Part shown: piece by piece, positions 1-64,000 of the stretch
Layout: the number at the start of each line of letters is the position of its first letter
How positions within the stretch are numbered: the stretch's first letter is position 1
IMG/VR virus record: IMGVR_UViG_3300030098_006570
Span: 32,001 to 96,000 of that record
DNA from: a virus
Strand: one strand, 5' to 3'
Length of the DNA stretch: 64,000 nt
Notes under the pieces: model-generated
What the model was told of the DNA's origin: nothing
What the model saw: only the letters and a program-made list of their open reading frames with translations
The model's database searches: none
Program-made: the position numbers and the translations under genes

Positions 1-613
1 GGCTCTGCTCAGTCCGCAGAGCAGCTGCGCCGCGGAAGTTCAGAATGCTAGACGTCGAGACAGTACCCGAAGCAACAATCGTAATTCCTGTGCACAGCAG
101 CGACGAGGTCGGAGACGAGTAGCCGTTGTTGAGAGCATAAGGACCGTCCTCAGAGAACGCACCGGTAAGGTTGACACCACCAGTAAGCTGGGCACCCACC
201 ACGTTGCCTCCGTAAATGGACGAACCACTGGGGTAGCCATCATCGAAGACACCACGAGCACGACCACCGATCTGACCAGAGATCGTGAAGTCGAGGAAGA
301 AGATGAGGCCTGAGGGCAGGCTCATCGGCTGGACGCTAACGAGATCGTTGGCGATCAGGTTGCCGAAGACTCGGCGAACGAGGGGGAATGCAACAGCTGC
401 AAAACCCTCAACGTCACCAGCACTCATGCTGGAAGACTCACGGAGAAGCTCCTTTGCCTGGTTCTCAAGCAATCGGGCCATTCCGTTCCGAAGACCATCA
501 TCGCTAATTCCCTCAAGCAGTCCGGTGTTCTCCCACTTAGAAATGAGAGCGGCACCTTCGGCCGAGAGGTCACGGTTGACGATTCCTTCGGTTAATTTCT
601 GTACAATAGACAT
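1..613 (-). CDS. gp23: Major capsid protein, T4 gp23-like (5' part; runs off the window start)
   Basis: Not in the ORF track. Manual translation from ATG at 613 gives MSIVQKLTEGIVNRDLSAEGAALISKWENTGLLEG...MARLLENQAKELLRE...AFPLVRRVFGNLIANDLVSVQPMSLPSGLIFFLDF. The KW..LLEG, LLENQ and PLVRR..VQPM..P.G motifs are typical of gp23. An AGGAGG SD precedes it and it lies directly downstream of the scaffold. Confidence 0.95.
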   Translation of the reverse strand, partial: MSIVQKLTEGIVNRDLSAEGAALISKWENTGLLEGISDDGLRNGMARLLENQAKELLRESSSMSAGDVEGFAAVAFPLVRRVFGNLIANDLVSVQPMSLPSGLIFFLDFTISGQIGGRARGVFDDGYPSGSSIYGGNVVGAQLTGGVNLTGAFSEDGPYALNNGYSSPTSSLLCTGITIVASGTVSTSSILNFRGAAALRTEQS

Positions 614-640
614 TTTATAACCTCCTATAATTGTTGAATG

Positions 641-1735
641 TCATTTATTATTCAAACCTGCTAAACGCAGCATGCGATCCATCTTAGAATCGCGAGTTGC
701 CGTGTTGTTTTTCTTAGAATTGATCAAAAGCGACGTTGGTCTTGTAACAGCTTCACGAAGTGTTTGTGGACGTGTTCTCTGATCAGGAGTGTTCCCCACT
801 GCGTTTTGAATTGTTTCATAGATCATCGCTGCTTCTTCAACAGAATTGGCAGTCTGAACAGCTTCGGCAATTTGATTCTTTTGCCGCTCATTCAAGGAGG
901 TGCTATTCAAAGCCTTGTTTTGATAAACAAGCTTGGCGTTTGCCAAGTTCAACTTATTAAGCTGAGCCTTGGCCTCCATAATGAGAGCACGTAGCTCTCG
1001 GTTGGATTCTTTGAGTTCGGAAATCTTGGCCTCATAAAGGCCGGCGTCGCTCACGACGTCAGGGGCCGTATCGACTTCCTCTTCGATATCTTCTTCTTCC
1101 AGGTGAGCAGCCTGGGCAGCGGCCATGGCATCGTTGTTGGCCTGCTCGACACTGTTGTACGCAGAGTTGACAGAGGACCAGCCCTGGGGGCGCGGGGTCA
1201 TATCTACAACCAACTCTTCAATCAGGTCGGCCAAGAGTTCCTCACTTAAAGGAATCTCTTGGTCTTCTTCTAAGTCCACTCGCGCAGAGGATCCGGCGAG
1301 TTCGGCGGAGTCCTCTTCCGCATCGTTGTCTAGCATTGTGTCAGTAATCTCTTCGGCTAGCTCAAGCGAATCATTGAGATCAGCAGCGCTGGCCTCAACC
1401 CCGGCGGCCTCCTCCTCGGCGATACGAGTCTTCAGGGCATCAAAATCAATTTCAACCAACTCGTCAGCCGCGGGGGCATCCAACTGTTCGCTCTGGAAGC
1501 CGTAAGGCACATCTTCCATAAAAGTTGTGGAAGGGGCAGCTGCGACGCCGTCGTCTTCCTCAAGGCCTCCAAGGCCCATGGCGGCATCGTCGCCCATTTC
1601 CTGTTCTAGCAGGGTGTTGACTGCTGTACGTACCTCGTCCGCATACCGTTCGAGGACGGCCGACTCTGCATTTTTGAGTGCGGCCTCCTTGAGGGCGCCA
1701 GCATCTACGATTGCTTCTTCTAATAAGGAAGACAT
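641..1735 (-). CDS. Prohead core/scaffolding protein
   Basis: Very acidic, coiled-coil, with many LxE sites. Immediately upstream of the major capsid gene. C-terminus DRMLRLAGL. Confidence 0.8.
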   Translation of the reverse strand: MSSLLEEAIVDAGALKEAALKNAESAVLERYADEVRTAVNTLLEQEMGDDAAMGLGGLEEDDGVAAAPSTTFMEDVPYGFQSEQLDAPAADELVEIDFDALKTRIAEEEAAGVEASAADLNDSLELAEEITDTMLDNDAEEDSAELAGSSARVDLEEDQEIPLSEELLADLIEELVVDMTPRPQGWSSVNSAYNSVEQANNDAMAAAQAAHLEEEDIEEEVDTAPDVVSDAGLYEAKISELKESNRELRALIMEAKAQLNKLNLANAKLVYQNKALNSTSLNERQKNQIAEAVQTANSVEEAAMIYETIQNAVGNTPDQRTRPQTLREAVTRPTSLLINSKKNNTATRDSKMDRMLRLAGLNNK

Positions 1736-1764
1736 AAACTAACTCCAATAGCTAAAATTCCACT

Positions 1765-1775
1765 AATAACTAGTG
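1765..1775 (-). promoter_or_regulatory. Putative late promoter (CACTAGTTATT) for scaffold/major capsid
   Basis: Matches the recurring CTAnTTAT motif, about 30 nt upstream of the scaffold start. Confidence 0.55.
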
Positions 1776-1811
1776 ATTAGGTTTTCGAAATGCCCGAGGA
1801 GGATGAATTTC

Positions 1812-2780
1812 TTAGTCCCGGACAGCCCTAAGAGTGCTTAGTAATTGATCCAGCTCTTTTTTACTATTTCGAATAACGCTTTTATAATCCTTCTCTGCTT
1901 GATTCATTTCTTCTAAAGTTGATGTGATTTGTGCTTCCAGGGCTGATACTGTACTTAGTTGCGCAGCGGTTCGTTGTGTTGAAAGTGAAACTATTTCATC
2001 CAATAATTGTTGCTGTTGCTTTTTCGTTTCCTCTAGTGCCAGGTCCTTGATTCCGATATGAATATGATTCTCATCCTCTCTAATAAGGAAGTTATCATCA
2101 AACACTAGAGTTTTGAATTGTAGGTGTTGATTACGTCCCTTGGTAACCTTACCCTTGTAAAGGGAAACGCCAGAACCTAAGCTATCACCGCCATTGACCA
2201 CATTCAAGACTTGGCTATTCATGGCGGCAATGTGCCCCATTAAAGAAGTAATTGAAAGGCGGCCGACGCCGCTACGTTGTGAGTTAACTAAAATATGATC
2301 AAACTTGCTGGCATCCGGTAGAGCGGGTGTATCAGAAAAACTTACTGAAAGTCCTGTATCACTCATTCGAAGCAGCGAAGAGGGATCTAGCTTGAGTGAT
2401 AGCTTTTCGTCTACTATTTCAAAGCACGCATTGTTGTGGGCCAGCTGCTCTAAAGGGAGGGCGCCCGAGATGGCGCTAGAGGGGATATTGGTGAGCTTGC
2501 TCCCATCTCCACTAAAGCCGGGTGCCGTCACCTCTTTGGCAACAACAACCGTATCTTTAGCAAGAAGAATGTCTGTAGTGGTATCCAACTTGGCATTGCC
2601 GCCTCCTACCACTAGGCGATTGACCACATTGCTTTTCATTACCTCGATGGCGGGCGGCTTAAGTTCGGTTCCATCCAGAAGCTCAAACTTGTTTGCTGCA
2701 ACACCATCGGTAAAAGTTTTCCGGGCTGTGATGGTTTGCTCAGTGTTGTGGGTGCAAAGATTTTTAGGTGTTGATGCCAT
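1812..2780 (-). CDS. Fibre/whisker-like virion protein with C-terminal coiled coil
   Basis: FSGDGSKLTNI fibre motif (FxGDGxxL is shared with neighbours), GVSLYKGK...LQFKTL segment, heptad-rich C-terminus, AAGGAG SD. Confidence 0.55.
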   Translation of the reverse strand: MASTPKNLCTHNTEQTITARKTFTDGVAANKFELLDGTELKPPAIEVMKSNVVNRLVVGGGNAKLDTTTDILLAKDTVVVAKEVTAPGFSGDGSKLTNIPSSAISGALPLEQLAHNNACFEIVDEKLSLKLDPSSLLRMSDTGLSVSFSDTPALPDASKFDHILVNSQRSGVGRLSITSLMGHIAAMNSQVLNVVNGGDSLGSGVSLYKGKVTKGRNQHLQFKTLVFDDNFLIREDENHIHIGIKDLALEETKKQQQQLLDEIVSLSTQRTAAQLSTVSALEAQITSTLEEMNQAEKDYKSVIRNSKKELDQLLSTLRAVRD

Positions 2781-2818
2781 ATCAGGTGCCTCTCCTTAGG
2801 ACTCTTAGGTTAGTCATC

Positions 2819-5374
2819 TCAGGCCAGCTCCACGTAAGTAGAGCCGGGATTGAAATATATAACCTTAGGTGTAGTGGTGGCATAGCCAATCACTCGCACA
2901 TAATTATTTGAGGCGGTGGGGGCAACACTTTTGAACTTTGCGCTGGAAGTGGACACATAGACGGCACTGCCGGTCTTGTAGTTTCCGACGAAATAAGTCT
3001 CGGCATCCACAAAACCCCGAATTAGCATACCATCACTTGAGGGGTTGCTTCCCAAGGAAATAGCCAAGAGTTGACTCTCTCCCCCACCGCTCGTGGGACT
3101 GCTTCCCGTTTGGGCAGCCGAGGCGGAAGCCCATCCACCCTGATCGTTAAGATAATAGAGGGCCCCCGTTTGTAGGCCGCTGGCTGAGCTAGTGCCAAAA
3201 TAAACCACTTCGCCGGCACCCGTATTGTTTGGAAGTACCGACGGGGCTTTAGATCCGGTATAATGAACCTCTAAGGCAATTTTTGGTTTTTGGCTTTTAC
3301 CAAAAGAGGCGCCGCCATCTATAAGGGTCACATTGGAGACATAAAGGCCTGAGCCCGAAATATTGGCAGAGGCCGACAAGCTCGCATAAACATCTACATT
3401 GCCGTTAGTATTGACCCGGAGCATCGGGGAGCCACTGTTATCCTGGAAGTCATAGCCAGTGAAGTTGGGCTGAGTACCCTTAAATTGGAGAAGGCCGCCG
3501 GCATTGCGTCCCATCTTATAATGATAAGTTCCTCCACTTCCCACCCGCAACTGATCTCCGGCGGCCGAACCCAGCACACTCAATGCTGCAGCCGAGCTGG
3601 CTGTATTTACCGTGATGGCGCTTGAGGCACTCACATGGGTAACAGTGAGTGCAGCGCCCGAGATAATCCCGTCATGGCCGAGGTAGGCAAGAAGACCGTC
3701 CTCAGCTGCATTAAGGACCGAAATGGAAGCGGTCTTCGCCATAATACCGGTGAAGTTGTTGCCGGCGGGGCCTTTAGTCCGCACCTGCAGGAAACTCCCG
3801 CCGCCTAGGCCGTCGTCGTTATATGTAAAGTCGGCCGATGACGTCAGTTGTCCGTTACCGTCCAGATCGGCGAACACGATGCCACTGCTGGTTAGGCTCG
3901 ACACATAAGCAGTAGAGCCATAAAAAGCAGAGGCCGAAATATTATGAGACGCAGTGAGACTTCCGGAGACAATCGCTAGGCCTTTGCTAACTCCATCGAT
4001 GGTAGAACCAGTGGGATCGAGAATGAAAGACTTGTGTATAACTCCCATGGAGCCGGCCGTTGTAAGCATCGTAACGCCCAACAGGCCTTCGGGATAAATA
4101 TCAATAGCTGTCTTCCCATTATAACTACTGCTCCGGAAATAGGCATAACTGCTCCCTCGGTTGCGCAGATTGATTCCGCCGACGCCCCCAACGTCCGAGC
4201 CATCGAGGATAATTTTACCAGCAGGACTCAAAGTAAAGTCCGCCGAACTACTCAAAATGGACGAGGAGATATAGGTGGGATAACTCCTCGACGCGTTGGA
4301 TCCCAACTTAACAAAGGGAAGCTGGGCGCCTGACATTATCAATTGACCGGATCCTGAAATAGACCCGCTCATCATAACTTTATCGCCCAGGAAGCTGAAA
4401 TTGCCGGAGCCGCTGAAGGCGCCCGCATTGTTAAACTGAATGTTCGTGTTCGAGCCGCCGGGTGTACCGCCGCCTCCCACGTTCTTCAAATACTGGCCGT
4501 CGCCATAAAAAGCAGAGGCTGATACATGGCCAGAAGCGGTGATATGAGAAGAGGCCGAAATAGTGCCGTCATGACCTAGGTATACCAGCAGCCCAGTTTC
4601 AGCAGCATTGAGAACGGAAATAGAAGCGGTCTTCGCCATAATACCTGTAAAGTTATTAGCTCCTGGGCCTTTTGTACGAACCTGTAGGAACTTACCGCCA
4701 CCTATACCATCATCACTGTACGTAAATTCGGCCGAGGAAGTAAGTTTTCCGTTGGGGCCTGCAGCGACGACCCCGCTGCTGGTGAGACTTGACACATAAG
4801 CGTTGGAACCATAAAAAGCAGAGGCCGAAAGATTGGCCGAGGCAGAAACTTGAGTGTTAGCATTCAAGATTATGTTGTCGCCATTGATATCGAGATTAGT
4901 GCCGTTATTTGTAATTTTGTAAGTTTTGGCCGCATCAAAGAAAATAGAATTTCCAGAGGGCACGAACACATTAGATGCTGTAAGATTAGCTGATGCGGAT
5001 AGGGCCCCGCTCACTATCATCTTGGAGCCGGTCCATTTAAGACTATTGGTGCCTCCGAGGGTACCTCCATTATTAAACTGGATATTAGTGGTGGCCCCGG
5101 CGGCAGAACTAGTCGCGATGCCGTGGAGGTATTGACCATCGCCATAGAAAGCTGAAGCCGAGACATGGCCAGATGCTGTGATATTAGAAGAGGCAGAGAT
5201 CTGCCCTAAAACTTGAACCAGCGTATCCGAGGCGGAAACGTTGAGTACTTTAACTCCACCTACACCAAAGGAAATAAAGTCATTTCCCCAGTCTATGTAT
5301 GTATCCTGATTAGGATCGTCCTCGGCGTAAATATCGCCTCTAAATATTCTACCTTTTGCTGAACCGTATGCCAT
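2819..5374 (-). CDS. Tail/head fibre protein with internal repeats (851 aa)
   Basis: Gly/Ser/Thr-rich, with repeated SASAFYG(D/S) and TNIQFNN.G motifs and an internal ~90-aa duplication. Confidence 0.75.
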   Translation of the reverse strand: MAYGSAKGRIFRGDIYAEDDPNQDTYIDWGNDFISFGVGGVKVLNVSASDTLVQVLGQISASSNITASGHVSASAFYGDGQYLHGIATSSAAGATTNIQFNNGGTLGGTNSLKWTGSKMIVSGALSASANLTASNVFVPSGNSIFFDAAKTYKITNNGTNLDINGDNIILNANTQVSASANLSASAFYGSNAYVSSLTSSGVVAAGPNGKLTSSAEFTYSDDGIGGGKFLQVRTKGPGANNFTGIMAKTASISVLNAAETGLLVYLGHDGTISASSHITASGHVSASAFYGDGQYLKNVGGGGTPGGSNTNIQFNNAGAFSGSGNFSFLGDKVMMSGSISGSGQLIMSGAQLPFVKLGSNASRSYPTYISSSILSSSADFTLSPAGKIILDGSDVGGVGGINLRNRGSSYAYFRSSSYNGKTAIDIYPEGLLGVTMLTTAGSMGVIHKSFILDPTGSTIDGVSKGLAIVSGSLTASHNISASAFYGSTAYVSSLTSSGIVFADLDGNGQLTSSADFTYNDDGLGGGSFLQVRTKGPAGNNFTGIMAKTASISVLNAAEDGLLAYLGHDGIISGAALTVTHVSASSAITVNTASSAAALSVLGSAAGDQLRVGSGGTYHYKMGRNAGGLLQFKGTQPNFTGYDFQDNSGSPMLRVNTNGNVDVYASLSASANISGSGLYVSNVTLIDGGASFGKSQKPKIALEVHYTGSKAPSVLPNNTGAGEVVYFGTSSASGLQTGALYYLNDQGGWASASAAQTGSSPTSGGGESQLLAISLGSNPSSDGMLIRGFVDAETYFVGNYKTGSAVYVSTSSAKFKSVAPTASNNYVRVIGYATTTPKVIYFNPGSTYVELA
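3660..4835 (-). repeat. Intragenic duplication of about 280 bp (copies at ~4555-4835 and ~3660-3945)
   Basis: FTYSDDGIGGGKFLQVRTKGPGANNFTGIMAKTASISVLNAAETGLLVYLGHDG versus FTYNDDGLGGGSFLQVRTKGPAGNNFTGIMAKTASISVLNAAEDGLLAYLGHDG. DNA differences are largely synonymous. Confidence 0.9.
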
Positions 5375-5392
5375 TGATTATTCTCCGGGTAT

Positions 5393-5403
5393 AATAAATA
5401 GTA
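5393..5403 (-). promoter_or_regulatory. Putative late promoter (TACTATTTATT)
   Basis: CTATTTAT motif about 19 nt upstream of the ATG at 5374, just downstream of a terminator. Confidence 0.65.
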
Positions 5404-5431
5404 TCCAATCTAATCTATGAATGTTTAAAGT

Positions 5432-5466
5432 AAAAAGGGCGGGTACCCCGAAAGATACCCACCCTT
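5432..5466 (-). terminator. Rho-independent terminator
   Basis: mRNA reads AAGGGUGGGUAUCU-UUCG-GGGUACCCGCCCUU followed by a U-tract, downstream of the 5512..7374 gene. Confidence 0.85.
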
Positions 5467-5511
5467 AATATTTATCATCACCAAGGTGATGTCTCCGAAG
5501 AGACCTCTATC

Positions 5512-7374
5512 CTAGTAGATGCTCCACTTATCGGAAGCGACATACATCAAGTTGACCGCACCGTCATCGGAGACAATATCCACGGAATCTTCGCCGTCGA
5601 TAGTCTGCGTTCCAGCATGATCAACCACGATCTTGAAGCCACCAAGGCTACTCGGAGCCTTCACGTTAACAACCTGACCAATGGTCGGGCTGGCTGGAAG
5701 GGTCCATGTGCGATTAGCAGTAAGCGTGGTAGTACCATAGTTGAAACCAACCTGGAGAGTACCCGCCGCATCGCCGATGCCCTGGACGTTGGCGACAATG
5801 TCACCAGTCACAGTACCGTAAATGTTAGCAGCCTGAATATCGATCAGGTTGCCCGACTCATCACGAGCAACAAAAATGTCACCAGATGCGGATGCATCAC
5901 CAGTACCGTTCGTCAGGTATACCCACTCGAAATAGTCGGAGTTATCAGCAGCGTAAGGCATGCGGATGGCAGAGCCAGCAGCGTTTGCCTTGCTGCTTGA
6001 ACCGGAGCCGATTGTTACAGTCTTGTCTTTAATCACCAATTCATCGGTGTTGACCGAAGTGATGGTTCCAGCAACGTAGAAGTTACCACTAGCACTCATG
6101 TTTCCGTTGATAGTCAGACCAGCAAAAGTCGGGCTGTCACTGGTACCGAGACCAAGACTCGTACGAGCAGTGGCGCCGCTCTCATAAGCAAAGGCGCCTG
6201 CGCCAGTAGCAACAATGAATTCACCATCAGCAGAAGGAGCGCCGAGAGTGTCAAGATCTTCGAGGACCCCGTCAACAGCAACAGTGACCGAACCACCAAG
6301 GGACACAGCACCCAGAGCAGCCATACCAGCACCCTGTGTGAGAGTGATGGAGCTGTTAGCAAGCTTGGCGTTAGCGATCGAACCAGCGAGGTTATCGTTG
6401 GTGATTGAGTTATCAGGCAAGAAAACGTTACCAGAAACATTCAAGCGCGCGCTCGAACCCACACGGAGTTCTCCGGTAGTGTCCAAATAAAAATTCGAAC
6501 CAGAGATCGACCCCTCCCGAGTAATCGAGGCGGACGCGGCCGTCGAGCCGCCGGACTCATAAAACGACATATCAGTACCCCATACAGTGAAACCCTGGTA
6601 GTCGTCAGCCACATCGTGAGAATGAATCTCAATACCCGCCGAAGCAGAGATAAGCAACGGCGTAGCGTCGGATCCGCCTTGGCCACTGTTCAACATTGCA
6701 TAATACGTATCACCATGGTCGGTCTCGAAGTAACCCAGGGACATGTGGTCAGAAATAACTACATCCTTACCTGCCTTCGAGTTAGAGCCGGAGATGTGAG
6801 CCTCTTTAATGCTCTTGGCCGCACTACCGAGTGAGGTCTGACCGTCAGCATCAGGGATAATATCGGAGCCGACGCCGGGGACGATATTGCCCGCGACAGA
6901 CAGAGCACCAGAGCCCGAAAGGGTGGTGAACTTACCAGCAGCCTGTGAGCTGGCTCCAACAGTAGTTCCATCAATTGCACCACTGTCAACATTAATGTTG
7001 GTGATGGCCTGGCTGTTAGCATCAAGTGCTGCACCAAGCTGATCAGCCTGAAGGCTGTCAATGTATGCTACACCGTCAATGTACAGATCCTTGAACTCAG
7101 CGCCAGAAGCACCAAGGTCAGTGCCAGCATCTGATTGCGGCTTGAGTGCCGTACCGTTGACGACCTGATTAGCGCCCATAAGGACAAGATCGTTGCTGCC
7201 GTTGGAGCTAATCTTTACTGAGCCACCGTCTCCGTTAAAATAGACAACACCGTCGTTGTTAAGAACAACATCGTTGGCTACCTCAACATCAGCCGAGCCA
7301 GAAAGGTCGGCGCCGCCGACTAGTTTAATATCACCTGGGGACTGGAATGTTCCCAATTGAAATTTATATGCCAT
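5512..7374 (-). CDS. Fibre/decoration-type structural protein (620 aa)
   Basis: Gly/Ser/Asp-rich fibre-like repeats and a C-terminal TLPA..G..V.VK...TIDG...GAV.L...W.IY module shared with two upstream genes. Strong AGGAGG SD and its own terminator. Confidence 0.75.
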   Translation of the reverse strand: MAYKFQLGTFQSPGDIKLVGGADLSGSADVEVANDVVLNNDGVVYFNGDGGSVKISSNGSNDLVLMGANQVVNGTALKPQSDAGTDLGASGAEFKDLYIDGVAYIDSLQADQLGAALDANSQAITNINVDSGAIDGTTVGASSQAAGKFTTLSGSGALSVAGNIVPGVGSDIIPDADGQTSLGSAAKSIKEAHISGSNSKAGKDVVISDHMSLGYFETDHGDTYYAMLNSGQGGSDATPLLISASAGIEIHSHDVADDYQGFTVWGTDMSFYESGGSTAASASITREGSISGSNFYLDTTGELRVGSSARLNVSGNVFLPDNSITNDNLAGSIANAKLANSSITLTQGAGMAALGAVSLGGSVTVAVDGVLEDLDTLGAPSADGEFIVATGAGAFAYESGATARTSLGLGTSDSPTFAGLTINGNMSASGNFYVAGTITSVNTDELVIKDKTVTIGSGSSSKANAAGSAIRMPYAADNSDYFEWVYLTNGTGDASASGDIFVARDESGNLIDIQAANIYGTVTGDIVANVQGIGDAAGTLQVGFNYGTTTLTANRTWTLPASPTIGQVVNVKAPSSLGGFKIVVDHAGTQTIDGEDSVDIVSDDGAVNLMYVASDKWSIY

Positions 7375-7532
7375 TATAAAATCCTCCTATAGATTATGGC
7401 GAAACGTGTAAGAAATTAGAAGAAAGTTACGAAGTGGGCGCATCGAGGCGCAATGGACCATAATATATCCACATTCGTTTCTGATACAATTAGACGTGCG
7501 GAGAGAGAAAAGCTTTTAATATTTTTTATTTT

Positions 7533-8300
7533 TTAGTAGACGTACCAATTACTACCATCGGTATACATATGAATCGCGCCATAAGGCGATTGAATAGTGA
7601 GACTGGATGTATTATCAATTAGCTGGCTGGCTGATGCTTTAAGGGTGATGGGAGTTGTAGGGTCGGCACTTCCCACTTCGTCCTTTACTACATATGTCTG
7701 ACCTCCCACGCATTTTGTAGCATCAAATAAAATCTCAAGGGATGCCGCTCTTACCCCTAAATAATACTCATTGGCGGCAGCCGTATGATTTGTAGTAATG
7801 GGGGTCCTAGCATGGACCAGTCCAGCTTTGATCTGCATTGCTTTATTTGTAAAATCATAAAGCACCAGAGCGCTTCCCGAGATCCCCCCCGAGCCTGTTT
7901 GAAACTGAAGAGCACCCACGGGGCCCTGGGCGCTGGCGGAGCCTCCTCCCCCACTGGCCGTAATCCCAGTAAGATAGCGACCGTCGCCATAGAAAAAGGC
8001 AGCGGAAATATTATTGCTCGCTGATATAAGACCAGTGTTGTCAAGGAGAACCTTGGTGATTCCCCCATTGAGAATGGAAAGGTTAGCCCCATCAAAAGTG
8101 AGATCAGCCTCACCTCGCAGAGTCTTTCCGGTGGTATTAGTAAAGGTTATTAAACGATTGTCGTCAGGGGTGACGACATATTCGGGAATTTGAGAAGTAG
8201 GGAAGGCGAGTTCGGACCCATCTCCCGAAAAAGTGCCCGTGAGAGCAAGGCTGGCGGAGTGGAGTTGCTTGATTGTTCCTGATAATGCATTGTACGCCAT
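7533..8300 (-). CDS. Short fibre-like structural protein (255 aa)
   Basis: FYGDGRYL and SASAQGPVGALQF motifs, plus the same C-terminal module (VVKDEVG...LID...YGAI..YTDGSNWYVY). Confidence 0.7.
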   Translation of the reverse strand: MAYNALSGTIKQLHSASLALTGTFSGDGSELAFPTSQIPEYVVTPDDNRLITFTNTTGKTLRGEADLTFDGANLSILNGGITKVLLDNTGLISASNNISAAFFYGDGRYLTGITASGGGGSASAQGPVGALQFQTGSGGISGSALVLYDFTNKAMQIKAGLVHARTPITTNHTAAANEYYLGVRAASLEILFDATKCVGGQTYVVKDEVGSADPTTPITLKASASQLIDNTSSLTIQSPYGAIHMYTDGSNWYVY

Positions 8301-8317
8301 CTCGTCTCATAACTCGT

Positions 8318-9073
8318 CTAGATAATCCACCAAGCACTGGTGCCGTCACAAACATAGGTTTCAGATGCATGGTCCGATAAGAGCTTTTGCCACGGGTCTC
8401 CATCGATCGTATCGCCTCCAGAGGCGCTCACCGTTAAATCGGGAGCGGCAGTTCCGGCTTTCACCACCACTACCCGGCCGATTCCGGCGGTTGTAGCTGC
8501 AGGCAACGTGACAGTTGTTGTGGATGCCACGCTCACTACCACAAAATAATCATCAGATGAAATGCTCGTGTCGGTATTGGTGGTACGGTAATTTACCGCC
8601 TGAGATCCACTAACTGTGAGAGCTGCGTACGGATTGGTAACTCCAATTCCCAGTCGCGGCATAGAGGCTGCATCGCCCGGAGGCCCGGAGGATGTAAGAG
8701 TAAATGCATTAGCCGTAACGCCTATTCTTTTAACAGCGAGGCTTCCAGTAAATGTATGCCAGTCTTCATTGGTATCGCCAAATTTAGAATCCCCACTGGA
8801 GGATAAGAAAGTAATGGTATGATTGATAACATCAAAATTACGGGCAACAATATTTCCACTAACTAGAAGATTGCCAGTGAGGATAAGCTGCGATGAGGCA
8901 GTTAGGTATAAGAGTTGCGAAGACCCACTAATACCACTTCCACCAGGGACCGAGGATCCTGAATGGAACTGTAAAGACCCTGTTGGCCCCTGGGCACTAG
9001 CTGTCCCGGGGTGAGAATGACTCCCCCCCGAAGAGCAACTAACATAAGCCCATCCGTTGTATTGTAGCGGCAC
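8318..9073 (-). CDS. Short fibre-like structural protein (251 aa)
   Basis: TASAQGPTGSLQF and SGDSKFGDTNEDWHTFTGS motifs, plus the same C-terminal module (VTLPAA..G..VVVK...TIDG...CDGTSAWWII). GTG start with AAGGAGG SD. Confidence 0.7.
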   Translation of the reverse strand: MPLQYNGWAYVSCSSGGSHSHPGTASAQGPTGSLQFHSGSSVPGGSGISGSSQLLYLTASSQLILTGNLLVSGNIVARNFDVINHTITFLSSSGDSKFGDTNEDWHTFTGSLAVKRIGVTANAFTLTSSGPPGDAASMPRLGIGVTNPYAALTVSGSQAVNYRTTNTDTSISSDDYFVVVSVASTTTVTLPAATTAGIGRVVVVKAGTAAPDLTVSASGGDTIDGDPWQKLLSDHASETYVCDGTSAWWII

Positions 9074-9091
9074 CGCGCGTAACCCTCCTTG

Positions 9092-17051: not shown

Positions 17052-18638
17052 TTATCCTTTTAGCAAAGCGAAATATTCCTGGTTATATTTTTCTGCTTCC
17101 GTTGTTCTTTGAGTTTCTTGCGTTGATTTGTGCCCGTGCATCCCCCGAATGGTGGTGGAAAGTCCAGTATTATGTGTAGAGATTGCTGACAGAAACTGCT
17201 TGTTATACTCTACTTCTTTTTGGCTCTCAACAATCACTGTATCCCTCACCCAGCATCCGATCGCAAACGACATAACTAAGTCATCATTATAACTTCGCAT
17301 CGCCTGAGGTCTTCCGCCCTTCCAAATAAATGTTTTCATTTCAGAAAGCAACCGGTTGGAATTTATTTTAATTAGTTTATTCCTCATAAACTCTTCCATC
17401 TTGGCTACAATCAAAGGCCTTGTCTTTGATGATGTCGTAAAACCCGGCACCACATTAGTCCGCCATTGGGCTGTGACAGGATCCACATATTGGTGGTCGC
17501 CTTTACTAGAGTAGTAGAGATTAGGATACCCGTTATCTTGAAGCTTTTTAAGTACAGCAAAGCCTATATTGTTATTTTCAATGACCAACATGGGGTTGCC
17601 GTATTCCGCACCAACATTCCTGAGAATATCAGCAAAGTCATCAGGGGTAGGCTTTCCGACGTATTCTGCCACTACTTCCATTGTTTCTAGCTCAAAGATA
17701 TGAAAAGCACTATTATCCTTACCATCGCCGCGGGCGACGTCAGCAACAATCAGATGGGGCTTTTCAGGATTATGCCGTTTCCAAATCCAGTAGTTACGAT
17801 CGAAGCCCGTGCGATATTCGGGCGTGGTAATGCGCTCTAGGTACCACTGAATGTCGTCGGGGTGGATGACTGTCTCGCCAGAAACGTTGAAGTTGCATTC
17901 AAGCTCCTGGGCGATCTGGCGCTTGGACATGTTTTTGGTTTCTTTTTCAAACCACTTTTTGTCTCGATCCGGATGGACGTCCCACATTAACGTCGTCATG
18001 TGGAAAGCGTTTGTTCCTGCTTCAGCCTCTACGCAGTTCTGATGGAACCAGTTACCCACACCGTTGGGTGTGGATAATGCAATGCAGCGACCACCTGTGG
18101 ACAACGTCGGATACAGAGCAGTCCAGAGGTCGTCTAACTTCTCAACGTGGGCGGCCTCATCAATCACCAACAAAGACAGGGCTTCAGAACGGCCGGCATC
18201 GCCCGAGGTGGAGGAGCCTTTAATCTGTGACCCATTCTTTAACTCGAAAGACGTGCGGTTATCAATCTCAATGTCCGAGATCCTCATCCAGTCCGGAAGA
18301 TTCTTGATGATTGCCTTGACTTTTTTAACAAGGTTGGTGGCTGTTTGCAGCTTCGTAGCCACAACTAGAATATTTTTATCGCGATGAAAAAGCATAAGCC
18401 ACGCGATATAAGCTGCCGTAATGGTAGAGATTCCCAGCTGTCGAGCTTTGAGAATTATATTGAAACGATAGTCCTCAAAATCTTTCAGCAGCTCTTGCTG
18501 ATAGTCATAGGCTTTAAAGGGAATTAGCCCTTTTTGGGGGTGAGAGATACGACAGTAATTGGTAGTAAAGTAAACCGGATCTTTGCCGGCTTTTACAATC
18601 TCCTTTAATATCTCTTGCTTAGTGAGCCCACTTCCCAT
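17052..18638 (-). CDS. terL: Terminase large subunit, T4 gp17-like
   Basis: KARQLGIST Walker A, LLVIDEAAH Walker B, STPNG motif III, QELEC.F, ADVARG nuclease Asp, NDDLVM. Confidence 0.95.
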   Translation of the reverse strand: MGSGLTKQEILKEIVKAGKDPVYFTTNYCRISHPQKGLIPFKAYDYQQELLKDFEDYRFNIILKARQLGISTITAAYIAWLMLFHRDKNILVVATKLQTATNLVKKVKAIIKNLPDWMRISDIEIDNRTSFELKNGSQIKGSSTSGDAGRSEALSLLVIDEAAHVEKLDDLWTALYPTLSTGGRCIALSTPNGVGNWFHQNCVEAEAGTNAFHMTTLMWDVHPDRDKKWFEKETKNMSKRQIAQELECNFNVSGETVIHPDDIQWYLERITTPEYRTGFDRNYWIWKRHNPEKPHLIVADVARGDGKDNSAFHIFELETMEVVAEYVGKPTPDDFADILRNVGAEYGNPMLVIENNNIGFAVLKKLQDNGYPNLYYSSKGDHQYVDPVTAQWRTNVVPGFTTSSKTRPLIVAKMEEFMRNKLIKINSNRLLSEMKTFIWKGGRPQAMRSYNDDLVMSFAIGCWVRDTVIVESQKEVEYNKQFLSAISTHNTGLSTTIRGMHGHKSTQETQRTTEAEKYNQEYFALLKG

Positions 18639-18649
18639 GGCATCTCTTG

Positions 18650-19195
18650 CTAGCCTTTACGCGTATCGTTCTTGGGGCGCTTCTTGGGACCCTGAGATAG
18701 CCAATCTCGGACGGCCTTGTCGAGCCGATCCTTGCTTGAGCCCTCGTTTACATCAACTACGCCGTCTAGACCACCAATACGATAATCACAGTGGGCCTGG
18801 ACATCGGTACGATAGTTAGACATACGCTGAACAAGAATATGAGAATCCCCTTCCTTCGTGAGGGTCAGGGTGTCACCAGTGATGGCTTTATACTCTTTCT
18901 TGAGAAACTTGACAATTTCTGCAATCTGTCCCTCAATCTCGTTCTCAAAGTTAGAGTCTTTAACTTCCTTGATTCTGCAGTCTGCCTGATACGTAACTCG
19001 TAGAACGGGTCCGTGAAACTTCACGCCGAACCCATCCATAACACGTCGATCATTGATAAAGTGGCCGTCGGCCCGCTTCAAACCTGCATCACGGGCCTTC
19101 CCGTCAGCAGCTAGATCGGCGGAGTGGGCGCCGTCCCATGCCCCGTTGGCGGCAGCCTGGGCGATTCCTTGAATGATTTCTAATACTGTTGCCAT
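18650..19195 (-). CDS. Hypothetical protein (likely start MATVLEII, 181 aa)
   Basis: ATG at 19195 follows the upstream stop and an AAGGA SD. The longer ORF-track start overlaps the upstream gene. Confidence 0.65.
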   Translation of the reverse strand: MATVLEIIQGIAQAAANGAWDGAHSADLAADGKARDAGLKRADGHFINDRRVMDGFGVKFHGPVLRVTYQADCRIKEVKDSNFENEIEGQIAEIVKFLKKEYKAITGDTLTLTKEGDSHILVQRMSNYRTDVQAHCDYRIGGLDGVVDVNEGSSKDRLDKAVRDWLSQGPKKRPKNDTRKG

Positions 19196-19196
19196 G

Positions 19197-19583
19197 TTAC
19201 GCTTCCTTGTTTGGTCTCCAACCGTTGATCCATCTTTCTTCTCGTCCCTCGATGTGCCGAGTAAAACATTTGTAACATGCCTCAAACTTATTCATGTACA
19301 AATCATCCCGCGGATGAAAAGAATATTTTTCACAAACAGGACAAGTCCTATTTTGGTCTCTACTAAGTAGTTTTTTATTTATGAAAAATCCGTCTTGTTC
19401 TACTTTGTCCTCGACGTCGGTCAATTTAGCAAATTTTTGACGCGCCTTGACCGACTGCGCTATGTAGTCCTTTTCTTTGACGTCGTCCCATTGGGACTGT
19501 GGGTTAAGGGTAGCCGTGTCCCCATACTTCTGAGATATGGCTTTCTCTATTTTAGCGATGTAGTTGGGATCTTTAGTGGTCAT
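19197..19583 (-). CDS. Zinc-finger protein (CPVC...CYKC)
   Basis: Two CxxC pairs near the C-terminus. Confidence 0.65.
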   Translation of the reverse strand: MTTKDPNYIAKIEKAISQKYGDTATLNPQSQWDDVKEKDYIAQSVKARQKFAKLTDVEDKVEQDGFFINKKLLSRDQNRTCPVCEKYSFHPRDDLYMNKFEACYKCFTRHIEGREERWINGWRPNKEA

Positions 19584-19585
19584 GA

Positions 19586-20071
19586 CTAATCCGTAGAGCT
19601 AACTATCCGTAAGAGCGCAACATGATTCTCGGTGGTAATACCGGCTGCACCGTGGGCCAAATTAACTACCAGTAAATCTCCAGGTACAAAGTTATATACC
19701 CCGGCGGCATAGGTCGCATCAGTGCCGAAGTCGCCAATTCCCGTCACTTCAACAGATGCATTGAAGGAAAGATTAGAACCATTTTTTCGAGCTATAACTT
19801 GAAATTCGGTGTTGGACGTGTGCGCTGTGCAATCAAACTGACAAGAAATTCCGACAATGGAGCCAGATGTCATCATGCGATAGCCCGCGTAGGTTGGGCC
19901 GTTGTCAATACTATCGACCGTAAGGCCTCGCTTACCCCCAAAGGGAAAACTCATGGAGGCTGCATAACCAAAAGGAAGCAAAGAGGGGGCCTGCCATTTG
20001 GCATTAAGAGTGGCAAAAAACTTTTTCAAAAACGCTATTAGGCGTCCCCTAGAACTTATCTCGGGTATCAT
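19586..20071 (-). CDS. Hypothetical protein, beta-sandwich-like (161 aa)
   Basis: Clean ORF with ATGA coupling to the upstream gene. Confidence 0.55.
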   Translation of the reverse strand: MIPEISSRGRLIAFLKKFFATLNAKWQAPSLLPFGYAASMSFPFGGKRGLTVDSIDNGPTYAGYRMMTSGSIVGISCQFDCTAHTSNTEFQVIARKNGSNLSFNASVEVTGIGDFGTDATYAAGVYNFVPGDLLVVNLAHGAAGITTENHVALLRIVSSTD

Positions 20072-20535
20072 TGGTTTACAATCTCCGTAGAGAGCGCAAA
20101 AATTCCCAACGAGGTCAGTGTTCCAATTCCAAAACCCAAAGCGACCAAAAAAGGACCACTTGAAGGCTTCTGCTTAGTAACCAGTTCTGTCAGGCGATCG
20201 TTCTCGGCTGTCTTAAGAATCATCATAGATTCATACTTATCCTTCCAAGAATGAATCTCGATATCCTTATAATCTAGCCGCAACTCATAAGTGCTTTTTT
20301 GAACCTGAAGTTCGTATTCCACTCTGAGGTCACACTCGGCATCCTCAAATCTTTTTTCTGTCAATACTTTTGCCGCGGCATCCAATGACAGTAATACCCC
20401 ATCAAAAGGTACGACATCTCCAGCCTCCACCGGTAGAACCACATAATCCGGTGTGGGCTGTTCATCGGCAATTGCTATTGTGGGTGTTAGTAATATTGAC
20501 AGAGCCACGAAGGCAGATAGTAATTTCTTAACCAT
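20068..20535 (-). CDS. Exported coiled-coil protein with C-terminal hydrophobic anchor (putative spanin partner)
   Basis: Sec signal (KKLLSAFVALSILLTPTIAIA-DE), coiled coil, C-terminal FLVALGFGIGTLTSLGIFAL. Overlaps the i-spanin-like gene. Confidence 0.5.
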   Translation of the reverse strand: MVKKLLSAFVALSILLTPTIAIADEQPTPDYVVLPVEAGDVVPFDGVLLSLDAAAKVLTEKRFEDAECDLRVEYELQVQKSTYELRLDYKDIEIHSWKDKYESMMILKTAENDRLTELVTKQKPSSGPFLVALGFGIGTLTSLGIFALSTEIVNQ

Positions 20536-20935
20536 TTTCTAATCCAAAAGCTTCGGCAATCTGTTTTGCCAATTTCTCTGGATCATTATAGCCTTCATCA
20601 ACAAGCTTTTTAAGTTCTGCCTCTTTTTGCCTATCGAGACGTTTGCCCTCTTTTTTATACTGCTCTTTAAGCTGTTTAGATATGGCTAGGTGCTGCTCTA
20701 GTCTAAGGTTCTTTTCCGCAACTTCGGTATTGTGAATATGCGAAAGAGTTTCCATTTCCTGATCATGCTGGTTCCTCTTAGCCTCAAGCAGATCCATTAC
20801 CCGAGCTAGTAGCACACCGTTGCGCATAAGAGCGGAGGCGAGAGCGGCTCCAATAAACAACAAAACCACAACAATTAGCCACCAAAACTTTTTGGCCCAA
20901 AGCCAAGCTTGTTTTGCAAATAATTTAAGTTTCAT
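20528..20935 (-). CDS. Inner-membrane spanin-like protein
   Basis: Single N-terminal TM helix after basic residues, followed by a coiled coil. Follows the holin-like gene. Confidence 0.55.
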   Translation of the reverse strand: MKLKLFAKQAWLWAKKFWWLIVVVLLFIGAALASALMRNGVLLARVMDLLEAKRNQHDQEMETLSHIHNTEVAEKNLRLEQHLAISKQLKEQYKKEGKRLDRQKEAELKKLVDEGYNDPEKLAKQIAEAFGLENG

Positions 20936-21150
20936 CGATCACCGAATCCTTTGAGTTTGGCGACAGCATCAATAATTGTCTGTCCCCCAATATAGACGGT
21001 TGTAATTATTACCCAATCGGAAGACTGTAAGTCGGAAAACAATAGCAAACATGTTGCCGTGGACCAAGCCAGCAGTTTCCTTGATACAATCTTATCTAGC
21101 CCTTTATCTATTATGTGTCTCATACGCGGAGGCTTCTTTTCGTTGCTCAT
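20932..21150 (-). CDS. Putative holin
   Basis: About 72 aa. SRKLL motif precedes two short hydrophobic segments. AAGGAG SD. Confidence 0.6.
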   Translation of the reverse strand: MSNEKKPPRMRHIIDKGLDKIVSRKLLAWSTATCLLLFSDLQSSDWVIITTVYIGGQTIIDAVAKLKGFGDR

Positions 21151-21167
21151 CACATACTCCTTTGTAT

Positions 21168-21178
21168 ACTAATTAGCG
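21168..21178. promoter_or_regulatory. Palindromic late-promoter-like site (CTAATTAG) between divergent genes
   Basis: Self-complementary CTAnTTA motif, 15-20 nt from both the holin start and the J-domain gene start. Confidence 0.45.
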
Positions 21179-21192
21179 TAGTAACCTCATCT

Positions 21193-21915
21193 ATGTCCAA
21201 ACAACTAAAATATCAACTCAAAAAAACTATCAAAGAGGCCGAGTTTGTGCATGCCGATTTAGAATATCATGAAGAAGTCGGAGCCGAGGCTGCGGTGGCT
21301 TTCAAGGAAAGGATTCATGAACTTTTCTCTGCGCTTCCGAGAGACGTAAGAGATAGACTGGAGCATTCTCATCTCATGAGGGTGACTGCAGAGGCGGCTG
21401 CTCGCAAAGACCTTGATGAGAGTGAGGATGACGAGGCGATGTCAGGCGCCGTAGAAGGCTCCACAGATTTGATCCCTACCGATATAGAACCAGAAGAACC
21501 CACCGAAGAAGAAAAAGAGATTGACGAAATTAAAATGAAAGGCTCGGAACTCAAGAAGCTTTTTCGCCGAATTGCGGCCATCTCCCACCCTGACAAGGTG
21601 GCTGCTTCGGGAGCCTCGAAAGGGGAAGTAGAAAAAATGGAAAAAATCTTCAAACGCGCGCGGGCAGCGTTTGATCGGGAAAACTGGTTTATTTTATACA
21701 CTCTAGCTGTAGAGTTAGGTATGGACCTCGATGAAGAGAGTGAGCGCCATATTCACTGGATCCAACAAGACATCAAAAATACCTTGCGTATTATTCAAGG
21801 CTTGGCTGATCGGACCTACTGGCATTGGTTTATGGCAGAGACCGAAGAAAGCAAAAATGGCGCTCTTCGTCATTACTTCCTGCAGATTTATAATTTCGAG
21901 TACCCGGGGCTCTAA
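21193..21915 (+). CDS. J-domain (DnaJ-like) co-chaperone protein
   Basis: ELKKLFRRIAAISHPDK...EKIFKRARAAFD matches helix II-HPD-helix III of a J-domain. Likely start MSKQLKYQL at 21193. It fills the only large gap in minus-strand coding. Confidence 0.8.
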   Translation: MSKQLKYQLKKTIKEAEFVHADLEYHEEVGAEAAVAFKERIHELFSALPRDVRDRLEHSHLMRVTAEAAARKDLDESEDDEAMSGAVEGSTDLIPTDIEPEEPTEEEKEIDEIKMKGSELKKLFRRIAAISHPDKVAASGASKGEVEKMEKIFKRARAAFDRENWFILYTLAVELGMDLDEESERHIHWIQQDIKNTLRIIQGLADRTYWHWFMAETEESKNGALRHYFLQIYNFEYPGL

Positions 21916-21964
21916 TTCTTTTTCTTAAACACTAAGCCCGCTAGAAGTGCTTCCCAAAAATCTT

Positions 21965-24900
21965 TCATTGATTTACCCTCGCAAAGCCATCTTTCTTATC
22001 GATCGTAATTTCTAGATCCACAATGTCTTTTAGTGAATCCACGTGAGAAATAAGGATGACGGTTTTGAAATACATCTTAATTAGCTGAAGGATTCGAATA
22101 AATCCTTCCATATTCTCAGCATCTAGCGCGGTGCCGGGCTCATCAAGAATAAAGATATTACCCTTCGGTAGTGAAGACACCGAGAGCAAAGCCAAGCGAA
22201 TAGCCATAGCTGCCACTGTCTTCTCTGCTCCTGAGCCCATCTCGATAGGTCTCGGTTCGTGTTTGGGATGCTTGATCAGGATATCTAGCTTGCGACCGTC
22301 CTCCTGAAAGAAAACATCAAAGTCTACAATATTAGAGAGAACCTTTGCTACCTCTCCGTTAATAACTGGCAAGCGCTTCTTGATAATATCATAAGCAATA
22401 CCATTAGAGTGAGTACATCGCATAAACAAATCATAAGCCGCATATTCCTCTCGTATCTCGTCAAGCTCTTGCTTCTTTTCTTTTAGGTCTTCAACCTTCT
22501 GTTCCATAGAGCCAAGCTGCCTATTATGAAGGTTGATAGAATTTTCAGTCTCCGCTATCTCAGTCTGAAGGTCTGCCACCTTCTTGTCGACCCTTGTGCG
22601 GGAGTTGATAAGCTTCTCAATATTCTTGATCAAATCCTTCTTCTCTTCATACAGCTCGATCTTTTCTTTAGTGGAGCGGAGATTGTCTCTGTATCCCTTT
22701 ATCTTCGCATAGAGTTTTTCAATAGAAACTTTGTTGTCTCGCTTCTCAATCTCAATATTATTCTTTTGAATTATGGTGTTGTTATAGTTTTCAATCAAGC
22801 TGATCATTTCGGCGGAGTTTACAGAAACAACCTTCGTCTTATAATCTTTGGCTTGTTCGATCCTCTCAATAATCTCCGCCTCTAAAGAGGGTAGCTCCAC
22901 TGCAGCTAAATGAGCATCGCTGATAAATTGGCAGGTAGGGAAGCTGTTCCCGCAGGGAACTTCATCCAGCAGATGTAGCTTCTTGGTCATAGCTTTATAG
23001 TCGTTATCCATAAGGCGAGCTTTGTTGACTGTATCCTCATACTTCTGCTTAAAATCATCATAACTTTGTTTCTGCGCCAATAAGTCCTCGATATCGATCG
23101 TCGTCAAGAAGTCATCGTATTCCTGAAGCTTTTCTTCGTAGTCTTTATTCTCTTGCTTCAGTTCTACAATATTGATATCTGTATCTTCAATCTTCTTTTC
23201 AAGGGCTGCGCGCGTCTCTAGTAAATTCTTGATGTCTAAACGCTCCGCGGGGATCGAGTCGATCTGTGTTGTCAGGCTGGCTTGTTTCTCTATGGCCGTG
23301 GCCAGACTTGTTCTTAAACTCTCACAGCTGGCTACCTCGCCGAGGAGCGCTTTTTTCACTTCGTCATGCTGCACCTCCGCAATTGCGATGTCAGTATTAT
23401 AATCCGTATCGCCTACGCGTCGAATTACGGCCTTTAGATCGGCACTATCCTCGTGGGCCAGCTTAAACTTTTTCTCAAAGATATCTAAATCCAAGAACTT
23501 AGCTAGGATTTCCTTGCGACGAGTAGAGCCCTCTTTAATAAAGGATAAACTATCGAGTTGACTCGACATGGATGTCAACAAAAAATCCTCTACTGTGCCG
23601 AATCGTTTTCGAATATGGGCGTCTGTCTCGTTGCGGGTGGTGCCGTTGAGGCTAGTTTCCTCTCCCACCATGGGATCTAAGCCGCTAAATTCCAAGAATG
23701 TGCGTGCCTCATTGGTTACCTCACCCTTTAGTTTCCTTACATACTTCTCAGACTGGCGCTCGATCGTGTAGGTCTTGTCGCCTACTTGGAGTTCCAGACG
23801 CCCCATACAATCTTTTCGATTTTGATTGATGATATTGTAGTTCTTGCGCTCGTTCTTTGATGTGGTATTGAACATGGTATATAGGAGGCCGTCAATAATG
23901 CTGGACTTACCTGAATAGTTCTTACCGAAAATTCCGACGATGCCATTGAGGTTGCTAAAATCAACGCTATTACCCTCTCCATAGTTGAACAGATTATCCC
24001 ACTCAAACTTATTGAGATTCCAATTTACATTTCGGGCGACCTCTTCGGTCTCTTCAATCTTGGAATTGTACTTGCGGTTGAGTTCGAACACACGTTCCAA
24101 CATTTGCTCAGTGGGCTGGTATTCCACTAGGTACTCTCGAATGAGATCTTCCTGCACGCCTTTGTCCCGGAGGTTCTCCACTTTGAAGCCGGTACCGACC
24201 TCAACCGTTCCCCGCTCGCCAGCGGCACGATTTAGGAAGGTAATACTCTCAGGCTTGAAACGGTGCTTGGCAACCTCCACAGCCTTACGCATAACGTCAA
24301 GGGGAAGATTATTGTTGCTCACGAGACGCAAGCGTGAAGTCGGGGGAATCTTGGTGCCCTTTGGCATTCGGCCCTTGGGTGTGAGTTCGATTGTTACGAA
24401 TGGTTTAGGGTTGAGCAAAACATGATGCTTGACCGTGAATGTATTCTTGTCTTCAATTTCCCAAATAAGAAATCCCTTGTCATTTGTCTCACCGTGATTC
24501 TGCTGAACGGTGCTACCGCAATAGCGCACTCGACCTTCTGTATCAAGAATCTGGTTTGTCTTATGAATATCACCAAGCATTGCGAAGTCGTGACCGGCAA
24601 ACACTCCAATGTCGTGATCCCCATGATCCATAACCCATCCGACGTCAGTAGACACTCCGCCGATTGCGCCGTGATACAAAGCAATATTAATACGCGACTG
24701 GTCGCTTGGCGCAACCCAATTCTCCTCATCAAACACAGATAGCACGTTGAGCGCGAGATCGGGCTCTACGACGGTTTCACCGGCATTCTTGAGCAGATGG
24801 AGGTTAGGAAGATTCAAAGCGCTTACAATGGGCGACAGCGCGTCCTGACGAGTACTGTTCTTCAGGTTGCCGTCGTGGTTGCCCAAGATGATGTAGGTTG

Positions 24901-25117
24901 GCGCGATCGATGCCAGATTCATGAAGAAGTCGGAGCATAGCTCAACGAACTCTGGTGAGATCTGGGTCTTGGTGTGGGCGATGTCGCCGCAGTGAACAAT
25001 GTAGTCCACGTTCTCTTTACGAAGCGTCTCATAAAGCTGTTCGAATACTTTCTTGTATTCGTAATGATATTTTAAATTTTTTATATGCGTGTCCGCAATG
25101 TGAGCAATTCTATACAC
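21965..25117 (-). CDS. Fused Mre11/SbcD nuclease - Rad50/SbcC ATPase (T4 gp47+gp46-like)
   Basis: N-terminal metallophosphoesterase motifs DTH, GDIAH, GNHD, GDIH. Then Walker A GKNYSGKSS, long coiled coil, signature GSGAEK, Walker B FILDEP and ISH loop. Confidence 0.92.
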   Translation of the reverse strand: MYRIAHIADTHIKNLKYHYEYKKVFEQLYETLRKENVDYIVHCGDIAHTKTQISPEFVELCSDFFMNLASIAPTYIILGNHDGNLKNSTRQDALSPIVSALNLPNLHLLKNAGETVVEPDLALNVLSVFDEENWVAPSDQSRINIALYHGAIGGVSTDVGWVMDHGDHDIGVFAGHDFAMLGDIHKTNQILDTEGRVRYCGSTVQQNHGETNDKGFLIWEIEDKNTFTVKHHVLLNPKPFVTIELTPKGRMPKGTKIPPTSRLRLVSNNNLPLDVMRKAVEVAKHRFKPESITFLNRAAGERGTVEVGTGFKVENLRDKGVQEDLIREYLVEYQPTEQMLERVFELNRKYNSKIEETEEVARNVNWNLNKFEWDNLFNYGEGNSVDFSNLNGIVGIFGKNYSGKSSIIDGLLYTMFNTTSKNERKNYNIINQNRKDCMGRLELQVGDKTYTIERQSEKYVRKLKGEVTNEARTFLEFSGLDPMVGEETSLNGTTRNETDAHIRKRFGTVEDFLLTSMSSQLDSLSFIKEGSTRRKEILAKFLDLDIFEKKFKLAHEDSADLKAVIRRVGDTDYNTDIAIAEVQHDEVKKALLGEVASCESLRTSLATAIEKQASLTTQIDSIPAERLDIKNLLETRAALEKKIEDTDINIVELKQENKDYEEKLQEYDDFLTTIDIEDLLAQKQSYDDFKQKYEDTVNKARLMDNDYKAMTKKLHLLDEVPCGNSFPTCQFISDAHLAAVELPSLEAEIIERIEQAKDYKTKVVSVNSAEMISLIENYNNTIIQKNNIEIEKRDNKVSIEKLYAKIKGYRDNLRSTKEKIELYEEKKDLIKNIEKLINSRTRVDKKVADLQTEIAETENSINLHNRQLGSMEQKVEDLKEKKQELDEIREEYAAYDLFMRCTHSNGIAYDIIKKRLPVINGEVAKVLSNIVDFDVFFQEDGRKLDILIKHPKHEPRPIEMGSGAEKTVAAMAIRLALLSVSSLPKGNIFILDEPGTALDAENMEGFIRILQLIKMYFKTVILISHVDSLKDIVDLEITIDKKDGFARVNQ

Positions 25118-25146
25118 GTTATCCCCTAAAACAAAACTCTATCACC

Positions 25147-25174
25147 AGTATACACCAGTGATAGAGCCTGTCAA
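25147..25174 (-). promoter_or_regulatory. Sigma70-type promoter TTGACA-N16-TATACT; the -10 box lies inside a 9-bp inverted repeat
   Basis: Perfect -35 and near-consensus -10 upstream of the GTG at 25117. CTCTATCAC/GTGATAGAG inverted repeat at 25137-25166. A-tract (UP-like) upstream. Confidence 0.75.
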
Positions 25175-25208
25175 GTGTTATTTTTAATTTTTATTGGTAG
25201 CCGAAGTC

Positions 25209-25658
25209 TTAAAAGTTTCTTGGATAATCGCGCTTAATGGCGTGAACACGTTCGCCCTTGGCTAGCCGGCCTTTGATCCTATCTACATCACCCTGATGGA
25301 GGCGACCTTTTGACTTTTCAAATTCTGCTTTCCGAATAAGATCCTGAGCCTCAGCGTTGCTCTCCTCCATCGGAGCGTACATCGGGTTGGCCAGGATGTG
25401 ACGAAGCGAAGCAACCATGTCGGCGTCCAAACTCATACTGAGATCTTCCAACTCATCGCGGGTCATCTTGCCCAGGGCCTCTCTAGCCTTTATGAGAATG
25501 AGAAGCCGCTCTTCGGGGGATGTGAAGGCCCGGTCGCGAGTCTCCTCATCCTCCGGTTCGGCGATATCTTCAATGCCAGCACCGGGGCGGTCGGCGCCGC
25601 GCATGGCATCCATCTCTTCCTTGATAATCTTTTTAAGTCTTTGTTTCGTGATTTTCAT
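25209..25658 (-). CDS. Leader-motif protein 4 (MKITKQRLKKIIKEE..., 149 aa)
   Basis: Shared N-terminal leader, ATGA-coupled to the upstream gene. Confidence 0.75.
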   Translation of the reverse strand: MKITKQRLKKIIKEEMDAMRGADRPGAGIEDIAEPEDEETRDRAFTSPEERLLILIKAREALGKMTRDELEDLSMSLDADMVASLRHILANPMYAPMEESNAEAQDLIRKAEFEKSKGRLHQGDVDRIKGRLAKGERVHAIKRDYPRNF

Positions 25659-25987
25659 GGCTTCTTGAACCTCTCCTTGTCGGATCTATAATCTCCAGCA
25701 GAACGCTTGCGCCCGATCCTTTTCAGTCCCTGCCGCATTCTTTTGATCTTCTCTGGTGTAATTTGTGGTAATTCTAGGGTTGCTTCTTCGTCCTCTTTCT
25801 CGGACTCTTCCTTCATGGGGCCGCTGCACATCTCTTCGGCCTCTGCTTTGGACAGTCCCTCAGGACGGTCGGCATCTTCGTCAGCCATGGCGCACATGTA
25901 GTTACGCTGCTTTTCGGAGTGAACTTCAACCACCGAAGCAATCTCTTCTTTGATAATCTGGTGTAATCTTGTTTTACTAATCTTCAT
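25655..25987 (-). CDS. Leader-motif protein 3 (MKISKTRLHQIIKEE..., 110 aa)
   Basis: Shared N-terminal leader, GGAG SD. Confidence 0.75.
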   Translation of the reverse strand: MKISKTRLHQIIKEEIASVVEVHSEKQRNYMCAMADEDADRPEGLSKAEAEEMCSGPMKEESEKEDEEATLELPQITPEKIKRMRQGLKRIGRKRSAGDYRSDKERFKKP

Positions 25988-26109
25988 TTCTTGGTCTCCA
26001 TTGTACCTAAGAGGTCTTCGCCCATGTATCGAATCTCATAAACCATTACTGCTCTCAAATAGAGTATTTCTTGAATCATGTTTGTTAGGTGGGCTCCTGA
26101 TATCTTCAT
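25984..26109 (-). CDS. Leader-motif protein 2 (MKISGAHLTNMIQE..., 41 aa, possibly degenerate)
   Basis: Below the ORF-track cut-off. It exactly fills the gap, starting 1 nt after the upstream stop and overlapping the next start (ATGA). Confidence 0.5.
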   Translation of the reverse strand: MKISGAHLTNMIQEILYLRAVMVYEIRYMGEDLLGTMETKK

Positions 26110-26110
26110 T

Positions 26111-26344
26111 TTATAGAATATTTTTTAGCGCGTCGTTCAGGAAGTCTCGGAGATTCTCTATAGCTACATACTGCACTGCTTCCCGAATAGCACCATCAAG
26201 CTCTTCAAGAACACCTATTTCGGTTTGGCTTTTGCCGTATCTTTCGGCAGGAGTTCGCATATCGGGCTCTTCCTCTTCTGTTACGGCACCGAGTCCTATC
26301 TCTTCCTTGATGATTTCTCGTAATCTTTGTTTGGTGATTTTCAT
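26111..26344 (-). CDS. Leader-motif protein 1 (MKITKQRLREIIKEE..., 77 aa)
   Basis: True start at ATG 26344 with AGGAG SD. Leader DNA is nearly identical to that at 25658. Confidence 0.75.
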   Translation of the reverse strand: MKITKQRLREIIKEEIGLGAVTEEEEPDMRTPAERYGKSQTEIGVLEELDGAIREAVQYVAIENLRDFLNDALKNIL

Positions 26345-26352
26345 GACTTCTC

Positions 26353-27288
26353 CTACAGCGACATGGCAATTGTCAACAATAAATAGTTGTCCGGAGTGAT
26401 AAGAGTCGCATTTTCCAGGCATTTCTGGAATTGTCCCTTATTCATAGACCCGACGTCTTCGTTATCACCGATATCAACCTTCCAAACCTCGATATCAAAA
26501 TCCAGCAAAGTTTTGATAATTTCAAGCTCTTTCTTCTTTGCGTCAGGGTCTAGCGCCACATAAACTCCCGCGTCTTCTTTCACGATCCTACGGAGCAAAA
26601 CAGAGTTCTGATTTAATGTAGACCCCAGAATGGGGACTGCGTTCCTGCCCGCTGTAATGGCATCAAACACACCCTCTACCAGAATGATATCGGAACTCCA
26701 GTCCACAAATAAATCGTTGAAGACAATATTCTTGCTGACCGGAGGATTCTTGTACTTAGGATAGAACTTCTTGTCGTAGGAGCGAGACACAAAATATGTC
26801 AGATCGCCCTCTTCGTCAAACGACGGAATAATGATACGACCTTCGTACTCGCCACTGGCGCAGTAGCCCATCTTCCACCACATGATATCTTTCTTATCGA
26901 TACCGCGCTTGCGTAGATAGTTACGGGCCGCGAACCCTGTGGGTGGAACATCTTTGCTGGCCAGAGAAACAAAGCCCTCGGGCATCTCAACTACTTGCTT
27001 TTCTTCAATTGTCTCTGCGAAAAGATCTTCGAGCTTGTCATATTCAACAGCGTCAGTAAACTCTCGCCAAGCTGCCTTATCAGAGTGATTGCCGAAGCGG
27101 CGAATAACACGATAGATATTTTTACCACGCGTGTCGCATATCCAGCATTTGTAGTAGCCCTTAGCCACATTGACAGAAAACTTACGCTTATGATGATTAC
27201 AATAGGGACAAGCAAATAGATACTCATTGTTGGATCTGTACGCTGGCCCGAGGACGTTAGTTAGAATCTTGAGTTTCTTGGCTTTCAC
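26353..27288 (-). CDS. DNA primase (Zn finger + TOPRIM)
   Basis: CPYC...CWIC zinc-binding domain, YLRKRGI, RIIIP, LVEGVFDA, LDPDA. Probable GTG start at 27288. Confidence 0.9.
   Translation of the reverse strand: MKAKKLKILTNVLGPAYRSNNEYLFACPYCNHHKRKFSVNVAKGYYKCWICDTRGKNIYRVIRRFGNHSDKAAWREFTDAVEYDKLEDLFAETIEEKQVVEMPEGFVSLASKDVPPTGFAARNYLRKRGIDKKDIMWWKMGYCASGEYEGRIIIPSFDEEGDLTYFVSRSYDKKFYPKYKNPPVSKNIVFNDLFVDWSSDIILVEGVFDAITAGRNAVPILGSTLNQNSVLLRRIVKEDAGVYVALDPDAKKKELEIIKTLLDFDIEVWKVDIGDNEDVGSMNKGQFQKCLENATLITPDNYLLLTIAMSL
26378..26388 (-). promoter_or_regulatory. Putative late promoter (AACTATTTATT) for the leader-motif cassette
   Basis: CTATTTAT motif within the primase 3' end, about 34 nt upstream of ATG 26344. 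Confidence 0.6.
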
Positions 27289-27790
27289 GTATCCATCCCG
27301 CCTTTGCAATCACATAGCTATCCGAACGGTCGGCGTAGCCAGCCTTTGGATTACCATGTCTTGTGTATTCTATATCAAAGGAGGGTACGTTGTCAAGCAC
27401 AAACTGAAGCGCGACGGCTTTTGCCTTATGGCCCTTGGGAACCTTGATGCCACAACTTTTTCTAGCCGACGTAGCAGCGATATATTCGGGCTCGATTCCA
27501 AAAAGATTATAACATATCCATGAAACAATGCCATTTATTTTTGACAATAAAGATAATGTCTGTGCTGATGAAAATCCAGAGCGGAAAGACTGAAGGGACT
27601 GTTCCACATAAATGTGCTCAATAAAGTAATCATTTCGTATTGCCGCTAGCCGACCCTCAACCGCAGAACACTTCTGAAAGAAGTTCTTTTCTTTACGAAG
27701 ATCTATATGGTCGCAGACGACGATATTGCCGCTATTATCCAATATGGTGTAGCCAGTAATACTGGTTGAGATGTCAAGTCCTAAAATCAC
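27257..27790 (-). CDS. ruvC: RuvC-like Holliday junction resolvase
   Basis: ILGLDISTSITGY, IYVEQ and DRSDSYVIA catalytic acidic residues. Confidence 0.85.
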   Translation of the reverse strand: MILGLDISTSITGYTILDNSGNIVVCDHIDLRKEKNFFQKCSAVEGRLAAIRNDYFIEHIYVEQSLQSFRSGFSSAQTLSLLSKINGIVSWICYNLFGIEPEYIAATSARKSCGIKVPKGHKAKAVALQFVLDNVPSFDIEYTRHGNPKAGYADRSDSYVIAKAGWIRESQETQDSN

Positions 27791-29032
27791 TTAGATATCT
27801 AACTTAAGTTTGAAAGTAAAATCCCGTTGAGCGGTCTTCTTCACCGGGGTCGCAGGCTTCGCAATAGCGATAAGGTTTTGGTTCTTATCATAAATGCCAA
27901 TCTTGGAGATATAAGTAGTTTTCTCAAATGACCCAGTAGGATCATTATACGCGGAGCTAACCACATTTTTAATGCCTCGCTGGGGATTTTCCACATAGCC
28001 TTGAGGACTGAGAGAAAACTGGCTTCCGGATCCGGCATCCACAAAAGATGGATTATTAGAGTGATTGAGTTCTCCCTTCGGTGCAGTAGCAAAAAGGGTC
28101 ATGTTTTGAATCTTGCTTGTCCCGCTCATATGAAGTAAAAAGGCGCTGTTAGGAGCCCGGCTGCCGCTAGCTCCAACGGTTCCCTCAATAGACTGGGCAA
28201 AGTATCTCCAACGAGGACGATCTCCTCCCGTAACGTATAAATCTGTGAAAAGAGCGCTCTTGAGGGCGACCGAGCTGGTGAGTACAATAAACCCTTCATT
28301 GTACAAGACAAAACCAATAGCGCTTCCGCTAGCTGGAGATCCAGTATAGTTGTCGTAGAGCACGCCATCCCGATTAGTATCCTGGGCGCGGGCAAAAAGC
28401 GATCCGGTCCAATAATATTGAAGGTTAACGGAGCCGGGCTTGATCTGTGAGCCATAAAAGATTGAGGGAACACTAATGAGGCCGGTTGCTGTGTCATTGA
28501 GATCGCGGCGGAGCACAGAAGAAGAGTAAGCAATATAGGGGCTTACATAGGTATAATAATCTATAGTGTTTTTAAGCGCATGAAGATGAGAGACCGACCC
28601 ACTAGAGACAACGCCCTCCGGATATGTGACGCTGCTAGCTGTGAGAGCCGGGGTCACGTAACGGGGTGTCGTAGCCGTGTAATATTCTTTGGTAATCGAT
28701 GAGGTCTCAGGATAGGATCCCGAAATAATGTCGCCCACCTGGTAGTTACTCGCGTAATTTGCATTGGTGGTGGTACGAAACCCTATTCGAGTCCCGTCTT
28801 TGATAACGAATGGTGTGATGAGACCAGTTTTGGTAACGTCCCTATCAATGTTCATCTCAAACAAAGATATATGGCCCGGTGTGGTCATACGAATAGACCC
28901 AGTAAACGAACCAGAGATATTAGGAGTATTGTTAAAAGATGAAGTAAGGTTGTAAACGAAAAGTTTTACTTCCGGATACGTCTTTATCGTATTGATGTAA
29001 ACATCATTACTCGCAAACTTGTACAGTGGCAT
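27791..29032 (-). CDS. Baseplate/tail structural protein (413 aa)
   Basis: C-terminal TYISKIGIYD...LIAIAK.A.PVKK...FTFKLKLDI module, paralogous to the adjacent gene. Confidence 0.7.
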   Translation of the reverse strand: MPLYKFASNDVYINTIKTYPEVKLFVYNLTSSFNNTPNISGSFTGSIRMTTPGHISLFEMNIDRDVTKTGLITPFVIKDGTRIGFRTTTNANYASNYQVGDIISGSYPETSSITKEYYTATTPRYVTPALTASSVTYPEGVVSSGSVSHLHALKNTIDYYTYVSPYIAYSSSVLRRDLNDTATGLISVPSIFYGSQIKPGSVNLQYYWTGSLFARAQDTNRDGVLYDNYTGSPASGSAIGFVLYNEGFIVLTSSVALKSALFTDLYVTGGDRPRWRYFAQSIEGTVGASGSRAPNSAFLLHMSGTSKIQNMTLFATAPKGELNHSNNPSFVDAGSGSQFSLSPQGYVENPQRGIKNVVSSAYNDPTGSFEKTTYISKIGIYDKNQNLIAIAKPATPVKKTAQRDFTFKLKLDI

Positions 29033-29040
29033 TGCTCATC

Positions 29041-30138
29041 CTAGTAATCCAGCCGCACTCTAAGGGTAAATTCGTTGGTAGGATCTTTCTTGAGGGGCTC
29101 GGAAAGCTTAGCCACCGCCATCAGTTCATTGTCGGGCGAGTAAAGACCCACAGCGGTGGGATAGGCCACCGGGTTATCTTGAGAGTTGTTCTTCACTACC
29201 AGGCGACTGGAACTAAGATAGGTCTTGTTCGAGGAGTAATTGAATTCATTGTGGTTGGCCCGACAGAAGTAAACCGTGGAGTTCAGCTCCGTCGTATTGT
29301 TGAACTGAATATTGGCTACTCGGTGGCGCAAGAAGTTGCAGTTTCCGGAAATAGATGCCGAAACCATGCTGTTGCGAATGGGCTGGTCTTGAGAGCCAGT
29401 AGCTGCGTAATCCCAAACCACCATACCGCCGCCACTAGAACCAGATACCAACCCGCCGGCCTGGAAAACAGAAGCTGTGAGGACGGCAATCCCGGCCTGA
29501 TAATAAACAAGGCCAGCCAAAGAGCCCGTAGGATTCTTCGTGCCGATGCCAGCGCCACCACTCAGATAGAGAATGCCATATTCTCCAGCAGGGGAGTTGA
29601 CCTTATATACATTTTCGGCGTTGTAATCTCGCACCAATACTGTGGCTGTCATGGAAGAGGAAATACCAGCTGCTACGCCCAAAGTAAGATTGAAGCTCCC
29701 TTTCTTGATCTCATCTTTGGCGAGAAGACGAGTGAAGTTAATAAACACGGCCTCGTTAATCTTCTGGCCGCCCGTAAGATCCCCATCTTTATCAAAACGT
29801 CGTAGTTTTCCATTTTCATCAAAACCAACCAAGACCTGGGCCATTTCATTGTAAATGTTGATCTTTTTGGCGTTCTGAATAGCCGTAGACGATGAAAGAC
29901 TCGATGTGGCGGCATAACCAAAAGTAAGATCAAAAATATGGTTTGCGGAAGAACTCAAGTAAGGATAATCGTATACCGACTGGAACATTCCATGTGCATA
30001 GTTTTTGATGTTATTACCATTGGGGTACGTACCATAGGTACCCGAGATTATCGTACCCGTGATTGGAATAGACTCATGGAGGAGGTTGCGTGTTGAAACG
30101 ACATCGTTTGCGGTCAGTGTTTTGAATGAAGTTGCCAT
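29041..30138 (-). CDS. Baseplate/tail structural protein (365 aa)
   Basis: C-terminal EFNYSSN...TAVGLY...ELMAVAKLSEPLKK...LRVRLDY module. Confidence 0.7.
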   Translation of the reverse strand: MATSFKTLTANDVVSTRNLLHESIPITGTIISGTYGTYPNGNNIKNYAHGMFQSVYDYPYLSSSANHIFDLTFGYAATSSLSSSTAIQNAKKINIYNEMAQVLVGFDENGKLRRFDKDGDLTGGQKINEAVFINFTRLLAKDEIKKGSFNLTLGVAAGISSSMTATVLVRDYNAENVYKVNSPAGEYGILYLSGGAGIGTKNPTGSLAGLVYYQAGIAVLTASVFQAGGLVSGSSGGGMVVWDYAATGSQDQPIRNSMVSASISGNCNFLRHRVANIQFNNTTELNSTVYFCRANHNEFNYSSNKTYLSSSRLVVKNNSQDNPVAYPTAVGLYSPDNELMAVAKLSEPLKKDPTNEFTLRVRLDY

Positions 30139-30150
30139 ATTTCCTTACCT

Positions 30151-31131
30151 TTAGCTCGTAGATTTCACAAATCGTACGGGAATATCAATACTATATCCGG
30201 TATTGATGCCGGAGATTCGAATGGTGGAGTCAATGAAGCGATATGTGCCGGCATTGAGATTCTTTCCGCCATCTGCCGTCGCGTCATTAGTAATGTTGGC
30301 GCTTCCCAAGCTGCCGAGGGTCGTGAAAAGATAATCACTAGTGCGCAACTCTAGGCTTGATCCAATCCGCATTCCAAGCATTGTCCCCTTTGGGCCAGCG
30401 ATGGCCGAATCAATTGCAATGCTCGGGATGTTCTGCACAAAACCATTCGTGGTGTTTGCTGTAAAATAATAGTTAGCAATAGAATCATCGTCAATAAAAG
30501 ACGGCGTCGCCGGAGCTAACTGGACATTACTCGCTGCATTCGCTGTGGCAGTGCCTCCAGCGCCTGGGGGCGGGAAGATCTGACCCAGTCGATTGTCAAT
30601 CTGCACAATATACTGAGTCTCTACTAGGTCGTCCGAAAGGGGCTCTTCGGCCGATAGCTGATTCGTGTTGAGGCCCTGGTCCAGACGGATCTTTGAGGTA
30701 TCCGATCCTGGCCGGTATCCATTCAAAATTCCAGTTCCCAGAACTTTACCAAAATTATTGACAGTTGTTTCGTCAACGGGCACAATAAAAGTATTAGCAG
30801 CGTTCATTGCCACGCCAATACCAACGCGCTCATTGAGAACAATCTCAGGTAAATAGAGGATATCATTTCGGCCAATAGTGATAAGACGAGATTTCATACT
30901 AGAGATGTTGTTAGTAAAAGCTTCCAAAACAGGAGTCTGCAAAATCTGCAAATCGTAATAGGCCGATCCGCTGACATTATTCTTGTCATACAGGCCATAA
31001 TCGATCTCATCGTCGGCCAGTGCAAATTTGGAAATTTTAAAGCTACCGTCGCCCTTAGCCAAACGCATGCGGCCGGTATCTGTGAGTACAGCGTCCAAAA
31101 TAATGTCGCCCGAATTATCTAGAAATCCCAT
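30151..31131 (-). CDS. Baseplate/tail structural protein (326 aa)
   Basis: N-terminus MGFLDNSGDIILDAVLTDTGR..LA.G...I.KFALADDEIDY is typical of jumbo-phage baseplate/fibre-attachment proteins. Confidence 0.7.
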   Translation of the reverse strand: MGFLDNSGDIILDAVLTDTGRMRLAKGDGSFKISKFALADDEIDYGLYDKNNVSGSAYYDLQILQTPVLEAFTNNISSMKSRLITIGRNDILYLPEIVLNERVGIGVAMNAANTFIVPVDETTVNNFGKVLGTGILNGYRPGSDTSKIRLDQGLNTNQLSAEEPLSDDLVETQYIVQIDNRLGQIFPPPGAGGTATANAASNVQLAPATPSFIDDDSIANYYFTANTTNGFVQNIPSIAIDSAIAGPKGTMLGMRIGSSLELRTSDYLFTTLGSLGSANITNDATADGGKNLNAGTYRFIDSTIRISGINTGYSIDIPVRFVKSTS

Positions 31132-31151
31132 TGTCTATTCACCTCTCGTAA

Positions 31152-31162
31152 TATAAATAGTT
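31152..31162 (-). promoter_or_regulatory. Putative late promoter (AACTATTTATA)
   Basis: Intergenic, about 21 nt upstream of ATG 31131. Reads TATAAATAG on the opposite strand. Confidence 0.7.
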
Positions 31163-31181
31163 ATCACTTTAACTAATGTCT

Positions 31182-32456
31182 CTATGGATTTGTAACCCCA
31201 CTATTTTTGAACGTGATGTTCAAATCCAATTTTTTGCCTGTTTTTCTACTGATCAGGCGAACCTTGAACTTTTTATCCCACACTGCATCTGCAGCTGCAC
31301 CAATTTCATTATTGGGGGGTGCGGTTCCCAGAACTGCTGAGCCGGCGGCAATATTGGTGTTGGCCATCTCAAACACTTGCTGCAGTTGCGCGGGCTCAAT
31401 CGCAAGGAGGCGCCTTACTGCCACACTCTTTTTCTGAGGTTCGGTTTCAAATGTAAATAGTTTTTTGCGCAGAAACAACTGGCCGGCATTATCCACTAGT
31501 TCAATTTCAAAAACAAATGTGGGATTAGAGATATTCTGATGTCGATCGATGGAACGGGCGCAATAATAATAGCGCACGTTCGGTTCTATAAAGTCTAAGT
31601 GCGAAGCCCCAGTAGAAAACTTGTTAGGAGACAACTGCTCCTCTACTCGTGCAATTTCTTGATTTACAAAGTCACTATACGACGTTGGCTTGCGATTTAC
31701 TCGAAACACCTCATATGTGCGTACAGGATCATCTGAGGCATATTCGAGGGGTATTGTGAGGGTTCCGATCTGGTCTGGCGTAATAGTAATCCCTTTCTGG
31801 GAGTAGTATTCATCTACGATAAAGGTCTCGTCAGAAGCCTCTAACCGAATGGGGATAGTTGTGCGGCGGCCTATATTGGGAGCCAGCAAAATAAGAATCT
31901 TGTCATTCTCTCCCCTATAGGGGACAAATCGTATGTCGGGAGGTACTGGCGGCTTGTCGCTAATAAGACTTGTTACGGTAGCGTGTGGCAACAGTAAGGG
32001 GCGTACGTCGGAAACATTGGTTACTGACACCTGAGCCCTGGGAGGGCTGCCTAGGTTTTGTCCGTTTACTGTTCCCGCCACCGTATCACTGGCGGAGGTG
32101 CCATGTTCGCCCGTAACGAATTGAAGAGAAAAAGCGCGGCTAGCATTATTCTGAACTCTATACTCAACAACAAATTGCCTCTGATCTCTCATGTTGTTCC
32201 AGTTGTTTATGGCGGAGATGCCTACGGTTTGGGGTCCGGACTGATTGCTTGCTGGGTACGGCAACGGCCGGAGCCGGGCGTTGAGGGTGTATAACGTATC
32301 ATGAAGGCCATCTTCATAGATGTTGAGAAAGGCCTGATTTACGCGCGACACAAAAGACGTAACGGTCAGCTGCTCGTCTTGCTGCATAACTATAGGGCCA
32401 GCGGAGAACTTAGTTCCCGATGACTCCTCTACATCAATGTACCAATGATATCCCAT
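31182..32456 (-). CDS. Hypothetical virion protein with fibronectin-III-like segment (424 aa)
   Basis: PPVPP...YEVFR...D.IEPNVRYYYCARSID...NIS pattern, within the baseplate module. Confidence 0.6.
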   Translation of the reverse strand: MGYHWYIDVEESSGTKFSAGPIVMQQDEQLTVTSFVSRVNQAFLNIYEDGLHDTLYTLNARLRPLPYPASNQSGPQTVGISAINNWNNMRDQRQFVVEYRVQNNASRAFSLQFVTGEHGTSASDTVAGTVNGQNLGSPPRAQVSVTNVSDVRPLLLPHATVTSLISDKPPVPPDIRFVPYRGENDKILILLAPNIGRRTTIPIRLEASDETFIVDEYYSQKGITITPDQIGTLTIPLEYASDDPVRTYEVFRVNRKPTSYSDFVNQEIARVEEQLSPNKFSTGASHLDFIEPNVRYYYCARSIDRHQNISNPTFVFEIELVDNAGQLFLRKKLFTFETEPQKKSVAVRRLLAIEPAQLQQVFEMANTNIAAGSAVLGTAPPNNEIGAAADAVWDKKFKVRLISRKTGKKLDLNITFKNSGVTNP

Positions 32457-32470
32457 AGTTTATCCCAATC

Positions 32471-35038
32471 CTAATAAATAGAATTACCTATATCATTCAC
32501 CATATCGGACACGTCGCGGAAGCCCGAAACATCTGTAAATTCCGTGTCGTAGCCGTCGACCATGTCGGTCGGTGGTTCAAAGCCGCCCGTGCCGTATGGG
32601 GAGAGAGGATTAGTAACCGTTCCTGCCTGGGCGCCCCCATACATCTGGAATGGCGCCTGGGGGCCACCTTGGCCTCCGACGCCCAATTCCTGTAGAATCC
32701 TCTGCTCGAGGTTTCCGGCGGCGAGAGCACCTGCCTGCTCCACGTTCTCAAAAAGCTCTTGTATCCCGGCGATGCGGTCTCCTGGGCCTGGGTTGGTACC
32801 TTGACCGGTTGGGCCTGTTCCAGCAACCGGCGTCTGGCCAGAGAGATCAAATTGCGTTATTCCAGTAGGGGTGCCCTGCGCGGGCCCGGCAGTCAACTCC
32901 ACTCCTGGGAGCCCGAGGGCTGGGGCGGCAAACATGCCGCCGACGGCGCCCCCCGACGGGTTTCCTTCGAAGCCGTAACCCCTTTTAAAAATAAGATTGA
33001 CTCGATCTAGTTTTTCGGATTCACCGAAATCTGAGCCGGATGCAACATATTGCCACTGCTCTAACGTCAGAGAGTCTGCATTAGCTGGATCAACTGCAAA
33101 ATACCCCTTTAGCTGAGTAAAACTATTCGTGTCTGCATTGGGATTATAGTAGGGTCGGATCTCCTGCGAAACATAACTATCGGCAACCACAGAAGGGACC
33201 GTAGGACGATAGAACCCCAAAGCATTCCCAACTGCGCGGCCGTAGCCGGAAAACTCACTCGTATAAATCTGCAGATCATCATAGTAATAACGATTTCCAA
33301 ATACCACCCGGATCTGCTGAATATCGTACTGATAGCGCACCCCATAGCGAACCTGGGAATCAACATACTGCAATGGCCCTCCATCGACAATTCGAGGAGA
33401 AAGATAAATAGTTTGAGCCGGCTGAGAGGCGCGATTGCCCTGGGCATCTACCACATATTTGTCGACTTTGTATAGCAGTGTTTCGGAAAAAGCGCCCTCA
33501 TTCTGCGTTACCTCTTCCCAATTTCGCTGTGGTAGTACGATGGCGCCGGCGCCAATCTTATCGTAAAAGTCCTGAACGGCGTCGGGATCTGGCGGGTCGA
33601 AAACCGCATTATTCGAACTATCTGTGGTCCATCGGTCTGTGTCCGCATAGTTTCGCAACAACACCACGTTATCAATAGTACTGATAGTTGGCAGAGCACT
33701 GATATTCGTAGAAATTCTATCGGATAAGCTTTGAGCCGAAGAAGCTAGGACGTCGTCCCTACTAAGCGAATCTGTTGTGCATGCAGTAATCGGCATAGAA
33801 GAGACATTTTGAACAGGAGCATTCTGGGGGCCTGCGCGGAGGGCAAAGTCAATCGAACCTACTGGTGCGACGCCCTCAAGATGTTGAATGATGTGCATTT
33901 GAAGAATATCAATAAAGCTTTCTGCGTCAAAATCGGGTATGAGATACAGCCCCTGCAAAAAAGAATTTGCTGCTATGGGGCTCGGCGTGCCGGCCGGAGT
34001 CGGGGTGCCCCCTTCTGTCGCCCTAAACTCATCTTGCCCAATCTTAACAATATTATAAAATGGCAGAAATATTAAGCCCGATGTTATCCCGTCGCCCCTG
34101 GTAAGATTATTAATGGCCTCTACATCACTATTGAGCACCGCAATATTTTTAGCCATATTGGTAAACTGGACTTGCAATGCGTTGTAGTTTGTTTCACTAG
34201 CTTTGACAGCCGACAGTGACGTTGCATATGTTTGGTAGTAAGATTTTGATGTAGTTTCGGTATATCCACCTATATCTCCCACAAACCAATCCTCAATACG
34301 ATTGGGATTTCCCGTTTCGGCAAAGAGCGTAATCATTTTATAATAGTCAGTAGTATACGCCTGGCTGCCCGTATTTTGTAATTCTGCCTCAAAAACGTAA
34401 TAATTGGGCAACACCATCTCGGGCACATCAGCCGTGACATTTTCATAGGGAGGCATAGTGTCTAAGAACGTATTGTAGACAGGCTCCACATCAATTTCTA
34501 GCCCACCCTCTAAACGTTCTTCCATATCTTCTGAGGGCTTCAGATAGACAAAGGTATGATCAAGAAAACTCTCGCCAGGATTACTAAACACAGGCTCTAC
34601 GCTGCCATACTGAGATGGCATGCCCTCTTCGAGATAGTATGAATAATAGGGATTTCCCTCATTTATGCCAGGATCTTGTATGTACGCTCGAAGAAGGTTG
34701 TTTGTTGAATTAACAATGCTGGCGTTGTTCCACTCAGTGTTATCTGGCTCAAGAAGAAATGAATCTAATGTAGCCGGGGCGTTTCCCAAGTCAGTTACTG
34801 GTGCGGACGATAATTCTGTAACGTGTAGGGGGACCCCTACCGAAGTGTTGGTACTATAATTATCCCAGGTCTCAGATGCAAGATACTGACCCATGACTCC
34901 TCGGAACCTATCGTCAGTGCCCCAACTCTCTCTAATGAACTTGTTTCCCTGTGCACCTATGTTGTCGCGAGTTCTCGTCCCCAAGCGCTCACTGTTGGTA
35001 AGCAGCTGCGGGTCGCGTGTGAGAGGATCCTGTGACAT
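32471..35038 (-). CDS. Hypothetical virion protein (855 aa)
   Basis: Long acidic ORF in the baseplate module, with a YVDSQVRYGVRYQY Ig/FN3-like strand. Confidence 0.65.
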   Translation of the reverse strand: MSQDPLTRDPQLLTNSERLGTRTRDNIGAQGNKFIRESWGTDDRFRGVMGQYLASETWDNYSTNTSVGVPLHVTELSSAPVTDLGNAPATLDSFLLEPDNTEWNNASIVNSTNNLLRAYIQDPGINEGNPYYSYYLEEGMPSQYGSVEPVFSNPGESFLDHTFVYLKPSEDMEERLEGGLEIDVEPVYNTFLDTMPPYENVTADVPEMVLPNYYVFEAELQNTGSQAYTTDYYKMITLFAETGNPNRIEDWFVGDIGGYTETTSKSYYQTYATSLSAVKASETNYNALQVQFTNMAKNIAVLNSDVEAINNLTRGDGITSGLIFLPFYNIVKIGQDEFRATEGGTPTPAGTPSPIAANSFLQGLYLIPDFDAESFIDILQMHIIQHLEGVAPVGSIDFALRAGPQNAPVQNVSSMPITACTTDSLSRDDVLASSAQSLSDRISTNISALPTISTIDNVVLLRNYADTDRWTTDSSNNAVFDPPDPDAVQDFYDKIGAGAIVLPQRNWEEVTQNEGAFSETLLYKVDKYVVDAQGNRASQPAQTIYLSPRIVDGGPLQYVDSQVRYGVRYQYDIQQIRVVFGNRYYYDDLQIYTSEFSGYGRAVGNALGFYRPTVPSVVADSYVSQEIRPYYNPNADTNSFTQLKGYFAVDPANADSLTLEQWQYVASGSDFGESEKLDRVNLIFKRGYGFEGNPSGGAVGGMFAAPALGLPGVELTAGPAQGTPTGITQFDLSGQTPVAGTGPTGQGTNPGPGDRIAGIQELFENVEQAGALAAGNLEQRILQELGVGGQGGPQAPFQMYGGAQAGTVTNPLSPYGTGGFEPPTDMVDGYDTEFTDVSGFRDVSDMVNDIGNSIY
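32473..32483 (-). promoter_or_regulatory. Putative late promoter (TTCTATTTATT)
   Basis: CTATTTAT motif about 17 nt upstream of ATG 32456, overlapping the upstream stop region. Confidence 0.55.
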
Positions 35039-37978
35039 TTATTCTTCCACCTTTAGAGGCTTCATCGGAGCCACCTTATTAATTATCTCTTTATTGGAAA
35101 TTCTGGTGGCGGATATGAGGGGAGTTGTGATTTGCCAAGTTGGGACATTTGCAATGGGATTGTCCACATTGACACTAACATCTTTCTCACTACGATGAAT
35201 TAACTGTTGTATCGCTTCATAAAAAGTTCGATAAGGAATATAATTTCGATCCGTAGAGGCCATCGAGGCGTTACCTACCAAGAACAGATTGTCATAATCC
35301 GACAAACCTAAGAGGTTCCCCCCGGAGGTTACATTCGTGGTCTCCTGTAGTCGACACAATAAGAGTGTATTATTCTGACGAGCAAGAGCATAAAGTTCCT
35401 CCGTCAGCAAAGTCCATCTAGGCTGGTCAATCATGACCGTTCCATTGCCAGATGTCTGATACCCGTTGAAATACTCGACTCTCTTGATAGAGTTGAGGTT
35501 AATTCCCGTGGTTGCCAAATTATGACTAGGCACCAATTGAGGATCTACTTGGGCTTTTTTTGCGGCTAAAGAGGTGGCAACCCCCTCTAGATTGACAGCT
35601 TTGACATCTTGTCTAAAGCCCGCTATAGCGCTATTGAGCAGAACCGCCACTAGACCCGAAGATCGAATTCGTATAAAAGCGTTATTTTTCTCAGGGGACG
35701 CGTAGTGTAAGATGTTCTGCTCCGAGCCCGATATATTAGCCTGTGTTGTAGCCCCATCCCGAACAAAAACAGATCCTGAGGAGAGATATGTCGAAGAATC
35801 GACAGCACGCAAATTTGCGGCTTCGGCGCTTGTGGCCGTAGGAAGTCTTCGTACAGTTTTGATGTCCTGCGCAAGAGGAGTCACTGAAATACCAGAAGCG
35901 CCCAGAATCGAATCAATGTCCCCAACCGGGGGCGAATCTGCACCCACGGTGGTATGAAAAGATAGCTGAGATGTCGTAGGCCGAATCTTGGTGGCCAGCA
36001 AGTCTACCGTATTCTGGAGTCCCACATCAAACATTGATGTATCGATAACGTTCGTCGGGGTATTTATCCTCTTAGGTGTAAGATAGCCAGCCTTATTGAC
36101 TTGAGCAGCGTTAGGGCCCTCGACCTTAAATTTACTAATTTCGGCCCCTAGGCGTCCCTGAAATTGTGTATGAGGAATTCTGCTAAGGCCCCGGGTTTCC
36201 GTAACCAAATTCTCGTCTAAGTAGTCAAATCCGGTCTGGGCATCATGGGTGTTTTCATACGTGTTGGGAAAGACCCGCTGGTACTGAACTCTGCGCGCTG
36301 AGGACGTTGATGTGCTCATTTTAGATCTCACGCTAAATTTAGCGCTGCTCTTGCCCAAGGTAGGCGCCATGACGACCTGGTTAAGAGCGGAGTAAAAGGA
36401 GCGCACGAGCGCGCCAACTTCACGAATATTGGAAATGCTCCCGTTACTAGGATTTGACAACGAGAGAAGGTTTTTGCGCCAGGTAGCCATCGAGTGACTC
36501 CCAAACGCTGCGCGTCCGAAAACAAAAACCACACATGCTAAATAAGTATCCAACAAGCCTTTCCAGGCAGCATCCTGCCGAAGAACCAGCCCTTGCGCTC
36601 GAAGGCGGCGGTTAACCTCTCTAGTATCGGAGCCATGTTGGGCGTTCTCCATTCTGCTCACCCACTTATCATAATCTGTTAATGCTTTCTTGAGCTGACG
36701 AAGGAGATAATGTAACGCGCCCACGCTATTGTCAACACCCGTAATTTCTAGAGTATACTCATAAGTTCCACCGTCTTTAGAGGCTATCTCTACGTCTGTG
36801 GCGACATAGTTGGTAACCCCGGCGGCCTGATTTGCGAAGTCCACACCAACTATGGTTCCGTCCTTCTGAGATGCGACCAACTTTGGAGCGCTCTGTGCCT
36901 TTACTCCACAGATATTCAACTTACCTGGAGTGAGAGCAGTCGCAGAGATATTGGGTCGGATTCTCGTGCGATAAAGCCTAATATCCTCAACCTCAAAACA
37001 ACTGTTGAGAGCCTCCTTGTTGGCAACCAAAAAATTGAGCCGAGTGTTCGCCTGAACAAATTGTTTGTAGTTGATCGCGAACATAGCTTTCAGAACGTTT
37101 GTGCGAGTCCGAGAAAAATAAATATCAGATACCCCGGTGCTCGTCTTTCCAACCACGTTCCGAATGACTTGCGCATCCTTAGTCATGCGCCGATTAAGTG
37201 TCAGTGTAACCTCACTCAACCGCGAGATAAGTTTCCCCTGCTCAGACATAAAAGACTTATCTTGCATCTTTTGATTTGAAACTACAGAAGAAACCAAATA
37301 TGGATGCTTGTCGGCAACATGAGTGGGGCCGGCCATGACGCGGCCGTTGTGACGATGAATGGGCCCTGACCAAATGTCGCCCTTCTTGCCATACCCTTCC
37401 ACTGACTCGCCAAGACGATAAACCATCCCCATAGTGGACACTCTATTTTCTATATAGATGGTCTCAACTGCTGGATATCCTATCTTTATCGCTCGAATCT
37501 TAGTGCTCACACCCGACTGTGTAACATCCTGAGGGTTTACTTTATAGGCAACAGCATAAACATAAAGATTAGGCCACTCGTCGCGGCGTAAATCTGGCAG
37601 CGTTACGCGGACTCGGCGCTGTGAGATGGCGGTAGCTGTGGCTTTCTCCACTACGACCTGTTCATTAAACTGTTTTGTAGTCTTGCTTAGGTCCCCAGGC
37701 AGGTACATTTTGCGAGATTCTTTTGTCTGCATCCCATCGTCAGCTATGCAGTGCTTGACGACAGATTCTTGTTGCATCAGGCCTGCAATCGCTGAATCAT
37801 CATCACTGAATACTAACATGACTCGGTAGGGAGACACAAGACTCCAGGATGTAGGTACCTGATATAGCAACTCTATCTCAACTTTATTGATACCCATTTC
37901 AGGCATCGCACGAAAATTGATCTGGTCGATCACCACATTGGGCAATGAGTCGCGGTATAGGCCGGGGGCAGCGTCCAT
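35039..37978 (-). CDS. Hypothetical virion protein (979 aa)
   Basis: Long ORF, translationally coupled within the baseplate module. Confidence 0.65.
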   Translation of the reverse strand: MDAAPGLYRDSLPNVVIDQINFRAMPEMGINKVEIELLYQVPTSWSLVSPYRVMLVFSDDDSAIAGLMQQESVVKHCIADDGMQTKESRKMYLPGDLSKTTKQFNEQVVVEKATATAISQRRVRVTLPDLRRDEWPNLYVYAVAYKVNPQDVTQSGVSTKIRAIKIGYPAVETIYIENRVSTMGMVYRLGESVEGYGKKGDIWSGPIHRHNGRVMAGPTHVADKHPYLVSSVVSNQKMQDKSFMSEQGKLISRLSEVTLTLNRRMTKDAQVIRNVVGKTSTGVSDIYFSRTRTNVLKAMFAINYKQFVQANTRLNFLVANKEALNSCFEVEDIRLYRTRIRPNISATALTPGKLNICGVKAQSAPKLVASQKDGTIVGVDFANQAAGVTNYVATDVEIASKDGGTYEYTLEITGVDNSVGALHYLLRQLKKALTDYDKWVSRMENAQHGSDTREVNRRLRAQGLVLRQDAAWKGLLDTYLACVVFVFGRAAFGSHSMATWRKNLLSLSNPSNGSISNIREVGALVRSFYSALNQVVMAPTLGKSSAKFSVRSKMSTSTSSARRVQYQRVFPNTYENTHDAQTGFDYLDENLVTETRGLSRIPHTQFQGRLGAEISKFKVEGPNAAQVNKAGYLTPKRINTPTNVIDTSMFDVGLQNTVDLLATKIRPTTSQLSFHTTVGADSPPVGDIDSILGASGISVTPLAQDIKTVRRLPTATSAEAANLRAVDSSTYLSSGSVFVRDGATTQANISGSEQNILHYASPEKNNAFIRIRSSGLVAVLLNSAIAGFRQDVKAVNLEGVATSLAAKKAQVDPQLVPSHNLATTGINLNSIKRVEYFNGYQTSGNGTVMIDQPRWTLLTEELYALARQNNTLLLCRLQETTNVTSGGNLLGLSDYDNLFLVGNASMASTDRNYIPYRTFYEAIQQLIHRSEKDVSVNVDNPIANVPTWQITTPLISATRISNKEIINKVAPMKPLKVEE

Positions 37979-38958
37979 TAGCAGGGCTCCTCTTCAATGG
38001 TTGTGTAGAGATCGCGCACAATATTGAGTCGATTAGCATTTCGTAGGACCGCATCACGCGTAAGTCCCACACTATCTAGGATGTCGCTCGGAATTATATC
38101 ATCATGTGTAAGCCTCATATAATATTCCACATTTGGAACTTCTCCACTTTCCAGCGAAGATGGGCTTTGAATAATATTGGGGTTATCGTTGAGAAAATTA
38201 AGTTGAGTCAAAAGATTATCCGGATGAATATAGTACACCTCTACGTCATAATTTTCCATTTGAAATGGTGTGTTCTTCTCTAAGACATCTAAAATCAAGA
38301 AATTTTTTACCAAAGCCAAAGTTGCCGGGGCCTCTCCGGTGGAACCCGTGGGGAACGGAAGACTGATAGATTGCGGATCCTCCTCGGGCGCGAAATACGT
38401 TTGATAATCCAACTCAATCTCTAACTGGGGGATATCCATAATGACACCACTTGTGCTCCCGGTAATATAACTGGCTGTCAAATTAGTCACCATATATCCC
38501 CGAGATCCTGTGCTCTGAATTGTGGTCTCGTTACGATTCATAACATTGACTGACCAAGCGGCATCATATTGTGAAGTCAAAGCGGACGTTCCTAAGGGAA
38601 AGGAAGCCAGATTGTTAACAGACTGAAAAGGTTGTTGCATATTGAAGTCATCAACTTTATTAGCGGGGTCGGAGGACTGATCCCAGGTCGAAGAAGTTAC
38701 GTTACTCAGAAACTCATCTACTCGGGTTTGTGCGCCGGAACGATTAGCTATCACCTTTAGGTTGGGAGTTTCAAAGCGAATACGCTGATCGATACTATTT
38801 TGGCTAGCACCACCATCAGCATAAAAATCGTTATAGAGAATTTCCTCATCAAAGAAACCGTAGTAAGCTGGATCGAGGGCGCCCTGAGACAGTAAGTATT
38901 TACCATACTCGGTCAGCTGCAGTTCAATTACTTCTTCCTTTTTATTGAAAAATTCCAT
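37978..38958 (-). CDS. Baseplate structural protein (326 aa)
   Basis: N-terminus MEFFNKKEEVIELQLTEYGKYLLSQG...Y.FFDEEILY resembles that of 30151..31131. Confidence 0.65.
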   Translation of the reverse strand: MEFFNKKEEVIELQLTEYGKYLLSQGALDPAYYGFFDEEILYNDFYADGGASQNSIDQRIRFETPNLKVIANRSGAQTRVDEFLSNVTSSTWDQSSDPANKVDDFNMQQPFQSVNNLASFPLGTSALTSQYDAAWSVNVMNRNETTIQSTGSRGYMVTNLTASYITGSTSGVIMDIPQLEIELDYQTYFAPEEDPQSISLPFPTGSTGEAPATLALVKNFLILDVLEKNTPFQMENYDVEVYYIHPDNLLTQLNFLNDNPNIIQSPSSLESGEVPNVEYYMRLTHDDIIPSDILDSVGLTRDAVLRNANRLNIVRDLYTTIEEEPC

Positions 38959-38960
38959 AA

Positions 38961-41900
38961 CTATCTCTTCTTTTTCCCAGTCGTGCGGCGACGTGTTTTA
39001 CGCTTTGATGACTTTCGCGGCGCTCGATCTCCGTCCACACTAAAGCGAGGAGCAGTATCTACTGGCCTTCGGCGCTCAATCTCCAAGGCCTGAGGCTCAG
39101 GTGTTACCGAGGCCTGGGGGGTGGTGTTGGGGATTGACCCAATCATAGACGCCGGCATCGGGGCGGCACTAATGGTGGGAGTCGTGGGTGCTTCGGGGTT
39201 ATACATAATCGTAGCGGTGCCTGTTGATTGAACATCGCGCGATGCCCACTGGACATCCTGTTCGATCTGTGCTAGTTCTACTAGCGAACAGTAGTCGTAA
39301 GGCCAGTTATAACTATACTTTTCATCAATATATACGGGCATGGAGGCGGTATTAGAAGTTTCCAATGCACGGCGATTACGCTCAAAATCAATAGCGACGC
39401 GTTTCTTGACCTTGAAAACCATCCAGCGGAGATCTGTCGCCTCTCCTAGAAGGAGATCGAGCAGCTCTCTTTCTTCTACAATAACTTCAGAGGTCGTAAA
39501 TTTCGATCCAATTTCAGGCAACAAGTTTTGCCAAATATTCGCGATATCTTGCTGGGACATGTCAGTACCAAATTCAAACACATACATGAGAATCGGGTCT
39601 ACTGTACTAAACTTCGTAAAGTCGAATCGAGGCGGGAAATTATATTTAGACATCATCGCCTTCAAGTTGCGGTAAGCATGAGAATTTTTGTATTTATCCA
39701 TGCTAATAAAACGCCGATTATTCTGGATAATTTCAAAGGGCACGGCAACAACGGCTTCTTCCCAGCGGAACTCCCTTTTTACAGTGCCCACGCGGCGAGA
39801 CGTCACAGGGAACCCTACAAGCTTTGCCAAGGAAAGAGGTGCATCAGCTGCCCCAATGCCGCGGCCGGCCGCGCGCGCCGCAGACTCAGCTTCCGCTAGG
39901 CTTAAAAACACCCCTTCTTTGTCGGCGGAAGGGACACGACCATATTGGTGCCATAGTCCATGGGTCAATACTGTGTCGGCGCCGTCGCTCGTGAAAGGTC
40001 CGCGATGCAACGGATAGGAGGCTGGGGGTGCTGGGTTCCATCCACCAGGTGTCGAGGCGCTTTGAACGTTGAGAATAGGGGTCTCAAACTTACTTTGGAT
40101 GAGCCAGCGGAATTTTTGGTCGACCGTCCCTGAAACAATTTCCCCTAGTGCTTCCGTGAAATTGTAACAAGCGTCCAAATGCATAATCCCAGGACTTGGG
40201 GGCCCATACTGAGCGAGGGTATAACCGGCACCACCCTTCGAAGAAATGCCATAAGGGGCCGCATATCCGGAAGCGGTCACATAAGTCTGAGATGCGCTGT
40301 TCTCCTGACGCATGTAATTGATACTTAGTCCGCCAAATATGTCGGCCAAGGCTGGGCGCCCGTCGTAGGAGGCAGTATACACCAGTTCCGCTTCGGCATA
40401 ACCCCCCATATAAGGCGGAGTTACATGCATATAACTTGGTGTGGCGCCGCCAGAGCCAGAAACACCTACGATGGGCTGCCCAAACGCCGACTGGCGCCTA
40501 TACATGTCAAAAGTTCCATACGCCGGGTCAGTGGGATCTCCGGAGGTTCCGAAGGAGGCAGCGCCCAACTGTGATCTTGCCAGCTTCACCCTCATGGTGT
40601 ACACAGAACCCGATTTAGCTACCCCAAAACTGTCCTCTCGCGCGGAGACAAAAGAACTAAACTTGTCTACGAAAATATCAGAAGCAGCACACAAAAAGTT
40701 GTCGATGGCCAAGCTATACAGCCTGTCTGCTTGGAAAGTCGTCATGTCGACGGACATCTGTTTCGGAGTACCGGACTGCGCGTAGATCCAGGAGTTTGCC
40801 GCCGCCAAACTAACACTTTGCGATGGAGCTGTCGAGTACACAAAGGGGTACTGCGGGGCAGCTCCGGAAAGGGATCCAAGACTTGTGGGACTAAAGAACG
40901 TCTCAGGCTTGTACAAAGTCTCGAAAGGAACGCGATTGATCACATACCCCCTGTTAAGGCCCGTCTGTGCGGCATTGACAACAGCACAGTCTTGCATAAC
41001 TAAGGTTCCCTCCGGAAGTATGACGCGAGAGCGACCGGCGTATCCGGCGGCGGCCGCGGCGTTGCCCGACAACATCGGATCCACTAACTTGCCGTCTTGC
41101 CCATTCACTACGCAGAAATGAGATACCCCAATCCCCGACTTAATAGTGTTGTACAAAATGCCCGGGGAAAACATCATTTCATAGGGAATTGAGGAGACCA
41201 TCTTTTGCGCACCGAGTACACTGCTCGCCTGGAGGATGGTTTTTTGTACAGATTGAGAAAACAGGGTTGCCAACTCTAGGGTGCGCTCAATCGGGAAAAA
41301 CCCCTTATATGGCAGTAACTTCAGAAATGCCTTGCAACTTAAGCTAATCTTGTCACGTGTAATGGTAAGATCCCCGGAACGCTGTTCTTGAAGGTCTTCA
41401 TCAATAACCGAAAAATACTTCATAAAATCGGAGTTACTATACACCTTATAGAAATCTTGCCCACTGCTATTGGGGATTTCGGCACCAGTGAGGCTGAAAA
41501 TGTCATCAATGCTTGCTAAGAAGTCACCCTCTTTTTTCTCAATATAGGTGGACATATGATCGCTAATTCTGAACTCAGGAAGAAGAGAATAATCCTTAGC
41601 ACTGGCGCGGAGTTCCTCTGCATAGGCAGTGGCCTCGTAATATGGCACCAAACCTGCTTGGCGGTAAGCAGTAAAGGGTGCATCACCGGCGATAACTGGC
41701 CGACTGCCGGCCGTCGCGCTAGCAGAGCCAAGGTATATGGGAGTTGAATAAATGGGTCCTGGGCGACGGGTATTGTCGGTTCCGAGGTACTCAGCAGCAG
41801 GGTCTGCAACATACCGAGTATAGTTGGCCTGCAATTCTCCCGCGCCATCATTGATACCAAGAACCGATGAAGTGGAAGCATAATTATTATGCCCATCGAT

Positions 41901-44900
41901 TGGCCAAATACTTTGGCTGGCCGTGGCATATCCCATTGACCCCGTCAGACCTCCTTCGGAGCTTCGGACAGAGCGAATATTATTCCAAATGTTCTTGATA
42001 CTATAATTTGGCCGCATTCGCACAACCCGGCTATAAGCGTTAATATCAGCCGGATAAACACGCTGCTTGTAGTTCGCTACAACACTCAGGCCACTGTTCC
42101 GCGTAAAATCAGTAATGGTCTTGAGTGGCTGATGGTCATCTACTGGTTTACCGAGATTGAGTCGGTTGTTGAGGCCTTCATTGGTGAAATATCCGAGGTT
42201 GTTGGCGTAACTCACCTTTAGTGAAATATTATTTCTAGGGTCTGAATTTTCCGTGTTATCCTGGAATGCAAAATAAACTGGGCGTGCACTGCTTGCAACT
42301 GGGCGCTCTACATAATCCACAAATTGTGTGGGCTTCAGCCCCTCAACATACCCTCGAAGTCCCGAGCGAACCAAGGTGGAGCCCGAATAGACGTAAGACA
42401 TCTTGGGTACCTTGGGGGGCGGCAGAACGGTGCCGATTTTGTTGGCTTTACGGAGAGCGCGCGCCATAGGACTCTCACCCACTCGAATTTGCTTCCAGCT
42501 GGGATATCCATAGGCCCCGTTGCGAGCAAGGTTTAGTGCATTAGTAGCCTTGGCTCGTGGAATATTCACCAAGCGCTGGACGGAAGACGAACCCGCTGTA
42601 TGAGTACGAGTATTGAGGGAATCTTTAACGACCAAATTCAAAGCAGTGAAAGAGCTAGTATAGGGAACACCACTTTCTGAATATGATGCGCCTGACACCA
42701 ACTGCGTCAAACTATTCGCTGTGGTACAGCTGGGGGATTCCAGACCAAAAATAGTTGAACCAAACGCTAAGGAAGCCGTGATCCAAGAATACTGCTGCGT
42801 GGAGCGTGGAATCTGGTGTTGCACATAGAGGTTGTCGTAGACAGTCCCCGTGATATATCCTCCAGAAGCGCTCACAATGCGCTTACGTGGGTTTCTGTTC
42901 GTCTTATGCCACGACGGGATGGTCACGTAGGTAGAAGCCGGCACAGAGCCGTAGGCGGCGTCGTGTCCGAACTGTCCACAATGAAGGGTTGCGCGCTGGT
43001 CCAAACCACGGTTCTTGTCGATCTGGTCAATTACTGTGATAGTTTTTTCTGCCAGTGGGTCAACTGATGCCGATCCCGAAAGGCCATAGTCCAACAGTGA
43101 GAGGTTGTGATAAGGAAGAGCGTTATAGACCGAAAGAGCCTCGTGAGCCGGGTCCATATATCCGAGCGACATCACTTCATAACCAGATCCAGCAAAGCGA
43201 TTTACGAAAACGGTGTGTTGTGAGTTAGAGCCCGTGCGGGAAGGGAGAAGGTAATTAAGGGCGCCCCCCGGGTTTGCGGTATTATTATAAAGAGCCGCGG
43301 GTTCGGGTCTAAGAGCGTTCACGATTGGAGGCGAAACCTCTTTAACTCCCTCCTCATCCGGAGTGCTGCCAAAATTTGTTGGGACGGCTTCGAAGAAGGA
43401 ACCTCCAACTTGATCTACAAAAATGCCACCTGCGGGCGGCTGGCCGGCGTAGTCAAGTCCTAGTTTCCACCAGTTTATTAGGGTCGCGCTACCGCCGAGG
43501 CTGACGGAGGCGAGATCTGGTCGTGTACCCGAATTATACATCGCAGAAACGCCGGCTAAAGTGGGGAGCCCTGTCATTACTGCTACATCGCACATATAGC
43601 CGTTGAACGGATTGGCAAACTGGGCGCTATCGCCTATTTGTGCTCCTGAGTCGAAAGAAACTGTCGTCCAATCAACAGCATCGGTGCCGGCTGCGGCCGT
43701 TGATTCGACACCGTTAATACATATGCTGATGGTCTCGCCGGCTGAAGAGTCGATCGCTCCCTCGGGCACCCTGACTACGACATGATTCCAAGTATAGTCA
43801 GAGACTCCCGAACTGCGCGCATATGAAGTCTTGGGGGCTGCATCTTTGACGTCTGCATAAATGGTATTTACCCCCCCATTGACATAAAGGTATATACTAA
43901 TTCCCTGGGAAGAGAAAATTCCGGATTGAATCGTGCCTATCTGAAAGAGTCTTTTGTTGTTGCTTGGATCAACGGTATTATAATACCAGAAGGCTATGGT
44001 GAAGCCGGTCGTAGCCACGTCGGCGAAGGCAGTACTCCAGTTGTCCTGCGAGCCCGCGTCGAGTCGGGTATCGTCGGCTGCATAAAACTTTAACGATGTG
44101 GGAGGCGATGGAGAAAGCGGCACAAAGAGCGGGAAGCGGCCGCGGGTGGCCAGAGTTTCGGGATAGGGCGCAAAATTGAAAGATTGGTCATTGAAAAATG
44201 GATCATTCAATTCGCGGCCAGCTGTCTGAACAACCTGATAGTTCTTCTCATAGTTGCCAATAATGGTGGAACCGGTTGTCATCTTAATGTTGCGAATGTT
44301 TACCGGTCGCTTGGCATATTCTTCGCGGGCCAAGTTTGCCTTGGGCCTGTTAAGCAAGTAACCACGGGGCGCCGACCCCGACGCTGATGTAGCATCAGGA
44401 TACTGAGGACCTACGATACCCAAGGCCCCGCTTCCCTGAGATACCGCTGCCTCACAAAGTCCCAACTTAAGCATCCACCCTTCAGCGCGAGTGTCACGAC
44501 TATCTAAATTGTTTTTTCCCGGGTTGGAAGCTTTCTGGACGTTGATGTCCTGGTGGCGATACTGCCACCCACCTACGTATTTTTCTGTGAACGGGCCCTG
44601 CAGAGGTATATCGTTAGTGTGTACAATATCGTGATGTAGGTTGGTGATTGTGACGCCAGAATGATAAAGGTTGATAACATCCTGGTTAAATCCGCTCTTT
44701 ACCGAAGAGCTATACAAACTAAATGGCGCCAGAATATTGCCGTCCATCTTGTTTTTAGTGGAGCTTTTATTACCCAAAGGAGCGCCCCGGTTAATATCAG
44801 GGTTGATGCCGAAGCCTAGGCGCTGCTTTAATGTGGGATAATAAATATCATTAGTGTCGATCAGTTGTTCCACATCATCTTGGAAGGACAACATGATATT

Positions 44901-47900
44901 CACGGGAAGGTTAGTTCCCGGTACCAGACGACCAGCGGGCGCTGTGGCGTCCATAACAAAATTCGTGCGCTTATTGGGATGGAATCCAACACCGCCAACC
45001 GTCACACTCCCCTCTGTTCCAAAGCGAACGGGTGAGTCGGCAGCAATATTGCGAGATTTTTCAATAGCCCGGAGGAGATCTTGGCGTACATTGTTAGTTG
45101 TAGCCGAGGTGGCCCCCTTCAATGTAGGGTTCTCGGTTCGGCTAGCCTCAGTCTTCCACCAGTAAGCCTTATCCTTTTGGTTCTTCGACGGGGGTGCGTG
45201 TATAAAGCTCCATTCTTTGGTTCGAATCGGATTGGACGACCCAATCTGGCGACGGAAGTAGGCCGTATTAGCAGATAGTCCGGTACCGGCCGGGAATGAA
45301 TCGGGTGAGTTCATTGCAGTTCCGTCGTTGCCAGTGCCCCAAGTAGAGCCAAATAGTGGATTAGTCTTATCCTCTAAGAAGGGGAACTTACTCTGATACT
45401 TACTTCTCTCTAAAACATGGCTCTCAATCATGGTTCGAACATTAGTCGCAAAATCTGTGGATGCGGGAACAAGTTGCTGCAGCATCACCGTAAGGGCCGA
45501 ATCAAACCACTTATAGAACTCATAAAATTTATCAAAATCGATTTCGGTGTTGGCTACTGTCGCAAAAAACTTTTGTCTCAAGAACTTGAGGCCCTTGTAT
45601 TCGTGGCGGTATCGATTGACGGGAGCGCCGATCAATGTATTCAAGTCCTTGAGGGTTGCAAAGTAATTCAAAATCTCTTCAGAAATATTTTGATACAAAC
45701 TCTTCTCAAAAGCAAAGTAATAATTGATAGGACGTGAATCTATTGTAAACACTTCCTGCTCTGCTTGATTGAACACCTTCACCATTTCTGTTGAATAGAT
45801 ATTTTCAGGCAGCGTCTGGCGCGCGGAAATTACATAATCTTTATCGATGGCCGTCGTAGAGGACGCGGCGAAACCAAAGCCCAGGCCGGCATATTGCTCA
45901 TTGAGCATCCGACCGATCCAACCATTGTTGGCAGTCGCCACAGCATTCGATCCAGACGCCTCATCGGTAACAGTAAATTGGCCTGCGGCGTTGGATCCCG
46001 TATTCTGGCTAAACTCCCAATTGAGCATGAGTGTTTCGAATTCGGGAATCTCTCCGAAGGATGCAGAGGCATTGAAAGGATATGCATAAAAGTGAGGGTT
46101 AAGGGTTCCGGCATTCTGTGTGTCATATGCGTGAGCGGCAAGAGTTGTATCATCAAGATAGTTGAGCCAATAACGGCATGCATTGATCTTCACATCTGAT
46201 CGTTCTAGAACTGAACCCGTGTAGTTGGTGCGGTGGGCGCCTATAAATACGCGCTTGCTGCCTGTTACGAAAGCATACTCGCGGCCGGCACCAGGTGAAG
46301 CCAAAGAACCTGTAAGAGTGAATTCATTAAGAACAACACCAGAATCTATCTGAATACCATGCAGTTCGACCACGTAATCAGTGGGCGTGACCCCAGCCAC
46401 ATTTGTATAAGGGTAACTGTCAGGCCGAACACGAACTGCCAAGTTCCATTGTGTATTGTCGTAAACATCTTCGTAGAGAGCAGACTGCAGGCGAGGAACG
46501 ACAGTCGTCACGCCAGAGGTCCCAGTGAGCATAAATTTCACATTGCTGGAGTTTCTCTCATCTCGGACTGCATAGACCTGGAAGTTCACCACATCTGCTT
46601 GTCCGGTATAGCTGGGCCATCGAGGGGCTGTCTCGGAAATTCCTGCATTTCCGTGAACTCCAAACAAGCTAGAGCTAATGATATTGGTATCTTGATAGCC
46701 TGGACTTGCTACATCTATCTTCTCTGGAAAATATACATCTGTTTCTAGGGTAAAGGCGTATCCATTTCTCAGGTTCTGGGATCCCGAAATATACCCTACT
46801 GTATTAACAGTATCAATGGGATTCTGATACTGGAAGATGGTGGCACTTCCGTTTTCCCCAGTGTTGAAATTAGCAAACTTATCTGGGACGCTAACGTTTT
46901 TGCGGTTGCTGCGCATTTCCGCTTCAACGTCATTGGCATAGAGATTAATTTTGACTATTTCGTCATCAATACCGAAACACCTAATCAGATTGCGGAAAGA
47001 TTTCTCGGTACCCTTAGTTTTGTAAATGTAAGAAAGGTTGTTGTAAATGTTTTGATAAATGGTATTTTTGACATCAAAGAGAGTCTTCTCATAAACCCTA
47101 AACTCCGAGCGATCCGCGAGCTTCTCCAGGACATCAGCATCAAGAAAAATATCAGGCGCAACAAAGCCATGTGAATTCAAAAGGCGCTCGGCATAAGGCA
47201 AAGGCTTTTGCGTTCCGCTTGGGTACTGAACGTCTCGTAATGATGTTAGGGCTCGCGTCTTCAGTTGCAAATCATCGAAGTAACTCGACATAATCTGCAA
47301 AAGATATTTAGCGTTTTGCTGTCCTTCCTCATCCTCTTCCCGAATCCACTGAGGGAGGGAGTTATAGATATTGGCGTTGTTCCCCGCATCGTAGTCGGAG
47401 CCCGAAATCTCCAAAGATGACGAAAGCGCGACTACAGCCGGATGAAAGTTATAGATAATCGGGTCTTTATACTCTTTGATCGCTGCCTGCGAGATTACTA
47501 TTGCAGAGCCGGTATTCCGCGAATTGGCTGTGTATCCAGTCCATGTACCGTTGGTTACTCGACCAGCGTAATCCAACACAGTGCTATCGGTGGCTGTGCG
47601 ACCGGTGATTCCTTCATTGAACTTGTAGTATACCCCCAACAGAGTGTTGACATCTTCCGGCGTGTCAATAAACGGCTCGGGGTCGTCATTGACGCCGCCG
47701 CCCACCTGAGTGAACCAGTAGCGCCCAATTCCCTGTGATGAGCGCTGGGTCTTCCAATACCTGAATTCATCGAGAGAGCCAGAGAGTTTACCGTAGCCTC
47801 CCACGGCGCTGCTGCCCGAGGGTGAAGTGATGAGCGCGCCTATATAAGCCTGCAGGGCGCCTGTGACCTCTTGGAATCCCGAACCTGTGACAATCTCGTT

Positions 47901-48770
47901 ATTCAGGTTCCCGTCGACATAGAACCGGCTTTGGAGGCCTGTCGAACTTGATTTGAAAGTAAATCCATAATGGTGCCATGCGTCGTCGACGACAGACGCG
48001 CTAGTAAAGGTCGAGGCACCCATACTTAGATCATAAACCCCAGTAGTACCCGACAAGAGGGTCACTCGGAAAGGATTGATGCCCGAGGTGGCGCCCGTAA
48101 GCTCAATGCGCAGGCGACCATAGCCGGCCGAGGATGAGGGTGCGCCGTTCCATAAATCAAAAATTACTTCTTTGCGCGTGAGACCGGTTAGGAATTCTTT
48201 CTTTTTGAGCCAGAACTCTACACTGACTCCGTTGCCGGCAATATCATATTTTAGATTGCTCTCGCGGTTTTTATCCGGCTCATAATAATTGGAGCCAGTA
48301 AATCTAGTCGCATAAGGAGTAAGGCCGTTAGGGTTTCCGTGAGGGCCGCCGTAAAAGTGAATGTACTCGGGAGAGGACGATGAGCCATACCCATCAATTA
48401 TGTTTCCAGTGCCCCATCCGTTAGCCGAGAAAATAATATATCCATTTGTCCGCGGATAAAGGTTGTCGTAGATATAAAGATCAATATCTAATGATTCATT
48501 TTCCCACTCTAGACGCTCTCGGCGTGAGCCGTCATAGGGGAAGCTCTGATAAATACGCTTCAGCGCGCTGTCATAATACTCGGCTGCTAAGCCATAACGA
48601 GCAAAGTTTTCCGGCTTTGAAAAATCAACCCGCGGAATAAAGCGCCGCTCTTTGATAATATCTTCGCGATGGTATCCGACAGACTCAACGACGCCACCGA
48701 TTTCCTTACCAGTGAGCCCTGAGACTGAGTTTACTTGCTCCGCAATTTTGAAATAATTCTTGAGCGACAT
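38961..48770 (-). CDS. Giant baseplate wedge protein with LamG/concanavalin-like domains (3269 aa)
   Basis: LamG-type motifs (VEFWLK, WHHYGFT...FYVDG...IGA...G.LDEFRYW; WNHVVV...FNGYMCDVAV) and a wedge motif NNLSYIYKTKGTEKSFRNLIRCFG. Confidence 0.75.
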   Translation of the reverse strand: MSLKNYFKIAEQVNSVSGLTGKEIGGVVESVGYHREDIIKERRFIPRVDFSKPENFARYGLAAEYYDSALKRIYQSFPYDGSRRERLEWENESLDIDLYIYDNLYPRTNGYIIFSANGWGTGNIIDGYGSSSSPEYIHFYGGPHGNPNGLTPYATRFTGSNYYEPDKNRESNLKYDIAGNGVSVEFWLKKKEFLTGLTRKEVIFDLWNGAPSSSAGYGRLRIELTGATSGINPFRVTLLSGTTGVYDLSMGASTFTSASVVDDAWHHYGFTFKSSSTGLQSRFYVDGNLNNEIVTGSGFQEVTGALQAYIGALITSPSGSSAVGGYGKLSGSLDEFRYWKTQRSSQGIGRYWFTQVGGGVNDDPEPFIDTPEDVNTLLGVYYKFNEGITGRTATDSTVLDYAGRVTNGTWTGYTANSRNTGSAIVISQAAIKEYKDPIIYNFHPAVVALSSSLEISGSDYDAGNNANIYNSLPQWIREEDEEGQQNAKYLLQIMSSYFDDLQLKTRALTSLRDVQYPSGTQKPLPYAERLLNSHGFVAPDIFLDADVLEKLADRSEFRVYEKTLFDVKNTIYQNIYNNLSYIYKTKGTEKSFRNLIRCFGIDDEIVKINLYANDVEAEMRSNRKNVSVPDKFANFNTGENGSATIFQYQNPIDTVNTVGYISGSQNLRNGYAFTLETDVYFPEKIDVASPGYQDTNIISSSLFGVHGNAGISETAPRWPSYTGQADVVNFQVYAVRDERNSSNVKFMLTGTSGVTTVVPRLQSALYEDVYDNTQWNLAVRVRPDSYPYTNVAGVTPTDYVVELHGIQIDSGVVLNEFTLTGSLASPGAGREYAFVTGSKRVFIGAHRTNYTGSVLERSDVKINACRYWLNYLDDTTLAAHAYDTQNAGTLNPHFYAYPFNASASFGEIPEFETLMLNWEFSQNTGSNAAGQFTVTDEASGSNAVATANNGWIGRMLNEQYAGLGFGFAASSTTAIDKDYVISARQTLPENIYSTEMVKVFNQAEQEVFTIDSRPINYYFAFEKSLYQNISEEILNYFATLKDLNTLIGAPVNRYRHEYKGLKFLRQKFFATVANTEIDFDKFYEFYKWFDSALTVMLQQLVPASTDFATNVRTMIESHVLERSKYQSKFPFLEDKTNPLFGSTWGTGNDGTAMNSPDSFPAGTGLSANTAYFRRQIGSSNPIRTKEWSFIHAPPSKNQKDKAYWWKTEASRTENPTLKGATSATTNNVRQDLLRAIEKSRNIAADSPVRFGTEGSVTVGGVGFHPNKRTNFVMDATAPAGRLVPGTNLPVNIMLSFQDDVEQLIDTNDIYYPTLKQRLGFGINPDINRGAPLGNKSSTKNKMDGNILAPFSLYSSSVKSGFNQDVINLYHSGVTITNLHHDIVHTNDIPLQGPFTEKYVGGWQYRHQDINVQKASNPGKNNLDSRDTRAEGWMLKLGLCEAAVSQGSGALGIVGPQYPDATSASGSAPRGYLLNRPKANLAREEYAKRPVNIRNIKMTTGSTIIGNYEKNYQVVQTAGRELNDPFFNDQSFNFAPYPETLATRGRFPLFVPLSPSPPTSLKFYAADDTRLDAGSQDNWSTAFADVATTGFTIAFWYYNTVDPSNNKRLFQIGTIQSGIFSSQGISIYLYVNGGVNTIYADVKDAAPKTSYARSSGVSDYTWNHVVVRVPEGAIDSSAGETISICINGVESTAAAGTDAVDWTTVSFDSGAQIGDSAQFANPFNGYMCDVAVMTGLPTLAGVSAMYNSGTRPDLASVSLGGSATLINWWKLGLDYAGQPPAGGIFVDQVGGSFFEAVPTNFGSTPDEEGVKEVSPPIVNALRPEPAALYNNTANPGGALNYLLPSRTGSNSQHTVFVNRFAGSGYEVMSLGYMDPAHEALSVYNALPYHNLSLLDYGLSGSASVDPLAEKTITVIDQIDKNRGLDQRATLHCGQFGHDAAYGSVPASTYVTIPSWHKTNRNPRKRIVSASGGYITGTVYDNLYVQHQIPRSTQQYSWITASLAFGSTIFGLESPSCTTANSLTQLVSGASYSESGVPYTSSFTALNLVVKDSLNTRTHTAGSSSVQRLVNIPRAKATNALNLARNGAYGYPSWKQIRVGESPMARALRKANKIGTVLPPPKVPKMSYVYSGSTLVRSGLRGYVEGLKPTQFVDYVERPVASSARPVYFAFQDNTENSDPRNNISLKVSYANNLGYFTNEGLNNRLNLGKPVDDHQPLKTITDFTRNSGLSVVANYKQRVYPADINAYSRVVRMRPNYSIKNIWNNIRSVRSSEGGLTGSMGYATASQSIWPIDGHNNYASTSSVLGINDGAGELQANYTRYVADPAAEYLGTDNTRRPGPIYSTPIYLGSASATAGSRPVIAGDAPFTAYRQAGLVPYYEATAYAEELRASAKDYSLLPEFRISDHMSTYIEKKEGDFLASIDDIFSLTGAEIPNSSGQDFYKVYSNSDFMKYFSVIDEDLQEQRSGDLTITRDKISLSCKAFLKLLPYKGFFPIERTLELATLFSQSVQKTILQASSVLGAQKMVSSIPYEMMFSPGILYNTIKSGIGVSHFCVVNGQDGKLVDPMLSGNAAAAAGYAGRSRVILPEGTLVMQDCAVVNAAQTGLNRGYVINRVPFETLYKPETFFSPTSLGSLSGAAPQYPFVYSTAPSQSVSLAAANSWIYAQSGTPKQMSVDMTTFQADRLYSLAIDNFLCAASDIFVDKFSSFVSAREDSFGVAKSGSVYTMRVKLARSQLGAASFGTSGDPTDPAYGTFDMYRRQSAFGQPIVGVSGSGGATPSYMHVTPPYMGGYAEAELVYTASYDGRPALADIFGGLSINYMRQENSASQTYVTASGYAAPYGISSKGGAGYTLAQYGPPSPGIMHLDACYNFTEALGEIVSGTVDQKFRWLIQSKFETPILNVQSASTPGGWNPAPPASYPLHRGPFTSDGADTVLTHGLWHQYGRVPSADKEGVFLSLAEAESAARAAGRGIGAADAPLSLAKLVGFPVTSRRVGTVKREFRWEEAVVAVPFEIIQNNRRFISMDKYKNSHAYRNLKAMMSKYNFPPRFDFTKFSTVDPILMYVFEFGTDMSQQDIANIWQNLLPEIGSKFTTSEVIVEERELLDLLLGEATDLRWMVFKVKKRVAIDFERNRRALETSNTASMPVYIDEKYSYNWPYDYCSLVELAQIEQDVQWASRDVQSTGTATIMYNPEAPTTPTISAAPMPASMIGSIPNTTPQASVTPEPQALEIERRRPVDTAPRFSVDGDRAPRKSSKRKTRRRTTGKKKR

Positions 48771-48777
48771 GTATTAA

Positions 48778-50343
48778 TTATTCTTCAACTCGAAATTTGA
48801 ACGTTTGGGGCTGTTCAATCCAACTCCCTATACTATCATTATAATATGCTAATTTAATACCATACATGTAGCCAGGGTCCAGAAGTCCCATGTCCAGATC
48901 AAAGTAGTTCCCACTTACATCATATGAAAGATGTGTACAATTATAATCATTGCTTCCTGTGCCGAAAGAGATTACCGTCAGATCATCCACAACTCGGTAG
49001 ATGGAGTAAGACGCACTATTGATAATTTCTGTAGGATTGTTTGCCGTGGCCTTTACATAGATCGTGGGATTCCAATACTTGTTTCTTACAAACGTTCGGA
49101 AGCGCGCTGTTTCGTTCACGCTATAGCTTTTACGCAAATTCCGTATGTTGGTGTTATAATTCAAAGTAGGGGCACTACCATATTTAGGCATCGCGCTAGG
49201 GTAGATGGAACCGGTGAAGAATTCGACCCCATCACTACGGCGCCACACATCATTAATTCCTTCAAAAGGACTCGCGCCGGCCGTCAAGGCAAAACTGCAT
49301 GAATAAATTCCCGTACTAATATAGCTGGCTGTGGCATTCGTGCTTAGTGCCGTCGTAACACCCCCTCCTAAGGGCAGCCGTATCGCGGAGCCCGTCGGTG
49401 CGCCAGTGGCAGAACTGGAATAGAAAGAGGCAGTCAAATTGGCAGCATTTCCTGTGGTGCCAATCCCCGGCAGGTTGACCAGGCGTCCCCGTACGTAATT
49501 ATAAAGATAGATGGAGTTAAGATTATCCGACGCAGGAGCAAAGGAACTTGAAAAATAAAATTGTCCGCGCTGGTCTTTAACGGTGGAGTCCCATCGAGCT
49601 TCAATAACAGGGCGCTTGAAGAAGAACTCCGTTGAACGAGCGAAGAATTTCTTGGTGTAGTAGGTCTGTGTAGCGCCGCCGAGGTTTTGTACCACGCCCG
49701 CTGCTGAGCTAGCAGATGCATAGGCTTCTTCGCTGGACGTGAGAAAAATCCCCACTCCATAGTTGTTGATTCCACCGCCGCCCGGGGTCGCGATCCACTG
49801 TTCAACAAGGCCACTAATATCTAATTCTATATCTTCCCATCCCAAGGGAAAAGTTACTTTATACCTATTACCCGCAGGGTCGGCGCTGGCGGTGGCATAA
49901 TCTCCACCCATATTGGTCCACGCGGTGGTGGTACTCGCCGACATCCAGTTGGATTTTCCAAGATCTTGATAATTATCCATATCAAGTCCCGTACCCTCGA
50001 CCCACTGAGTAGTGATGGGTACAACCTCTAGGGTATACCCTTGCGGCAGGGTCCATGGAGTTTCGGCATTGTACATTCGCAAGAAGAATGAGACTGATCC
50101 CGAAGTCGGCAGCGTACCTGCGCTGCGGGCGGCACTAATCTGGGCGACCGGAAATTGAATTATGGCACGGGACAGTTCTTGGGTGGCGCCGGCTGTCGAA
50201 GATGATAACTGCCCATAAATAGAAAAGATTTCTACAGAATCAGCATACCCCATGTTCGAGCCCGTACCTCGTTGGGTGAGGTTCGACTCCAATGCGTTCG
50301 TGATGGTGTTATCAAGACTAGCTGTGTATCTCAGAATGGCCAT
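48778..50343 (-). CDS. Baseplate-associated structural protein (DNRLRE-like N-terminal domain)
   Basis: DNTI...SNMG...SRAIIQF...W.EG.G...W...GGD...LDISGLVEQW pattern. Follows gp6. Confidence 0.6.
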   Translation of the reverse strand: MAILRYTASLDNTITNALESNLTQRGTGSNMGYADSVEIFSIYGQLSSSTAGATQELSRAIIQFPVAQISAARSAGTLPTSGSVSFFLRMYNAETPWTLPQGYTLEVVPITTQWVEGTGLDMDNYQDLGKSNWMSASTTTAWTNMGGDYATASADPAGNRYKVTFPLGWEDIELDISGLVEQWIATPGGGGINNYGVGIFLTSSEEAYASASSAAGVVQNLGGATQTYYTKKFFARSTEFFFKRPVIEARWDSTVKDQRGQFYFSSSFAPASDNLNSIYLYNYVRGRLVNLPGIGTTGNAANLTASFYSSSATGAPTGSAIRLPLGGGVTTALSTNATASYISTGIYSCSFALTAGASPFEGINDVWRRSDGVEFFTGSIYPSAMPKYGSAPTLNYNTNIRNLRKSYSVNETARFRTFVRNKYWNPTIYVKATANNPTEIINSASYSIYRVVDDLTVISFGTGSNDYNCTHLSYDVSGNYFDLDMGLLDPGYMYGIKLAYYNDSIGSWIEQPQTFKFRVEE

Positions 50344-52139
50344 TATCTAACACTCCCCATGATGTCTAGGCTCGGAAATTTCAATTCAAAAATAGTATTC
50401 TCATCCGCTCGAATCATGCGCCCGTCTGCTGACATCGCTCGTTCTGGGTCAAAATCAGATTCGGCATAACGGCCGCCATTCTTTGAAACAATTTCTACAC
50501 CCATAACATCCACAACCCCCTCTACTTTATTAAGTTGACGGTATATATCGTTAATGCGGATTGGTTCGCCAATCTCAAAGCGATTGCGAGCCAAATAGGT
50601 TTGAATATTTTGATTGGCCTGGGCTAGTGCGGTATAGCGACTAGTATTCATGTCGAGACTGAGGGTGTACTTGATGCCAAAATTGATAATGCGAGCATCT
50701 AAAATATCTACAGTATCATTGATCATTTTATAATTAAGAATCCAATTTTTTAGATTATCTTTGAGAGTCTGGTTGGCGGCGACTAATTTTCCGGATGTAT
50801 TTTCCGAAATAACATACAAATTCAAATTACGCTTGAAGGCATCAAAATCGCGGACCAAATTAACCCCGCGTACCGCGCCAAACTTAGTCGGCATCGCGTA
50901 ACACATAGCACGATAATCTTCTGTTGTCACCGCTCGGTGTTGTGTGGCATAAAACCCAAAAACACGCTGCTTGATATCATCCGCCGACGGCATACTCACA
51001 CTTCCCACAAAGGGCGCCTCATTGGTGACCTCTAGTGAGTTCAAAACAGCAGTTCTCTGGGCAACTGGTAGAGTAGCCGGCGAAGAAAATTTTACTAACG
51101 GATTTCCTACAACAACAATGGTATCCGCGCCAGCATTCACATCTTTGGTTGTATTGACACGATATCCGATACGCAAGGTAGTATTAGCCGGCGCAATACC
51201 AAATTTATCCGAAGAAATAAGTTTGGTGGGATCAAAACCTGCATCGGTAATATAATTCCTCCCATTAAGATCTAGCATCAAGTTGGAAGGATCCACGACT
51301 GCTTCAGATACCAGCTCCGAATCTGAGCCGTATCCAAACTGTAAATAAGTACTAGTATCTGTGGATTCCACAACGAAACGACGTGCAACCGGAACAGCCT
51401 TTAGAATATTAGCAACTGTTTGTTTGGTTGCGGTAGTATTACGAATAGCTTTGAAAATAATATTTTGGGAGAGATTGTCGACTTCATAATAGCGGTGCCC
51501 CTCCGAGTCCATGACACTTATTACTTCAGTAACGTTTTGGTTACCTAACTCTACTTTCCGAAAGCGCTCAAATGATCCCACCGTGACTTCCTGAAAGGCA
51601 GTGCGGCCGGAGACAGCTCGACCTTTGGCGCGAATCACATAACTAGTTGGCAATCCACTCGTAGAGTCTACACTTCCTACAACAACCTGGTTGGTGCTTT
51701 GGGAAAAAACCACATCTTGCAAGAGCGAATAAGAGCCGCCGCCGGTTGATGAAAAGGTTGAGCCCGCCTGGAGGGTGGGCGCGAAATTCAAATCGGGTCC
51801 GGGACCAGTAGTAGAAGCTGGCACCTTAATATAAAAAGTAAGCATGCCGTAGGAGGACGGGTTGCGATCAATTTTATACCCTAGTTGTCGAGCTAGTTTG
51901 ACGACGTTATTATACTCAACTGCCGTCTCCAAAAAACTTTCGTTGGCCTGGTAATCCAAGTAGAAGGACAAAATGTCGCCAATATAGGCCACTGTGTCCA
52001 GCATAAGAGAACCAAAAGAAGCTTCATTGAAGTCTTTGTATGTATCCGCATAATAGCGTTTTGCAAAGGTTTCTAAGTCGCGACGAATAGAATCAAAATC
52101 GCGGCTAGTATAATCAATAGGTTGTAATCGTTTAGGCAT
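50343..52139 (-). CDS. gp6: Baseplate wedge subunit, T4 gp6-like
   Basis: DYTSRDFDSIRRDL, DFNEASFG..LD..AYIGDILSFY.D, LARQLGY, QFGYG and QHRAVTTEDY motifs. Confidence 0.9.
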   Translation of the reverse strand: MPKRLQPIDYTSRDFDSIRRDLETFAKRYYADTYKDFNEASFGSLMLDTVAYIGDILSFYLDYQANESFLETAVEYNNVVKLARQLGYKIDRNPSSYGMLTFYIKVPASTTGPGPDLNFAPTLQAGSTFSSTGGGSYSLLQDVVFSQSTNQVVVGSVDSTSGLPTSYVIRAKGRAVSGRTAFQEVTVGSFERFRKVELGNQNVTEVISVMDSEGHRYYEVDNLSQNIIFKAIRNTTATKQTVANILKAVPVARRFVVESTDTSTYLQFGYGSDSELVSEAVVDPSNLMLDLNGRNYITDAGFDPTKLISSDKFGIAPANTTLRIGYRVNTTKDVNAGADTIVVVGNPLVKFSSPATLPVAQRTAVLNSLEVTNEAPFVGSVSMPSADDIKQRVFGFYATQHRAVTTEDYRAMCYAMPTKFGAVRGVNLVRDFDAFKRNLNLYVISENTSGKLVAANQTLKDNLKNWILNYKMINDTVDILDARIINFGIKYTLSLDMNTSRYTALAQANQNIQTYLARNRFEIGEPIRINDIYRQLNKVEGVVDVMGVEIVSKNGGRYAESDFDPERAMSADGRMIRADENTIFELKFPSLDIMGSVR

Positions 52140-52153
52140 GCTAGTGGTCTCGT

Positions 52154-52164
52154 AATAATTAGTT
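52154..52164 (-). promoter_or_regulatory. Putative late promoter (AACTAATTATT)
   Basis: CTAnTTAT motif about 15 nt upstream of the gp6 ATG. Confidence 0.55.
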
Positions 52165-52554
52165 AGTGTTCACAGGAATCAATACACTCGTTGAAATTTG
52201 TAAAGGCACAATTGTAAACTGAATTTGAATGGCAATTGTGTTAGGAAAGAGATCAGGGTTGTTTTCCGGCGTACTAAACGTGATGTTGTTAATCTGAACA
52301 AACTTCATATAAGTGGCGACTTGGCTATAAATTCGGTCGTTGATAGCGTCATAAGTTGAAAGATTGTTATTTTCAAAAAAGAACCTACGGAGCCCGACAC
52401 CAAAGCTAGGATTCATCATCCTCTCTCCCGGATTAGTTAATATTAGCATTTTGAGATTCTGAGTTACCACTTGCTTATAATCTGTATTGAGATTATAAGC
52501 TCCGAATGTTTCATCTACAACCAAAGGTAACTGTGGGGATAAGCCTGACGCCAT
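52159..52554 (-). CDS. gp25: Baseplate wedge/sheath initiator, gp25/GPW-like
   Basis: QNLKMLILTNPGERMMNPSFGVGLRRFFFE is the gp25 signature. Confidence 0.92.
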   Translation of the reverse strand: MASGLSPQLPLVVDETFGAYNLNTDYKQVVTQNLKMLILTNPGERMMNPSFGVGLRRFFFENNNLSTYDAINDRIYSQVATYMKFVQINNITFSTPENNPDLFPNTIAIQIQFTIVPLQISTSVLIPVNTN

Positions 52555-52584
52555 TTCTTTTTCTCCTAGTGCGCTACACTATAA

Positions 52585-55500
52585 TTAACACTCCGGCAAA
52601 CTTTCTTCCCCAGAAACTTCAGTCTCTTCTCCATCGAGATCATCTTCGATCGCCTTTTTCGCCAATTCGAGCAAGATGTATAACACTCCAAAAGGAAGAG
52701 GGGGTAACATTATCATGCCAGTAAGGGTGCCTGTGAAGTCAACGCCGTCAAGAGTAAATTTAGGCAAAATATTGTTGATAAGCTCTTCGTTATTGGCGGC
52801 ATTATTGAGCGGCGGAGGACTGGCGCTTATGGCTGCCTCCAGGCCTGATTGCATTCCAAATTCAACCAAACACAGCATAACTCCAAGTAACTGTTCGCCA
52901 GTAATTTCAAGGCCGGTTTGCTCCTTCAACTCTGCTAAGGGTGGAGCTGCATCAATAACTTTGATAATTTCACTAAATGCGGTCCCCGTTATATTGCGCA
53001 CCACCTTCCATATGGCTACGTGGGGGTCTATCATTTCTGCAAGGCCCTTCAAAATCATGATGGGGGTCTCTATGAGCATCTTTAAGATGAAATCACGACC
53101 CATAGACTGCATGGTAGCTGCGAACTCCGGACCTTGTGTGTTTTGAATGGCTGCCCTAGCTGCGGCGCGATCGTTGCCTGGATCTTCCTGCTCTTCTCGA
53201 TTGTACAATACATCTAGGAAAGCGTTAACTATAAAGGCTTTTGTGGCACCGTAGGTTTGATCAATCTGTTCAAAATAGCGCTCCGTCAAATAAAAGTTCT
53301 GGTACATGGGGACCATGGTAATAAATGATTGAATAAAAGTCTCACCAAAAATTTGTTTGTAAACGGGATTATTGGCAATACGCGTCACCTCAGCATTACG
53401 TGCGTTCTGTTGCTGGATCGTAAGAGGCCCTGTCGCTAACCAATCATCCAATTGATCGCGTAAAAGCTCGAAGGCCGAGTCAGGTAAAAAAGCATCCCAC
53501 TGATCGTTTTCTACTTCAAAATCAGCTATCGTCACGCGAATAAGAGGGGTATCAACATACCCTACATTATTGTAAAGGAGAGGAGTATCAACAGGCCTAC
53601 CATCTTCATACGTGAATAGGCTGGCCTGATCTTCTATCAAAGCATCCGCGCTTGCTTCGGTGAGTGCAAACAGATTATTCTGACTCTGATCAAGGTCTTG
53701 CATGTGGCCTATTCGCGAAATCAGCAATGATGCATATGATTCCACTGCAATGTCAGCAGAGGTGCCCTGGCCTTGGAGTTCGTTGTTGGACTGACTAGTG
53801 AACTCCGTGTCGAGACTATTAGTGGTGGAGGGCAAGAAGTAAACAAGCCTAGTTTTTACCCGCAAGTTTACAAAGCTAAAATCGAAGTCAGGTAGGAGAA
53901 TGTTGTGGGACCCCTCTATATAGGGAGGACTTGTGTCGCCCCCATAGAAAGTGTTGCGAAACTCGGATAGTTCCAATTCGCCTCCTAATTCTCTCGTTAG
54001 TTCTAGAGCCTCCGGAGCATCGCCGCCGGTGATTCCGTCCCAAACCACCACTCTCTCTAGCGCAAGAGTGCCGTAAGCTAAAGGAGATCCGTTGGTGCGG
54101 GAGAGTATATTATGACCTGGTTCCAAGTCCATCGATGGGTTTCGAAGGCTCGTGAACCCCAAAATATCCTGAATAAAGGCTTGATTGTAGGTTTTTTTGA
54201 ACTGACCTTGTGGTGTCGCCAGTCTTACTGAATTGGACATAGCCGTTCGGCCCCAGTGAATCCTCTGATTAACCAGATAACTGAGCAACTCTAGCCAGTT
54301 AGCATCTGTAAATATGGTCCCCACGGGAAAGACAACCGCCTCATTGTGATCCAGGATGCCGCCGCGGGAAGCAACCACAGCGCGGCCCATCTTGCGATTG
54401 TAATACTCTTGAATAGCTCGGCGCATATCCGGTTGTTGGTTGATACGTCGTTCAAGATCCCCCAGGATCTGAGCTGTCATAAACTGTGCTATGACGGGAT
54501 CCGACATCAACTCATTGACATTGAATGCAGCAAAGGCAAAGATGTTTTTAATAACAAATTCGGCTACCTCGATCTGAATAAGATTCAAGAATAATGACAA
54601 CAGCACCGCATATCGGATCTTGTCGTCCAAAGGTATATCATCATCAAAACAAGCAGATTCTAAGAATTCTTCTTTAACCTGTCTTAGGATTCCGTCAGCA
54701 TCTAGAAGATCGGCTGCTGCTTGGGGGGGGCAATTACTGTTATCTTTGAAAAATTGCAAAGCGCGGACCCCAGCCGCATCAAATACGCCATTTGCAGCAA
54801 TATAGTTAAACATAGCTTTGGTAAGGCCAGCATACAATGACGGATAAAGCCAGGTCTCTATTTCTTCGGTAATAATTAGGTTCTGTTCGAGAGTAGTTGT
54901 ATCCTGTAATATAGGCTGGAGTCCGGTGGCGACAGGGCCTGTGAACCTGTATACATAAGGGTTAGTTTGTAGTCGCATCCCCATTTCCTGGTCAACGCCC
55001 GTCGCAACTGGATAGAAGTGGGATCCCAACACGTCCAATACCGAGGAGCTAATTTGGAATTCAGCTTTTGGCGGCAATATAGTCCCAATGCCCGAGGCAC
55101 TAATTTGTACCTCAGCAAAGCTAAGATTCTCTGCATCCTCTCCACCTCCCATGGCTACTGCGGTGTTGAATCTAGGGTATGAAAGGGTCAAACTATCTTT
55201 GCGGCCAATGGTAGAAAAATTATAGGTTAGGCTGAGATCCCGATAGGCCAAGGCGCCGGCGCCGATATTGGTGACGATGACTGCGTCGGGATCGGCGAGA
55301 GTAGGGTTCCAAGTGGCCAGGGAGCCTGTATTTAGGCTTTCGTCGGCGCTCGTAGCCACATAATGGTTTGCCTCAACTCGCTCAGTCGTATTATTAAAGG
55401 TGGGGGCGCTAGCAATATAATTGGTGAAATTTGAGAGATAATTACTTGGGAAAGAATAAGTGGCACGCAAGTTATTGGGGCCAGGGCCGTCGCTACTCGT

Positions 55501-58221
55501 AATCTGTGCCGCAATGTCCCCTAGCCGGTCGTTGATAGAGGTAATAGCATCAACAAAATCAGGATCCGCAAAGACATCACCCAGGACCTGGAAACTTGCC
55601 TGGAGCGCGCTGATATTTGGGACACCGGCACAGTTCGGGCTCCCCAGTGCCTCTTCGAGGTTGGTCGCGAATTCAGAAAAACCTGTCATCACATCCTGAA
55701 GCATATCCTCGGCCGCGCTGCCGAGATCGGCGCCCTCTTCATTCTGTGGGGTGGGTAAAAACTTATTCATTATATCTAAGGTAGCTTGGCCCTTGGTAGA
55801 GGCCCCCCCATTACTACCCGCAACCACGCCGGGCTCCAATAATGTATCGAGTACGGCCTCTGTCGAATTAATAAACTGCAGTTCAATTGCTTCTGTAGTA
55901 AAATTGAGAATCTGGGGAACACTACGTTCAATGAGAGGATTGCTGATGAACCCTTCTTTATCGGGACAATCAAAATTGATTGGGGGAAGATCTAGTTGTA
56001 GACCGTTCTCAATAAGGTCCAACAGCGAATCTATATCCTGTGCATCTATGGCATTTGCGACATCTTCTTCTGTTAGACAAATGTTGTCTTGATTTATCTC
56101 ATACGCGCCGTCAACTATCTCATCACATAATGATGTCACATCAACAATTTCCGAAAGATTGGCAAAAAAGGCCATCACCGCATTGACGGTCAACAACTGA
56201 GTATTTACATAGGGATGCGGATAGGTTCTATTATAATCAATGATACGAAGACTTAGTTCATCGCTCACCAAGTCCCGATTGGTAAACAATAGGCAAATTT
56301 CAAGAGAACTTAAAATATTGGACAAGTCTTGCAAATAAGCATACAGGTCATCTGGTGGCATGGGACGATTTAGTAGAGCAGCCGCATTTGGATTGGCGCC
56401 ATAAATATTCCCAGGAGTTTGGGGGAGAAACTCGGTGATGTCACGAGCACCATAATCATTCGCATAAGGATTATTAAAATCACAAGCCTCACTTATCAGC
56501 TTGGCCAGCTCCTTCATAATTTCCAATACAGCGTTGCGTAAACCATCCAACAACGCCTTGAGTATCTGCTTCCAAATATCTCCTGTAAGAGAGAAGGGCT
56601 TAAACATCTCTAGATCAATATCGGGCTTACTAATTTCATTTTTGGGCAATTCCGGGGGAAGATAAATACTTCCCGCTTGGTTGGTCAAAGCCCGCTGAAC
56701 CGCCTGGTTGATTCTGGCCATCTCTGGCGCTATGCCCAACGTTAAGCATCGGAAAGCTTCCTTTGCTAATTCACTTACACCAAACTGACGAAAGACCAAA
56801 TCTAGAGGAGAATTCTTTTTTACAAAACCTAGCGGACCTTGAGTTAGGAGCTGATCTAACTTTTTACTTACATTGATGCCCGCTTTGAGGACCGCAGCTT
56901 TCTGTTCTGCGAATACTTTGGCTGCTAACTCAGGATTTTCTAGTACTTTTTCTTTAAGTTCCTTGACCTGTTCCGAAGTAAGGGCAGCCTCCATTCCATC
57001 AGAAAGGGCTTGAGTATTTATGGGAATGCCTGCGTCTTTGGCGGCCTTAATAAATCCCTGATGAGCCTCTTCGGCTGCATTTTCAGTAATAGGAGTGACG
57101 AAATCAAACTGATCCCAATTATCCTCGAAGTTGAACTGACCACCTCCCAGTTGCATAAAGCTGCCGGTCCCAACAGTGTCGACAAAATCGAGAAAAGAAT
57201 AGCCGGTATTACCTACAATGCCAGGGGGCTGCTGTTGCATCCTCTGCATACCCTCCAGGACATCCTCATAGTTCTTCATGAGGCTCAGCCCTAACTTATC
57301 ATGCATAAGCGGGTTGTACTTGACATTGGTAAGATAGCCAACTGCTAATGTCTGTGTTGCCGGCGACTCTTCCTCTACAAAATACTCCATTTTCGAGATG
57401 GCAATCTTATCCTCTTTGTCTGCATAAGTACCGAAATAAATTGTCAAACTATCGGCTTCATTAAAATCTTGAACATCATTTTTAGAATTGAATTGCTTTA
57501 CTAGGACTTGCACAAAAAGGCTAAGAAATTTTTGAATATCTCTTTGGAAAAAAGTAAGGTCCAGCGCCGGAGTACTATTTGCAGGCATCGTAAGGAGTTG
57601 AAGAAAAAACCTCTGAAACCCTTGGGCGAAAACGTCTGCGGATGACAGAACATCAGTGAGAAGGAACGTTGTCTGAGAGTCGGGGGCCGTAATACCCCCG
57701 TCCTCTTGAAGGCTGTTGAAGTATTCTACTACCGGAGCCATGGGAGGAAGACCGGCAAAACCTACAAGTTCGCCCTCTTGGTTATAGATTCTTTGTTGAG
57801 AGGGCGCATAGGTCCCGTCCCCTATAGTGCGACGGACACTATCCACCGACTCGCCGCGGTTCGGGCTATAGCTTGCGACCACGTACGACCGATCGAAAGG
57901 AGGCGCTGCGCTGTGATAATAGCCGGCTACGGCTACCTGGCTTGTCAGCTGGGCGCGGAGCACTTCATAGGTGTCCTGATATTCCGGGACATCAGGAAAT
58001 ATATTCCCCAAATCTTCAGCTAGTCCGGGCCAATACTCCGGATAATAATGCATCATAAAGCGATCTATAGCTTCTTCCTTAAGAGAGGGGGCACGTGCTT
58101 GAAAATCGGCGTTATCGGTGATGCGAGTTTCAGTGTGTAAGCGCACATAATAACGTCCCTTTTCGAAAAAAGGAATGTTAGGGGTGGCGCGTCTGAATTT
58201 CTTTCCTGTGAGTTTGGCCAT
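52585..58221 (-). CDS. Large acidic helical virion protein (1878 aa), function unknown
   Basis: Long ORF between the spike and gp25 genes. Confidence 0.65.
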   Translation of the reverse strand: MAKLTGKKFRRATPNIPFFEKGRYYVRLHTETRITDNADFQARAPSLKEEAIDRFMMHYYPEYWPGLAEDLGNIFPDVPEYQDTYEVLRAQLTSQVAVAGYYHSAAPPFDRSYVVASYSPNRGESVDSVRRTIGDGTYAPSQQRIYNQEGELVGFAGLPPMAPVVEYFNSLQEDGGITAPDSQTTFLLTDVLSSADVFAQGFQRFFLQLLTMPANSTPALDLTFFQRDIQKFLSLFVQVLVKQFNSKNDVQDFNEADSLTIYFGTYADKEDKIAISKMEYFVEEESPATQTLAVGYLTNVKYNPLMHDKLGLSLMKNYEDVLEGMQRMQQQPPGIVGNTGYSFLDFVDTVGTGSFMQLGGGQFNFEDNWDQFDFVTPITENAAEEAHQGFIKAAKDAGIPINTQALSDGMEAALTSEQVKELKEKVLENPELAAKVFAEQKAAVLKAGINVSKKLDQLLTQGPLGFVKKNSPLDLVFRQFGVSELAKEAFRCLTLGIAPEMARINQAVQRALTNQAGSIYLPPELPKNEISKPDIDLEMFKPFSLTGDIWKQILKALLDGLRNAVLEIMKELAKLISEACDFNNPYANDYGARDITEFLPQTPGNIYGANPNAAALLNRPMPPDDLYAYLQDLSNILSSLEICLLFTNRDLVSDELSLRIIDYNRTYPHPYVNTQLLTVNAVMAFFANLSEIVDVTSLCDEIVDGAYEINQDNICLTEEDVANAIDAQDIDSLLDLIENGLQLDLPPINFDCPDKEGFISNPLIERSVPQILNFTTEAIELQFINSTEAVLDTLLEPGVVAGSNGGASTKGQATLDIMNKFLPTPQNEEGADLGSAAEDMLQDVMTGFSEFATNLEEALGSPNCAGVPNISALQASFQVLGDVFADPDFVDAITSINDRLGDIAAQITSSDGPGPNNLRATYSFPSNYLSNFTNYIASAPTFNNTTERVEANHYVATSADESLNTGSLATWNPTLADPDAVIVTNIGAGALAYRDLSLTYNFSTIGRKDSLTLSYPRFNTAVAMGGGEDAENLSFAEVQISASGIGTILPPKAEFQISSSVLDVLGSHFYPVATGVDQEMGMRLQTNPYVYRFTGPVATGLQPILQDTTTLEQNLIITEEIETWLYPSLYAGLTKAMFNYIAANGVFDAAGVRALQFFKDNSNCPPQAAADLLDADGILRQVKEEFLESACFDDDIPLDDKIRYAVLLSLFLNLIQIEVAEFVIKNIFAFAAFNVNELMSDPVIAQFMTAQILGDLERRINQQPDMRRAIQEYYNRKMGRAVVASRGGILDHNEAVVFPVGTIFTDANWLELLSYLVNQRIHWGRTAMSNSVRLATPQGQFKKTYNQAFIQDILGFTSLRNPSMDLEPGHNILSRTNGSPLAYGTLALERVVVWDGITGGDAPEALELTRELGGELELSEFRNTFYGGDTSPPYIEGSHNILLPDFDFSFVNLRVKTRLVYFLPSTTNSLDTEFTSQSNNELQGQGTSADIAVESYASLLISRIGHMQDLDQSQNNLFALTEASADALIEDQASLFTYEDGRPVDTPLLYNNVGYVDTPLIRVTIADFEVENDQWDAFLPDSAFELLRDQLDDWLATGPLTIQQQNARNAEVTRIANNPVYKQIFGETFIQSFITMVPMYQNFYLTERYFEQIDQTYGATKAFIVNAFLDVLYNREEQEDPGNDRAAARAAIQNTQGPEFAATMQSMGRDFILKMLIETPIMILKGLAEMIDPHVAIWKVVRNITGTAFSEIIKVIDAAPPLAELKEQTGLEITGEQLLGVMLCLVEFGMQSGLEAAISASPPPLNNAANNEELINNILPKFTLDGVDFTGTLTGMIMLPPLPFGVLYILLELAKKAIEDDLDGEETEVSGEESLPEC

Positions 58222-58223
58222 AT

Positions 58224-59234
58224 CTAATTTGTATTGTTATATTTGCTTAGCAAATATGAACTCTTTCCTCGACGGACCGTTTCAGCGCCAGCGGGAGCTT
58301 CAATATACTTTTGCTGAAGACTGGTTAGTTTCATCATTTGTTTGTAACATTCGGTTTCGACGTTTGTTACCAAATTAATGATACGCTTAAACCCTTCCGG
58401 TAAATTTTGGAAGTCTACAGAGGTAGGGGATCCATAAAATGGACTAAAGTGCGTGTGAAACACCATCTGTATCTGGAATTGTCTATTATAATCTAAGAAG
58501 GTGAGGAAAATATCTCGCAAATCATGAATGGCGCCGAGGGTCTCTTGGAGAAACTCCACTAAGTTGTCACCCTTCACTAAAGGTTGCATGTCACGATCGT
58601 CGTTCAGGGCTATCAAATCAATACCATAGCCTGTTGTAACAGCATTATTTAGTTCTCCTCCTTGAGAATTCTGACGATCGGTACGAGTCACAAGCTTGAT
58701 ATTTTCGCGCGCGATAAAACGTAATGTATCAGCTTTGAGTGCAACTGTAGAGCGAGGATCACCGGTGCTCGTATTTCCCACTGTGCCCTCAGCCAAACCA
58801 AAATACTTGTCCACATTCGATTTCTGACTGAGATAGACGCGGGCGGAATCTAGCTTGAAATTGGGGTTTGTCTCAACCGGGCGTCCATCATCATAAAAAG
58901 CAGAGCCACGAGATCCTAAACGACCGACAACCAAATCCAGAGATGCACAGTGAGTATTGCCGCGTTGGCCATAGCCCGATAGAAGATTATGGGGTCGATC
59001 CACTCCAAAAACGATCCAGGCATTGCCGCGATTATATACTTCTTCGTCTTTAGATTCGATATAGGTGGGAGTATCGAAGTTTGGCCTACTAGTTTTCCCT
59101 AGTCCAAAAAAAGCCGCCTTGTCTTCAGGATTAGATAACGCCTCAAATTGCTGGCGCAAATACCGCGGTAGCTTGGAGGGGTCGATAGCTTTGGCGTTTT
59201 TCTGTGCTTTCAGATTAATATTAGATTTTGACAT
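58224..59234 (-). CDS. Central spike protein (gp5 C-terminal/gp138-like)
   Basis: Likely start MSKSNINL at 59234. Beta-strand repeats (ARVYLSQKS, VALKADTLRFIARENIKL), QPLVKGDNL, and an HTH apex motif. Confidence 0.7.
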   Translation of the reverse strand: MSKSNINLKAQKNAKAIDPSKLPRYLRQQFEALSNPEDKAAFFGLGKTSRPNFDTPTYIESKDEEVYNRGNAWIVFGVDRPHNLLSGYGQRGNTHCASLDLVVGRLGSRGSAFYDDGRPVETNPNFKLDSARVYLSQKSNVDKYFGLAEGTVGNTSTGDPRSTVALKADTLRFIARENIKLVTRTDRQNSQGGELNNAVTTGYGIDLIALNDDRDMQPLVKGDNLVEFLQETLGAIHDLRDIFLTFLDYNRQFQIQMVFHTHFSPFYGSPTSVDFQNLPEGFKRIINLVTNVETECYKQMMKLTSLQQKYIEAPAGAETVRRGKSSYLLSKYNNTN

Positions 59235-59238
59235 GATA

Positions 59239-60495
59239 TTACGCCTGATAGAACAGGCTGCGCTCCCTTTCGCGGAGCCGATTGACACCCGCTAAATATT
59301 TTTCCTCGCCGCGCCGGAGATAACCCATCTGACCATATACAGTAAAGGCTTCCGCGGCTCCCTTATAATCAGGAGGAGTTTGAGCCAAGTAGGGTTTGAT
59401 AATATATTTGTTGACGTTTCCTTCACCGGCGTTGTAAACAGCCGACATCAGAGCATCAAACTGGTTCTGTGTAACTTTGACGTTATTGGCTGCCCGCAAC
59501 ATTTGAACTAACTTCTTCTCCCTTTTCTTGATATCTTGATCAAAGAGCGCCTCGGCTTCGGCCTGGGTCAACGTCGGAGCTGGCGCCCTATTGTTCTTGC
59601 CGTCGGGCGGTACTCCGCCTTTGAGCCATTCCGCGGGGATCTGGCCTGCTGCTTCAAGTTCATGACACGGCTTAAGACCCCCAACCAGGTGCCCAATACC
59701 CACCGTACAATAATTCAAAGGATCATTATAAAGCTCTAACACCACACCCTCGGCCTTCCTTTTTTTGTCTACAGCTGCCTGGGACATAGCAGTAACAAGG
59801 GGAGCATCTGCTCCCGGTACAGGAGGGGTGCCAGGCAGAGGTGTAGGACCACTTCCATCTCCCAGGGCCGAAGCGGTGGCTCCCTTGAACTGAGAAGCAA
59901 GATCAGCCTGGATCTTCCCAAAACCATCCAACAATACGAAGTCTTGGTTGCTTCCCTCTACAATCTTTGGACCAAACAGGCGATGGCGATCTTCATATTC
60001 TACATCTACGACCGCGCCGATGGGGAGAGCGAGTAGGTCGTTGCGGCCCGCAACTGTAAATATGTCAGGATAGGTCTTGATGACTGGGTCTTCTGCGTTT
60101 TTGGGAGCGGGACGAGGTTCTAGTTCGGGAATATAAACCTTATAAGCAACGCGGCCAGGGCTACGGTAAGGATCATCCCTCCCGCCGCTCGTGCGCGACT
60201 GTACGGCGCCGGCATCGGAAGTTCCCTCAAGATTGGTGGCGACATAGCCTTGCAACAAATCCATCCGATTACTGTAGCGTGGCATTGTAATAACCCGGCG
60301 ATTAACTATGATTCCCTTGAAGCGTTGGATAGTTTGTAGGGTGCTAACTCCATAGGCCCGGCTTGTGGCGGCATTCAGCGCATTCAAACTGCTGGTTCGC
60401 CGGCGATCGCCCGAGTGTGCCACATTTTTGTCTTCGAGGGGATTGAGAGTACCAAAGGGTAAATCCTCTGTAAGATTAAGTTTCCCCGACGCCAT
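59239..60495 (-). CDS. Baseplate hub protein: OB-fold-like domain + GH24 lysozyme
   Basis: EGVVLELYNDPLNYCTVGIGH gives the E-x8-D-x5-T triad; also TQNQFDALMSAVYNAG and RERERSLF. The N-terminal YKVYIPEL...LPIGAVVDVEY resembles the gp5 OB fold. Confidence 0.85.
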   Translation of the reverse strand: MASGKLNLTEDLPFGTLNPLEDKNVAHSGDRRRTSSLNALNAATSRAYGVSTLQTIQRFKGIIVNRRVITMPRYSNRMDLLQGYVATNLEGTSDAGAVQSRTSGGRDDPYRSPGRVAYKVYIPELEPRPAPKNAEDPVIKTYPDIFTVAGRNDLLALPIGAVVDVEYEDRHRLFGPKIVEGSNQDFVLLDGFGKIQADLASQFKGATASALGDGSGPTPLPGTPPVPGADAPLVTAMSQAAVDKKRKAEGVVLELYNDPLNYCTVGIGHLVGGLKPCHELEAAGQIPAEWLKGGVPPDGKNNRAPAPTLTQAEAEALFDQDIKKREKKLVQMLRAANNVKVTQNQFDALMSAVYNAGEGNVNKYIIKPYLAQTPPDYKGAAEAFTVYGQMGYLRRGEEKYLAGVNRLRERERSLFYQA

Positions 60496-60793
60496 TTCCG
60501 GCCTCCTCGTTCAATAAATCAAATAATTGTTCTTTGTCATCGGCCGTCAGACCAAACTGTTGAGATTTTTGTTTTTGTACAAGCGCTGCCAATTTCACCA
60601 GTTGTTCGTTAGATCTCTGCAGATTTTCTACATACTTAGCGGCGATCGAACCCATTTCCTTACGAGCCACATCAGACATTTTCATGTCATTGATAGTATC
60701 CATCAGTAACGACTTGGCCATTGCGCGGTCTTCACGAATATTGGTTGTCGTTTCGGCTATATAGTCATCTAAGGTAAGGTTCTTTTTACTCAT
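60476..60793 (-). CDS. Hypothetical helical protein (105 aa)
   Basis: Clean ORF coupled to the sigma factor and lysozyme genes. Confidence 0.65.
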   Translation of the reverse strand: MSKKNLTLDDYIAETTTNIREDRAMAKSLLMDTINDMKMSDVARKEMGSIAAKYVENLQRSNEQLVKLAALVQKQKSQQFGLTADDKEQLFDLLNEEAGNGVGET

Positions 60794-60794
60794 T

Positions 60795-61517
60795 TTATAT
60801 CTCTCCGCTTTCCCACTTCTTTCGAAACGCCCTATAATGTTTGCGTAGTTTATTCAAATTATTGACTACCTGTTTGGTGTTCAGTCCTGTTATTTCACGC
60901 AGATATAAATAAATAGCTTTTTTGTTGAAAATTTCAATGGTGTCGGCCGAATCCAAAAGAATCCGAACCGCCATCAAAACCTTTCGCTCGTTTTCCTTGA
61001 GCATAATGGCATCCCAGGTGTCTATCTCTTTATAGAGAGAAAGCCAAAACTCAACATCTTCGCGAGTCTCAATATAGTTGGGTTCTTCCGAGACACACTC
61101 TTCTCCCAATTCGGAGAGCATATCTTCCAAGAAAACTTCGGTACGATTTCGTTTTTGATTGCGCTTTACTTTATGAATAAACCAGTTTTTGGTTACAACC
61201 GAAAAGTAAGAAAATGCTTTTGAGCCCTTCGAAGGGTCGTATTTTTCTAAAATAGTTGTAAGCCAGATTTTACAATCGTCGCTCAATGAGTCTATATTCG
61301 GAAGGCTTGTGAATCTATAGGTATAAATAATCTTATCTACCATTTGATTAAAGGCAGGCTGGATAAGCTCTCCATATAATTTTTCTCTAAGATCCCGGTC
61401 TGGTGTTTGGCAATATGTGATTATTGCTTCTTCATGAACTTTGGTGAAATAATGGTTCTTGGTGCGCTTTCTACGTGGCTTCGATCGGCCTGGGATTATC
61501 TTCTTCTTCGATGTCAT
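60795..61517 (-). CDS. Late-transcription sigma factor, T4 gp55-like
   Basis: NHYFT..., YDPSKGSKAFSYFSVVTKNWFI (sigma region 2, like the gp55 FD...NPFAYFTQI motif). Confidence 0.75.
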   Translation of the reverse strand: MTSKKKIIPGRSKPRRKRTKNHYFTKVHEEAIITYCQTPDRDLREKLYGELIQPAFNQMVDKIIYTYRFTSLPNIDSLSDDCKIWLTTILEKYDPSKGSKAFSYFSVVTKNWFIHKVKRNQKRNRTEVFLEDMLSELGEECVSEEPNYIETREDVEFWLSLYKEIDTWDAIMLKENERKVLMAVRILLDSADTIEIFNKKAIYLYLREITGLNTKQVVNNLNKLRKHYRAFRKKWESGEI

Positions 61518-61806
61518 TTAATTCTTCCTCTAGTTCGATGTCCAGAGTATACTCGAATACCTCTCTAAATATCTCTATTTCCTCTGTAATACTTTTCGTA
61601 CGATGCATAAGCTCCTCAATCATAGGCTCACCATGATATGAATTCATGCCATACAGTGACTTGAGGAAAACTGAATAGGATCGAAATAGAAGATAGAGAT
61701 CTGATAAGTTTTCGGAGATAAAAATGAATTTTTGTAAGACTTTGACCACATACCACAACAAGAGAAGATTGAGAACACTGGACACTGTAACTATAAAGTA
61801 AATCAT
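61471..61806 (-). CDS. Hypothetical membrane-anchored protein
   Basis: N-terminal TM helix, acidic tail. Confidence 0.6.
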   Translation of the reverse strand: MIYFIVTVSSVLNLLLLWYVVKVLQKFIFISENLSDLYLLFRSYSVFLKSLYGMNSYHGEPMIEELMHRTKSITEEIEIFREVFEYTLDIELEEELNDIEEEDNPRPIEAT

Positions 61807-62057
61807 TTCTTTTTATTTCTCAACTCATCTTTTTGTCTCGCCAGCTCTTGGCGTGAATTTTTGATGAACTCTTCCGTAATAGACCCCACTTTCTGCGGTG
61901 CGTCTACAGTGGAGTGTGCGGTAGTAATCGGAGTGAGTAGTTTTGTGAGTGCATTCTCTGCGTCACACTTGGGGCATTGAGATATCGTTTCATCAGCAAG
62001 ATGAAACAGAGTCATTTCCTGTGTGCACACAGAACAGCGATACAAGTATCGCGGCAT
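61803..62057 (-). CDS. FmdB-family zinc-ribbon protein
   Basis: MPRYLYRCSVC...CPKC...LTKL. Confidence 0.85.
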   Translation of the reverse strand: MPRYLYRCSVCTQEMTLFHLADETISQCPKCDAENALTKLLTPITTAHSTVDAPQKVGSITEEFIKNSRQELARQKDELRNKKK

Positions 62058-62059
62058 CT

Positions 62060-62278
62060 CTACTCCTCGTCAGTCAAAGCATCCGTCGTTTCAGGAAGGA
62101 CAACGCCTTCGAAGTTAACAACCGGCGGGTTGGTGACAACCAGCGTAGAGTGGCTTGGGTCCTCAGGGTCATAGACAAAATCCATATTCTGTAAGACCGG
62201 CACAATATCGCTTTGTTCCATTAAAGATTTCTGGAGAGCCATCATAAGGGCTCCAAGTGCTTGATTTGATAACTTCAT
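62060..62278 (-). CDS. Hypothetical protein (72 aa)
   Basis: ATGA-coupled ORF within the operon. Confidence 0.6.
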   Translation of the reverse strand: MKLSNQALGALMMALQKSLMEQSDIVPVLQNMDFVYDPEDPSHSTLVVTNPPVVNFEGVVLPETTDALTDEE

Positions 62279-62499
62279 CGCCCGCCCGCCAATCTTTCAA
62301 GCGCTACAAGACGTTCGTGGATATTACGCAAGTGCTTTTCCATATCCCGACTGTGATCACGGAATGCAGAGCGCAGCATCTCATCCACTGTCTCTTTCAC
62401 TTCTGTTCGAGTGATTGCGGGCGGATGGTTCGTATTCTGCGCAGCCCGTGGGCTCTTTTTAGTTGCGGCCGCGGTGGGCCTAGTCGTGGTTTTTCTCAT
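62275..62499 (-). CDS. Hypothetical protein (74 aa)
   Basis: First gene after an AT-rich intergenic region, AAAGGA SD. Confidence 0.55.
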   Translation of the reverse strand: MRKTTTRPTAAATKKSPRAAQNTNHPPAITRTEVKETVDEMLRSAFRDHSRDMEKHLRNIHERLVALERLAGGR

Positions 62500-62540
62500 T
62501 TTATTATTTTCCTTTCTATGAATAATATTTTGTTTATATT

Positions 62541-62582
62541 ACAGTATATTATAAACTGTTCTCACACACTCATTAAGTAGTG
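62541..62582 (-). promoter_or_regulatory. Promoter region: TATAAT -10 inside an ACAGT/ACTGT inverted repeat, plus a late-type CTACTTAAT motif
   Basis: TATAAT at 62548-62553 (minus), flanking inverted repeat at 62541-62559, CACTACTTAAT at 62572-62582. Confidence 0.45.
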
Positions 62583-63271
62583 GCATGAAATTCTTTATAG
62601 AGGGCCTCCCCTACTCTAAATTGCCACTCATAGTCAATATCAAAGCTTTCCAATTCATTTATAACTACTAGTTCCAAATTGGGAGGTGCGGCAGTATCCA
62701 TCCAATAGCCCTCCCCTATAATATCTATACGACTTCCATAGAGACAATGAGCGGCCTCATAGACCGCATCAACATCCTTAGTGTCCATCCAGCTCCGTCC
62801 TTTCCAGTCAGTGAGGTGGTTTTTGTTTTGATCCCAGTAATAGGTTTTCTTTTCGGTCACGGCAAACGCTCCCTCATTCTCTGAGTGAATAAAAGACTCA
62901 ATAAAGGTATCGATGGTAGAAACCTCCAGAAGAGGATTGCAGCCGCTCACCATAATCACATATTTATATTGAGGGGGGAGTTTATCGTGCCATTCGAAAA
63001 TGGTGGCTAAGCGCTTTTCTTCTAAGGCTGACTCTTGAGACCTCTCGAAGATATTAATTTGATGACGGCGACCGATCTCTTTGATCGGTTCATCATAGGC
63101 GGAAAGAAAAATGTTTTCCCGCGGCAGAGACGTCAGTTTTTGTAGTTTACTAAAGAGAACATCGAGCAAGGTAGAACCAGCAAATGGGCGCACCATCTTG
63201 TTGGGCACACGCTTGGAAGCCAAGCGCGATTGTACCATGAGAGCGATCTCGCTTCTATCTTTCGGCATCAC
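62573..63271 (-). CDS. Acylneuraminate/nonulosonate cytidylyltransferase (NeuA/PseF-like)
   Basis: QSRLASKRVPNK..RPFAG..LL, GCNPLL, and ESFDIDYEWQF motifs. Confidence 0.88.
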   Translation of the reverse strand: MMPKDRSEIALMVQSRLASKRVPNKMVRPFAGSTLLDVLFSKLQKLTSLPRENIFLSAYDEPIKEIGRRHQINIFERSQESALEEKRLATIFEWHDKLPPQYKYVIMVSGCNPLLEVSTIDTFIESFIHSENEGAFAVTEKKTYYWDQNKNHLTDWKGRSWMDTKDVDAVYEAAHCLYGSRIDIIGEGYWMDTAAPPNLELVVINELESFDIDYEWQFRVGEALYKEFHATT

Positions 63272-63681
63272 TGCTCTTCTCCCTCAAAAATGTAATATTG
63301 TTTGACGAACCCGCACCCCTCAAATAGACGTACGCTCGCCAGATTAGATATGTGAACAATTGCTTTGAGATCTTTCTTTTTTAGTTCTTGAGAAACATAA
63401 ATGAGCATCTGTTTTCCCAAGCCTTTGCCCCGGGAGCCCTCGACCACAGCTATAGAGATATAGCCAGATGCATTGAACCCCACATATCCCACGGGGGCCG
63501 AGTCTTCCAAACAAATATAATACTTATCACCATGCGCTTTCATATAGTTCCGATGTTCTTCGGCAGTAATCTCATGCGAATGCATAGAGTTTTCTCGTGA
63601 CACCTTATCGTTCTTAAGTTTGCGGATGAATGCCCAGTATGAAGGGTTATTTTTAACTATGTGTGCCACGCAATCCTTCAA
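63268..63681 (-). CDS. GNAT N-acetyltransferase (PseH-like)
   Basis: ITAEEH..YM, SRGKGLGK acetyl-CoA motif, NLASVRLFEGCGF. Start codon uncertain. Confidence 0.82.
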   Translation of the reverse strand: MKDCVAHIVKNNPSYWAFIRKLKNDKVSRENSMHSHEITAEEHRNYMKAHGDKYYICLEDSAPVGYVGFNASGYISIAVVEGSRGKGLGKQMLIYVSQELKKKDLKAIVHISNLASVRLFEGCGFVKQYYIFEGEEQ

Positions 63682-64000
63682 TCTGATGGATGGGGGTGGC
63701 CCACCCTTTTTCTAGAAGAGGCCAGTATTTCTCCAAATCGCGTTTATAGTGAAAGGAGCCCACCGATTCATCTTGTTTGGTAGGCGCGATGGCTTGGCTG
63801 CGGATGGCGGGCCAGCTCTCTCTAAATAAGTTTTCCATCTCCACTCGCAGACGCCCATATGTTTTCTCAAGCGTGTCTTCCTCGGGCCCGAAGGTGACCT
63901 CTTTCTGGGCAAGGAGGTCGCCCGTATCGATTCCTTCATCGATGAAGTGAATGGAAACGCCCCGGGGGGTGTTGTCCAAGAAAGACCAAAAATTAGGATG
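63653..64000 (-). CDS. Sugar N-formyltransferase (3' part; runs off the window end)
   Basis: Frame open from the window end: HPNFWSFLDNTPRGVSIHFIDEGIDTGDLLAQ (formyl_trans_N motif). Confidence 0.85.
   Translation of the reverse strand, partial: HPNFWSFLDNTPRGVSIHFIDEGIDTGDLLAQKEVTFGPEEDTLEKTYGRLRVEMENLFRESWPAIRSQAIAPTKQDESVGSFHYKRDLEKYWPLLEKGWATPIHQIEGLRGTHS

What the first reader, a model, noticed from the sequence alone, without database searches (positions are those of the whole stretch)
2819..64000. Extreme [ST]-[GAS]-S tripeptide enrichment in outer virion proteins plus a CMP-nonulosonate pathway: candidate virion O-glycosylation system
Seen (hand counts, approximate): SGS/TGS/SAS/TAS/SSS/TSS occurs about 40 times in the 851-aa fibre, about 16 in 48778..50343, about 15 in 27791..29032 and about 10 in 29041..30138. 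It is also frequent in the 3269-aa protein and the other fibres, often after a hydrophobic residue. It is nearly absent from terminase, portal, Mre11-Rad50 and gp6. It recurs in unrelated folds, not only in fibre repeats. The same genome encodes a formyltransferase, a PseH-like GNAT and a NeuA/PseF-like cytidylyltransferase (62573-64000). Known: pseudaminic and legionaminic acids are O-linked to Ser/Thr of flagellins, and glycosylated virions occur in some mycobacteriophages and giant viruses. Inference: the tripeptide is a sequon selected on exposed virion surfaces for a phage-encoded glycosyltransferase. No glycosyltransferase lies in this window, so the link is unproven.
Basis: partly seen in the sequence, partly recalled or inferred. 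Interest (0 to 1): 0.8.

Follow-up and report, generated by a model that had tools for sequence, protein, structure and literature searches.

The report
Candidate phage virion O-glycosylation sequon
The outer tail, fibre and sheath proteins of this uncultured T4-like phage and its whole clade carry 2-5 times too many copies of a short serine/threonine motif. Every near-complete clade genome checked also carries the same pair of sugar-transferring enzymes next to a changeable sugar-synthesis cassette, so these phages probably coat their particles with sugars, though no experiment has shown this yet.

Summary
[ST][GAS]S occurs 42, 16, 15 and 10 times in the four named proteins, against 11, 3.6, 2.9 and 1.9 expected from composition (z 6-10). 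It is about at expectation in terminase, portal, gp6 and the non-virion genes. The signal acts on the protein: codons are mixed, position 3 must be Ser, and position -1 is hydrophobic and uncharged.

Just beyond the window lies a full nonulosonate cluster: two NeuB, two cytidylyltransferases, and PseB- and PseC-like genes. Next to it are two soluble GT4 glycosyltransferases, and one carries a fused PF01973 (Maf/WaaZ-type) domain.

The enrichment follows the clade, not the nonulosonate genes. It is equally strong in six relatives that keep the GT4 pair and lack NeuB: Flavobacterium phage immuto, Microcystis phage Mel-JY01, Rhodothermus phage RM378 and three near-complete IMG/VR genomes. Genome-wide O/E is 1.6-2.4 in the clade. 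It is 0.8-1.25 in T4, P-SSM7, Melnitz and a NeuB-carrying phage that lacks the GT4 pair.

Best reading (about 0.5): hydrophobic-[ST]-[GA]-S is the acceptor site for clade-wide virion O-glycosylation, primed by the GT4 pair. The neighbouring sugar cassette varies between phages and here makes nonulosonates. All GT4-positive phages belong to one clade, so the link is not phylogenetically independent, and no glycan has been shown.

An earlier scan note on this genome had already listed the sugar cluster.

The parts
2819..5374 (-). 851-aa fibre-like virion protein, the most motif-rich protein in the window. It is partly repetitive (for example SASANLTAS).
   Evidence: 42 [ST][GAS]S against 10.8 expected, z 10.5. 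The C-terminal 150 aa resemble an annotated tail fibre protein of phage immuto. No PHROG match.
5512..7374 (-). 620-aa virion-module protein, weakly enriched.
   Evidence: 10 against 5.0, z 2.3. No PHROG match.
7533..8300 (-). 255-aa protein with a baseplate-like C-terminal domain, enriched.
   Evidence: 8 against 1.6, z 5.7. phrog_20556 baseplate protein, E 1.8e-7.
8318..9073 (-). 251-aa neighbour of the previous protein with a C-terminal domain at the same position (residues 159-251; the two match different PHROGs), enriched.
   Evidence: 10 against 3.3, z 3.9. phrog_37034.
9092..9526 (-). 144-aa small virion-module protein, mildly enriched.
   Evidence: 4 against 1.3, z 2.6.
27791..29032 (-). 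413-aa distal tail protein with no known fold. It is the founding member of a family of at least 981 metagenomic homologues.
   Evidence: 15 against 2.9, z 7.3. Across 150 family representatives O/E is 5.08. The motif fills 5 conserved columns, and a further 349 copies are scattered over 159 rarely used columns. AF2 model pLDDT 77; 36 of 45 motif residues lie in coil, often just after a strand. No PDB fold match.
29041..30138 (-). 365-aa paralogue of the 413-aa protein, sharing its C-terminal domain.
   Evidence: 10 against 1.9, z 6.4. Paralogy and homologues in RM378, Mel-JY01 and immuto.
37978..38958 (-). 326-aa tail-module protein, enriched.
   Evidence: 5 against 0.7, z 4.9.
38961..48770 (-). 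3269-aa giant tail or baseplate-periphery protein, enriched along its whole length in non-repetitive contexts.
   Evidence: 43 against 13.2, z 8.9. The equivalent giant proteins are enriched in G001 (4246 aa, z 12.8), G003 and G005.
48778..50343 (-). 521-aa protein encoded directly after the gp6 baseplate wedge gene, enriched.
   Evidence: 16 against 3.6, z 7.2. The adjacent gp6 (50343-52139, phrog_6/219) has 0 motifs.
62573..63271 (-). CMP-ulosonate cytidylyltransferase (PseF/KdsB-like), the first gene of the sugar cluster.
   Evidence: PF02348 E 3.5e-12. NCBIfam KdsB and PseF models match below their cut-offs.
63268..63681 (-). GNAT N-acetyltransferase, in a PseH-like position.
   Evidence: PF00583 E 1.4e-11.
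63653..64000 (-). C-terminal part of a 193-aa formyltransferase. The gene runs to window-equivalent 64234. The rest of the cluster and the glycosyltransferases lie beyond the window at genome 96245-107696 (L006:2245-13696).
   Evidence: PF00551 E 6.4e-19. Downstream genes.

Best explanation
Hydrophobic-[ST]-[GA]-S, with Ser required at position 3 and charged residues excluded beside it, is a protein-level motif. It is selected on the outer virion proteins (fibres, distal tail and baseplate-periphery proteins, outer sheath domains) of a deep clade of T4-like phages. The clade includes this marine phage, Flavobacterium phage immuto, Microcystis phage Mel-JY01, Rhodothermus phage RM378 and many IMG/VR genomes.

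The most likely function is an acceptor site for direct cytoplasmic O-glycosylation of folded or folding virion proteins. The priming enzymes would be the clade's conserved pair of soluble GT4 (GT-B) glycosyltransferases. The pair sits next to a sugar-biosynthesis cassette that differs from phage to phage and would decide what the glycan is made of.

In this phage the cassette makes CMP-activated nonulosonic acid(s): PseB- and PseC-like steps, two NeuB, two cytidylyltransferases, and formyl, acetyl and methyl tailoring. One GT4 has gained a fused PF01973 domain, the fold of Maf flagellin nonulosonate transferases and of the Kdo transferase WaaZ. That domain most likely adds the nonulosonate, probably as a cap on the GT4-installed sugar.

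Shown: the enrichment, its specificity, its conservation, its restriction to virion proteins, the gene content and the co-distribution. Inferred: that the GT4 pair acts on proteins, that the motif is its acceptor, the order of sugar addition, and the biological role (shielding, stability, or adhesion to or recognition by hosts).
For: 1. The enrichment is strong and corrected for composition, and it is confined to about 11 mostly unrelated virion proteins. Codons are mixed.

2. Both end positions need a hydroxyl residue. The classical turn formers are not used: NGS is found 2 times against 4.7 expected, and AGS, GAS and SGT are at or below expectation.

3. The same motif with the same flanks (hydrophobic at -1, depleted charge) recurs in seven other genomes with GC from 33% to about 50%. 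Mel-JY01 lacks the -1 hydrophobic preference.

4. Co-distribution. Eight genomes carrying the 432-aa GT4 (its partner is clear in seven, marginal in RM378) have genome-wide O/E 1.62-2.37. Four genomes without it have 0.82-1.25, including NeuB-positive AG-345-L05. The pair is present in 16 of 18 long relatives and in 4 of 4 that are at least 90% complete.

5. Motif sites are under constraint. Against a 45-90% identical relative, 18 of 26 sites are kept as a motif and 14 of 26 are identical. Only 36 of 144 control small-residue tripeptides are identical (Fisher p 0.005). Kept sites include in-class swaps such as SGS>SAS and SAS>TAS.

6. In the 413-aa family the motif holds 5 conserved columns and also appears 349 times in 159 rarely used columns. 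O/E stays 2.8 after the conserved columns are removed, which points to repeated gain.

7. Motif residues sit mostly in coil or at strand ends (36 of 45). In the sheath, 10 of 11 lie outside the conserved inner C-terminal domain (p 0.06).

8. The enzymes fit the role. The N-terminal domain of the 679-aa protein is a GT-B fold (Z 30.4, rmsd 3.0 over 343 residues to chlorovirus glycosyltransferase 3oy2) with an invariant E-x7-E. The 432-aa GT4 matches PF00534 above its cut-off. No cluster protein has a transmembrane-like segment.

9. Five genomes lack a Bac_transf initiating transferase, a Wzy/PglL ligase and a Wzx flippase. The phage therefore encodes no lipid-linked export route.

10. The C-terminal domain matches PF01973 in 18 of 27 homologues (best E 3.2e-8). 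The ESM Atlas neighbours agree. PF01973 is the catalytic domain of Maf enzymes, which O-glycosylate surface Ser/Thr near hydrophobic residues without a strict sequon (PMC11339370).

11. The cassette next to the conserved pair differs in every genome examined. Conserved transferases beside a variable sugar cassette are the pattern expected of a surface glycan under diversifying selection.
Against: No glycan on any of these virions has been shown. All GT4-positive, enriched phages form one clade (portal identity 32-43%), so the co-distribution is effectively a single evolutionary event. No lineage that lost the pair was found to serve as a natural control.

The GT4 fold does not reveal the acceptor. 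The nearest structures act on small molecules, lipids, glycans, proteins and DNA alike. This protein's own PF01973 match is below the Pfam cut-off (17.7 against 34.6 bits), and the domain could not be folded separately.

The motif is not depleted from non-virion proteins (O/E about 1), so there is no sign that off-target sites are avoided. Its position at strand ends and hairpin turns is equally what a purely structural motif would show. The major capsid protein is only weakly enriched (z 2.6). Exposure could not be measured because no model coordinates were available.
Confidence: 0.5

Rival explanations
1. The motif is structural. It would be a strand-capping or tight-turn element peculiar to the beta-rich tail and fibre folds of this clade, inherited and multiplied with those folds. 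The glycosyltransferases and the sugar cassette would serve something else, for example remodelling host envelope glycans during infection.
For: Motif residues lie mainly at strand ends, hairpins and loops. Hydrophobic residues flank the motif on one or both sides. The enrichment is limited to one clade. Non-virion proteins show no avoidance. Sugar and LPS-type gene clusters in marine T4-like phages have long been read as host-surface auxiliary genes (my own knowledge).
Against: The motif occurs in at least 10 proteins without detectable mutual similarity and at non-homologous, scattered positions. It demands hydroxyl residues at both ends, while the usual turn formers are not enriched (NGS 2 against 4.7). 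The Ser/Thr/Gly/Ala-richest, fibre-like proteins of T4 and Melnitz are at or below expectation (12 against 16.3; 33 against 33.1), and those of P-SSM7 reach only O/E 1.5 (71 against 47.9). The phages encode no initiating transferase, flippase or ligase for envelope glycans.
Confidence: 0.3
2. The motif is the target of a different modification or recognition event on virion proteins, such as phosphorylation, acylation, or binding by an assembly chaperone. It would be unrelated to the sugar genes.
For: The need for hydroxyl residues and the site conservation fit any Ser/Thr-directed modification. An earlier first-reader note on this genome mentions a kinase-like gene among other leader-bearing genes (I did not test it).
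Against: No candidate enzyme with the same clade distribution was identified. The only clade-wide modifying enzymes found here are the two GT4s.
Confidence: 0.08
3. The GT4 pair and the sugar cassette hypermodify the phage DNA, as T4 glucosyltransferases and the enzymes described by Pyle et al. 2024 do. The protein motif would then be coincidental.
For: The GT-B fold is shared with T4 alpha-glucosyltransferase (1y6f, Z 18.7) and with the glycosyltransferase of phage HY126 (Z 19.1). The pair sits beside a PD-(D/E)XK nuclease gene in three genomes. Virus glycosyltransferases that put diverse glycans on DNA are known (cited in PMC12619734).
Against: No ThyA-family hydroxymethylase or ThyX occurs in this record, and no ThyA-family enzyme occurs in four near-complete relatives. 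The usual hydroxymethyl-pyrimidine handle for DNA glycosylation is therefore missing. This rival also leaves the protein motif unexplained.
Confidence: 0.05
4. The enrichment is a by-product of amino-acid composition, low complexity or fibre repeats.
For: The 851-aa fibre is repetitive and rich in Ser and Gly.
Against: z is 5-10 after composition-preserving shuffles. The enrichment persists without the fibre, against a Markov-1 expectation, and across genomes with GC from 33% to about 50%.
Confidence: 0.01

Closest known systems
Maf (motility accessory factor) flagellin nonulosonic-acid O-glycosyltransferases of Campylobacter, Aeromonas, Helicobacter and Clostridium botulinum
   Same: Both have a PF01973 catalytic domain encoded beside CMP-pseudaminic/legionaminic-type synthesis genes. 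Both act in the cytoplasm on surface-exposed Ser/Thr of a protein that later polymerises into an extracellular structure. Glycosites sit next to hydrophobic or small uncharged residues (PMC11339370).
   Different: No flagellin is encoded here, so the presumed acceptors are tail, fibre and sheath proteins. The PF01973 domain is fused behind a complete GT4 domain and does not sit in the three-domain Maf layout. Maf substrates have no defined sequon, whereas a sharp tripeptide is enriched here. The motif is equally enriched in relatives that lack both the PF01973 domain and NeuB, so the Maf-like domain is probably not the priming enzyme.
Virion glycosylation in mycobacteriophages (Freeman et al. 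2023, PMC10527164, as cited in PMC12619734)
   Same: Phage-encoded glycosyltransferases decorate structural proteins of the particle.
   Different: There the glycans sit on the C-termini of the capsid and tail-tube subunits. Here the capsid is barely enriched and the sites are scattered over fibres, distal tail proteins and the outer sheath. The phage lineage, enzymes and sugars all differ, and this case has not been shown experimentally.
Chlorovirus (PBCV-1/NY-2A) capsid glycosylation by virus-encoded cytoplasmic glycosyltransferases
   Same: The closest solved structure to the conserved GT4 domain is chlorovirus glycosyltransferase B736L (3oy2, Z 30.4). In both cases a virus carries its own soluble transferases and uses atypical sequons (my own knowledge for PBCV-1).
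   Different: In PBCV-1 the linkage is to Asn of the major capsid protein. The function of B736L itself is unknown. The host is a eukaryote.
GT4 protein O-glycosyltransferases for serine-rich adhesins (GtfA/GtfB, SdgA/SdgB)
   Same: Both are GT-B/GT4 enzymes, and GtfA/GtfB also work as an adjacent pair. Both put a first sugar on Ser within short Ser-x-Ser or Ser-Asp patterns in the cytoplasm. Structural neighbours include SdgB (Z 19.0) and GtfA (Z 18.2).
   Different: The similarity is no closer than to many non-protein GT4s. Those substrates are long low-complexity repeats, not isolated tripeptides on folded domains.
WaaZ-type Kdo transferases and Cst-II-like sialyltransferases
   Same: The PF01973-type fold uses a CMP-activated ulosonic acid donor and a sugar acceptor. 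ESM Atlas structural neighbours of the C-terminal domain carry PF01973 together with PF27901 WaaZ_KDO_III.
   Different: Those enzymes act on LPS or lipooligosaccharide. Here no lipid-linked pathway is encoded.

Membership tests
Maf flagellin nonulosonate glycosyltransferases (PF01973, Maf_flag10/MptE-like) | PF01973 domain scoring above the Pfam cut-off | tested here: inconclusive
   The protein's own C-terminal 300 aa score E 0.0031 and 17.7 bits against a cut-off of 34.6, while covering profile positions 12-165 of 171. 18 of 27 full-length homologues match at E<=1e-3, best 3.2e-8. ESM Atlas neighbours carry PF01973.
Maf flagellin nonulosonate glycosyltransferases (PF01973, Maf_flag10/MptE-like) | Encoded beside CMP-nonulosonate biosynthesis genes | tested here: met
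   It directly adjoins PseB-like, PseC-like, 2x NeuB and 2x CTP_transf_3 genes. Among four near-complete relatives, only NeuB-positive G003 has the full-length fusion.
Maf flagellin nonulosonate glycosyltransferases (PF01973, Maf_flag10/MptE-like) | Flagellin as the acceptor | tested here: not met
   No Flagellin_N match in this record or in four near-complete relatives. Activity on host flagellin cannot be excluded.
Maf flagellin nonulosonate glycosyltransferases (PF01973, Maf_flag10/MptE-like) | Three-domain Maf layout: degenerate Rossmann N-domain, central PF01973, helical C-domain (PMC11339370) | tested here: not met
   Residues 1-405 form a complete GT4 GT-B domain (Z 30.4), followed by a helical linker and the PF01973-like domain.
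Pseudaminic acid pathway (PseB, C, H, G, I, F) | PseB and PseC equivalogs | tested here: inconclusive
   The best NCBIfam hits are PseB (260 bits, cut-off 408) and PseC (108 bits, cut-off 424). Both are the right families but score below the equivalog cut-offs.
Pseudaminic acid pathway (PseB, C, H, G, I, F) | PseI-type synthase and PseF-type cytidylyltransferase | tested here: inconclusive
   Two PF03102 NeuB proteins score above the Pfam cut-off. Both score higher on the NeuB model than on the PseI model and fall below both equivalog cut-offs. The two cytidylyltransferases fall below the PseF cut-off.
Pseudaminic acid pathway (PseB, C, H, G, I, F) | PseG UDP-sugar hydrolase | tested here: inconclusive
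   None was recognised. Instead there are a PIG-L deacetylase, WbqC, a methyltransferase and a formyltransferase. This suggests a modified or mixed nonulosonate route.
GT4 retaining glycosyltransferases (GT-B fold) | GT-B fold with an E-x7-E motif and a Glycos_transf_1 match | tested here: met
   The 432-aa protein matches PF00534 at 46.3 bits, above the 26.4 cut-off. The N-domain of the 679-aa protein scores Z 30.4 to 3oy2 and has invariant E283 and E291, but its PF00534 score is only 21-23 bits.
Phage DNA glycosyltransferase systems (T4 AGT/BGT type) | A hydroxymethyl-pyrimidine synthesis enzyme (ThyA family) supplying the acceptor base | tested here: not met
   No PF00303 match in this record or in four near-complete relatives, and no PF02511 match in this record.
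Lipid-linked envelope glycan pathways (O-antigen, capsule, OTase-dependent protein glycosylation) | Initiating phosphoglycosyltransferase, Wzx flippase, and Wzy/ligase/PglL | tested here: not met
   PF02397, PF01943 and PF04932 are absent from five genomes. PF00953 was not searched. Host enzymes could substitute.

The most novel reading that the evidence does not exclude
A whole, environmentally abundant clade of aquatic T4-like phages, infecting hosts from three phyla (Bacteroidota, Cyanobacteria and Rhodothermota), uses a defined three-residue O-glycosylation sequon (hydrophobic-[ST]-[GA]-S). A conserved GT4 pair reads it and coats fibres, distal tail proteins and the sheath with a glycan. 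The glycan's composition is swapped between phages by a hypervariable sugar cassette and includes nonulosonic acids in some. This would amount to a phage serotype or glycan-shield system.
Probability: 0.45. Interest if true: 0.85.

Novelty: new variant of a known kind. Interest (0 to 1): 0.72.

Why it matters
Virion glycosylation is documented for only a few phages, namely mycobacteriophages, and no acceptor sequon is known for it. None is known for Maf-type O-glycosylation either.

If this reading is right, three things follow:
- Glycosites on phage particles could be predicted from sequence, through a simple sequon.
- Glycan coats, including sialic-acid-like sugars, would be a core and diversifying trait of a widespread aquatic phage clade. 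That bears on host recognition, particle stability, grazing and aggregation in the sea.
- A compact soluble enzyme pair plus a tripeptide tag could be useful for glyco-engineering.

The idea can be tested now, because three clade members are in culture (immuto, Mel-JY01, RM378).

Tried and rejected
- **DNA-level motif:** rejected. Codons are mixed and no 9-mer recurs.
- **Composition or repeat artefact:** rejected.
- **Avoidance of the motif in non-virion proteins:** not seen. O/E is 0.98-1.11 in this phage. The glycosyltransferase family's own O/E of 0.47 looks family-specific.
- **Near-identical phage records:** none.
- **PDB sequence searches:** the 679-aa protein, its profile and its C-terminal domain returned only generic GT4 hits for the N-domain and nothing for the C-domain.
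- **Whole-model fold searches:** these were filled by GT-B hits, so the C-domain fold was never tested.
- **Fold of the 413-aa protein:** Foldseek found no significant match in the PDB.
- **Natural control:** I looked for clade members lacking the GT4 pair. Only two of 18 long contigs lack it, and both are about 55% complete fragments, so no such control exists yet.
- **Literature:** I found no paper on Mel-JY01 and no prior description of this motif or of virion glycosylation in this clade.
- **Solvent exposure:** it could not be computed, because only DSSP strings are returned, not coordinates.

Full report
**Setting.** The window is bases 32001-96000 of a single 148,084-bp virus record. CheckV rates the record 82% complete and it has linear ends. 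Almost all genes lie on the minus strand. Portal, terminase, sheath, capsid and gp6 homologies place it among distant T4-like phages. Its nearest cultured relatives are Microcystis phage Mel-JY01 and Flavobacterium phage immuto (portal about 40% and 35% identical), followed by Rhodothermus phage RM378.

I called ORFs over the whole genome and counted [ST][GAS]S against 500 composition-preserving shuffles per protein. The hand counts were accurate.

| Protein (window coordinates) | Observed | Expected | z |
|---|---|---|---|
| 851-aa fibre (2819-5374) | 42 | 10.8 | 10.5 |
| 48778-50343 | 16 | 3.6 | 7.2 |
| 27791-29032 | 15 | 2.9 | 7.3 |
| 29041-30138 | 10 | 1.9 | 6.4 |
| 3269-aa protein (38961-48770) | 43 | 13.2 | 8.9 |

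Four further proteins are enriched: 7533-8300, 8318-9073, 37978-38958 and the 956-aa tail sheath just upstream of the window. Terminase, portal, the 1050-aa ATPase, gp6 and the replication and metabolic genes sit at expectation.

Among all 8000 tripeptides, the abundant outliers are exactly TGS, SGS, SAS and TAS (O/E 3.3-5.4). This holds with the repetitive fibre removed. [ST]xT, GxS, AxS and NxS are not enriched. The motif stays 1.9-fold enriched over a first-order Markov expectation that is itself inflated by the motif. Every codon for each residue is used and no 9-mer recurs, so selection acts on the protein. Position -1 is hydrophobic in 74 of 134 cases against 42 expected. Charged residues are depleted on both sides.

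**What lies beyond the window.** The three sugar genes at 62573-64000 begin a run of co-oriented genes on the minus strand:
- cytidylyltransferase, GNAT and formyltransferase;
- NeuB, a second cytidylyltransferase and a second NeuB;
- PIG-L deacetylase, WbqC and a methyltransferase;
- a 314-aa protein of unknown function;
- a DegT aminotransferase whose best hit is PseC;
- a 4,6-dehydratase whose best hit is PseB;
- then a 679-aa and a 432-aa glycosyltransferase.

All pathway enzymes score below NCBIfam equivalog cut-offs. The cluster therefore works like a pseudaminic/legionaminic-type route with extra tailoring, but it cannot be filed as the canonical Pse pathway.

The 432-aa protein is a plain GT4. 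The 679-aa protein was modelled at pLDDT 89. Residues 1-405 form a GT-B domain whose closest solved relative is chlorovirus glycosyltransferase 3oy2 (Z 30.4, rmsd 3.0, 343 residues), and the E-x7-E pair is invariant. The C-terminal 280 residues match PF01973 weakly in this protein (E 0.003) and clearly in 18 of 27 homologues (best E 3.2e-8). ESM Atlas neighbours carry PF01973, some together with the WaaZ Kdo-transferase family. PF01973 is the catalytic domain of Maf flagellin nonulosonate transferases (PMC11339370).

No protein of the cluster has a transmembrane-like segment. An earlier scan note on this genome had listed this cluster and suggested Maf-like domains. My tests support one such domain moderately. 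The second, at the N-terminus of the 314-aa protein, is only faint.

**The decisive comparison.** The GT4 domain of the 679-aa protein and the 432-aa GT4 have adjacent homologues in immuto and Mel-JY01. RM378 carries a clear homologue of the 432-aa GT4 and, next to it, an ORF that matches the other GT4 domain only marginally (E 0.0026). In immuto, Mel-JY01 and this phage the pair lies beside the same PD-(D/E)XK nuclease gene. None of the three relatives has NeuB. Their neighbouring genes differ:
- immuto has WecE-type aminotransferases, a PglB-like acetyltransferase and GT2s;
- Mel-JY01 has extra GT-A enzymes and methyltransferases.

I then ran the same statistic over whole genomes.

| Genome | GT4 pair | NeuB | Genome-wide [ST][GA]S O/E |
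|---|---|---|---|
| This phage | yes | yes | 2.37 |
| G003 (IMG/VR, 92% complete; full GT4-PF01973 fusion) | yes | yes | 1.62 |
| immuto | yes | no | 2.31 |
| G001 (IMG/VR, 100% complete) | yes | no | 2.28 |
| RM378 | 432-aa GT4 yes; partner marginal | no | 2.2 |
| G002 (IMG/VR, 100% complete; GC 33%) | yes | no | 2.14 |
| Mel-JY01 | yes | no | 2.10 |
| G005 (IMG/VR, 90% complete) | yes | no | 1.98 |
| Marine virus AG-345-L05 | no | yes | 1.25 |
| P-SSM7 | no | no | 1.21 |
| Melnitz | no | no | 1.11 |
| T4 | no | no | 0.82 |

Each enriched genome has 3-8 strongly enriched virion proteins. Examples are the immuto tail spike (53 against 12.5, z 12.6) and the G001 4246-aa protein (58 against 12.8). 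The Ser/Thr/Gly/Ala-richest long proteins of T4 (12 against 16.3) and Melnitz (33 against 33.1) show no enrichment, and those of P-SSM7 reach only O/E 1.5 (71 against 47.9).

The enrichment therefore does not depend on nonulosonate genes. It follows the clade, and with it the GT4 pair. The pair is present in 16 of 18 long IMG/VR relatives and in all four that are at least 90% complete. NeuB is present in 8 of 18 and in one of four.

The family of the 679-aa protein is modular in metagenomes. The GT4 domain occurs alone (about 417 aa), fused to PF01973, or fused to a GT2 domain. G001 carries yet another cassette after the pair: a GT2, a TPP enzyme, two DegT aminotransferases, epimerases and a GT10.

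**Signs that the motif itself is selected.**
- Against a 45-90% identical IMG/VR relative (L007), 18 of 26 motif sites remain motifs and 14 are identical. Of 144 other small-residue tripeptides, only 36 are identical (Fisher p 0.005). Several changes stay within the motif class.
- In 150 diverse representatives of the 413-aa family, O/E is 5.1 and 93% of members have z above 2.
- In a rough alignment of that family, five columns hold the motif in at least half of the members. Another 349 motifs lie in 159 columns used by fewer than 10% of sequences. O/E is still 2.8 after the conserved columns are removed. The alignment is very gappy, so the column counts are approximate.
- In the AF2 model of the 413-aa protein (pLDDT 77), 36 of 45 motif residues are in coil against a 60% background. 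Typical positions are just after a strand or in a hairpin.
- In the sheath, 10 of 11 motifs lie outside the conserved C-terminal domain that forms the inner sheath in T4 (p 0.06). The T4 structure is from my own knowledge.

**Weighing the explanations.** The motif needs hydroxyl side chains at both ends and rejects the classical turn formers. It occurs on unrelated outer virion proteins, is conserved, and is repeatedly gained. The one clade that has it also keeps two soluble GT4 enzymes beside a sugar cassette that changes from genome to genome, which is the pattern of a surface glycan under diversifying selection.

The phages encode no initiating phosphoglycosyltransferase, flippase or ligase, no flagellin, and no ThyA-family hydroxymethylase that could provide a DNA acceptor. 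Direct cytoplasmic O-glycosylation of virion proteins is therefore the simplest common explanation. In this model the GT4 pair primes the sites, and in this phage the fused PF01973 domain adds a nonulosonate.

I put this at about 0.5. The co-distribution is confounded by common descent. The GT4 fold does not reveal its acceptor. Non-virion proteins do not avoid the motif. A purely structural strand-cap or turn motif would sit in the same places, and that is the main rival at about 0.3. Nothing here demonstrates a glycan.

**Relation to known systems.** The case works most like Maf-dependent flagellin glycosylation and like the GT4 enzymes that glycosylate serine-rich adhesins. It parallels virion glycosylation in mycobacteriophages and chloroviruses. 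It differs from all of them in acceptor proteins, domain architecture, and the presence of a sharp tripeptide. I found no earlier description of the motif or of virion glycosylation in this clade.

Noticed in passing
L006:10359-13696 (genome 104359-107696); L008:19172-29988 (immuto); L011:23441-29690 (Mel-JY01); L139:1282-14363 (G001): The conserved GT4 pair sits beside a PD-(D/E)XK nuclease gene in this phage, immuto and Mel-JY01. The block of sugar-synthesis and transferase genes that follows it is completely different in each of the four genomes. This looks like a hypervariable glycan island comparable to O-antigen or flagellin glycosylation islands.
   Followed up: partly
L139:10074-12796 (G001): The sugar cassette of relative G001 contains a ketopantoate hydroxymethyltransferase (E 2.9e-94) and an acetolactate-synthase-like TPP enzyme next to DegT aminotransferases. 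That combination suggests a branched-chain or unusually acylated sugar.
   Followed up: no
window 62573-63271 and L006:2245-5095: This phage has two NeuB synthases (340 and 372 aa) and two cytidylyltransferases. It may make two different CMP-ulosonic acids, or one enzyme pair may have diverged.
   Followed up: no
L002:5115-7985 (genome 25115-27985): The tail sheath is unusually long at 956 aa, against about 660-750 aa in T4, P-SSM7 and Melnitz. Only residues from about 618 onward align to other sheaths. The extra N-terminal two-thirds carry 10 of its 11 motifs.
   Followed up: partly
L012:4750-8430 (Mel-JY01): A 1226-aa protein annotated 'methyltransferase FkbM' lies among structural genes and contains a region similar to the GT4 domain of the 679-aa protein (E 4.3e-9). 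It may be a virion-associated or additional glycosylation enzyme.
   Followed up: no
LR756508.1 (484-kb uncultured phage), about 146-149 kb, 305-307 kb and 322-324 kb: A megaphage record carries a portal 42% identical to this phage's, a homologue of the 432-aa GT4 (E 2e-51) and a NeuB. The clade and its glycosylation module may therefore reach into jumbo phages. Its motif statistics were not computed.
   Followed up: no
window 25950-26399 (+): A 149-aa plus-strand ORF with 20% Ser scores as motif-enriched (7 against 2.0). It lies antisense to the small leader-bearing genes on the minus strand, so it is probably not a gene.
   Followed up: no
proteins P0001-P0120 (homologues of the 679-aa glycosyltransferase): The glycosyltransferase family itself holds the motif at less than half the expected rate (32 against 68). 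Other non-virion proteins are at expectation. This may be chance conservation or self-avoidance.
   Followed up: no
L014:9165-11893 (RM378): RM378 gene p013 ('glycosyltransferase') and the adjacent hypothetical p014 look like distant counterparts of the GT4 pair (E 3.5e-36 and 0.0026). RM378 shows a genome-wide motif O/E of 2.2.
   Followed up: partly

What the first reader, a model, noticed from the sequence alone, without database searches (positions are those of the whole stretch)
25209..26388. Cassette of four unrelated small proteins sharing an N-terminal leader: a candidate capsid-targeting/cargo system
Seen: four tandem, tightly coupled ORFs begin MKITKQRLREIIKEE (26344), MKISGAHLTNMIQE (26109, absent from the ORF track), MKISKTRLHQIIKEE (25987) and MKITKQRLKKIIKEE (25658). 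They share nothing obvious after about residue 15. Two of the leaders are nearly identical at DNA level. The cassette sits between replication genes yet has its own late-type promoter motif (26378-26388). Similar leaders start two head-module genes: MRISRAELDRLIEAEINE (11856) and MKKSELKKIL...CIKE (10246). Known: T4 internal proteins carry a short N-terminal capsid-targeting sequence removed by gp21, which cleaves after (I/L)-x-E, and T4 IPI* is an injected anti-restriction protein. Inference: this leader is a modular address tag ending in an I-K-E cleavage site. It would load interchangeable payloads, possibly anti-defence or host-takeover factors, into the head for injection.
Basis: partly seen in the sequence, partly recalled or inferred. 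Interest (0 to 1): 0.85.

Follow-up and report, generated by a model that had tools for sequence, protein, structure and literature searches.

The report
Head-loading leader tag on phage proteins
An uncultured ocean relative of phage T4 puts the same 16-residue N-terminal tag, ending in its head protease's cutting motif, on a fast-changing set of small unrelated proteins; the tag most likely loads them into the forming head as T4's tag does, but no packaging or cutting has been measured.

Summary
Four translationally coupled minus-strand ORFs (77, 41, 110 and 149 aa) start with MKI(T/S)K.RL..IIKEE and are alike only in about the first 19 residues. One correction: the 41-aa ORF is the orphaned N-terminal piece of the gene family of the 110-aa ORF.

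- **Spread:** I found 326 unique leader proteins in 199 IMG/VR loci. The leader is always at an N-terminus. The payloads fall into 201 sequence clusters.
- **Selection:** it acts on the peptide, because all synonymous codons are used.
- **Cut site:** Glu14 is essentially invariant and never Asp, which gives I12-x-E14, the L/I-x-E rule of T4 gp21.
- **T4-type head:** the genome has an S77 (gp21-type) protease, a gp20-type portal and a gp23-type capsid protein.
- **Link to the head:** in relatives the same leader starts the genes flanking the prohead protease, including scaffold-like proteins.
- **Late-type promoter motif:** CTATTTA lies inside the primase 3' end and is invariant in 28 of 28 relatives.
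- **Second leader:** MKLIMENWRKFL.E has the same length, also has E14, and replaces the first leader on the same payload.

Best reading (0.6): a T4-style capsid-targeting and cleavage leader. Injection and anti-defence roles are unproven, and most payloads are acidic, unlike T4's basic internal proteins. I class it as a new variant of a known kind. The scan has already noted this tag in other genomes.

The parts
26380..26386 (-). CTATTTA late-type promoter core, inside the primase 3' coding end and 42 nt upstream of the ORF1 start
   Evidence: Genome-wide, CTATTTA occurs 23 times on the coding strand and 0 times on the other. About 10 copies lie 25-45 nt upstream of an SD plus start codon, including the sheath gene and the gene after the capsid gene. 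GACAACTATTTA is invariant in 27 of 28 relatives (GATAACTATTTA in L030) and CTATTTA in all 28, while neighbouring synonymous sites vary.
26111..26344 (-). ORF1, 77 aa: leader MKITKQRLREIIKEEI plus an acidic payload
   Evidence: Leader profile score 34.2 bits. A GGAG lies 6 nt upstream and overlaps the primase stop codon. One 70%-identical homologue in L188. No Pfam or PHROG hit.
25984..26109 (-). ORF2, 41 aa: degenerate leader MKISGAHLTNMIQEIL; the orphaned N-terminal fragment of the ORF3 gene family
   Evidence: In L147 the ORF2-like 41 residues (66% identity) are fused in frame to the ORF3 payload EVHSEKQRNYMCAM.... ORF2 has no SD of its own, and its stop overlaps the ORF3 start as ATGA.
25655..25987 (-). 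ORF3, 110 aa: leader MKISKTRLHQIIKEEI plus a payload with the conserved YMCAM...EEMC(S/T)GP segment
   Evidence: 30.2 bits; homologues in L147, L121, L030. No significant Pfam or PHROG hit.
25209..25658 (-). ORF4, 149 aa: leader MKITKQRLKKIIKEEM, a disordered acidic linker and a small helical payload
   Evidence: AF2 with 49 sequences gives helix 5-21, pLDDT below 50 for residues 23-43, and helices from 48 to 144. At least 120 homologue clusters in marine metagenomes, all unnamed and without Pfam hits. The same payload carries the alternative leader MKLILENFKKFINEEE in L020, L022 and L024. Foldseek against the PDB found no match.
26353..27309 (-). DnaG-type primase, the upstream flank of the hyperplastic site
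   Evidence: Pfam DNAG_N and Zn_ribbon_DnaG. 247 relatives in IMG/VR.
21965..25117 (-). SbcD-SbcC fusion nuclease, the downstream flank, with its own sigma70-type promoter at about 25118-25170
   Evidence: PHROG 77 and 100. TTGACA-N16-TATACT is seen. The primase-SbcCD gap is 9-32 nt in many distant relatives and 0.4-5.4 kb in others.
11859..12458 (-). Prohead serine protease, S77 (T4 gp21 family): the presumed processing enzyme
   Evidence: Pfam PF03420, E = 3.6e-32.
10243..11856 (-). 537-aa protein immediately after the protease: diverged leader MRISRAELDRLIEAEINE and a scaffold-like C-terminal tail ...RMKVLAGIK
   Evidence: Orthologues L231, L214 and L236 share NEIFGFGKK..EYP.SEL and carry progressively more canonical leaders.
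641..1735 (-). Scaffold-like protein (364 aa), highly conserved; its N-terminus MSSLLEEA carries L-x-E sites and it has no leader
2..613 (-). N-terminal 204 residues of the gp23-family major capsid protein
   Evidence: PF07068, E = 2e-60. BLASTP against T4 gp23 places L57-R58-E59|S60 opposite T4's L63-T64-E65|A66 maturation site.
15039..17048 (-). gp20-type portal protein
   Evidence: phrog_213, E = 6.5e-78.

Best explanation
The shared N-terminus is a portable address-and-cut-site module of 16-17 residues, of the same kind as the capsid targeting sequence (CTS) of phage T4 internal proteins. It forms an amphipathic helix (consensus MKITKxxLKQIIKEEL) joined by a flexible linker to an exchangeable payload.

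Proposed sequence of events:
1. The cassette is transcribed from a late-type CTATTTA promoter embedded in the primase 3' end.
2. The leader docks the protein into the scaffolding core of the prohead, together with leader-bearing core or scaffold-like proteins encoded beside the protease.
3. The S77 (gp21-type) protease cuts after Glu14 (I12-x-E14) and frees the payload inside the head.

The primase-SbcCD junction is a hyperplastic site. Payloads are gained, lost and re-headed there, partly by recombination within the leader itself.

Shown here: the anatomy, N-terminal exclusivity, payload diversity, peptide-level selection, the invariant Glu, co-occurrence with S77 and a T4-type head, use of the leader on protease-flanking genes, leader swapping, and conservation of the promoter motif.

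Inferred: docking, cleavage, and retention of the payload in the virion. Ejection into the host and any anti-defence role are speculative.
For: 1. **N-terminal only.** All 81 core-motif hits in unbiased loci follow a start codon. Of 397 profile hits scoring at least 12 bits, 367 begin at M and 20 at GTG.
2. **Diverse payloads.** 318 payloads form 201 BLASTP clusters, 172 of them singletons. Pfam finds nothing for most. Exceptions are a pentapeptide-repeat protein (E = 1.5e-42), a J-domain that begins exactly at residue 18 (E = 1e-14), a GNAT, and a 2H-phosphodiesterase-like domain.
3. **Peptide-level selection.** All 6 Leu codons occur at L8, all 3 Ile codons at I11 and I12, and GAA/GAG are 151/152 at E15.
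4. **Cut-site motif.** [LI]-x-E with the E at position 14 occurs in 310 of 315 leaders. With a pattern that leaves positions 13-16 free, position 14 is E in 109 of 110 and never D. T4 gp21 cuts after L/I-X-E, and Asp at the CTS P1 position blocks processing (PMC9026906).
5. **T4-type head.** S77 protease, gp20-type portal and gp23-type capsid protein. The capsid protein has L-R-E aligned to T4's known E65 cleavage site.
6. **Link to the head module.** In 29 of 80 protease-anchored loci a strong leader ORF lies next to the protease: 16 start within 60 nt after its stop and 13 lie within 1.6 kb upstream, the T4 gene 67/68 position. Counting weaker forms the figure is 42 of 80. Some of these proteins also end in the scaffold-like ...W/RM..LAGI tail.
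7. **Co-occurrence with S77.** 11 of the 13 large leader-bearing contigs searched for PF03420 carry it; the 2 without are 44% and 60% complete, and all 3 complete genomes have it. Four further contigs of 95 kb or more already appear in the protease-anchored loci, so 15 of 17.
8. **Interchangeable leaders.** A second leader, MKL[IL][ML]ENW[RK]KF[LIV]xE, has the same length and register and also has [LIV]12-x-E14. It replaces type 1 on the 149-aa payload: 67% identity over 105 residues in a gapless alignment.
9. **Late-type promoter motif.**
10. **T4 parallel, checked on the T4 record.** ipII and ipIII are tandem genes among non-structural genes. They share an identical 30-nt 5' end that encodes MKTYQEFIAE, which ends phi-phi-x-E like this leader.
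11. **Architecture.** The AF2 model has a leader helix, a disordered linker and a folded payload.
Against: - There are no proteomic, N-terminomic or expression data. No cultured phage carries the leader: none in Syn9, S-PM2, P-SSM2, HTVC008M, immuto, Mel-JY01 or Melnitz, and no match in the phage collection.
- The leader shows no significant sequence homology to the T4 CTS. Only the terminal phi-phi-x-E is shared.
- The residue after the proposed cut is Glu15 in about 95% of leaders. The T4 sites checked here have a small residue there: E|A in gp23, and PMC9026906 reports a Glu-Ala bond in gp22.
- Payloads are mostly acidic (66% have net charge of -3 or lower; median -5). T4 internal proteins are basic (PMC9026906). 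Acidic proteins may be expelled when DNA enters the head.
- ORF1 abuts the primase stop codon, so early read-through expression is possible.
- Calling CTATTTA 'late' rests only on its position upstream of structural genes. In the window alone, ACTATTTA is only modestly enriched (6 observed against 2.1 expected).
- Co-occurrence with S77 is weak evidence, because most large marine phage contigs are T4-like.
Confidence: 0.6

Rival explanations
1. The targeting is the same but the fate differs. The leader proteins are auxiliary prohead-core or scaffold fillers, like T4 gp67, gp68 and gp22. They enter the core through the leader, are cut up at internal L/I-x-E sites, and are expelled when DNA enters. 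They are therefore neither cargo nor injected.
For: Payloads are mostly acidic and largely helical or disordered, as scaffold proteins are. T4 gp67 itself has ...IDLIKEEK... followed by an acidic tail. The same leader heads scaffold-like proteins beside the protease, and a leader-like helix recurs at their C-termini. The window payloads contain further [LI]-x-E sites.
Against: The payloads are extremely diverse and turn over quickly even between relatives with 80-93% identical primases. Some are folded enzymes or binding domains: pentapeptide repeats, a J-domain, a GNAT and a 2H phosphodiesterase. Neither feature is expected of structural fillers. The density of [LI]-x-E in payloads is only about 2 sd above shuffled sequence (495 observed against 463 +/- 17).
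Confidence: 0.22
2. The leader has nothing to do with the capsid. It is a shared N-terminal helix that docks diverse small proteins onto some other common partner, such as a host factor or the replisome. On this view the cassette is expressed with the primase as early or middle accessory genes.
For: The cassette lies between replication and repair genes, and ORF1 starts 8 nt after the primase stop codon. No binding to a head protein has been shown.
Against: The same leader heads genes flanking the prohead protease in 29-42 of 80 loci, including proteins with scaffold-type tails. Glu14 is invariant and never Asp. A motif shared with structural-gene upstream regions is conserved at synonymous sites in front of the cassette. 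T4's ipII and ipIII also lie among non-structural genes.
Confidence: 0.1
3. These are ordinary tandem paralogues. One small gene duplicated and diverged fast everywhere except its N-terminus, which is kept alike by gene conversion or as a translation-initiation or recombination element at the DNA level.
For: The genes are tandem. The ORF1 and ORF4 leaders are 81% identical in DNA. The ORF2/ORF3 split shows that recombination occurs at the leader.
Against: Synonymous codons vary freely at the conserved residues. The payloads include unrelated Pfam folds. A J-domain starts exactly at residue 18. A leader of a different sequence type sits on the same payload. The window proteins align only over residues 1-19.
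Confidence: 0.05

Closest known systems
Capsid targeting sequence (CTS) of phage T4 internal proteins IPI, IPII, IPIII and Alt, removed by gp21 (Mullaney & Black 1996, as reviewed in PMC9026906, PMC3012670 and PMC5694885)
   Same: - A short N-terminal propeptide shared by otherwise unrelated proteins.
- It ends in hydrophobic-hydrophobic-x-Glu, which fits L/I-X-E.
- The phage has an S77 protease and gp20- and gp23-type head genes.
- The genes are tandem, lie among non-structural genes and vary between relatives.
- In T4, ipII and ipIII share an identical 30-nt leader.
   Different: - The leader is 16-17 residues long, against 10 in IPII and IPIII, and has no significant sequence similarity beyond the last four residues.
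- It comes in two interchangeable sequence types.
- It is also used on scaffold-like proteins beside the protease.
- Payloads are mostly acidic rather than basic.
- The residue after the cut site is Glu.
- Packaging, cleavage and ejection have been shown for T4 but not here.
T4 prohead core proteins gp67 and gp68 (genes between portal gene 20 and protease gene 21)
   Same: Small leader-bearing genes sit in the same portal-to-protease interval in 13 relatives. T4 gp67 contains ...IDLIKEEK... and an acidic tail, which resembles the leader-plus-acidic-run proteins such as L240:5604-5924.
   Different: No detectable homology (no Pfam or PHROG hit). The window cassette lies outside the head module. 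The gp67 motif is internal, not N-terminal.
Long N-terminal propeptides of ejection proteins in giant phages (phiKZ, 201phi2-1, SPN3US), cut by S77-related proteases (PMC5694885)
   Same: Propeptide-directed incorporation of diverse head proteins, followed by cleavage after Glu.
   Different: Those propeptides are about 80-130 residues long, are not one shared short tag, and use an (S/A/G)-x-E motif.
Cargo-loading peptides of encapsulins and the C-terminal coat-binding helices of scaffolds (P22; 80alpha and SaPI1 CpmB)
   Same: A short terminal helix acts as an address for loading into an HK97-fold shell. This genome also has a scaffold-type C-terminal tail on a non-scaffold protein (earlier finding e1-5836422).
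   Different: Those tags are C-terminal and are not removed by a maturation protease. No sequence relationship.

Membership tests
T4-type capsid-targeting-sequence / internal-protein system | A short (10-19 aa) N-terminal propeptide shared by proteins that are otherwise unrelated | tested here: met
   A 16-17 aa leader on 326 unique proteins whose payloads fall into 201 clusters. The window proteins align only over residues 1-19.
T4-type capsid-targeting-sequence / internal-protein system | The propeptide ends in the gp21 cleavage motif L/I-x-E | tested here: met
   I12-x-E14 in 310 of 315 leaders. E14 in 109 of 110 unbiased leaders, never D. The type-2 leader also has [LIV]12-x-E14.
T4-type capsid-targeting-sequence / internal-protein system | The phage encodes a gp21-family (S77) prohead protease and a T4-type head (gp20, gp23) | tested here: met
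   PF03420 E = 3.6e-32; phrog_213 portal; PF07068 E = 2e-60. S77 is present in 11 of 13 large leader-bearing contigs searched, and 4 further such contigs appear in the protease-anchored loci.
T4-type capsid-targeting-sequence / internal-protein system | Sequence homology of the leader to the T4 CTS (MKTYQEFIAE) | tested here: not met
   Only M-K at the start and phi-phi-x-E at the end are shared. The lengths differ (10 against 16-17). The T4 CTS was verified on NC_000866.
T4-type capsid-targeting-sequence / internal-protein system | Leader-dependent incorporation into the prohead core | not testable with these tools
   No cultured member exists. Indirect support only: the leader is shared with genes flanking the protease.
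T4-type capsid-targeting-sequence / internal-protein system | Removal of the propeptide by the prohead protease | not testable with these tools
   Only the motif and the invariance of the Glu are available.
T4-type capsid-targeting-sequence / internal-protein system | The mature proteins are small basic DNA-associated proteins that are ejected with the DNA | tested here: not met
   They are small (median 108 aa), but 66% have a net charge of -3 or lower and only 9% of +3 or higher. Ejection cannot be tested.
T4-type capsid-targeting-sequence / internal-protein system | The locus is hypervariable between related phages | tested here: met
   The primase-SbcCD gap ranges from 9 nt to 5.4 kb. Relatives whose primase C-terminus is at least 83% identical carry 1-5 leader ORFs with different payloads.
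T4 gp67/gp68 prohead core proteins | A small gene between the portal and protease genes, with homology to gp67 or gp68 | tested here: not met
   The window cassette lies between the primase and SbcCD genes. There is no Pfam or PHROG hit for the cassette or for the head-module leader proteins. The positional criterion is met only by leader genes in 13 relatives.

The most novel reading that the evidence does not exclude
An abundant, wholly uncultured clade of ocean T4-like phages uses a universal 14-residue 'address plus Glu14 cut site' module. It comes in two interchangeable sequence types and is shared by scaffold-like core proteins and a hyperplastic, recombination-fed repertoire of mostly acidic cargo, including pentapeptide-repeat, J-domain, GNAT and 2H-phosphodiesterase proteins. 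That cargo would be packed into the head and delivered with the DNA as ready-made host-takeover or anti-defence factors. If so, it is a large unexplored effector pool and a natural, swappable packaging tag.
Probability: 0.3. Interest if true: 0.8.

Novelty: new variant of a known kind. Interest (0 to 1): 0.62.

Why it matters
If the tag works as proposed, T4's capsid-targeting principle is not a peculiarity of the T-even phages. It would be a general, evolvable delivery system in one of the ocean's abundant phage groups: the scaffold of this clade alone has more than 1,600 relatives in metagenomes.

The tag would also mark hundreds of unnamed small proteins as probable virion cargo, which gives a rational way to find injected effectors in viral dark matter. 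The two interchangeable leaders, the exact domain boundary (a J-domain starts at residue 18) and the invariant Glu14 make the idea directly testable with the cloned protease and leader fusions. A validated tag could be used as a packaging signal for engineering.

If instead the proteins are only core fillers, the finding still describes how a diverged T4-type prohead core is built.

Tried and rejected
- **Family searches.** Pfam and PHROGs on the four cassette proteins and on ten head-module leader proteins gave no informative hit.
- **Cultured phage collection.** BLASTN of the region, TBLASTN of an 85-aa head-module leader protein, and BLASTN of a leader cluster from a complete 186-kb relative all gave no match.
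- **Pattern scan of seven cultured T4-like aquatic phages.** No leader was found, so no published virion proteome can be used.
- **Full-text search for the motif strings.** It returned only irrelevant papers. A search for marine internal or prohead-core proteins found no description of this tag.
- **Fold search.** Foldseek of the 149-aa model against the PDB found nothing at E <= 0.001.
- **Complex prediction.** Scaffold (alignment A3) with leader plus linker (A2, residues 1-47) returned 'no answer', with a score of 0.00 against a mark of 0.32. This is evidence neither for nor against binding.
- **Rejected: DNA-level repeat or regulatory element.** Synonymous sites vary freely.
- **Rejected: paralogues of one fold.** Payloads have unrelated Pfam domains and form 201 clusters.
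- **Rejected: signal peptide or membrane anchor.** The leader is highly charged (K2, K5, R7, K9, K13, E10, E14, E15) and has no hydrophobic core.
- **Rejected: the 10246 gene as a leader member.** Its orthologues score only 4-5 bits.
Full report
**1. The observation**

The region 25209-26388 carries four minus-strand ORFs that start at 26344, 26109, 25987 and 25658.
- Their first 16 residues are MKITKQRLREIIKEEI, MKISGAHLTNMIQEIL, MKISKTRLHQIIKEEI and MKITKQRLKKIIKEEM.
- They are coupled: TAA-A-ATG joins ORF1 and ORF2, and ATGA overlaps join ORF2/3 and ORF3/4.
- ORF1 starts 8 nt after the primase stop codon, with GGAG in the spacer.
- BLASTP of the 149-aa against the 110-aa protein aligns residues 1-19 only.
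- These are the only strong copies in the 148,084-bp genome.
- None has a significant Pfam or PHROG match.

**2. The genome**

This is a distant T4-type myovirus. IMG/VR classes the record as linear, and CheckV estimates it at about 82% complete.
- **Head genes:** a gp20-type portal (phrog_213, E = 6.5e-78), a large terminase, an S77 gp21-family prohead protease (PF03420, E = 3.6e-32) and a gp23-family capsid protein (PF07068, E = 2e-60).
- **Tail:** a sheath gene.
- **Nearest cultured phages by portal:** Microcystis phage Mel-JY01 (43% identity) and the Flavobacterium immuto phages (37%).
- **Capsid cleavage site:** BLASTP of the capsid N-terminus against T4 gp23 places L57-R58-E59|S60 opposite T4's L63-T64-E65|A66. 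T4 gp23 loses a 65-residue propeptide (PMC5694885), and gp21 cuts after L/I-X-E (PMC9026906).

**3. The leader is a widespread N-terminal module**

I anchored on the primase and fetched 80 related IMG/VR loci.
- **Unique proteins.** Across 199 loci there are 326 unique leader proteins. The consensus is MKITKxxLKQIIKEEL. M1 and E14 are invariant, and K2, K5, L8, I11, I12 and E15 are at least 90% conserved.
- **N-terminal position.** In the primase-anchored loci, which were not chosen for the motif, all 81 core-motif hits in six frames follow a start codon. A leader profile finds almost no internal copies.
- **Peptide-level conservation.** All six Leu codons occur at L8, all three Ile codons occur at I11 and I12, and GAA and GAG are equal at E15.

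**4. The payloads are unrelated and exchangeable**

- The 318 payloads form 201 BLASTP clusters, 172 of them singletons.
- Pfam is silent for nearly all. The exceptions show true modularity:
  - L166:3806-4585 carries pentapeptide repeats (E = 1.5e-42).
  - L110:6893-7471 carries a J-domain whose Pfam model starts at residue 18, directly after the leader (E = 1e-14).
  - One protein carries a GNAT domain.
  - L145:5840-6343 carries a 2H-phosphodiesterase-like domain.
- The 149-aa window protein has at least 120 homologue clusters in marine metagenomes, all unnamed.
- Its AF2 model (49 sequences, pLDDT 74.6) shows a leader helix at 5-21, a disordered acidic linker at 23-43 and a small helical domain. 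Foldseek found no PDB match.
- Its alignment shows one conserved core with several alternative C-terminal tails.

**5. A second, interchangeable leader**

ORFs in the same loci start MKL[IL][ML]ENW[RK]KF[LIV]xE.
- There are 25 unique examples, at N-termini, with diverse payloads.
- L020, L022 and L024 carry this leader on the payload of the window's 149-aa protein. The alignment is 67% identical over 105 residues, has no gaps and keeps the two leaders in register.
- Both types share M1, K2, hydrophobic residues at 3, 8, 11 and 12, and Glu14.
- The window genome has two type-2 genes outside the window: G000:C1:123600-124328 and 6975-7571. The second sits behind CTATTTA.

**6. The Glu**

- [LI]-x-E with the Glu at position 14 occurs in 310 of 315 leaders.
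- The pattern-derived loci forced GAR at this position. I therefore repeated the count on the anchored loci with a pattern that leaves positions 13-16 free. Position 14 is E in 109 of 110 and never D. Position 15 is E in 102 of 110 and never D.
- In T4, Asp at the CTS P1 position blocks processing but not targeting (PMC9026906). A strict Glu requirement is therefore what a protease site predicts.

**7. Link to the head module**

I anchored on the protease and fetched 80 more loci.
- **After the protease.** In 16 loci a strong leader ORF starts within 60 nt after the protease stop. An example is MKITKTRLKQIIKEELEAVVNEEEEE..., 105-124 aa.
- **Before the protease.** In 13 loci one or two leader ORFs lie within 1.6 kb upstream, the T4 gene 67/68 position.
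- **Totals.** That is 29 of 80 loci, or 42 of 80 with weaker forms. For comparison, complete genomes of about 185 kb carry 3-7 leader genes.
- **The window's 537-aa protein.** Its orthologues share NEIFGFGKK..EYP.SEL, and their N-termini grade from MRISRAELDRLIEAEINE (window) to MKISKEELQKIINEEV (L236).
- **Scaffold-type tails.** Several of these proteins also end in the scaffold-type tail (...RWQKIAGI...QKLAGLIKG...RMKVLAGIK). One combines the leader, a weak ParB-like nuclease match and that tail.
- **C-terminal copies.** A leader-like helix also recurs at the C-termini of L201, L262 and L276.

Core-position proteins and cassette proteins therefore share one address.

**8. Co-occurrence with S77**

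- Of the 13 large leader-bearing contigs searched, 11 carry S77. The two without are 44% and 60% complete. All three complete genomes have it.
- Four more such contigs were already in the protease set.

**9. Expression signal**

- CTATTTA occurs 23 times on the coding strand of the genome and never on the other strand.
- About ten copies lie 25-45 nt upstream of an SD plus start codon. These include the sheath gene, the gene after the capsid gene, and several large genes in the part of the window that holds the very large ORFs, whose structural role I assume but did not test. One copy lies before ORF1.
- Early genes such as SbcCD instead have TTGACA-N16/17-TATAmT promoters.
- Inside the primase 3' end, GACAACTATTTA (codons D-N-Y-L) is invariant in 27 of 28 relatives and CTATTTA in all 28 (L030 reads GATAACTATTTA). 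Neighbouring synonymous positions vary.
- Two cautions apply. The label 'late' rests on association only. In the window alone ACTATTTA is only modestly enriched (6 observed against 2.1 expected).

**10. A hyperplastic site and leader-mediated shuffling**

- The primase-SbcCD gap is 9-32 nt in many distant relatives and 0.4-5.4 kb in others.
- Close relatives carry 1-5 leader ORFs with different payloads.
- ORF2 is a remnant. L147 encodes one protein made of an ORF2-like segment (66% identity over 41 residues) fused to the ORF3 payload. In the window a fresh leader copy separates the two parts.
- L010 shows the reverse case. A type-2 leader plus an extra module is fused upstream of a decayed type-1 leader (...LKAAVKEEMDAMRG...).

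**11. Comparison with T4**

- On NC_000866, ipII and ipIII are tandem genes between denV and e. They share an identical 30-nt 5' end that encodes MKTYQEFIAE.
- Reviews report the following:
  - CTSs are 10-19 residues long.
  - Residues 4 and 7 drive targeting, and residues 8 and 10 drive processing.
  - The internal proteins co-purify with gp22.
  - The internal proteins are basic.
  - They vary between relatives while keeping CTS-like leaders (PMC9026906, PMC3012670, PMC10229621).
- The marine leader shares the logic and the terminal phi-phi-x-E.
- It differs in several ways. It is longer and not detectably homologous. It comes in two types and is also used on scaffold-like proteins. It carries mostly acidic payloads (median net charge -5).

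**12. What remains open**

- Nothing here measures packaging, cleavage or ejection.
- No cultured phage has the tag.
- The complex prediction gave no verdict.
- The acidic payloads and Glu at P1' keep the 'expelled core filler' rival alive.

My estimates:
- 0.6 that the leader is a prohead-core address with an S77 cut site.
- About 0.3 that the payloads are also delivered effectors.

The scan has already noted the same tag in other genomes (e1-5709060, e1-5772432, e1-5772437). Within this project it is a recurring theme, not a first sighting. I found no published description.

Noticed in passing
G000:C1:123600-124328 (-) and G000:C1:6975-7571 (-) (outside the window); L020:6971-7285, L022:5206-5559, L024:6948-7295: A second N-terminal leader type, MKL[IL][ML]ENW[RK]KF[LIV]xE. 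It has the same length and register as the first, also has [LIV]12-x-E14, and sits on diverse payloads. It loosely recalls the capsid propeptide segments ELLNKWKPLLE (T4 gp23) and ALISKWENTGLLE (this phage).
   Followed up: partly
L201:5607-6374, L276:4459-4998, L262:3804-4529: Head-module proteins that start with the leader also end with a leader-like helix (e.g. ...ISEILKRIIREELESLSE). This suggests that the helix pairs with itself, or that both ends dock on the same receptor.
   Followed up: no
L277:704-1729: The protein immediately after the protease combines the leader, a weak ParB-like nuclease match (PF08857, E = 4.7e-4, below the cut-off) and a scaffold-like C-terminal tail (...WKELIKG).
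   Followed up: no
G000:C1 about 122183 (-), outside the window: A 115-aa ORF, MTKTELLNIIREEVEVVLTNAEAIEVFDL..., has a shortened leader-like N-terminus (10 bits). CTATTTA lies 30 nt upstream. The ...VVLTNEEA.EMFG segment recurs in other loci (L112, L113).
   Followed up: no
window 25118-25170; genome-wide intergenic regions: Early or replication genes carry canonical sigma70-type promoters (TTGACA-N16/17-TATAmT). The host polymerase therefore reads -35/-10 promoters, which argues against a Bacteroidota host despite the phage-encoded bS21 noted by another reader.
   Followed up: partly
L001:6971, L009:7164-7739, L010:7173-7901, L011:6950, L029: A small recurring module, K.S.KI..L...GKP.DQAVAIAL.MKDRGE, appears in several cassette proteins behind either leader type. 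It is another shuffled building block.
   Followed up: no
window 12462-13310 (-): A 282-aa, extremely charged Arg/Lys/Glu/Asp-rich protein lies directly upstream of the protease. It has no family match and is a candidate core or DNA-condensing head protein.
   Followed up: no
window 25655-25987 (-) and homologues in L030, L121, L147: The ORF3 payload keeps two cysteines in a conserved YMCAM...EEMC(S/T)GP segment. This may be a small disulfide or metal-binding knot.
   Followed up: no
L279:6782-7024 (T4 gene 67): T4 gp67 contains ...TIDLIKEEKIA... followed by a long acidic tail. In outline this resembles the leader-plus-acidic-run proteins that follow the protease in the marine clade.
   Followed up: no
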